A stretch of DNA of 40,838 nt from Asterionella formosa. Lineage: Eukaryota. The position numbers and the translations under genes were made by a program. Shown here piece by piece: positions 1 through 40,838 of the stretch (positions within the stretch are counted from its first letter, which is position 1; each line of letters starts with the position of its first letter). The stretch lies in NCBI GenBank assembly GCA_002256025.1, contig NKIB01014757.1:1-40838 (forward strand). Reading direction: 5' to 3'. Below the pieces are notes generated by a model, which was given only the letters and a program-made list of their open reading frames with translations, did not search any database and was not told the DNA's origin.

Positions 1-1125
1 ATATAAATTGTCGTAAATTTAAGTCAATATCGAAAATGTTGTATTGATCATCATATATCACATGACGTGGAGATTTCTAAACTTACCCTAATCCGTGTTC
101 TTCATGGCTTTTTGGTCGATTGACCATTTCAGGCAATCTATCAAGATGAACAACTTGCTCCAAATCTCAAGCTAATAACATAGCTGAGTAGCCTATATGC
201 TCGGGAAGGAGCCAGAACACTCAGAATTTACATTTACGTAAGTTCTGATAGCGAAACGTGTTATTCTGCGTTCAATGGCTGGGTCAGAGCAGTACAAAAA
301 TTCTCAATTGGTCATGGCAGTTTTTTACTGGTACCTGGTAATACACACATCAGATACAGTAAATAACTCCTGATACATCTTCTATACCTGCATACCTGAT
401 GGTAATACATACCAGATACAGTAGCTACCTGATACAACTTGGTGTAGTACACCAGTCTGCTATACTATCTGCTTGTACAACCTAGTAACAAAGCTGGTGT
501 TTGCCTCTGTCAACCACCACTACAAAGGCAACAGCAAGCAGAATCAACCTAGCACAGCAAATCCTCCTACTCATTACATACACAATGGCTTTGTGATACA
601 AGGTTTTACTAACTGACCACTTCAGTGCATACTTCTACAAAACTGCTCATTGCAGCCATGCTGATTTACTAGTTACTGGTATAACTACTGGTGAACTATA
701 AGGATATTCTACACTGAATATTGCAATTGCAATCTTACTACATTTCCACCCAGTCACATTCTCAAGATTGCGATTCTACTCCTATTCCTCCTTACAAAAT
801 AGATTTCTGGTCAAGAATGTTATTTAAAATCTATTTTGCTCAGTTCAACAACATCATCCCTCCTGCCTTCTATGCTGGATAAAAACTTTCTCGCCCTGTA
901 CATCTTCCTGGGCAAACCCATTGTGATCTCCTACCACCATGCATACTGGTAGTTGATTTACCTAATTCAACTACAATGTTATTCATACCAGTTCCACCTA
1001 CCAATTGGAAAAGTCTTTCCTTAAATATCTCTCCAGATACTGATCATTTTGACCAGGCATGTTCTTCTAGTATGACATGTCATTCTTCCATCGAAGAATT
1101 ATTCAGGACTGTTTTCTGTTGTCTT

Positions 1126-1250
1126 CACAACCTACCCATTCTCCTCTTAGTCATTTTAGACATTATCATCATTTAAAAACTATTCAGGAACATTTCACGT
1201 CTCCTCCACAACCTACCCATTCTCCTCTTGTTCATGTTAGACATCATCCC
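1126..1250 (+). repeat. Tandem duplication, period about 80 bp
   Basis: CACAACCTACCCATTCTCCTCTT..TCAT.TTAGACAT occurs at about 1126 and about 1208. Confidence 0.85.
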
Positions 1251-1439
1251 CATCAACCATTGCATGATAGTCAAGGTACCGGCAAGTTGCGGTAATTTTG
1301 CTGACACTAAACATTTAGCTATCTTTATACTAGATTTAAATCTTAGTTCAAGCAAAATGATCGCAACTTGCAGGTACCGGTTTCATATTGTGTCCATACG
1401 TAGGACTACCAGTTCATTGTACTAATATTTATACCGGAA

Positions 1440-1830
1440 TATTAATCGCCGCTAGAACGCGTTTTCGTCAGCATTTGATCAATTTTTAAGATATAGCCAA
1501 AGTGGATGCACCATTGAATCTGCGGTGCCAAGCTTGATATCTTTCACTAGATAATTGTTTCTATCTACTGTACAAATGGATGAGAAAACTTGAGCGACAG
1601 TAATCTTGGCGAGGGTGCAACATCTCAAAATGCAAGAATTTAGCTTAATGTATTTTTTGTACTTACTTTTGTGTATGCACTTCATGTCATGGTTCATATT
1701 TCTGTACAATCTGAATTAGGTCATTTTGTAGTTTAATAAAGACACACATGTATAAACATTCAAAAATGCACTGCTTGTTTTTTACGCAAATAGAAAATTC
1801 GCATCGTACAAATAGTCACAAATTCCCCTG
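1440..1830. mobile_element. Partial copy of hAT-like non-autonomous element, homologous to about 17630-17986
   Basis: Collinear similarity to the 17.6-18.0 kb segment (AGCCAAAG, TTCTATCTAC..TACAAATG, CTCAAAATGCAAGAA, TAGAAA.TTCGCATCGTA..AATAG.CAC.AATTCCCCTG). Both copies stop matching exactly after CCCCTG. Confidence 0.7.
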
Positions 1831-2469
1831 GTGACTGACGGTTTGTGCATTTTTAGACACTTTTATACAAAAATTGTATTCTTTAACCATGCGACAATAG
1901 ATTGCTTGTATTTCAATAAATTATATGATAACAGGAAAGAACTTTTGGTGAAGGCAAAGGATGCCGAGAGTACACAAATCCCACCTTTGACTGGCAGCAT
2001 GCGTTGCCTTGGTTCTCAGTCATCAGTTGTGCAAAATACTGTTACTACAACTGATGAAGATGCCATGTATGCTCTGAATGCAGCTGTTGCTGAGAATTGT
2101 ATTCAGAATATAAGCAAAACTCAAGTCTAATACCAAGAACCACCATTCTACTTCTCTAACTGTGCATTTCTCACTGCATGATGCATCTCCTTGCCCACCT
2201 CGCTCAGTCATTGATCGATGTTTCAAATCCTATCACTAATATGCAAGGAATCCATGACCTGAATTCTTTGTAGAGGAAGTGATCTCAAATCCCATCAGCA
2301 CTCAAAGATCTTCAATTCTGCTCCTGATACTTATACTTACCCTTAGATTCTGGGCGTTCATTTCAGCTTCCCTGCTCATCTACAATTTTATGAATACATT
2401 GCAACAGAGCCTGCACAGGAATCTTCAATGATTGCATGTCTCAATAGAATCATGCCAAATATCAAGTGT

Positions 2470-2906
2470 GATATTTCTTCATGGCATGATGGCGATATCC
2501 TTGCTTCTTTTGTTCCAAGATCAAGTCTGCAAAACTCACACTTTTGGTACTCTTCTCCTCCAAAATCATGTTTGCAGACCACCTGATATTGCTTTCTTTT
2601 ACCTTATATGTTCATCAACAATGTTTTGACTTCATTGCTGATCAATCTTTGATTACAAATCATAATAGACTTATGCAATATCTCAAATGCGATATTTCCC
2701 ATTTGACAGATAAGGATACCACTCTTCTGCTCCAAAATCATGTGCAAAACCTCGATTCGCACCTCATTTCTCCCACTCTCTGATTGTGCAGATTGCACTG
2801 CTCCATTCGAGGCTAATTTTCTGCTTCAAGATTATGTTTACAAAACCAAAATTTGCGTCTCTTTTCTCCCACTTTCCGATTGTGCAGATCACACTGCTTC
2901 ATTCCC
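2470..2906 (+). repeat. Degenerate tandem repeat array
   Basis: Recurrent unit TTCT(G/C)CT(C/T)CAA(A/G)AT(C/T)ATGT...AAAACC; the last two units also share TTTCTCCCACT.TC.GATTGTGCAGAT..CACTGCT.CATTC. Confidence 0.75.
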
Positions 2907-4067
2907 AGATGCAAAACTTTCCTTTGACAATGCTGGTCACTGGTACTCCTTCATCTGGATTCCACAAGAATTGCATTTACACCTATCTCTGCATAAATTT
3001 TGGATCTTGCAATTGCAATTCACATCCCTCATCAATACCCTTGGTGTATTTCTCTCACGATTCGTATGATGTAACTCTTTTGATATCATTTATGATGATT
3101 TGGTAATCATGTTGATGCACATCATGCACATCAGCCACTTCTTTCTGGCCTATTTCCTTTACATTTCGGAGAGCTTGTTCCATTTTCATTTAGGATGATG
3201 TTAAAACCTGATGATCAATCTTCACACTTGGAAAATTTTCGAGCTTTGGATGTTATTCTTTGGCTTCAAAAGGATGGTCTTTGCAAGAAACTTAGATCAC
3301 TTCTGAGGTACCTTCCAACATCTCGCACTTCTTGTTTCTTTACTCAAGGTATTCAGGTTGATGATCCAAAGAATGCTCTCTCATATTGTCCAGCCCTGAA
3401 ATTTAGGTCTATTGTCACCAGCTCAATGCACATCAATCATCTATATCTTCATTTTGAAGTCATGCACATAATGAAATTTACTCGAACTGGCGAATGTAGT
3501 CATCCAGTCCAATACAATACGTGGATTTATCATTGCCCTTCTATCCAAGTGGTTATGGAGTCTACAGCAGCATTTTGTTTAAAAGCAACTATTTTCCAGT
3601 CTATCCAACTCTTTTGCCCTTCGGTGCAATATTTGATTTGTAACGTTCAGATGAATCTCCCAGTTGGGGTGCGTTTCATCTAGCTATAGATGTTTTTGTC
3701 TGGTTGATGCTTCTTGTCGTGCAATCATTCCTGATAATTTCTTGAGAATGCCAATTCAATCTAACTCTCCCATCTATGTTCGGAACAAGTCTACATGACA
3801 AGACTCACTGATATGCAAATCATAATTCCAGTTTGGACACACTGCCACTCCTAGCTATGCACATCTTCAACAGTATTGCAAGATACACCGCCGCACCTCT
3901 TACATTGGTGATCCAGGTCAATCTCAACATGTACATTATGCCATTGATGCAGAAATCTATTATTCCTGTGGTCATGATGATTTCAAATAAGGTTATGTCT
4001 GATATAGCTATAAATTCATACAAACCCAGTTTTGGCACATTGGTGCCCTCCGATGATTTATCTGGTA

Positions 4068-4900
4068 CCATGGCGATCAAATCGACTTGGATTAGGACGT
4101 CCTCTTATTTTATGAATTCAATAGGATTAGAATGTCTTCTTATTTTATGAATTCAATAGTACAGAAAATCGATGAATGCAACCTGAGGAGAACTTGTATG
4201 AATTTCAGCTACCAATTCAAGAACGCAGTTGACTACACTTTGATACATATTGCTATGATTGTGAGCACTGCAGAAATTGTTAGCCACCTTTCTCATCATC
4301 ACCCGCATGATGTCTTCGAATTTCCCCAATATCTCCAGTATCTTCAGACAATCATGTTTGGCAGCAAGCTCTCTTGAGAAATTCGCTTTATTTCCACCCC
4401 ATATCCCCTTCTGCACAATCTTTGATTTATAATGTGCATTAGGATCCCTTAATATGGTTTTTCACCTATTCCTATGAAGTTTCTTGTCTAGTCAATGACA
4501 TTATGGTTGATGGTTGTGGTGAAATCACTTCTGATGACTGCATTGGAGCGGTTACAGAATTTAATCTGCCTCTCCCATTTTACGATTTTGCAGATGATTT
4601 TTCTGCTTCCATGGCGGTCCATTCGACTTGGATTAGGTTACCTTCTTATTTTATGAATTTAATAGTACAGAAAATGGAAGACTGTAAACTGAGGCTCTGC
4701 ATGATGTGGAACTACCAAATCAATGAAGTTGCCTACACCAAAACAATGATGCTAACAATCATCATAGTAAGGTTAATCAATGTCATTATGGATATTGATA
4801 CCTACTTACAATATTACATCTCGCACCATAACAAGCCGCATGTCGTCCCCATTTTCCATTCTCTATAACAATCATCAGACAATTATGTTTGGTATCCAGC
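4068..4900 (+). repeat. Diverged direct repeat pair (about 4068-4375 and 4609-4900) with a 35-bp tandem duplication at about 4089-4159
   Basis: CCATGGCG.TC...TCGACTTGGATTAGG...TCTTATTTTATGAATT.AATAGTACAGAAAAT and CAGACAAT.ATGTTTGG are present in both copies. Confidence 0.8.
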
Positions 4901-6224
4901 TCATATGGGTCATCTTCTTTGGTTTATAATGATCCAAATTGTTTGTTGTGCACATTCTCCACTGGAAGATTGCTGGCATTTTACAATGCAACTTTTTGAA
5001 AGATCTCCTCCTGATTTTGGAAATGTTTAGGCATGTCATTGGCGAGTTTATGATTTACAGAGTTATTATCTACGTTTTCCTGTATGAATCTCATTGGAAG
5101 GTTCATACTATGGCAATTGTACCTCACATGGAAGATTTCTCAGCTCTTTGGATTGGATATCCTACTTTGATTGATGTTGAGCGATGTTCACATCCATTGT
5201 TTAATGCTTTCTATTTAAAAGATTGAATAGGATGCATCTATTCGTACTTTTTCTGGACATTTACTCTGGTTTCTGCTTACTACATTTCTCATGAGCAAGT
5301 ACATGCTGATTCATCCTCCTGAGGACTGCATTGGAACTGTTACGGAATTCTTTGCCTTAATGCACCACCCAACAGTGAAATCCAATGAATTCTGCCTTTT
5401 GCAACTGCTTGCACTTGGGATCCCATCTACTATTCAGGAAATCAATTCTGTTCCATTTTCTTCTCCAACAATATTGGCTATGCACATCACAACTTGCCAC
5501 CTTCAATTTGATTTCATGTCACCATATTCTACTGTGCCTCAACATACACTCACACTGAAATATGCTCTTAGTGGCTTTACGGTCCTATTGAATGAATTGA
5601 ACAATGAAAGTCATGCCCTGATGAATCTCGGGAATCAACAGATCCGTGTGTCCTATTTTACTTCTGTTTACGACAGGACCAGCACTCAAGGCCTACATGC
5701 AAATACCCAACTTAGTCAAATCTCATTTTTCAAGATTGACTCCACTGTTTTTCTCTTGATGCCAAGATTCTTTCATTACTTTCTTGCCTGTTGGTGCTTC
5801 CTTTGCATCATTGCATGAATATGATGGAAACTTAATTCCTTCATTTTTCCGGTTTTGATCACCTACTCTTGCTACTTCCCTTGGCCTCACCAGTCAGAAA
5901 CACCATCAGAAAATTCCTGTTACTTTTCTTCCAGATATCTCATTATTTCATGAGATGGGGTGGATTTTATGAATCGCTGTCCTATCATGATGTAGATTCA
6001 TATGCCTGTCTGTTTGTCTGTGAACGCCTGTCTGGTGTTCTCGCTCTACTCTCTATCTCTACAAAAACTACTTTAAAACTACTCTAATCACTCTTTTAAC
6101 AAAACCCCCTCCAAATTGTTCCTGTTGAGCTTGTCAGGTTCATTAATTGACTCACAATTCTCTCCTCGTCCTCCTCCTTTGTCCTCGTCATTATTCGCCA
6201 TCATTCCCTCTTTCACAACATATA

Positions 6225-6456
6225 TACAAAATATATTTTATATGATGGGAAATAGCAAGCTAAAAATGATATTTATGCTCTATTTGTGGGCAGTAGGTAA
6301 GCGAATGGTGCGACAATAGCTAGCTGTGAATTGCCTCAACCATACCCTTCTTGGTGGCCAGGCGCCACTCGTACCGTCAAACTACTCGCGCCACCCAGCC
6401 TCGAACACATGTACCGGTATACCGGGACTCGCAGGGATGAGACCGCGTGTATTTGC
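6225..6456. repeat. Diverged partial copy of the unclassified repeat at 40367-40560
   Basis: Shares AAATATATTTTATATGATGGG, GTGGGCAGTAGGTAAGCGAATGG, GAATTGCCTCA and ACTCGCAGG.ATGAGAC with the 40.4 kb copy in the same orientation. Confidence 0.85.
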
Positions 6457-6647
6457 TACCTTGAACAAACCTTGTTGGCGTTCTTTTCTTATGTAGGCGG
6501 TCATATACAGCGGGTACAATATATCATACACTCGAAGTAATAAATATTTCGTACCAGGTGGTACCAGGTACCAGGTATACTCATAAATAAAAAGTTAACT
6601 AATGATAAATAAATATACTGTTCCTTATAAAAGGCATACTGAACGCT

Positions 6648-8368
6648 ATGATGATGTTGCGTTCAATTGTTCCCCGTCGCCTGCCTTTGACGTTGGCTTG
6701 TCGATACACGTCTTCTGCTGGTATTGAGGTAGCAGAATGGTTACAGGAAAGCTCAGAACATGATGGTGTTGCGCAGATACCGGCGTACATGAATTGGATC
6801 GACGGCAACTTCGTCGCCTCATCTACTCACGAATGGATGAATGTCACGAATCCGGCCACAAACACAGTGGTTGGTCGGCTGCCAGAATCAACGCCACAAG
6901 AGCTGGAGTCGGCAATAGAGACTTCTGCAAAGGCATTTGCATACTGGAAGCAAGTTCCAGTGCAGCAACGACAACGTGTCAACCTCAAGTATCAACAGTT
7001 GATTCGTGATCGCACAGACGACATTGCAAGGTTGATTACGTTAGAAAATGGCAAAACCATGGCCGACGCGCGTGGGGATGTCTTTCGGGGGCTGGAGGTT
7101 GTTGAGTCTGCTTGCAACGTGGCCGATAAGATGATGGGAGAAACATTGGGCGGGTTGTCAACTTCAATTGATTGCACCACCTTCAGGCAGCCTCTTGGAG
7201 TGTGTGCAGGCATTGCCCCTTTTAACTTCCCAGCCATGATTCCTTTATGGATGTTTCCACTTGCTGTAGCTGCTGGAAATACATTTGTTCTTAAGCCAAG
7301 CGAAAGAACACCAGGAGCTTCCATGTTGCTGGCGCAGCTAGCACAAGAAGCTGGACTTCCAAATGGTGTACTAAATGTTATCCATGGATCTAGGTCCATT
7401 GTGAATGGAATTTGTGACCATCCAACCATCAAAGCAATATCATTTGTCGGCTCCAGCCAAGCGGGTGAATTTATATTTGATAGAGGGACGAAGAATGGGA
7501 AGAGAGTCCAAGCCAACCTCGGGGCCAAAAATCATGCGGTGATCTTGCCTGATGCTGATCGAGCCACAACCATCAAGGCTCTTGTTGGTGCTGCTTTTGG
7601 CGCTGCGGGACAAAGATGTATGGCTCTTAGCGTTGTCATATTGGTGGGAAGAGCTCAAGAGTGGATTCCAGATTTGGTTGCTGAAGCGTCCAAGCTCAAG
7701 GTTGGAAATGGATTCGACGTGAGCTCAGACCTGGGGCCGTTGATTACTGTTGAGAGCAAAGAGCGCGTGAAAAGTATTATTGGTTTGGCTGTGGAGCAAG
7801 GGGCTAAACTTGAATTGGACGGAAGAAATATTGTCGTTAAAGATTTTGAAAATGGTAACTTCGTTGGTCCCAGCATCCTTTCTCAGCTAAAGTTAGGCAA
7901 TATTGCATACGAAACTGAAATATTTGGCCCGGTTCTCCTCTGCATGGAAGCCGAAACATTGGAAGAAGCCATGGATATTATTAACGGAAACCCTTACGGA
8001 AATGGTACAGCGTTGTTTACAAAGTCCGGAGCTGCTGCAAGGAAATTCCAAATGGACATTGATGGTGAGCATTCGTTACTTGTCATTCTCGCTGATGCCC
8101 GAGAATTTTGTATTTTATTAACTTTGTTTGTCCTTTTGTCTCACTGGTTCATATAGTCGGGCAAGTAGGAATCAATACCCCTATTCCTGTGCCGCTACCG
8201 ATGTTTTCGTTCACTGGCAGCAGAGGCTCAATCCGTGGAGACATCAATTTTTACGGAAAGTCTGGAGTGAGTTTCTACACTCAAATAAAGACAGTGACTT
8301 CCAACTGGCCAATTGGTAGCCAGACTGAATTAGGAGGTGTCAACATGCCTATGATGGGCAAGAAATGA
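6648..8368 (+). CDS. ALDH6A1: Methylmalonate-semialdehyde dehydrogenase [CoA-acylating], mitochondrial; exons 6648-8064 and 8157-8368, 542 aa
   Basis: ALDH6/MmsA motifs [37 protein letters not shown] (catalytic Cys) and EIFGPV. Removing the 92-nt GTGAGC...ATAG intron (8065-8156) restores [14 protein letters not shown] in frame. Arg/Ser-rich N-terminus resembles a mitochondrial presequence. Confidence 0.95.
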
Positions 8369-8466
8369 GAACAATGAATTCTAGGACCTACGGAATATTT
8401 ATGTGACGTGGAAATTAATTTTCGGGGACATCGTAGTCATTAGTTGCAAACACGACACTAGTCTTG

Positions 8467-11400
8467 TTAAGCAGACACTAGCCCCTTTTGTAGCTCGTCA
8501 ATTATCTCGTTAGGCTTCATGTCGATGTCGGCAACTTCCAGAAGCTCATAAATATTCTTTGTCTTTTGACAATCCTCCACTTTCTTCACAACTTGTATAA
8601 CACTTTGCTCAACTAACTCATCGCTCATATTTACCACAAAAACAGATGACAATTTATCAAGGATGGCATACAATGTAATCATAGGCCTCAATGGCATTGC
8701 AAAATCGTCAATCATCGGCCCACTGGAGGTTCCGCTGTTGTTTTGTCGAGTGGAGGGTTCGGCCTCCATAATAGTGTTGCAAGTCTCCCACTCTGAAAAC
8801 GCAGTGGCTTTGGTAAGACGAGTACTTCCACGTTTGGGCGAGAGGCATCCACTTTCATCGGCCCCAACTGCGTGTCGGCGTCCAGCACAGGCAAGGAGAC
8901 CACACAGAAATAGCTTCTTATTCACAATCCATCGGCGGTCCGCATGAGGCAACTTTTCTTTATTATTTTGATTTGAATCATCAGATCCATTGTTGTCGAA
9001 TAAAATGCAGCACAACCCAGCCATTGGTGCCGAATCGGCAATACCGCGCATGAGGGATGCAGCCGTCGCAGACCCTACACCTTGATAATCTTTGGCCATA
9101 ATAATTCTGCTTGCGGCGAGAAATCCACCACTAAGTGCCCGGGCGTGACTGGCAATATCAGGAGCATCATGCTCAGCGTCGTTCGCGAACATGTCAGCCA
9201 TGAAGAGTTGATAAAACATAAGGGCCATATTAGACGACAATGATCCTCCTCCACAGTCCCCATTTAGGGGCTCCCCGAACGCTACTCGTAAAAGAAGTAA
9301 TCGAACATCGTGGAGAACAGTCCAAAGCATTGATTTCGGCCTTACACCAAGTAGGTTAGAAACAGTCGTTTGGTAGTCAGTCAAAGCCATATCGACAGCA
9401 ACCAGAGGTACTTTTGAGCTTTCTGATGAAACCAAAGGTAGAATGATGTTACACGAAACTCGCGAGTTTCGAAGACTAGCACCTTCCCATTCGCTTTTCG
9501 GAGCCTTTGGGTGAGTTCGATCAGCATTCTTAGCCTTTGCGTGGCAGCTGCAGTGGATTGCGTTTCCGGCCGATACAGTTGTCGTGAACTGCGTAGGTCG
9601 GCGATTTGGAAGCGTTGCTGACAGAGACGACGACGAAACATTCGAAGACTTTCTCAGTGCATCAGCAGCAATCCTAGCAGGACGAAACCAGTCACGATCA
9701 ATTTTGGAATTAACCAACGAAGGAGGCAAGACTGACGGGAGCGAAACCAGTAACATGACGCCTTCAATGCTTCCCGCACTACCACATTTATGGGGCTGAA
9801 TAGTTACTTTCTTCACGTAAGCATAGAGCCCAAGAAGCTCTGATGGTTGAAGCACCCTGCCCTCCTGGCAAACGGCACAGGTCAAGCCCTCCTCGTCTTC
9901 TAGTGCCTCCATTTCTGCTATCCAAGCAGGTAGTTTTGTTTCAGATTTCTTGCTCTTCTTCATCGAAGATCGAGTGTTTCCTGTTCCTTCGTTACCCGTC
10001 GCCGGTGAGGACGAACCAAAGAAATCGAAGACAGGTGCCAGTAACGACGAAGCGCTTATAGGGGCTGTTGCAACAACATTCTTGTTGGACCCTGTTTCCA
10101 GGTTCCCGGCCAAGGGCCCGTGGGCACTCAAGCTCACCAATGCCTTGCTACGTCGCTCTTCCGCAATTTCCTTCTTGCGATCTCTGGTTCTCCGGCGTAT
10201 TGCATTCACCTCCTTAGTTACCACGTCATTGCCTTCCCTTAACTCATCTATTATTGTCTCTGCCAGAAGACCCATACCAAACGTGGATATTTGAGATTTT
10301 TTGTTGTCGGAGGTGCTCTCGATCCAATGACAAGCCTCGAGAAACGATCGCTCTTCATTCTCTTCTCCAAAAGTCACTCCAGCAATAAGCGATTGTGTCC
10401 CTTCGTGGCCTTTAGCTAGCCCGCGAAGCATATCGAAAGCAATTTTCACGCCCTTTCGTTGAAAGTATTTCCGCCATTCTGCCTCGAGTTGCTCTTTCTT
10501 CACTTCTTCCTTCTTTGTTACGGCATGCTTCGGCCACAGAGCTGCTGTCCACGGAGGAGGACCGGATGGAAACCCCTGCAAAACGAAGAAAACAATACCC
10601 TGTACAAACTCACATTTCAGTAGCTCAGATCGAAGTGTGTGACAGACATCGCTTGGAGGAAGGTTGATCGCAGCTTGAACGAAGGTGTCCATAATCACGA
10701 ATCCACGGCTTGTGGTGTGCTCGCTTTCGCCGCAATCGGCAAGTTTCTCAACGGCAACATGGGCGACAAAATGCTCAGCAAGTTCCCTTGACAAAGACAC
10801 TTGGCCATATGTAAGGAATGGCAGCAACTTTGCAATGACTTTGCGTAGCGGCGGGCCCAAGTAAATTGTCCTTAAAGATGAAAGCAATAAAGGAAGAGTC
10901 GAAGTCCCTTGGTCATTTTCCATGTCGTCTTCTGCCGTCTCATCGTCAGTGGAAATGTCGGACGCCAAAGTTTCAATCAACTCTTCTATGAGATCTGCAG
11001 TGGGGTTGTTCACAACCGTAGCGTTCTGGTCAGTTGACGAATCCATGTCACTGGGTTCATCGATGAGGTTCAAAACATCGAGTAGCAGTCGCAAGAGAAT
11101 GGTTGGTGCTCGTGCTTCCACGAGTTTCTTCCGATTGCTCTGCAGCTGGGAGCAATGTCGGAGCAACTTCAAACCAGAACAAGGTGAGCTTTTCATGAAT
11201 TCAGCAAGCGATGGATTGCACTCCATTCGTTTTCCCTTCTTGTTTGTTTTCAATTTTACGTCATCCCGCCGTATACGACGAAGTATATCGCGAACGTGAG
11301 TCCGGATAGAGCGAAGAAGAACACATATGCCTCTACTGTCAGTTACAATGCGGGTCAAGCCAAACTCCTGATCCATGAGTCGTTCACGCTCCTCTTGAGA

Positions 11401-13698
11401 AGATGAATCAGCGGGGGCTTCCGGATCACTGAGCTGCTCAACGTGATCTTCTGTAGCTTCCCCATCAACCCCAACAAGTCGATATGTCACAACCATAGGC
11501 GGCAACGCTGAACCTGGTGTATCCGCAGTTATCGTGTTTCGTCCGTTGCTCCTTTCACCTAAACTGGAACTGAAAACCATAGAAAGGCCCGATCCCGTTG
11601 AAAAGAAAGACGGCGCTGGCTGCCCGGAAAGGAGGGACGACGGGAGAACTGAAGAAGAGTTTTCCATCAGATGATTTCTCCACAGGACCTGATGGACAAC
11701 TCGAAGCTTGAGATCAATGTTGAGAATCTTGTTGCCTACTAGAAGCTCCAGCATTTCCGAACTTTCGGCCATTTGCAAATCATTTGCAATGTAACGACGT
11801 AAATCCCGGACGGTTGGATCATTGTTTCCAACTGATGCAGAATTCGCACCTGCTAACAAAGCTGCCATAGGGATGGGATTACGACTTAGTGATCTACGGA
11901 AAAATTCTTCTTGACTGGGTGCACGCCGCATAAATAATTTAATAGATAGAGGCTTTTTTGGTGGCTTGACAATATCACAAACAGTATGCAATAGGGACTG
12001 TTCCGATGCGATGCTTAGCAAGCGACTTCCGGCGACTGATAGTTTCGGGGTTTCGAGTTGCGGCCTCTGCAAGAAAGCAGAATGCTGGGCAAATAGAGTC
12101 TGCATAGCGGCCCGAATGAAGAAACGTTTCTTGTCTTCATCTGTACCTGCAGAGAATGGAGTCAATGATTCACCGTGCACATTTCGCTCTCGGTTTTCAG
12201 AGGTGAGCAAATCATGATCATTCATATCCTCCATCATTTGATCTCCAAACTCGCGGACTACGTCTACAACATCGGCTTCTTCGTCGTCGTCATTGACAAT
12301 ATCCATTGGGTTGTAGACAGGTTCGTCGTCGGACTCGATTTCATCGTCGTCCTCTTCATTTCTTTCGTCCCCATAATCGCTGTTATCATCGGATTCTTGA
12401 TCATCTTCGTCGTCTTCCACGTGGTGCTCTTTTTCTTGATCTCGTTCGTCAGCATTTTGCTCTTCGTCTTCGCGTTCATCGTCGTCGTCAATGGCATCCA
12501 TCAGTAAATCATCCAAAACGTTTCTGTCTTGTCGTCGGCCCCTAGAACTCGACACTGCTCTTGCCATTGCTGCAGCCGCGGAACTATGCCTTCCTGTGGA
12601 GTCTCCTTCAAGCAAGAGAGATGCAATCCGCTGACCATGTTCAGAGTCACTGGATTGGATTGAGTTTGATCGAGCTCCATCCTTGTCGTTCGATTTAGCA
12701 TTTCCTTCGCGAATCATGACGGTAGAGTCTGGGTCAATCAGTTGCACCAATTGCGAAACGCACGTATCCATTCCCCTCATTGGAGCAGGGAGGGGATAGT
12801 AATCATTCAACGCAGAGTGGGCTACGATGAGGCAGGCTAAAGGACACAAGGGATATTCTCCAATATGAATGGACGGAAGGGTCGAAGTCCAGAGGACGTT
12901 GTTCAATCGTCGAAGCACATCTAGTCTCTTCGAAGAAGTTTCTTCAAAATTTCCACGAGAGGAAGTAGATGCAGCGCGTCGCCTTCGCTTGCTAGTTGGT
13001 GATTCTTCCGTTGCCTTACGTACCACGTTGTCCGTTTGGGTAGCAATAAAATTGAGGAGTACCAAACGGTAACATAAATCCACCAAAAGAATCAACCTTT
13101 TCTGCATTGCCTCCAATGATTCATCTGACTGGAAGACGAGGGAGCTACACTTTCCTCGTGCTTGCGAAGGATGAAGAATTGAAATCAAGTTTACAATGGA
13201 TCTGGTCAGCCACCGGAGACCTCCTGAAGCCACAAATGATTCCTCTTCCCCAGCCAGAAAATGCTTAATCAGACCAAATATTTGAATATCTCCGGGGCAA
13301 GTAGTGTGGCGATCAGCAAATGAAACTAACGCTTCTCGCATTATGGTCGTCGGTCCTTGGAGAAGGAAACAGGAAGCAACCTGTCGCACTCGCAAGTTTG
13401 GCGACAGCAGAGACTGAAAGATCCAGTGCTCCCAAGATGCCGAGTTGCTCGAAATTATAAATTGATTTGGTTGATCTCGTTTCTTCTTCTTTCTTGGTTT
13501 TTTCTTTTTGTATTCTAACTTGCGTTTCTTATGCTTCTGGTGGTACGATGTAGAAGCTTCTAACCGGAAACATGAAGATGTCCACCTAGCAATCTTCCTC
13601 GCGGCTTCGAACCGAGCTAATGCCTCTTTCACCGTTTCTTCCAGAGCTTCTGGACGACCATAAAGCCCTTCCAGGAGCGGGAGAGATGCAGAGTGCAT
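8467..13698 (-). CDS. UBR4: UBR4/BIG-family ubiquitin ligase, C-terminal catalytic part (helical repeats, UBL, hemiRING); about 1743 aa from the first ATG
   Basis: Uninterrupted ORF with UBR4 C-terminal signatures: RAPSQEEFF...ELLVGNKILNIDL (UBL), PMVVTYRLVGVDGEATE, EGLTCAVCQEG...LLGLYAY, TTVSAGNAIHCSCH and EWEGASLRNSRVSCNIILP (hemiRING). The ORF track start at 13740 is TTG; first ATG is 13698; a small upstream exon is possible. Confidence 0.88.
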   Translation of the reverse strand: MHSASLPLLEGLYGRPEALEETVKEALARFEAARKIARWTSSCFRLEASTSYHQKHKKRKLEYKKKKPRKKKKRDQPNQFIISSNSASWEHWIFQSLLSPNLRVRQVASCFLLQGPTTIMREALVSFADRHTTCPGDIQIFGLIKHFLAGEEESFVASGGLRWLTRSIVNLISILHPSQARGKCSSLVFQSDESLEAMQKRLILLVDLCYRLVLLNFIATQTDNVVRKATEESPTSKRRRRAASTSSRGNFEETSSKRLDVLRRLNNVLWTSTLPSIHIGEYPLCPLACLIVAHSALNDYYPLPAPMRGMDTCVSQLVQLIDPDSTVMIREGNAKSNDKDGARSNSIQSSDSEHGQRIASLLLEGDSTGRHSSAAAAMARAVSSSRGRRQDRNVLDDLLMDAIDDDDEREDEEQNADERDQEKEHHVEDDEDDQESDDNSDYGDERNEEDDDEIESDDEPVYNPMDIVNDDDEEADVVDVVREFGDQMMEDMNDHDLLTSENRERNVHGESLTPFSAGTDEDKKRFFIRAAMQTLFAQHSAFLQRPQLETPKLSVAGSRLLSIASEQSLLHTVCDIVKPPKKPLSIKLFMRRAPSQEEFFRRSLSRNPIPMAALLAGANSASVGNNDPTVRDLRRYIANDLQMAESSEMLELLVGNKILNIDLKLRVVHQVLWRNHLMENSSSVLPSSLLSGQPAPSFFSTGSGLSMVFSSSLGERSNGRNTITADTPGSALPPMVVTYRLVGVDGEATEDHVEQLSDPEAPADSSSQEERERLMDQEFGLTRIVTDSRGICVLLRSIRTHVRDILRRIRRDDVKLKTNKKGKRMECNPSLAEFMKSSPCSGLKLLRHCSQLQSNRKKLVEARAPTILLRLLLDVLNLIDEPSDMDSSTDQNATVVNNPTADLIEELIETLASDISTDDETAEDDMENDQGTSTLPLLLSSLRTIYLGPPLRKVIAKLLPFLTYGQVSLSRELAEHFVAHVAVEKLADCGESEHTTSRGFVIMDTFVQAAINLPPSDVCHTLRSELLKCEFVQGIVFFVLQGFPSGPPPWTAALWPKHAVTKKEEVKKEQLEAEWRKYFQRKGVKIAFDMLRGLAKGHEGTQSLIAGVTFGEENEERSFLEACHWIESTSDNKKSQISTFGMGLLAETIIDELREGNDVVTKEVNAIRRRTRDRKKEIAEERRSKALVSLSAHGPLAGNLETGSNKNVVATAPISASSLLAPVFDFFGSSSPATGNEGTGNTRSSMKKSKKSETKLPAWIAEMEALEDEEGLTCAVCQEGRVLQPSELLGLYAYVKKVTIQPHKCGSAGSIEGVMLLVSLPSVLPPSLVNSKIDRDWFRPARIAADALRKSSNVSSSSLSATLPNRRPTQFTTTVSAGNAIHCSCHAKAKNADRTHPKAPKSEWEGASLRNSRVSCNIILPLVSSESSKVPLVAVDMALTDYQTTVSNLLGVRPKSMLWTVLHDVRLLLLRVAFGEPLNGDCGGGSLSSNMALMFYQLFMADMFANDAEHDAPDIASHARALSGGFLAASRIIMAKDYQGVGSATAASLMRGIADSAPMAGLCCILFDNNGSDDSNQNNKEKLPHADRRWIVNKKLFLCGLLACAGRRHAVGADESGCLSPKRGSTRLTKATAFSEWETCNTIMEAEPSTRQNNSGTSSGPMIDDFAMPLRPMITLYAILDKLSSVFVVNMSDELVEQSVIQVVKKVEDCQKTKNIYELLEVADIDMKPNEIIDELQKGLVSA

Positions 13699-14335
13699 TG
13701 GTGAAAGGGTTGTAAACAATGGACTGTTGATAAGGTTCAATAATCAGCGGGCCACTAATTTATTCGAGCACTATGCTTCACCCTGCAAAGAACCCGGAAA
13801 ACAATAATAAGACAGGCATCACACATCGAAAAAACCAGTTTCGTTCCGACCCTTTGCTTATGTACCGTATGGTGTACAATTGGGGGTTTTGGATTGGGGT
13901 TTTTCCCCACAATCTCAATACTCCATATTCCAAAAATCTCCTCGTTTACGTGCATTTCATCCTATGGACATAGAAGTGCCAATGTTTGGCTTTGGTACCA
14001 GTACCTGGTACAGATATGTCAAGAATATAGCATCAATGGCTATAATGAGTCACAAGGACTGTGGACTCGACTAAAGTCAAATGAGTCAAATGGTGCGTTC
14101 CCATGTCAAGAAGCTTGCTAACAAGATTGATGTCTTAGATCAATCAGAAGAAGGTTTACATCAACGAAAAGGGAACACGAAGAACAGGTTCTCGAAGTGT
14201 GATGAATGGGATTGAAACTTATTTTTAGTTTAAGCTTATAATTAAGAAACAGCGAGAATTGACAGAGTAAGGTCAATAGCGAAAACTAGCACAAAGGCTA
14301 GCAGCAGAAAGAAGATAACAATACTACTAGTGGTA

Positions 14336-17237
14336 CCACTTAAAAACTGTAAGCCACCGTTATTATACTCTATCTTTCAACTAAAAATATTCATGTAATT
14401 CAACAATCAAAACTTGATGCAAGTACAAAGCTTATGCTAGACAATGCTTGCTGCTATACTATTAAGGAATCAGTTTTGATTCAGTGTATCAAGCCATGCA
14501 TGAAGAAATAATTTTTCCAAAGTCACTAAGATTATTGCATAGCGGTGGCTTACAGTGCATATTTTTCTATGTGTACATTTATATATTTTCCTCCCAAACT
14601 GTGTTTATTTTTACTCTGTTTATTCTACAAAAATTATTTTCTTATTACTTTATGTTTTACACTTTTGCAGGGCAGCATCATCGTTGAAGAATTCTTCTGA
14701 TGCATTACATTAATCTCGAGCTTCTTTGCATCCAATTACTTGATTGCGGAGTCTCATACTTCATCACGGAATGGTGGATCAGCAGTAGCAGTTGTAGAAG
14801 GAGAGGGAATAGCAACAGGAGGAGGTGCAGTAACAACAACCACAGCCATAGGAGGTGTATGGAGAGGGAATGGTGGCTGCTGGTCACCACGGTGATTGGT
14901 GTTGTCGAATCTTGTAATCATAGCTTGCCTTATTTGTGGAACCGGCAAATCACCTGATTGTTTGTACCAATGCACCATTAATTTCAATTCTGGCACAGAC
15001 ATCTGTTCTTTTGTTTTGTTCTGTTCCTTCAATGTAAGTACTTTTCCGCAAAGTGTATTGAATTCTTGTTGCCTTTTTGTTTCTTTTGTACTAATGACGA
15101 TGTCTGAAATTCGCTTCCATTCCAGTATAGCAGCAAGAATATTTGGCCCAAGGGCAAAGGTTGCTTTGTGCAGAGGCCAGTAGTCCTGCTGATATCCTCT
15201 TCTTGTGTCCCTCAATGTGTGAATCCACTGTCTCCTTTCTCTTTCTAGCATGGGCCTCCTGGTCGATTCCATTTCGCTCATCCTCGCGTTTGCAAAACTC
15301 GTTAATTCTTCTAAAAATTGTTCCAGCAAAGCTAGTTTGGAGGTTTAACTCATCAGGAGGGAGAGTGGCAGTCTCTGTGGGCGAATTGATGTTCTGTTGT
15401 GGTTGGGTCAGTTGAATCTCAGGGTGAAGCAAGACATAATAGTTCAGGGGATACCATCCTTGTTCATAAATTGCTTTCTTGTTTGTTGCAATATTAGCAA
15501 AGGAATTTTCCCATGCCGTATTCACCAGTCCAACAAGGTCAACCTTGTTAATTGTAAGCTCTTTCCTGTGATCTGCTTTTAAGGTGAGCAATTTGCGTTT
15601 TGCTTTTGTGATGTTCATTTTGAAACAACCGTTTTGCTCACTACTGTCTCCAACCTGCCAGTAGCTTGTACCATAAGAAACATCAATACAGACTGTCCAA
15701 TTGTTGTGTACTGGGTTGTTTATGTATTCAAGGAACAAAATGTCAAATCGAGACCCATGTCCATCAAGTATTAGGAATGGTGGGGGCCCATTGTTTTGAG
15801 GAAAGATGCCAGAGTCATCCGTGTGCTTTATCATGCCAACCAGAAGCTCTGAAGCGATTTAGCCGTTTTCCGACACACAACAGTATGTAGGCAACTGTTT
15901 CCCTTCCACATCACAGACTGGTCCTTGTGGATATCGTTTTCCCTTTCCGCTGTTGCCATGTATGTTTTCATCCTCTCCTTCCCAAGCAGCAAACGGATCT
16001 AGGCCAAGCACCCATTCGTCTTCCAGGGCTTTTGCGGCAAAAATAATTGTGCACATTATTGGTTGACCATTGGCTGCAGTGAATCCTAGGACAGTAAAGT
16101 GTGCATCTTTGGTTGGACCCAGATTTGAGGACGGCCACCTGCAGTGCAAAGAAACTTTTCGCCACCAACATTGCCATCTTTTGTTTGGGATGTATTGGAA
16201 CAAACTTCGTCCACAAAGAGGAGACGGTCAGGACTGATTAGCTCATATTCACTTGCTAACCCAAACGCTTCCTGCTCCTCAACTACTAACCCTTCTTTTG
16301 AGTACCATTGTTTGCTTGGGTTTCGTCTTGCAACTCCTCCAGCCACCATTTCTTTATAGACTTCTTTAGACATTGATAAGAAGGACTGGTACATACACCA
16401 ATCTGCATGTTTGCTCTCAAATGTCAATGTAGACACCATGGTTGCAGTTGATGGTTGAAAGAGGGATGAACCAGAAGTGGTATTAATAGTAGTACTAGAC
16501 TTAACTTCTAGTTTAGCACTTCGTTTTAGTTCATTCTTCACTTGGTTAACAGATATCCAAGGGAAAATGCATTCTTGCTTAGCTGATACTGTCCTAGAAA
16601 TAGCACCATAAGGCATTTTTCCACCATTGTTAGCCTTCTTAGCTTCTAGCTCCCTAATCACATTGTTAAGACACCTCTGAACACTGACCAACTCTTCAGG
16701 AGACAATTTCTTTCGAGGCAAGGCATCGCTTTGTCGAGGCCCTTTCGAGGTCATGATGTTGGTATTGTGACAGGTGATGGGTGATTGTTGTGTTTGCATT
16801 TAATTTTTGTACTCATAATTCGGGCGCACCAGGAATTCCTATTTGACGTTTTCCATTAGTGAATTTATCTCTTTATTTTGGCGCACGAGCGAAAGCGCAA
16901 TGACGTTGTAGCCATATTAAATAAATTTTAGAGGATACTAAATTAGTTTTCTAGTGGAGGAATATTGTTATACCTGTATACGAATGTAAAAGGTGATGCT
17001 TGTTGCTCAATCGAGTAAACGTGAAAATATCCAATTTTCGCAATTTCACGTCGACAGCAACCTTTGGGAGATAATACCTAATTAACGATGTACACAATGC
17101 AACAATACAAGTACGGAATTATTTACTCGCTATATAAATCTGAACAACTCGTTCGTGACAATAAATAGCGTATCTTGTTAACTTAGTTCAAACCGTGCGT
17201 TTACTCCGTTTAGCGGTGGCTTACAGTTTTTAAGTGG
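14336..17237 (-). mobile_element. pogo/Fot1-like (Tc1/mariner superfamily) DNA transposon with both ends, defective transposase
   Basis: Perfect 24-bp TIR CCACTTAAAAACTGTAAGCCACCG at 14336-14359 and its reverse complement at 17214-17237; TA on both sides (14334-14335, 17238-17239); encloses DDE_1 transposase fragments. Confidence 0.9.
14754..16799 (-). pseudogene. Frameshifted DDE_1 (pogo-type) transposase
   Basis: Four consecutive ORF pieces in different frames carry LLFVDE, HFTVLGFTAANGQP, SENG, FLILDGHGSR and YGTSYWQVGDSSEQNGCFK. Confidence 0.85.
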
Positions 17238-17365
17238 TACATCAGGTAAGACCTACGTAAGAGGAAACCCGTCAGACAGGAAGGAGTAAAAGACCTTTTA
17301 ACACAGATACCCGGTATGAAGATACACAACAGGCATGTGATTGTTCTACATACCGGTACCAGTAC

Positions 17366-17986
17366 CAGGGAATACATGTTGAGACAATGAATCAAACAAA
17401 TGAAATTTCCCATCATCCATTAAACAGACCATGATAAAATGATGTTTAATTTTAATTTTGTACACAACTGCTTGACCACAATGGAATTATTGGATGGAAT
17501 ATTTCCACTAAAGTTTGAAAATGAAAAATTCCTATTTCACACATATACTGCTGGTATTTAGACTAACATACTGGTAGATGAGGTAATCATTCAATAATAA
17601 TTTTTTTGCAGAAATATTGACAACAAAAATTGAAATCGCTGCTGGATGTGGTTTGCTCATTTTTCATGATACAGCCAAAGGGGAGGCAGGCACTATTGAA
17701 TCCGCAGTGGCTCACTTGATAACTTATGCTAGATGATTATTTCTATCTACTATACAAATGAATGAGAATATTTGAGAAAATGAAATCTTGGAAATGGTGC
17801 TTGTAACAGCTCAAAATGCAAGAAAAAATAACATATTTTTGTACTGAGATTCATGAACACTAATTATCATTGGTTCATTTTGCAGTTAAATACAGACATA
17901 GTACTTAGTAGACATTCAACAATACACTGCTTGCCCTTTTGGTAACTAGAAATTTCGCATCGTATGAATAGACACTAATTCCCCTG
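17366..17986. mobile_element. hAT-like non-autonomous element, about 620 bp
   Basis: Ends CAGGGAAT...ATTCCCCTG (short imperfect TIR). Flanks ACCAGTAC (17358-17365) and ACTAATAT (17987-17994) differ only by three transitions, compatible with an aged 8-bp TSD. Second copy at about 1440-1830; no coding capacity. Confidence 0.6.
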
Positions 17987-18576
17987 ACTAATATGATTAT
18001 AACAGACAATGGTGGTACTGGAATGATAAACTATAATGCTACCGGGTACTGTGGTACACTGGTATGCATGATATTGAAAGCCCACATATCCAACAAGTAA
18101 GTACCACAAATATGTTATTTTGAGGAGTCATCATTGAGGTACTGCACTATAATGTTGGCAGACCAAGGATTTGTGATGACGTGGCATAATTATGAGCCAC
18201 TTTATGCAAATACATGTGCATTCCAGTAAATTTGGTCAATCTTTGCTGAAGCTGAGAATTGTGTGATGAACATATGCTCAAATTAAACTCCAAGGAAATC
18301 ATTGCTTCATGCAACATTGAATTTCCATTTCAGCCAAATCAGGGAATGGCCATGTATTTCATTGGATTTGGCTGGATGTGAGCAAGAAGGGGGGTTCTCA
18401 TCTCATTTCATGATGCTGTTTTGTAACTTCATTGAACCACCTGATTAGTTGTTTTGCTGGGAACAAGTCAATGCCATCTCCATGCAGAAAGTATCATGTA
18501 CTAGAGAGAAATCTAGGAAAACCATTGAAGATATAAAAATATATCAATTGCATAGATTGCTACATTAATTGTCCAT

Positions 18577-20409
18577 TTATTTATTCCTTTTTACTTGCAT
18601 ATAGTTCTTGTCATTGTATCCCATCAATAATGTTCTATCCAATTCATTTCCTTCCATCTCATGTGTAGTATTGCTGCTGCTACTGTCATTGGAACTTGCT
18701 GCAGAAAAGAAATTAAGTGAAGCAGTATCCAGCAGGAGCCCCATGTTAAACTGTTCATTATCATCGACAACATCATTCAATCGACGCATTAAGGACAAGC
18801 TCAACACCAAACATGACATTCCCATGATAAATGCAACAATAAGCTCAGCAAAGACTAAAACAATAACCCATGATGCTCGAATGGGTGGAGGTGGAGTGTA
18901 AGAAAAGGCGTTATCGGGAATGACAAGATTGTATGCAATTGCTGCAGTGGCTGTCCACGTTGAGGAACAAACATCCCGATACTTGAATGGGTGACTACTA
19001 TGAGCGTCAAATGAAGCAACAAGTGCAATGTTACAAGCACTGTCTTGTTCGTCGTTCTTTCCGCTGCTTGTTTGACAAAGTAGATTGAGTGTCGAGTTGG
19101 AGACATAGTGACCAAGACCATCAATTCCATTCCGTTTGAGCCCTCGAGAAACTATATAGTTTAACAATGGTGAAATATATGCATCTGCCTTGCATCCACC
19201 AAATGACCAGAGAGGATAATCTCCACAATCAAACGCGAAGTCCCCATTATGTTGCATGAGGTGAAATGTCACATCCTCTACCCAACTTCTATTTTCCATT
19301 TTGGTCCACAATCCCAGAAAGTTGGTTGCATCGGGTTGAACTATCCATTCTGATGCAAATTTGGATAGGAATGACCTTGTTGGCGTATGCCAGAGGCTAT
19401 CAAGGACATTTTTGCTGGTCTTCTCCCACTCGACTAATTGAAGCAACTGGAATTTGGAGGGCGCCGTAATGGAATCGACAAGAATGTCCGCCATAATCTT
19501 TAAATCTCGATTCGACTGCAACAAGGCTGCAGCATTACCAACATCAAGCATTGAAAATGGACAGGATTGGAGCATGTGAGTTTCACAAGCCGTTTCGTTC
19601 TCGATGCTACCATTAGATTGACAATCACGAGTTGCATTCGATTGGCACTCAAGTAGGTAAATCATTGCTAGATAAGTATCGTTGTCAAAATTCCATGCAT
19701 TTTTTACTTGTGACGGTATGTTAAAGGCGAGCGTCCAGTTGGTAGAATGCATTTGGTCGTTGATTGGTTTAAGAGAGTTGCCGACGATCCAATCATCGGC
19801 CAAGGTAGTCTCCCATGGATGTATCACGTTGTAGCAAGCATCACCAGGACAGTTCCGTAGTACCACGGTATGTAAATACTCATGATAATTCCATAAGTGC
19901 CAAAAGGCACGTTCCAATCCATCCAGATCATCGTCTGTTTGATTCGTCAAATAAAAAGTCTCCAGCACCAGCGATGCATGAATTGGAACCGACGAAATCC
20001 GTTTGGATGAAGAGATCAATTCGCTCTTACCGTAGGGGTCAAACAATCGCCTACTGGGAATGGTGGTGTTTGGCAAGTAGTAATCGACGCTGTCGGTCCC
20101 AAAGTATCGATATTGCGGTATCAGTCCATGTGACATCCCAAGAAACAAAGCATCCAGTGCTCCCCACGCAGCTGCGGAGTCCCCCATCTTGGCATAAGAC
20201 CGAGCTGCTAGTAATCCGGAAGTGGATTCCGAAACCGTGTGTGCTGTGGAGCAAGGAGTCGGATATTGAAGCGTCACATTCGTGAAAGAGTCGCAACGTG
20301 GATTGCTGTGATGTGCTGTTCGGCGAGGGCACGCGGGAACGGTCACGAGCGCTCGATTGAACTCTAGCAATTGCCTTGAATGTTCTAACAATGAGGTGAA
20401 TTTGGACAT
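18577..20409 (-). CDS. Glycoside hydrolase family 63-like (mannosyl/glucosylglycerate hydrolase-type fold) protein with C-terminal transmembrane helix, 610 aa
   Basis: Ordered motifs resembling GH63 MgH/GgH: GLIPQYRY, PIHA, LWNYHEYL, IHPWET, PFSMLDVGNAAALL..NRDL, LW....SF, PLLNYIVSRGLKR.G, WTATAAI. Hydrophobic segment WVIVLVFAELIVAFIMGMSCLVLSLSLM followed by RR; many N-x-S/T sequons. True 5' end uncertain. Confidence 0.65.
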   Translation of the reverse strand: MSKFTSLLEHSRQLLEFNRALVTVPACPRRTAHHSNPRCDSFTNVTLQYPTPCSTAHTVSESTSGLLAARSYAKMGDSAAAWGALDALFLGMSHGLIPQYRYFGTDSVDYYLPNTTIPSRRLFDPYGKSELISSSKRISSVPIHASLVLETFYLTNQTDDDLDGLERAFWHLWNYHEYLHTVVLRNCPGDACYNVIHPWETTLADDWIVGNSLKPINDQMHSTNWTLAFNIPSQVKNAWNFDNDTYLAMIYLLECQSNATRDCQSNGSIENETACETHMLQSCPFSMLDVGNAAALLQSNRDLKIMADILVDSITAPSKFQLLQLVEWEKTSKNVLDSLWHTPTRSFLSKFASEWIVQPDATNFLGLWTKMENRSWVEDVTFHLMQHNGDFAFDCGDYPLWSFGGCKADAYISPLLNYIVSRGLKRNGIDGLGHYVSNSTLNLLCQTSSGKNDEQDSACNIALVASFDAHSSHPFKYRDVCSSTWTATAAIAYNLVIPDNAFSYTPPPPIRASWVIVLVFAELIVAFIMGMSCLVLSLSLMRRLNDVVDDNEQFNMGLLLDTASLNFFSAASSNDSSSSNTTHEMEGNELDRTLLMGYNDKNYMQVKRNK

Positions 20410-20700
20410 GACGACGACGGCTGATTAGAATCATGTATAAATATTATCGAGAGGCTGTGCGTGATAGGAGACAAAAGTAACAAGGTGTTTTCCATGAGAA
20501 GCGATCAATAAGTACCAGTGTAACAACGATACTTAAAGTCGAATTCATGGGAATTCACATGCATTGTCTTCAATCCTCACGCTTTGGACACGAGCGACAA
20601 AAGTATAGAGATGTAGAGAACGACTTCAATTCATCACACAATTCAGCGAAATAAAAAGCTAGATTCCTCCAGTGGCAATATTACTACCGGTATGTATCAC

Positions 20701-20812
20701 TTTCAGGAAATGAATACTGTATTACTTCCAGAAAATTCCTACCGGTGTAAATTTCAGGAAGTATTAATATGACTTCCAGGAAATGCATTTGGAAATTTCA
20801 GGAAATGCTTTC
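20701..20812. promoter_or_regulatory. Cluster of heat-shock-element-like nGAAn inverted repeats upstream of the GH63-like gene
   Basis: TTCcaGAAaaTTC (20726-20738) and GAAatTTCagGAA (20792-20804) are perfect three-unit arrays; further TTCagGAA dyads at about 20702 and 20753. Confidence 0.4.
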
Positions 20813-21759
20813 AGTTTTCCTTACGTCTCCAAAATCGTCAAAACTTACTTATTTTAGGCTATGGTTTAAGTCATTGGGATCATTTTGAAATACTGGTACT
20901 AGTTACTAACTATTACCATATATAGTCTATACATCAAATTCAAACCTGTACCATCATAGTAGTACTCAGTAGTACTTACTACTATAGATCTAGGGCTCCG
21001 GGGGCTGCAGCTGACAAAAAGACAGGTCCTGTTGTACCATACGGACAAATAAAACCAGTACTAATTGTGTCCATTGTTTCATTTATTTGGGCACAAGTGC
21101 GATTATTGGATAGCTCTAATGTACTATAAGATTTGATTGATAATTTTAAGATACAGTCTGTATTGTATCTTCACTGATAAGATCATCTTGGGAATTCATG
21201 GGAATTCACATGCTATTCAATCCTTAAGCTTGTACATGTGGGATGAAAGTATAGAGCAGTTTGGTAATTTTGTACTAGACTAGTAGCTAGAAACTGCCTA
21301 ATAAGAGTAGACAAAAGCAATATCTGAGTATGGGAGAAAACCAAGCTTCAGCTTAGTAATCACCAGTATCAAATGCAGGCTAAGGTCGGGGTCATGATGG
21401 TTGAAAATTTTGTAATTGTCATGTGATATCATCTAGTGGTAGTAGTAATTCACCTCGACTATTGGAAAAAGAAGTTTCTCTATGTACTAGTTTTGATTCC
21501 AATATTAAAGCTATTATGACTAGTCTAGTAGGAGAAGAATTGAATTCAAGACAAAGGAGAAGGGAAAGAAGCAATTACTAGCTAGTACTAGTAAATTCAT
21601 AATGATAAAGGGGGGACTGATGTTTCATCAGAACCAGCTACTGCTTCACTGTCCCAATTTCTGACGAGAAACGACATGCTAGTACAGGACTCATCATTTA
21701 ATTCATTGTTCCCCCTGCAATCATCCACTACTCTCAGCAGAAACAACGGCATCCAGCAA

Positions 21760-23020
21760 CCAAAAACAACACAATGGGACTCCCCACCCCTGAAGCCAAG
21801 AAAATCTTCAACCCTCTATCAAAGGAGTCCACCCTGAATGCAATCACAAAAGAAAAGAAATCTTTATGCAAGCAAATAACTCCAGCTCTGGATACCTCCT
21901 ATTGACTCATAATCTCAACCCACTTAACCAAGGAGACAACATCACCCATCATCACAGGTGGAACATCCATGAAAATTGCCAGTAATACATTGCTCACTCA
22001 CTCCAAATTGCATAAGATGACATGAATATCTGGAGATGGGGACATTGTTGCACTGTTCTCACACTTGCCACACATGCATACATTGTCTCCAAGTGGTACC
22101 ACATTTTACGAAAACACCGCAAGCTCCAACTGAGAATAAACTCAAAAGATCTATCACCCTCCCTGGTCGAAATATATACATGAAAAGGTCTTACCGGCCG
22201 GCACTTGTCCATTCGAAATTCAATGAACCTGTTTAAAGGGTACAAGGAGGAGCAGAGTGTTAGCTATTGTTGCCCTGCTGTGACTTGGACTCTGAGGATT
22301 ACAAGTCAAAATTGAAACAAATTCAAACCACACATGGAGCAAAGGCTAAGAAGAAAGCAATACAATCAAAGGCGCGAGAACACAACTTATCAATTGAAGA
22401 GACTAAAGCAAAAGTTATGGAAGGCAAAAAAGGGTCTGTTGCAGGTACTTTGGGAGCATGGATTTATTGACGAATTGAGATTGTAGAGCTGCAGCCACAT
22501 TGAATGGAAAGCAGGATACATTTGGATTTGTCCTGAAAGATTTTTCTTTGAATTCGCTGATGGGAAACTGGCTGTCTTGATTTCGGAGAAGAGGAGACAC
22601 TATTGCAGTCAATGGGAAATGATATGGGAGTACTTGTTGACCGAACAGCGAAATGTCACTGTGAGCAAACTTGCAGGAGAGGGAATCAAGTATTCTTGGG
22701 CTTGCGCCAAGAATTTTTACCGTCGGGTTTCTCTGAAGAGGAAAAAGGGTAAAGAGAACTTCAGGTCTGTGGTGCAAGAGAGCATGTCGACAGACAAAGT
22801 GTTAACAACAAAAGGGATAAGACATTTTTCAAGGCGAGCAAGACAATACATATGTGCATACTTCAAGATTTGGAAAGATCTTGACAAACAACAACAAGAT
22901 GACAACACATGAAGCGGACCCCATCAGCGTTCAGAAGCTTGTCAAACAAATCAAAACACACTTCTGTGCCCTAAATTTCAACACAACCTTCTGCAAGGCA
23001 ACCTATGTCTACAATGTAAC
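21760..23020 (+). pseudogene. Degenerate Tc1/IS630-like (DDE_3-type) transposase remnant
   Basis: Across a frameshift near 22665 the sequence reads RTAKCHCE / LAGEGIKYSWACAKNFYRR, resembling the PKxHCELxxxxIExxW motif, followed by IRHFSRRARQYICAY. Many stops; no TIRs found. Confidence 0.65.
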
Positions 23021-23886
23021 ATAGCGAACAAGAGAGCAACGAAGCAAATAAGAAGCAAGCGGCAAATTTAACAAACATGAATGACGACAACAGATCAATG
23101 TTACATACCTTTTGAGGGGAAAGGAGCGGAGGGCAATATTTATATATCAAAGAATTTGTTTCAATTTTGTATGCATCACAATTTTTTACTCTTAATTATT
23201 AAATGCAAAAGAAAATCTATACTAAGGCCTACGTATCCTACTATATTGATCTTCAGGTTGCAACCAGCCAAAGGGAGGAGGGTGGGATGGAAAAGAAAGA
23301 AATGAGTTTGAGGAACCACAAAGAAACATCAGGACTGCAATGGGATCATGGTGATCTGATAAACATAGATTCGCAAGCATAAGACAAGAAAGTGGGCACT
23401 GGTTGACATACATAATTTCGACTGGCGTCTTTGGCTTCAGTACCTGGTACCGGTAGCCGACCTTGTTAGCTATTGCTCCAGCAATGCTCTATCACGACTC
23501 CGGATATTCGGTCGACTTACAGAGTATGTTCGTACACCTGCAGTACAGTTGGTTCGAATTGGTCGTCTCGCCATCGATTTGTCCCAACACCACGATTGCA
23601 ATCAGCCATTTGCCCCGAAATAAGTTCTACAGTACATGCAATCCTTATTCTAACATACAAATATGATTTTCTACGTCCCGCATAAGCAAAGCCTAAACAA
23701 TTTTCTGTATCCTTATGTATGGCTGGACTGATAATGATGCTAATACATGAATTGATTGTTGTTGGTTCTACCATCACTTCCGACGTACAAGGAAGCTGAA
23801 TGAATTAATCTGTATTGGCTCATCACAAGAATATTGTTCTTTATTGCTCACTTATTTAAAAGAAACGAGCTCCGCAACGCTTGAAA

Positions 23887-26800
23887 ATGCCCCCCAAAAG
23901 AAAGAGGGGCGAAACCACCAAAAGGTTCGTGCTGAACGAGGGTTGCCGGTACTGCCTTGGCTAATTGGGACCTGAAGCTGCAGTGCCTGCTGGACATTTC
24001 TTCGATCCAGGCGAGCTAACTCTTTCCTGAATTCTTTGATTGACATCGCAGCAAAGCTGCTGTAGCAGCCTCTGGCGAGAATGACGACGAGGACATGTCT
24101 GAAAGTCTCAAGTCTTCCATGACAGTCCTTCTCGAAAACTTGAAGCTCCTGTCAATGGATAAATCGCGTTGTTCGGAAACGTTGAGTGCTTTGACTGAAG
24201 GACGGTGCTTGGGAGAAGCATCAAAGAAGGATGAGCATCCTGATTGCTATTGGGTACTCCTTTCGACCCATGTTATTAATCGAATGATTCAAGTTTTGGA
24301 AAGAGAATCGACCGACGAGTCAGAATCTGTCGCTGTTGTGCTTGCTGCTTTGTGCTATGCTTTGACAAACGTTTTCTTGTCTGATAAGGTAAAGCTAGAG
24401 CGGAGTGCGAATGCAGCGACAGCTTCACATAATGCCGCGAAGTTTGTCAGATCTGTGTTGGGTCGGGCTATTGTAACCATTACGATTGGCAGCACTTTGG
24501 CTCTGGAGCACTTGGTTGGTACTGTTCAGTACAAGGCAGATCCATTCTTGATTCGAAAGGCTCTGTGGTCAGCCTTGTTTTCCCTTGATATGGTAGTTCA
24601 CTTCAATATAGTTAAACCAGCAGTATCAGTTGATGGGTGGCATTTCGCTTTGAATTCCCTTTTGGAGGACGCAGCAACCTTGAATGTTGACATTATGGAG
24701 ACCACAATTCAAAGCGTAGAAAATGTCATGAAATTAACGATGGAAGAAGAATCTTTGATTCAATCGCTAGTTGAAATCAATGGGCCACCCATGGCAGAGA
24801 AGGCAAAGCGAGGTGGACGGAGGTCCTCAACAAAGAAATCTTCAGTTTTAGCGGATACTTTTGGACTCATAGCGGAAATCGCACCCGCCAATACAATCTC
24901 TTTGGATGGAAGGATTTCTGTTCGACGATGGGCCTCCATGGCCTTTGTTTGGTTGTGCCAAGGTGAAACTCGCGGAATGGACATTGTCTTGTCGCTACTT
25001 GAAAATGAAGAAATGTGGGGCGCAATATTGAATTGTCCAGCCAGATCTATTGAAATGGAAGCTCATACAAAAAAGAAGGGCGTAAAAGGCAAGAAAACCC
25101 CCATTGAGATCAAGACTGTAGAGATGGTCCGTGTTCCTGGAAACGTTGCTGTGACTACACTAGCTTCTCGTTTTGTTGATCTAATTTGCGTGAGTGGAGC
25201 CAATTGTGGAGCCCGGTCTCCCACTGGTGGTATGGACACTTATGTGGCTGCTATTTTGAGCCCTTCCGAAACAAGGAAAAAAGTATCTAAGACAACACAG
25301 CTCTTACGGTCAGATATTCGGAATATCTCGACTGCTGCCATTTATTCTCTAATTAGTGTCCATGTCAGATGTATCCGTCAAAATGTGAAACTCGATTCGC
25401 TTGAACGAAGTGATCGTAAAGGATTCATGGTGTTAAATGACGAAACCAATGGTCCTTTCTCACCGGTTCCATTGAATGGAGAAATGCTAGCAATCGGCGA
25501 GGCATTATACTACCCATCATTGCACAAGACACTCGATGCTCTTTGTAGGGCATCACCTCCAAGTATCTTTTCATCGCATGATATATCAGCTGAGTCAAGC
25601 AAGAAGCTACTGACGATTGCTTCTGCTTATATCCTTGGGTCTCCTTGTCGTTATGGCACGACTAGAATTGTCGACGTAAAGCTTTACAACTTTGCTATCA
25701 GTCAAGTTGGGAATAGTTTGAGGATACTGTTCGAAGACGACGAGGACATGGTGGGCGAACGTAACGATTCTAAGCAAGTGAACAATGACGCAACGGCAAA
25801 GGCTTTTTCTGCACTAAAGCCCCTGCCAGCTCCGATAATGCCAAAAACGACGAAATCTAGAAAGAAGAAAGGGCCTGACGGCTCAGATGATTGTACTTTT
25901 GCTGGCATATTTGATCTTACAAAGTCCCAAGAATCTGGTCTGATTCTGGATGAGGACCTCTTCAAGCTCTACGTCCGTGCCTTTATAAAGGAAAAAACAA
26001 CTGTAGAAGATTCCTCACCGATTTCCGTGTTCTTTTCTGAGATGTTGGAGCTCATTCAATGTTGCTATGATACTCGGGTGAAACGAGATCCTGGCATGGT
26101 ATTTACATCGCAAGCTTCCTCGTCCACCCCGCAAGGAAAAACAAAACGTCGAAAGCTTGCTGAAAGCCAGGTGGAGAACATGCGAGATTCAGTTGGATAC
26201 AGGTAAGTTTGGCTGAGCCTGCATCACAAAATCTGCTGTATTGAATTAACTCATACTACAATATAATTCTTGTTCATTCTAGGAGGCTTAATATGTTCCG
26301 AGCCGGTCTCGCCTCGGATATCTGGAACGTTTTACAACTTTGTCTTACATCGCAGTTTACAATCCGAGCAGAACTGCAGCTCTACCTACGTGAGTCTTTC
26401 ACGACAGACAACATGTGCCTTGTTCTTGAGTTAAGTGGGATGTTGGACTCAATAATGTCCACAGCGAGGAAGGATGGCCGATCAAGCGACACTTACCAAC
26501 AATACCAAGGAATAGCCTTTTCCGACTCTGGAAACTTTAATTTGTTTGAGCGTTCCCTTTGGACTGCTCACATCAACTGTTGCATGACATTGAGTAGGGG
26601 TCATGTTTCGTTCGATCCAACTTCGCACAATTCGTCTCGACCAATCCTTGGATCCGCCAGTACAAGACATTTAGTTTTCATGGAGATCGCAAAAACTAAC
26701 GCAAAACCAGAAAGTGCGGGCAGATGGCCTCTATGCCTTTCAGGGACACAGCATGCTTTTGTTTCCTCCAATTTATCGAGCGAATCCACCGCCGTAATTA

Positions 26801-29800
26801 ATCAAGAGAGCTCCAGTCCAGATCGATTTATTGCTGAATCATTGATAAATTCTATCGCTGACGTCTTGAAGAATCCTATTGAAGTGTCGAATGCCGTCTG
26901 GTATAGGCAGGTTGAATCTACGAAAACTGGATGTGAAGAAGGAACAACAGCTGAATGCTTCCCGCTTTCGCAGAAAGACGGCAGATTGCTGCTCATGGCA
27001 GTTAGTCGTTTACCAAGGAGTGATCAAATTCAGTGCCTCGCAAGCTTCGTGGATTCTCTCTTCACTGGCCTCACAGAATTGCAATCATTCAATCATCGAA
27101 AGTTTGTCTGTGACCACCCTGAAGTTTCTGCTTTTATTGCTCGGGTTATAACCGTGTGTTCAATCATGATAACTATGGTGGATGTCGGTCCAAGCCTCAG
27201 AGATGCACTTTTTGAGCAAGTAGGCTCAACAATGTATCAATTACCATTTCTGGTTTCAAGGCTGGACGCAATTAACGCATTTTCTAGTCAAGACCACTTA
27301 TGGCACAAGCGAGAAAGTTGTTTTATGGGAGTTTTCACAGATTGGGACTCGCCAATAATCCCGGACGTCGGCACTCTAGTGAAAAAGGACACACTGAGCC
27401 CACTTAGTCTGTCTCATTTCGAAACAGTTCTGGAGATTGCATTCAATATTGGTCTAGATGCTGCAAAGGACGACAGAGGATACCTCCTATTTTCAGCTTG
27501 GAATGCATCCGGCCGTCGAGCATTGTGGGATCAGAAATTGCCATCAGAGATTAACGTGCGGTCGTACTCTATCAAGGAGCTAGTGAGTCCTAAATTTTTT
27601 ATGGACCTCCGCGAGGATATTTGTTTGGTCTATCGCCAAATCCATGGCAGTGGAGGTGGATTTGCAGATTCGATTCTGTCAGCATCATGGAACAATCGAG
27701 ATCAAGACAGTCTTTCTTGCCCACCTTTGAACGAGATGCTTGCAGCAATGATGACGAAGGCTGAGACTGTAGTCGATGCATTAGTCGAGGGATTACAGAC
27801 AAAGAATTGTGTAGAATTGAATTCATTACTTTGTTACTCCCTTATCGAAGCGCTTTCTGTCTACATTGCCTTTGTTGTATCGATGCACACAAAACCTGGA
27901 GATTCCTTCTTGAAGAAAGCAAGGCATATTTTACGGAGAAAGCCATGCCCTAGACTCCGAACTGGGGATGATGTTGCAATCATGGCATCTGCATTGTCTG
28001 AGGACGATGTTTCTGGTCGTCCGGAAGGTGACTACCACGAAGATCAAGAAGAAGGGAAAGTGGGTGCTTTTGTAAGGCTTCATGATGCATGCAACGCTTT
28101 TGGTTCCGCGCCAATTTATCCTGACTGGCTGGATGAATCATGTCGCTATCACGAAGGTATTTCAAATACTATTGCCCTTGATCATGCCGAGCGAGCATTG
28201 CGATGCCTTAATTCACTTAATCAGGTTGCGTTTTCACGCTACACTGAGTCACTCAATGAGGTTTTAGGAAGTTTTGCAACGGATTCGGATAACTTGATCA
28301 CCAGGACGGGTATTGCAGTCCGAATTTGTCTACAATCACAAGAAGAATCAAATGCAATGAACATTGGGTCAGACGAGGAAGGAGAAGGTGACGGAGAATT
28401 TGTGAGTTCTGTAGCTTCGATTGTTGGTTTGGATGAGGCAGCGGTAAGGTTTTTTCTCCATAATGTCGAGTGTCAAAACCGTAAGTCATCGAAAAAAGCC
28501 TGGTGCCCCAATTCTGCTCAGCGTATCTGTGGTTTCATTCAAGATAGAAACATGCACATTGTGGGTATGGATGCATATCCTGCTGAGTATCGAGCATGCG
28601 GTGAATGGGAGTTGTTGCTTTCAGAGACACTCTTGGGGGCCTGCTTGAATACCGATATTGAACGCGGTGTTGACGCGAAAATGCCTTCGTTGACTGACCA
28701 GTCCCACGCCTATAGGAATGGAGTGAAGGCATATGCAACTGCAGAACGCTGGAGAAAAGTATTTGAATCAGGTGTGTCTCACCTTGCACCTGTTACAGCA
28801 TTGCTTCGATTCGGGATGAGTTGCGGTGCTGGACGAAAAGCACACCCTTTTAGTGATGGCAAGGTGGCAGAATGTACAAAAGAGGTTAGAGTCAATGAGT
28901 CACTCCCAATGGAGTCAGCAGTCATAAATATTACTGAGAATGGGAAGAACGCATTTTTCCAGACACTCCGTCTTCTGTCTAAAATTTCAATGTCAAACAG
29001 GGGAGAAGTTCGTTTGAAACGCGCATGTTTTGCTGCAGCATCCAATCTCCTGGTTGATACGGACAATTTCAGCCAACTTGAGGCCATGAATGATATTTCT
29101 TTTATTTTTTCACTGTTGCCCCTTCTCACTAAACAATTGAAGTGCTCTCACTTTGTTGTTGGAGATACACCTGAGATGCGGTGCTTCTTGCTGGACAAGC
29201 TTATCATCCTTCTTCAGAGTCGTGGAATGGCAACCCTTTACTCGCATGGCAGCTCGCCTCCAATATCGATGATTGTGGCCTATTTGAGAGACGATGCCTT
29301 TCTCAAAATTGATACAATCGTTGCAGCATCAGTTCCTTGTAGTCACCTTGTTGATGCAGAAATTGAAACTGTTGGGGAAAGTAAAGTCATCAAAGGAGGA
29401 AAGCTTAGAGAACTTGTACAAATCCTATGTGATCGGCGATTCGAGACCAATTATGAGCTACGATCACGCCTCGTTGGCGTTCTTTGTTCTGTTGCTGAGG
29501 ATGACTATAGGTTGCACACTTCTGTACCACAACCTAAAGCAATGTGTGCTCCTTTGTTAGATCAGCTGGTCAAGGCACTTTCTTTGTCTGGTAAGAGACC
29601 AATACAATCCATGATAAGAGCATCATTACTGAAACACCATGGCAATTCAGGCAACGCAACTTTTGGAAGTCTTGTTGCACATTTGTGTCGCTTCCTGTCA
29701 CTTCTAGTAAGTACGCCGAGCTTTGTTGAGTCGAATGTACCTGATGAACCAAGCACTGCGTCAAGCATTTTTGAGGTCTTGATGGAAGGAGTTGAGCAAA

Positions 29801-32800
29801 ACATGCTATGGTCTCCAGAATCTGGTGATGACACAGCATTGACACTGACTTTTCTCCTAGGAACCTGTGAGTCTAAGCTGCATTATATAGGAAATGTTCT
29901 GTTTGACCTTTCACGGTCTAGGGCTGATACCTGGAATGCACAAAATGAACTCCACATGCTCCCTCTTGAAAAGTTGTTTGAATTTGTCCGCAGTCTCGCC
30001 AAGGCGCTCTCTATGCGCTCGTTGGGAACTGTTGAAATGGAAAAGTCTGAGTCTTCTTTCACTGGCCAAGACATTTCAATCTATGCAGATCGCAACAAAC
30101 TTGATAACAATATTGGTCATGGCACATTGTTAGCACCAACAAGCGCAACACCACGTGCTTGCTCCTTTGTGCTCAGAAGTGGATTCCATGCCCAGCACTG
30201 GTATAATTGCTATACATGTGGACTTATTTGGGATAAAGGCTGCTGCACACTCTGTGCCTTAACTTGTCATTGTGGCCATGAAGTGGCATATTCTCGACAC
30301 AGCTCTTTCTTCTGTGATTGTGGGGCTGAAGTTGCCAGTGCGGTTGATGAGAATCGAGTGACTTGTAAATGCATTAGTCCTCTTTCCAGCGAAGATGCAA
30401 ATAAAATGTTTGACTGCGATATTGCAAAAAGTTTCCTTGCAAAACCAAAATCCGAGTCTCCCACAACTTTCATTTCATCAAAATTTGAAACTACCGTGGA
30501 CTCGGCAAAATTGGTATCTGTCCACGATATTGCTGCTCTAGCATTCCCTATAAAAGCAGCCATGGCCATGCAGAAGTTCAAGGATGCAGCAGACAATTCG
30601 AAGTGGACATCATTGCTCTTCCAGCTCTTGGGGAATCTCAACTTCCCTGCTGAGGAAAATGATTGGAGTACAATGATTGATTTTGGTCAAGGGTTTGGTA
30701 TTGGTCATGAAAAGGAATCCAACTCACATGAATCTCTGACTTCAAAACTTCGTAGTCGATCTGGAAAAGTTATTTCTATTGATAGAATTACTGGTATGGC
30801 ACTTGTGCCCATTAGAGCTGCCAGATCAGGTGCTTTCAATGTAAAGCTCTCATTAGATACCACGACTGATCGACTTAAACGTGCTGTGCTTTTGAAAAAT
30901 GGAGTCAACCGCAACATTCTTGCTTGTGATAGTAGAGGACGGTTTATTCTTGCAGAACCATGTTCTCTCCTCTTCTGCTCTGCTCTCCCAACTGTGAATA
31001 TGACATTCATACCCGACGCAATAGAGAATCTGAGTGCGAGGTCCCAAATGAATATCCTTGGTTCTGCCACGGTGAAGTTCAATATTGTGGGTGTTAAGTT
31101 GTGCATTGAAAATGAACGGCACCTTGTAGTATGGGGTGTCTCGGAGGCCCTTGTTGCAATCCTCAGTCCACACTGTGACTCCATTGAGCGTTCGATTGAT
31201 TTGAAAATTGATCTAGATCGCAATGAGGGTGAAGCTGACTTCTTAATAAAATGTGAGTGGATTCCTGGTTCTCAGTTCACTGTTGCTGTAGTCTGTGGAA
31301 CAGCCATAAAAGTTTTTGATATTAGACAAACAGAAAATAACCGAGCTGCCCCGTCTGTCAGCTACAGCTTGGCTCAAGATGCAATTGTCAGAAATGTGGC
31401 ATTTGTCCCTTATCATGAGACTCCTTTGAACTTGATCAAATTGTACATACTGCTTGACACTGGAAGATTGCATGCTGTAGAGATGCGATTTGATGCCAAT
31501 GGCGAGATTGACGATCATGCGTCACGGTACCTGGAATCGGGAGACTGTGTTGCACTTCCAACAGAAGGTGTAAGTTCCTTTCAAGGCCTTGACCCTGCAT
31601 CTGCAGGTTCGACATCCAGAAGTTTAGGGGAAGGCTCCAGTTTAGATTTCCTGTCACAGAGTAGGCTGCTTCTTTACAAGTGTGTATCCTCGTGTGTCCT
31701 GGCTTTGGTTCTTGACAACAAAGCCAACGTGGTTGGCAGTTTTGAGTTTCTCCCAAATGTTATAACTTCTGACAATTTAGGCTTTGGATCAGAGGGGTTT
31801 TATATGACTGGGCCCTACACACTATGGACAGAGTTTGGTATCGTCCGGAACGAGGCTTTTCGGGTTCTCTGTGTCGCCAAATCTTCACGAACAAACCAAC
31901 CGCGATTGCTTTCTGTTGAGTTCAATGATCATTATACGAGAGTGAAGGAGTTTACCTGGTCTGTTACAACCTCCGTGGGGCTTGGTCTTAGCCTATGCTC
32001 CTCATTTGAGGGACTTGCGGCATTTTCCTCTCCTGCTATCTGCTGTAACAATGAGAGTTTCAGGGAGCGAGCGTACGCCAGTATTGTCACGTCCAGTGGA
32101 GCCATGTTGATCTACGGTGAGGATCAAGAGGAATGTGGCACGACGTCTGCGGCCACGATTGAAGCCAAAGATACCAAAACAAATGCATCTATTACAATTT
32201 TTGAAAGGCTTGTTGACATAAGTGACCACAACGATTTGACATTCGGAGGAGATGCTGTCGGGAGCGATCCTGAAGGCGCAAAGATGAAGCTATCTGTGAA
32301 TAATAGTATGTCCCTACTTAGCCCTAGCAGGGAAGGTTGTACTCTTACAATTTTCCTATCAAATTTGTCTAGCAGCAGCGGGGAGAAGAATACAGAATCC
32401 TACAAAAGGCGAGAAACAAGAGCTGCAGATATAGAAACTCCCCCGCCAGCTTCCAAGGAGAACCGCGATCAACAAGACCTTGTGATTGTTGCTTTACGAA
32501 TTCTAGTTGGCTCCACTTCCCATGAATGTATTCCTCGGCAACTGCTTGTTGAAGGCCGTTCTCATCAGTTGACAGCAGATATGAAGCGATGGTATGATGT
32601 CCCATTCACAAAAATGGATATTCTCCTCGGGCTCCGCAATGGTTTTGTGACTGTTGGAGTCGCTTCTTCATTTTCAGGAACAAATCCAATGATCGATGCA
32701 ATTCAGGTTTATGCGATTGACAGGAAGACCATAAGTTCTTGGGTCCCTACTGTTTGTTCCCACCCAATGATACTGACATTCTCTACACAGAATGTTGTTA

Positions 32801-35800
32801 CTTCTCCAAACCCCGAAGACACAAATCTATCGCTTGTACTAACCTTAAGAGCCCTCAAACACCTACATCATATTCTCGACTCTGATTGGAAGCAAGGTAC
32901 AGTTGAAAGCGTTATCTTGAAACGCCTTGTTCGTGCGATTGCAGTTAATGGAAACCAAAAACTGAAAGAAGCAATGTTTTCGTTGCTCCAAGAAGTGGTC
33001 CCAGACGAAAACGATAGGCAGCTTTTTCTTGATGAGGCTACCCTCTCCGGTGTGGCGAAAAACTTAAACCTAGCACTTGAAAAATTAATCGGAGGAGTGG
33101 ATATCGAAGATGACGCACTTCGAGTTGTGCTGATACAGGCCATGAGAGGGAGTTTGAAGGCATCTATTAATATTGCGGAATGTCGGCCGAGAAACTATGC
33201 CTTGTCAACTGAGAAACTCATCTCTGAAAAAACCTTGAAGGGTTCAATTTCAAAGTTGGCTAGAGACTTGCTAGAAGAAGCTTATCAAAATGATCAGATT
33301 GTTATTGCCCTTGTTGATGACGTCGTGAAATTGATTTTGCTGGAAATAGGAATTTGTCATAGTTTGATTGGAGTCGAAAAGGAATTATTTCCTTCCATTT
33401 CCTTGATTGGAGAATTACTCCATTCGTCCAGTGCATCAGTTGTTCAAAGATGCAGCAATGCAATTGCGGAATTCGTCGAGAGTAAGGAGAAGAGGCCCAT
33501 TGGAAGCTCAATCGATAAAATCGTCGACATGGCATCGCAGCCAATTGCCTACCAGTGTGATAGCTGCTCCAAGTTTCCAATCATCGATTTGAGGTATACT
33601 CTTCCAGAAGGCGACAATTATGATATTGATTTGTGCACTAATTGTTTTCTAATTGCTGATCAGTATGCTATGCGGCACCTTTACGACGACAGTTCGACCG
33701 TGGTTATCAATGGAAAAACTATAGGCGAGGGAACAAAGCTTTCTTGTCGCGAAGTTAATTTGATGCGACCTGTTCCAATTTTCAACGGGCCACTGGTTGA
33801 ACAAGCGGTGATGGAAGTGAAGACTGCAGTGGCACATGGGAACTCAATAGGGAAAGGATCATTTGATGAAGACTCGTCACTCAAGAAAGCACTCAGTCGC
33901 CAAGAGAACATGGGCGAGTCAGTTGACTTTGCTCCACTAGTGGAATCTCTGTTTCATGATATTCTTGAGCTGACTTCCTCTGTACTTTCTAGCAGCGATG
34001 CTGAAAAAATGTCGGATGTGAAGACCAACTCTCTCCTTTCATTGGTTCTTCGTTTTATTAAGACTTCAAAGAACGAGGAAGTTCATTTATCGAGGGCAAA
34101 GCTGTTCGCAATGGTCGTCGCCAAGCATTTATCAACGCTTTTGAGCGACCTGTCACGTAGCAATGCAAAACACTCTAGGAAACTTCAACTCATCAACTGC
34201 CTCCGATCGCTATCTCAGCTGTTGGCAAGCAACTACGGCAGTGAGGCTCTAGTTTCAATTGAATCATCGTCTATGGCGATGTCGTCCCCTCCAAAATCTA
34301 AAGACAAAACCGACCCTCGTTTTGTTTGTGATGAGCATGTTGTTCCTGCAGTGAGGCGTAGATGCTCTCGTGGCATCCACAAGAACCGGCGCTTTTATGT
34401 CTGTGGGGTAGAAAGAAGGCATAGATGTACATACTTTAGGTGGGCTGATGATGATGAAGAAGAATTGGAGCCTTCTCCGCCGCAATCAGCATTCTCGAAG
34501 GAGATGGAGACAACTCTGTGGAAGTTTATGGAAGAGCCCCACCAGAAATCGCAAATACCCCTCAGTACCCAGTTGTGTGACCTCCTCGAAAGCGAATTGA
34601 TTAACCACGACAGAAATATAGATTCTATTCTTCCAAGCGAGGTCAAGTCCAGTGGACTGCAAAACAAGTCAGGCGCAAAATCGCTGACCTTGGCCAGCAT
34701 ATTTGACCGGAAACGCGCTCTTGCTGAACTGAATGACAGTGTGTATTGTAGCAGAGAAAAGCTTCTCGGAATCAGCGGTGATTTCCTATTGATGAACGAG
34801 TCGCGTAACGAGGCATTGTGTGCACTTGTAGACGAGATGGACGAGAAGGACGTGGAAGACAAAGTTGTGGAGGCCATCCTTGATTTGGTTTCAGCTGTTG
34901 CTGGTACAGTGGTGAATGACTATTCCCACGATGACTCGAACGCGCATGCTCGGTGGTTTTCACTTCTCTGCGAAATCATTAGTTTGAGTCCGTCTGAACA
35001 ATTTCGTTCGCAGGCTAAGAGAGCTTTGAAACGCCTCTGTGGGGGTAGACGAGCTCTTTACCATAGTGTTAGAGACCACTATGTGTTTGGCTTTCAGTTT
35101 AGGCTGTTGCTGCAGCATGCGTCAGGGTCACTTCAAGCATCCTTGGATGTGCTGGAACAAGCGAAGCAATGTGGACCACACTGGTCTGACGAACCGTGTG
35201 CCTGGGAAACTATTGACGCTGGGGCGCTCCTGGGGACACTTGACCTCATCTCTGAGGACACCTTGTCTGTTGAGAACAACAAAAGAATTGGAGCAATACT
35301 TGACGAGCTCATTAATGTGACCAAGAGTCGTGGCGGAAATTGGAGGCAATTTTGTGGTCTGTTCTCGTTGCCTCGCACAGAGCGAAATCTCAAGTCCAAC
35401 GCGCACAACGATCATCCTATATCGCAAACTGATGAAACCAACTTCTCTGGCACTCCGCCTATTGTTTTGCTACTATGGGTGGCATGTTCTTTACCAGGTC
35501 CAAACCAAGTGAAGGTCTTGAAGCTGATCGAATGTGCATTAACTTCAGATAGCAATGGTATCCAATCTGAGTCACTACCTGATGGTCTTGATGTGGCTGA
35601 CGATGATACCCACAGCTTGGACGGTACCCCTACAATTGAAAAAAATGGTTTGATGCCACCAGGGACGAATCCTCTGGCTTCAGTGATTATTAATAGTTGC
35701 CCAGAAGAAATTTTGCTTTCTCCTGAAAAGGGTCTCTCGGTCAATGAGTTGCATGCTTTTGTTTTGCAATTTGTTCTTCGAGGTCGCTCACAGGAAATCC

Positions 35801-37986
35801 GCAAATTTTCTTCTCTAGTAGCGTCAACGCTGTGCCAGCAACTCTCCCATAGCTGCATTGGAAGTCTATTCATGAGCCTAGTCAGCTACCCTTTTACAGA
35901 GATTCATTCTTATGGATCCTCATCAATTCAATTTCTTCAATTACTTCAAGCATTACTTGGTTTCATGACCGACTCTGTCGATGTACTCGACCTATTCGAG
36001 GTGGCAAGGAAACTTACCCAATGCTTTTGTGATCAAATGTACATGCTTGGAGCGAATGGACGAGGAAATAAGGTGTGTACATTTGAAGCATCGGGACAGG
36101 GGCGCGAAGCTGTCAGGAAGCGCTTTGATCTATCAAAATGTGTCCACTGCAACCGAGTGAAGCCGATCACTGCAAAAGGAAACAACTTCTTGTCACAACA
36201 ACAGCGCCAAAATCATGGCGCGCGAACTTCATTAAACAGATCACGTTCATCGTCACGGTGCAACACACCAGTCGGAGCTATGGATGGACTGCCATGGTTG
36301 CCAGAGCAAGTCAGACCGTACATCAAGGGTCAGTTGGACGCTTCAATTGACACTTCAGTAAGCGACGAGTTCAACCTCTTTGTCCAACTCAAGTGTCGTT
36401 TGGCTATATCTGATGTTCACCTTACAATCAATGACCCCCGAGGTCGGTTTGTGAAGACCATTGTTTTATACTTTACCCCACGACAGGTCAACGATGTTGC
36501 AGAGCTCAAGTCAATAGACTATTCAAGTCGCTGGCAGCAGTGTGGTATGCTTTCCTTAACACGTGGAGCAACTCGCATTTCATATACTCTTCCGGTTTCT
36601 ATTGTAGCTGCAAATCTTAGGTTTGAGTACAAGGACTTTTTCGAACGGCCTGGTGGTTCAAGGGGCGCCAACGGTTCTCCTATTCTACATTGCCCGAGGT
36701 GCACCAGAGTTGTCAACAACGCTCACGGAGTCTGTGGACATTGTGGAGAAGTTGCATTTCAGTGCCGAAAATGTCGCCACATCAACTACGACAGATTTGA
36801 TTCCTTTCTCTGCGTCGAATGCAGCTATTGCTCAGCTGGCACATTTTGTTACGAAATTACAGCTGGGGTTGCATCAAATGCGGTTGCAATTGTTGATGAT
36901 GAAACTTATTATCGTTCTGTCAAGCTCTTGAGAGTTGCGACAAACCTCTATTGCGAGCTTAAGGGCGTTCTGGAAGAAAAAATACGAACTGCTGACAAGA
37001 AGAGGTCACGGACTGCGATTCCAGATAACTTTGATGGTCTGGGTCCAGATTTAAAGCGTGTCTTTATGGGTGAACTTCCCAATGATAGTGGCAACAGAAA
37101 CACTTTACATCCTCCATCGGAAGCAACCCGTGCTCGCTCATTGTTACGATTGGCCCGATCACTACGAAATGATACAGACCGATCCAGCAATCGTCGCGAG
37201 CTGCTGGTTCGTGAAGCATTCTTGGGATCAAACGCAGGGCATGAGCTCGCTCTGGAAGACTTCGGTGATCCGGATGGTGATTTGGCCGGTTTTGTCAATG
37301 TAGAGCGATTGAGTTCTGACACTGACCCATTAAGTCGGCTCGTGGCAAGCATTCAAGGTCGAAGAGAAAATATGGAAGTTGTTGCAGATCTCAATATCCG
37401 TTCTAGTAATGCCAACCGAGCCAATCGCCCCCTTGCCCCTGATGCTGGATCATTTAGTAATACGAAATCGCTCATGGAAGAATGCGAGAAACTTTATCAC
37501 CTAATGCGCGAGGCAGAACGCGAAGGTGTTGAGTTAGCTCGTCGCATAAATGCATGGCAACGCCTTGAGCACAATGCCTTAGCTGAGATCCCTCACCCTT
37601 TGCAGCTGGAAGCAAGATTTACTCCAACGCATTGCACAAAGTGTAGTGGACCAGTTACTCTCCACTTGCTAACCTTGGTTATGCGGCTCTTCCCTGATAT
37701 GTCCGGAGTTCCATTGACAAAGGAGTTTGTAAAGGCTCTTTTTCTGGAGCCTCAAAATCTGAGCAAGGATTTATTTGATTTGAAACGCCTTGCAATTACA
37801 ACACTGGCACGAACAAGTGAGGCAGGAGCCCAATTGGTTCTTGCTGAATTACAGGGAAGATTGAAAACATCAAGCAACAGTGCGGCTGCACAAATTCTTG
37901 GCAAGCTCCTGGCTGAAGGTGACTTCCCCTTAGCTCATCAGTTTGTCACACTTGCAAGACAAACCTTGGGTAGTGGATTTCTATGA
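23887..37986 (+). CDS. UBR4: UBR4/BIG-family giant protein, N-terminal substrate-binding/scaffold part; predicted exons 23887-23948, 24052-26202, 26283-37986 (4638 aa; 4603 aa if it starts at ATG 24095)
   Basis: UBR box CSF...QHWYNCYTC...CCTLCALTCHCGH...FFCDCG (30160-30372), beta-propeller-like region, DOC-like segments (about 32480-32712 and 36376-36645), ZZ-like finger (about 33550-33650), GRF finger (34327-34449), Cys-rich CPRC...CGHCGEVAFQCRKCRHINYD...FLCVEC (36691-36840). The 80-nt intron GTAAGT...CTAG (26203-26282) joins the two long ORFs in frame. First intron (23949-24051) is less certain. Confidence 0.88.
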
Positions 37987-39124
37987 ATTCACTTAAAGTA
38001 ACATGCTTGTTGAAGTCCTGTTCTTAACATCAACTATCAAAAATTGGTATTGCAATAAGTTACAACTCCCTCAAATCAAGAAAAAGGTAGTATTTCATTC
38101 TTTACATCAAATACCAATCAATCCTTTAACTTAATGCCTTTACCATCCCATTGAAAATAATTTAGGTCTCCCAATTTTTTATTCACCTTCTGATTGTCTG
38201 GTATTTGCACTGGAGACAAGTTTTACCTTGATCATACCAAATATCTAAATAAAAGAAAATATTATTTAAAGCGAGTTGCAGTCATTTTGCTGAAACTGAA
38301 TTTGGCGCCAGCAGGCACTCAAATTCGACTTCTACAGTAGAATTACTTTGACATTAAGAAATTCCTAACAGTTTCACGATGGCCCATTAAATTCAATTTT
38401 ATCAAAATCTAAAGGAGAAAGTTGGTGTGATCTTGGAATTCTGTATATTGCATGGTGTGTGCATTCAATCCTTGGAGATTCTTCAGTCACAATTGTTAAT
38501 TTTGCTCTGAATGAAAATTGTTACAAACAGAATCATTGTTGTTGTCATGAAATGGATGATAATGGCCACTTGATTCAAGGATAGGACACATAATCCCTTC
38601 TTGATGTCTACTCTCCCTAAATGCTTGCTGGAGTTATACCGACATTGCCTTCATCCTTTGAATGATTTGATGCACTACTGCAATAAAAAGAATAATTATG
38701 TATTCCAGGAACTTGATGTTCTTGCATGCCATGTTGAGAGTGACCATATCCATAAAAAACACGGGATTTTTTCATCCGAATTTGGTAGTTACACAGATAA
38801 CACCATTGCAATGTCTGCAAAGACATTGCAACTTTCAAATGATGACAAAGTCAGAATATGAACAGGATAGAATGAAAATGAACTAATAAGAATAAATATA
38901 GCATCACTCCAATCATGCTGTGCTGGACAATACAGAGTCGTAAAATTATCACTCCACCATAGTAGTAAAAATGGAGGTATACCCCTACATACAGTACTGG
39001 CGCCACTACTAGTAGTATAGAGCAGCATCAATGTTTTCCTAACATCTATGATATGTTGTGCATTGTAGAAGTCTCACACTAACTATATTTATGTTGTAAC
39101 TACTAGCTAAGTATGCATTGGATT

Positions 39125-40342
39125 CTAATAGATCCATTCAAAATCAACGTTGTCATCAATGTCCCGTTGATTAATGCATTCATTGTAATCAATATTCTTC
39201 TCAGGAACATTTGGTTGAAGTGGTTCAACATATTGATGCATATCCTCTTCACTTACATTGGGAAATGAGAAGTATGAGTGTGGGTGGTAGATGATATTTG
39301 TTGTGAAAGTAGCAATTCCACTAGGATTCCTTCCACATTCAGATCGATTCACTCTTTTGTGAAAGTCCAGTGTAGATTTCTTTTTAATAACCGAGTAAAT
39401 CAATATCATCAGTCCATTGATCAGTGAGACCATTTGAAAGTGAACTTTCTTCCCTCACACTTTTTTGATAAGTGGTTTCCCACCAATGTCGACAAAATCA
39501 TTAGAATGACGAATATCTATCGTTCTCTGAAATTTCATGCATATCTGGATTGAAACCCAAATATTTTTGTTCCAGTCGGAATTTTCCTTTCAGCACCAAG
39601 AAGCAAAATGCTTCTGTATGGGCAGTGATCAGTGACTCAACAAAATGTGATTGCAATTCAAACTGTGCCCGAAGACTTAGCTAGTTGAAATTTGGTCACA
39701 ACAGATTTGTCTCCTGTTAGAAATGGTTCTCCACGGCTTGTCCTGCCTATAAAATACACTGGAGCAGCCCAAGAACATCACGCCAGATTTGGTATCCTTG
39801 GCTTCCCCTGTCAATGTCATGTGACTGCGCAAAACAATAAAGCGTGAATGCCTACTTAATAAAGTGATCAATATCCATAGTCTGGAAGTTATATTCTGTT
39901 AGACCAGCTGGTGTGTCATGAATTTATGTTAGCATTTTTAGATTCAAACATATTTGATAAGAATATAATCACCGACTCAAAACATCATGCTTTCAGAGCA
40001 TCTCCCACCCTGCAAGAACTTACCTAAGATTCCTTTAAATTGATTATTCAATACATTCTGACATTCTCTCAACTTTTTAATGCACATGCCACCAAATGTT
40101 GATTTGATGTAATCTAAACTTGCCTTGTTGGTACGTTCAATGGTCTGATTCATCGGAAGTAGTGCATCAGAACCATTCCATATGAAATCGGCAAGCTCTG
40201 GGTCACTCTCCATTTCTTTGCCTAACTCCGGTTTCACTGTGTATAGCCGAGTTAGGCAGGTAAACATTGGGCAAACCAATCCTGTTTGTGATCGTAAATG
40301 CCTTTCATATTTTGATGATGGGCAATATCGGACCCATTGCAA
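39125..40342 (-). pseudogene. Eroded ORF of unknown family, probably the internal gene of an unclassified mobile element
   Basis: Three minus-strand ORF pieces in series (39977-40342, 39677-39871, 39125-39433). The stretch 39434-39670 reads in frame with the last piece apart from three TGA codons. Lies next to a repeat that also occurs at 6.2 kb. Confidence 0.45.
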
Positions 40343-40366
40343 ATTTCGATGTGAAGATAGGAAATC

Positions 40367-40682
40367 TACGAAATATATTTTATATGATGGGCTATGGCGA
40401 GCTAAAATTTACATTTACACTAGATGAGTGGGCAGTAGGTAAGCGAATGGCGCCACGATAGCTAGAGCGGGAATTGCCTCAGCAATACCATTCTCGGTGG
40501 CTACATGCCTGCGAGTAAACATGTGTACTCGCAGGCATGAGACATCGGGCGTGTATTGCCTTCAGCAATTTTCAATGTTGAAAGTCCGTGAACGTTCAGC
40601 AATTCCCGCTCCAGCTATCGTCTTGCCATTCGGGTACTTCTAAGTAATTTTTAGTCTCTAAGTAATTTCTTAAGTAATTTTT
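40367..40682. repeat. Dispersed repeat with nested inverted repeats and three TAAGTAATTT units
   Basis: 34-bp inverted repeat 40444-40477 / 40599-40632 (30 of 34 match) enclosing a 14-bp perfect stem at 40504-40539; TAAGTAATTT at 40641, 40659 and 40671. Confidence 0.85.
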
Positions 40683-40838
40683 ATTTAAGGGCAATATGGG
40701 GCACATCGAATTTTTCGGCAATAAAATTGCCGATTTTAGCATGACAACCAGAATAACGGTAAATGTTGGTTTTTTCAATTGGTCAAAGAACATCATGGAG
40801 AAGAGAAAATTTCGGACCATTGAAAAAATCACGCAAAA

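Follow-up and report, generated by a model that had tools for sequence, protein, structure and literature searches.

Two divergently transcribed genes of the diatom Asterionella formosa encode the halves of a UBR4/BIG-type ubiquitin ligase

Organization of the locus

In contig NKIB01014757.1 of the freshwater diatom Asterionella formosa, UBR4/BIG is encoded by two genes, which lie head to head and are divergently transcribed. The window, that is the whole stretch of DNA analysed here, is 40,838 nt long and carries the following genes (termed N-half and C-half) and spacer.

8467..13698, minus strand: C-half gene, one exon for a catalytic-arm subunit of 1743 aa, coordinates with the stop; ORF, PF13764 and PDB matches
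13699..23886, no strand: spacer between the start codons, with transposon, repeats and one gene
join(23887..23922, 24050..26200, 26281..37986), plus strand: N-half gene CDS, 4630 aa, scaffold and substrate-facing modules
23721..23922, plus strand: N-half exon 1, 5' UTR and ATG at 23887; RNA contigs of X16 and X8 start at 23721 and 23746
24050..26200, plus strand: N-half exon 2; GT..AG joints 23922/24050 and 26200/26281 in RNA contigs of two studies
26281..37986, plus strand: N-half exon 3, as far as the stop codon; ORF list, RNA contigs and spliced frame

A first-pass annotation of this DNA had reported two long frames, and both were found in place, a minus ORF of 1743 aa (8467..13698) and a plus ORF of 3897 aa (26293..37986). 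The peptide strings quoted in it were likewise present, HCTKCSGPVTLHLLTL and LARTSE toward the C terminus of the plus-ORF product and ARKIARW, WIFQSLLSP and VRQVA toward the N terminus of the minus-ORF product, and its distance of about 10.2 kb fits the 10,189 bp that separate the two start codons. Each gene was said to have its own ATG and stop, which held good except for the start of the plus gene; after splicing, this is the ATG at 23887, upstream of 26293. Compared with the database model P0139, the spliced N-half had 41 differences in 4630 positions. Chance cannot account for open frames of 1743 and 3897 codons with homology to UBR4 along their length.

Each gene was represented by its own RNA contigs in two studies, one a polyA library and the other a metatranscriptome. 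The RNA and DNA runs were used as assembled contigs and not as raw reads; such contigs do not fix the end, strand or level of a transcript, and can miss rare joined mRNA forms. In the polyA library, the C-half was covered by an RNA contig at 8156-13709, which contained no joint and extended 11 nt past the ATG into upstream sequence, and the N-half by a contig of 14,190 nt from 23721 onward, which was placed to 27999 and, assuming colinearity, would end near 38117. The metatranscriptome contigs had the identical two N-half introns and covered the C-half at 9038-13604. MMETSP transcripts labelled 'type:complete' exist for the N-half and for the C-half separately. In an independent DNA run, one contig (11945-14042) bridged the start of the C-half. 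Within the spacer were a TIR transposon at 14333-17240, further repeats at ~20.0-23.4 kb and, on the minus strand at 18577-20409, an unrelated gene that is expressed; high-copy depth was observed over 14.0-17.3 kb.

Domains of the two proteins

The domain content proposed in the first-pass annotation was recovered, with UBL and hemiRING on the minus gene and the UBR box to the Cys-rich module on the plus gene; the former also had PF13764, and the latter ZZ and GRF. The N-half carried the following features.

30154..30330, plus strand: UBR box, plus-ORF aa 1288-1346; PDB 8j9r/8j9q UBR4 UBR box, E 1.2e-14
33547..33651, plus strand: ZZ zinc finger; PF00569, E 1.7e-4, 21.8 bits (cut-off 21.4)
34363..34452, plus strand: GRF-type zinc ribbon; PF06839, 21.1 bits, under the Pfam cut-off of 25.9
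36316..36912, plus strand: DOC2-like domain with Cys-rich zinc module; aligned to human UBR4 3563-3733 and BIG 3323-3500
37633..37983, plus strand: conserved C-terminal tail, from a CxxC motif (HCTKCSG) to ...AAQILGKLL..DFP..LA..L

Pfam zf-UBR gave no match at E <=0.01 on the window protein, and is precomputed on several diatom N-halves; PF06839 is precomputed on many of them. The DOC2 deletion described for human UBR4 spans 3538-3721 (PMC12286842). The CxxC segment of the tail maps to plant BIG ~3620-3669, and the distance from the AEILG-type motif to the C terminus is 26-43 aa in 46 of 48 diatom-type N-halves.

The C-half as a whole matched PF13764 (E3_UbLigase_R4) with an E value of 5.5e-91. 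Its features are as follows.

12664..13698, minus strand: conserved N-terminal anchor, aa 1-345; alignment A1 and profile matches
12139..12501, minus strand: Asp/Glu-rich low-complexity linker, ~aa 400-520, preceding the UBL; read from the translation
11599..11946, minus strand: UBL-equivalent domain, about aa 585-700; aligned to BIG and human UBR4
9205..9600, minus strand: hemiRING E3 module core, aa 1367-1498; 8b5w match

The anchor comprises an LPLLEGL motif, a helix that is basic and amphipathic and has W39 at its end, a K/R-rich patch and an HWL..SL..R105 motif. In alignment A1 (43 diatom sequences), P7, L9, L12, H91, R105, W270, P286, L287 and L290 were invariant or near-invariant. The anchor profile matched the segment that immediately precedes the UBL in fused (single-chain) relatives (P0122, 2.9e-9; plant BIG, 7e-5). 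As judged by profile similarity, the anchor is homologous to this pre-UBL scaffold segment, with ~330 aa kept in the C-half. Atlas features give the anchor a faintly HEAT/ARM-like look.

Residues 585-712 of the C-half aligned with BIG 4121-4239 (i-Evalue 9.5e-7) and, more weakly, with human 4333-4429; in human UBR4 the UBL is described as tethered by long Asp/Glu-rich linkers, and its deltaUBL deletion as 4342-4434 (PMC12286842). Residues 1367-1498 matched the human UBR4 E3 module 8b5w with an E value of 5.4e-25, and C1274, C1277, H1382, C1385 and H1386 were invariant across A1. Ligases of the UBR4/BIG family are characterized as ring-shaped dimers that extend K48 chains with UBE2A/B.

Position of the break

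The first-pass annotation had proposed that the two genes are adjacent, non-overlapping halves. This was borne out by 25 of 25 fused homologues, in all of which N-half matches precede C-half matches with no overlap, and by the separate RNA contigs of each gene. The break falls in the helical-repeat region between DOC2 and UBL, and the hinge (Gly4301) follows it by ~260 human-equivalent residues. The fused relatives P0121-P0124 and P0262 are continuous across the diatom break, having ~60-95 residues of helical sequence in place of the stop and new start of diatoms. They contain the CxxC tail motif and, farther along, an FPLGEGV- or LPLPF-type motif, then a basic W-helix and an HWL-type motif.

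In the UBR4/BIG family, a calmodulin-interacting helix and a KCMF1-pin lid are found at the C-terminal dimer interface. As placed by colinear position, the break would adjoin the binding region of human UBR4 for calmodulin and the KCMF1 pin. The HWL..SL motif (C-half 91-105), just upstream of which sits the basic amphipathic helix ending at W39, was colinear with human 4117-4150, an alignment that is not significant alone (i-Evalue 470). That human stretch lies ~20 residues after Trp4105, a residue of the calmodulin-binding helix as described in PMC12286842. Thus, the earlier suggestion of a cut before a segment resembling this helix agrees with the colinear position and finds no significant support in the alignment. 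A loose IQ-type pattern occurred in 13 of the 43 C-half sequences.

Comparison with UBR4 and BIG

Human UBR4 (SIFI/UBR4-KCMF1-calmodulin; PDB 9d9z, 9nwd, 9qws), as described in PMC12286842 and PMC7618180, served as the comparison system. The diatom pair resembles it in having UBR box, DOC2-like Cys-rich module, helical scaffold, Asp/Glu-rich linker, UBL and hemiRING in the same order; it differs in being two genes (4630 + 1743 aa) instead of one chain of ~5183 aa, with a cut that would lie near the calmodulin/KCMF1-pin region of the human protein. Among PDB entries, Arabidopsis BIG/AtUBR4 (9qt9) matched each of the halves best (4.1e-64 and 1.8e-37), and the N-half has its own ZZ finger, as plant BIG does (PMC7618180). 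Unlike the diatom pair, BIG is one chain; at 6373 aa in all, the diatom proteins exceed it in length and have large low-complexity inserts. Structures of human, nematode and plant UBR4 were solved only in 2025, as single chains of ~4300-5200 aa (PDB chain lengths). The pair has the PF13764 match with hemiRING, the UBR box, the DOC2-type Cys-rich module in the last third of the scaffold, the UBL with acidic linkers between scaffold and hemiRING, and the colinear order of the UBR4/BIG family, and lacks their union in one polypeptide of ~4000-5700 aa; it is orthologous to UBR4 and not single-chain.

The split in other diatoms

None of 120 C-half-type proteins contained N-half sequence and none of 48 N-half-type proteins contained C-half sequence, so that 0 of 168 diatom-type relatives were fused. 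PF13764 was found on 0 of the 48 N-type proteins and on 7 of 7 plant BIG matches. At the other side of the break, 48 of 120 C-types begin 2-77 aa before LPLLxxL; the strict pattern is missing in the remaining 72, mostly shorter models or variant spellings. A survey of other diatoms for the same break had been recommended in the first-pass annotation, and the absence of fused forms together with the common end point of the N-halves (46/48) answers it in favour of the split. Among the matches listed from an exhaustive protein search, all those of at least 44% identity were <=2386 aa; 7 of the 150 matches listed exceeded 3000 aa, and these were 32-36% identical. Eighteen long matches included no named diatom protein. 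The split is apparently common to diatoms generally, as far as named diatom matches and sequence clustering indicate.

In the tree, the split forms made up a single clade among the fused ones: 35 split rows lay on one side of a branch (SH-aLRT 100) and 23 fused rows on the other, so that one change suffices. The nearest outgroups were the single-chain P0121 (4926 aa), P0122, P0123, P0124 and P0262. No published description of a split UBR4/BIG in diatoms was found in the literature, and public annotations call each half 'BIG' or 'UBR4' without marking it as half an enzyme.

The order of the two genes varied. They are also head to head in two other diatom lineages, L015/L018 (spacer ~0.7 kb) and L014, and stand in tandem in the early-branching lineage L038, with two unrelated genes (VKOR and amine oxidase) between them. 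The halves carry adjacent locus tags in Epithemia, lie 2.1 kb apart on one scaffold in Nitzschia sp. Nitz4, and are on different contigs in Thalassiosira profunda. No N-half was found at 8 of 12 metagenome loci having at least 3 kb upstream of the C-half. Linkage is therefore not required. UBA-like domains (precomputed PF14555/PF22566) have been added to some centric (Thalassiosirales-type) C-halves, a gain that hints at some autonomy.

Alternative explanations

An assembly artefact, with one gene wrongly inverted and the halves contiguous in the real genome, would account for the head-to-head picture, since a single inversion with its breakpoint within the gene could yield it; repeats flank the region, high-copy depth marks part of the spacer, and assemblers err at repeats. 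Against this, the independent DNA contig runs across the C-half start, the RNA contigs end at 13709 and begin at 23721 with no joints to the other half, 46 of 48 relatives, drawn from a range of assemblies and transcriptomes, have the N-half stop at this conserved position, and fused relatives number 0 of 168. Mis-assembly, which the first-pass annotation had named as grounds for rejecting the split, is hardly credible in view of this DNA contig and the conserved termini. Just as hard to credit is joining after transcription, by trans-splicing or similar, into one mRNA and polypeptide, for which no support was found and which was raised solely because the pieces are exactly complementary. There was no joint between the halves in the RNA contigs examined, contrary to the joined mRNA that had also been envisaged: the N-half contig includes the stop and, if colinear, ~130 nt past it, and the C-half contig has no joint listed before its ATG. 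The MMETSP ORFs labelled complete for each half, and the VKOR and amine oxidase genes between the halves in L038, also argue against it.

The two genes could instead be paralogous fragments, retained in diatom genomes that also encode an intact full-length UBR4 at another locus, and the fused P0121-P0124 and P0262 are indeed the nearest outgroups of the split forms. We consider this very unlikely, as no diatom-type full-length form was among the matches listed in the exhaustive search and no named diatom protein among the long ones, both halves are found in RNA contigs, and the residues of the catalytic module are invariant. Moreover, fused-type clusters are few, and similar numbers of both forms would be expected if both were present everywhere. 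A somewhat stronger contender, although still an improbable one, accepts that the fission is real and holds that its products are no longer one enzyme, the C-half being a free UBL-hemiRING chain-extending ligase and the N-half a catalytically silent scaffold or N-degron receptor using other ligases. The lost linkage in T. profunda and at the 8 metagenome loci is in keeping with it, the UBA-like domains of Thalassiosirales-type C-halves could supply ubiquitin or substrate contact of their own, and the transposon and additional gene in the spacer leave no compact shared promoter here. However, an autonomous arm would be expected to lose its anchor, whereas the C-half keeps a conserved pre-hinge sequence of scaffold type, ~330 aa long, which includes invariant residues and is homologous to the scaffold continuation of fused relatives. 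The N-half keeps a conserved tail with a fixed end position, and in named diatoms where both halves were found, both are kept together.

Proposed assembly and implications

We favour, with a probability of roughly 80%, an ancient fission of UBR4/BIG that became fixed in diatoms and whose two protein products would reassemble. Reassembly would be non-covalent, through the tail of the N-half and the anchor of the C-half, possibly with calmodulin or a KCMF1-like cofactor as a clamp, and the product would be a UBR4-type ring with the catalytic arm as a separate subunit. The fission would have come first, and a later inversion would have produced the head-to-head layout that A. formosa shares with other pennate-type lineages. 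With a short spacer (~0.7 kb, L015), a shared promoter region could keep both subunits in step; the 10.2-kb spacer of A. formosa would have been stretched by the transposon, other repeats and another gene.

More tentatively, at odds that fall a little short of even, diatom UBR4 may be an obligate two-subunit machine, in which a scaffold or arena receives a detachable arm that docks by its anchor at the calmodulin/KCMF1 site. Loading of the arm might then be regulable, e.g. by calcium, or arms might be exchangeable, those of centric diatoms having gained UBA-like domains. Under the same proposal, a single fission in the diatom stem, in place and in tandem, would have been followed by the inversion that gave the divergent, promoter-sharing pair of pennate-type lineages.

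Protein quality control has UBR4 as one of its conserved hubs. The diatom split marks where the UBR4 scaffold tolerates a break, the catalytic arm with its anchor being a separable unit, and makes it testable whether the calmodulin/KCMF1 site is a docking clamp. The two halves also offer smaller, separately expressible pieces for biochemistry. Finally, this is a clear case of giant-gene fission with gene orders that differ by lineage (tandem, divergent and unlinked), and gene order may prove useful in diatom phylogeny as a rare genomic character.

Gene models and transcripts of the two halves

In the window, the UBR4/BIG ligase is encoded by two divergent reading frames. The N-half carries the scaffold, UBR box and Cys-rich domains, and the C-half the anchor, UBL and hemiRING end. 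ORF scanning, assembled RNA contigs and Pfam gave the following features:

6648-8466, plus strand: aldehyde dehydrogenase gene (PF00171, E 3.4e-123); one intron, 8064-8155, of 92 nt with GT..AG ends
8467..13698, minus strand: C-half frame, 1743 aa (ORF scan)
14333-17240: transposon, 2.9 kb, with 30-nt terminal inverted repeats at 14333-14362 and 17211-17240 (97% complementary)
18577-20409, minus strand: unrelated gene, 610 aa (RNA contigs of two studies, 18614-20403 and 18676-20610)
join(23887..23922, 24050..26200, 26281..37986), plus strand: N-half CDS, 4630 aa (spliced RNA contigs)
26293..37986, plus strand: N-half long frame, 3897 aa (ORF scan)

The RNA contigs placed the start of the N-half gene upstream of the long frame. 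Both introns (joints 23922/24050 and 26200/26281, GT..AG) were found in contigs of the polyA library as well as in those of the lake metatranscriptome of an unrelated study. The spliced product has the length of the database model P0139, with 41 positions differing between the two. The N-half RNA contig is 14,190 nt long and, if colinear, would end about 130 nt past the stop at 37986, the mapping having covered 8000-27999. The head-to-head genes had been described in the first-pass annotation as lying about 10.2 kb apart, and the start codons are indeed separated by 10,189 bp.

The C-half was covered by a polyA-library contig (8156-13709) that has no joint and terminates 11 nt upstream of the ATG, and by an RNA contig of a second study over 9038-13604. 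At its other end, the polyA contig continues into the transcript of the convergent aldehyde dehydrogenase gene and therefore does not represent a single mRNA; since this one contig traverses both genes, their 3' ends probably overlap. The C-half start and the adjoining spacer were bridged by a DNA contig of an independent study (11945-14042). RNA and DNA evidence alike consists of assembled contigs, the ends, strand and depth of which are not exact transcript ends, strand or level.

Domain content of the two proteins

Pfam analysis of the C-half revealed PF13764 (E 5.5e-91). In the PDB, it matched Arabidopsis BIG (9qt9, 1.8e-37) and human UBR4 (1.1e-33), in each case the C-terminal part, as well as the human E3 module solved in isolation (8b5w, 5.4e-25). 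The N-half matched BIG (4.1e-64) and human UBR4 (3.1e-58), and its UBR box matched 8j9r (1.2e-14). The N-half also aligned with the domain at human UBR4 3563-3733, which was deleted as DOC2 (3538-3721) in the SIFI study (PMC12286842). The ZZ finger of the N-half scored slightly over the Pfam cut-off and the GRF zinc ribbon under it. Thus, the chain-extending parts (UBL and hemiRING end) are all on the C-half, and the substrate-facing parts that were found (UBR box, ZZ and DOC2-like) are all on the N-half. A PDB search with the last 397 aa of the N-half alone gave no UBR4 match, and an atlas look-up of the C-half anchor returned only HEAT/ARM-like neighbours with low recognition.

Position of the break relative to single-chain relatives

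Both halves were compared by BLASTP with 25 single-chain homologues from plants, insects, one red alga and protists. In 25 of 25, the N-half matched before the C-half, colinearly and with no overlap, bearing out the earlier proposal of adjacent, non-overlapping halves. The last strong match of the N-half ended near human 3733, and a CxxC segment weakly matched about human 3868-3903. The first strong match of the C-half began at its residue 585 and corresponded to human 4332 / BIG 4121, that is, the UBL, which was deleted in human cells as 4342-4434 (PMC12286842). A profile of the first 340 residues of the C-half matched fused relatives directly upstream of the UBL (E-values 2.9e-9 for P0122, one of the nearest single-chain relatives, 7e-5 for plant BIG and 8.5e-4 for mayfly UBR4), and a profile of the last 358 residues of the N-half matched plant BIG at about 3620-3669, ahead of the segment matched by the C-half head. 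In the fused relatives, the mapped end of the N-half is followed by about 60-95 residues before the mapped start of the C-half is reached. From these mapped ends, the cut therefore falls within the helical scaffold past DOC2. The catalytic arm of human UBR4 is carried by a hinge at Gly4301 (PMC12286842), and by alignment the cut maps about 260 human-equivalent residues before it.

The cut had also been proposed to lie just before a calmodulin-binding-like helix. In human UBR4, calmodulin binds around a helix at Trp4105, directly ahead of 4117-4150 (PMC12286842). In a 43-sequence profile, the HWL..SL..R motif of the C-half (residues 91-105) aligned to human 4117-4150, colinearly and at the correct spacing from the UBL, with an i-Evalue of 470 that is not significant alone. 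A basic amphipathic helix with W39 as its last residue occupies the equivalent place in the C-half and is followed by a K/R-rich patch; fused relatives have a comparable W-containing basic helix at the corresponding place. The proposal is thus plausible by position but not demonstrated by the alignment. A loose IQ-type pattern occurred in just 13 of 43 C-half heads, and the label of IQ motif was dropped. The Lys/Arg-dense patch KHKKRKLEYKKKKPRKKKKR (window 13490-13540, C-half aa 54-74) lies downstream of the N-terminal helix, and similar patches are present in many diatom C-halves; the patch may act as a nuclear localisation signal or belong to a calmodulin-type basic site.

Conservation of the split across diatoms

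The C-half was searched among proteins of 958-3051 aa. All 120 matches listed carry PF13764, at lengths of 1019-2612 aa; they include named diatoms (Seminavis, Cyclotella, Epithemia, Nitzschia, Fistulifera, Conticribra and Thalassiosira) and MMETSP transcripts labelled complete. The N-half search, over a length range of 2143-6820 aa, yielded 48 diatom-type matches, none with PF13764, and plant BIG matches that carried it in 7 of 7 cases. By BLASTP, N-half sequence was found in 0 of the 120 C-half types and C-half sequence in 0 of the 48 N-half types. The new ends also recur: 46 of the 48 N-half types terminate 26-43 residues past an AEILG-type motif, the two exceptions being one variant motif with a normal end and one truncated fragment. 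Among the C-half types, 48 of 120 start 2-77 residues ahead of an LPLLxxL motif, the other 72 being mostly shorter models or variant spellings of that motif. The split is not private to this organism. Four Cyclotella/Thalassiosira-type C-halves (P0049, P0064, P0115 and P0117) are 2456-2612 aa long, with precomputed UBA-like PF14555, and PF22566 in one; the window C-half is without these.

If an intact full-length UBR4 were encoded elsewhere, the two genes could be paralogous fragments. A search for longer proteins spans 3052-5000 aa only, too short for a fused diatom form of 6300 aa, and the 1184 conserved residues of the C-half were therefore searched exhaustively against 1.84 billion representatives of any length. 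Among the 150 best matches, all at 44% identity or more are 2386 aa or shorter, and the seven exceeding 3000 aa are at 32-36% identity, which argues against such an intact copy. Four intermediate matches (P0243, P0247, P0290 and P0305) turned out to be pieces of fused forms. Two others, P0288 (2270 aa) and P0313 (2527 aa), are 24-34% identical and gave C-half-type matches only; they are either fragments or separate splits.

Origin of the split and gene order

A quick maximum-likelihood tree (LG+G4, SH-aLRT support only, long-branch warning, root not inferred) was built from 875 columns of the shared C-terminal region for 58 rows (35 split, 23 fused), hand-picked from the matches: every long fused match, and C-halves that were complete or nearly so. 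In this unrooted tree, a branch with SH-aLRT support of 100 separates all split forms from the fused ones. One change of state suffices for the distribution of split and fused forms, and on this tree the split has a single origin.

Among 52 metagenome loci, 12 had at least 3 kb upstream of the C-half start. The halves are head to head in L015 and L018, which encode identical proteins with a C-half resembling Pseudo-nitzschia-type sequences (start codons about 0.7 kb apart), and in L014 (about 6 kb). They are in tandem in L038, with the N-half 3.6 kb upstream of the C-half and in the same orientation; between them (6216-9911) are one gene of the VKOR family (plus, E 3.6e-19) and one for an amine oxidase (minus, E 6.1e-47). 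The C-half of L038 (P0106) is an early branch inside the split clade. The N-half was not found upstream of the C-half in L003, L004, L010, L007, L027, L033, L035 and L041, which is weak evidence of non-linkage because sequence conservation is low in the N-terminal part of the N-half and the window's own spacer measures 10 kb.

Source names place the halves at adjacent locus tags in Epithemia, 2.1 kb apart on one scaffold in Nitzschia sp. Nitz4, on a 5.4-Mb contig in N. inconspicua, and on different contigs in T. profunda and Seminavis; these names give placement without orientation. We infer a history of fission in place, then inversion to a divergent pair, with linkage lost in some lineages.

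Composition of the spacer

DNA depth rises from about 96 in the flanks to 5,000-47,000 over 14.0-17.3 kb, and the 14333-17240 element thus belongs to a very abundant DNA transposon family. Its ORFs on the minus strand (14754-16799) are decayed and gave no Pfam family above cut-off. The stretch 20.0-23.4 kb is also repeated by DNA depth. Within 22000-23400, polyA-library contigs of 60-71 nt had depths of 842-3266 and DNA depth was also raised, which suggests an element, both repeated and transcribed, immediately upstream of the N-half start. Since the spacer holds a transposon and repeats, the 10.2 kb between the start codons is partly due to insertions. The ORF at 18577-20409 encodes a hydrophobic stretch close to the C-terminus; Pfam gave nothing above cut-off for it. 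Some parts of the spacer are without RNA contig cover, which is no evidence of silence.

A joint at 17370->23440 in two DNA contig sets (X2 and X6) skips 6069 bp, including the 610-aa gene. Either a repeat artefact or a structural variant could explain it; the skipped stretch is covered at similar depth by further contigs from both sets, and a deletion allele was set aside as too weak, the support being 20 letters on one side.

Proposed working of the split ligase

The N-half and C-half would reassemble into one ligase, a proposal made because the cut lies away from the hinge and both new termini keep conserved sequence. About 330 residues of scaffold-type sequence persist in the C-half, among them the invariant P7, L9, L12, H91, R105, W270 and P286, and the N-half keeps a conserved tail; an autonomous catalytic arm would have scant reason to retain the anchor. 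In the human complex, calmodulin and the KCMF1 pin are the stabilising elements of this region, acting on the base of the arm as well as on the C-terminal dimer interface (PMC7618180 and PMC12286842). As they bind the corresponding neighbourhood, a cofactor clamp spanning the diatom break is conceivable by analogy. Complex prediction for the N-half tail (358 aa) and the C-half anchor (345 aa), from window sequences only and no alignments, gave an ipSAE of 0.00; the partner's own fold was uncertain, and the value weighs neither for nor against binding.

A full-text literature search, mostly outside subscription journals, found no report of a split UBR4/BIG in diatoms. The split UBR4/BIG of diatoms is relevant to research on giant ligases and on the evolution of diatom genomes.
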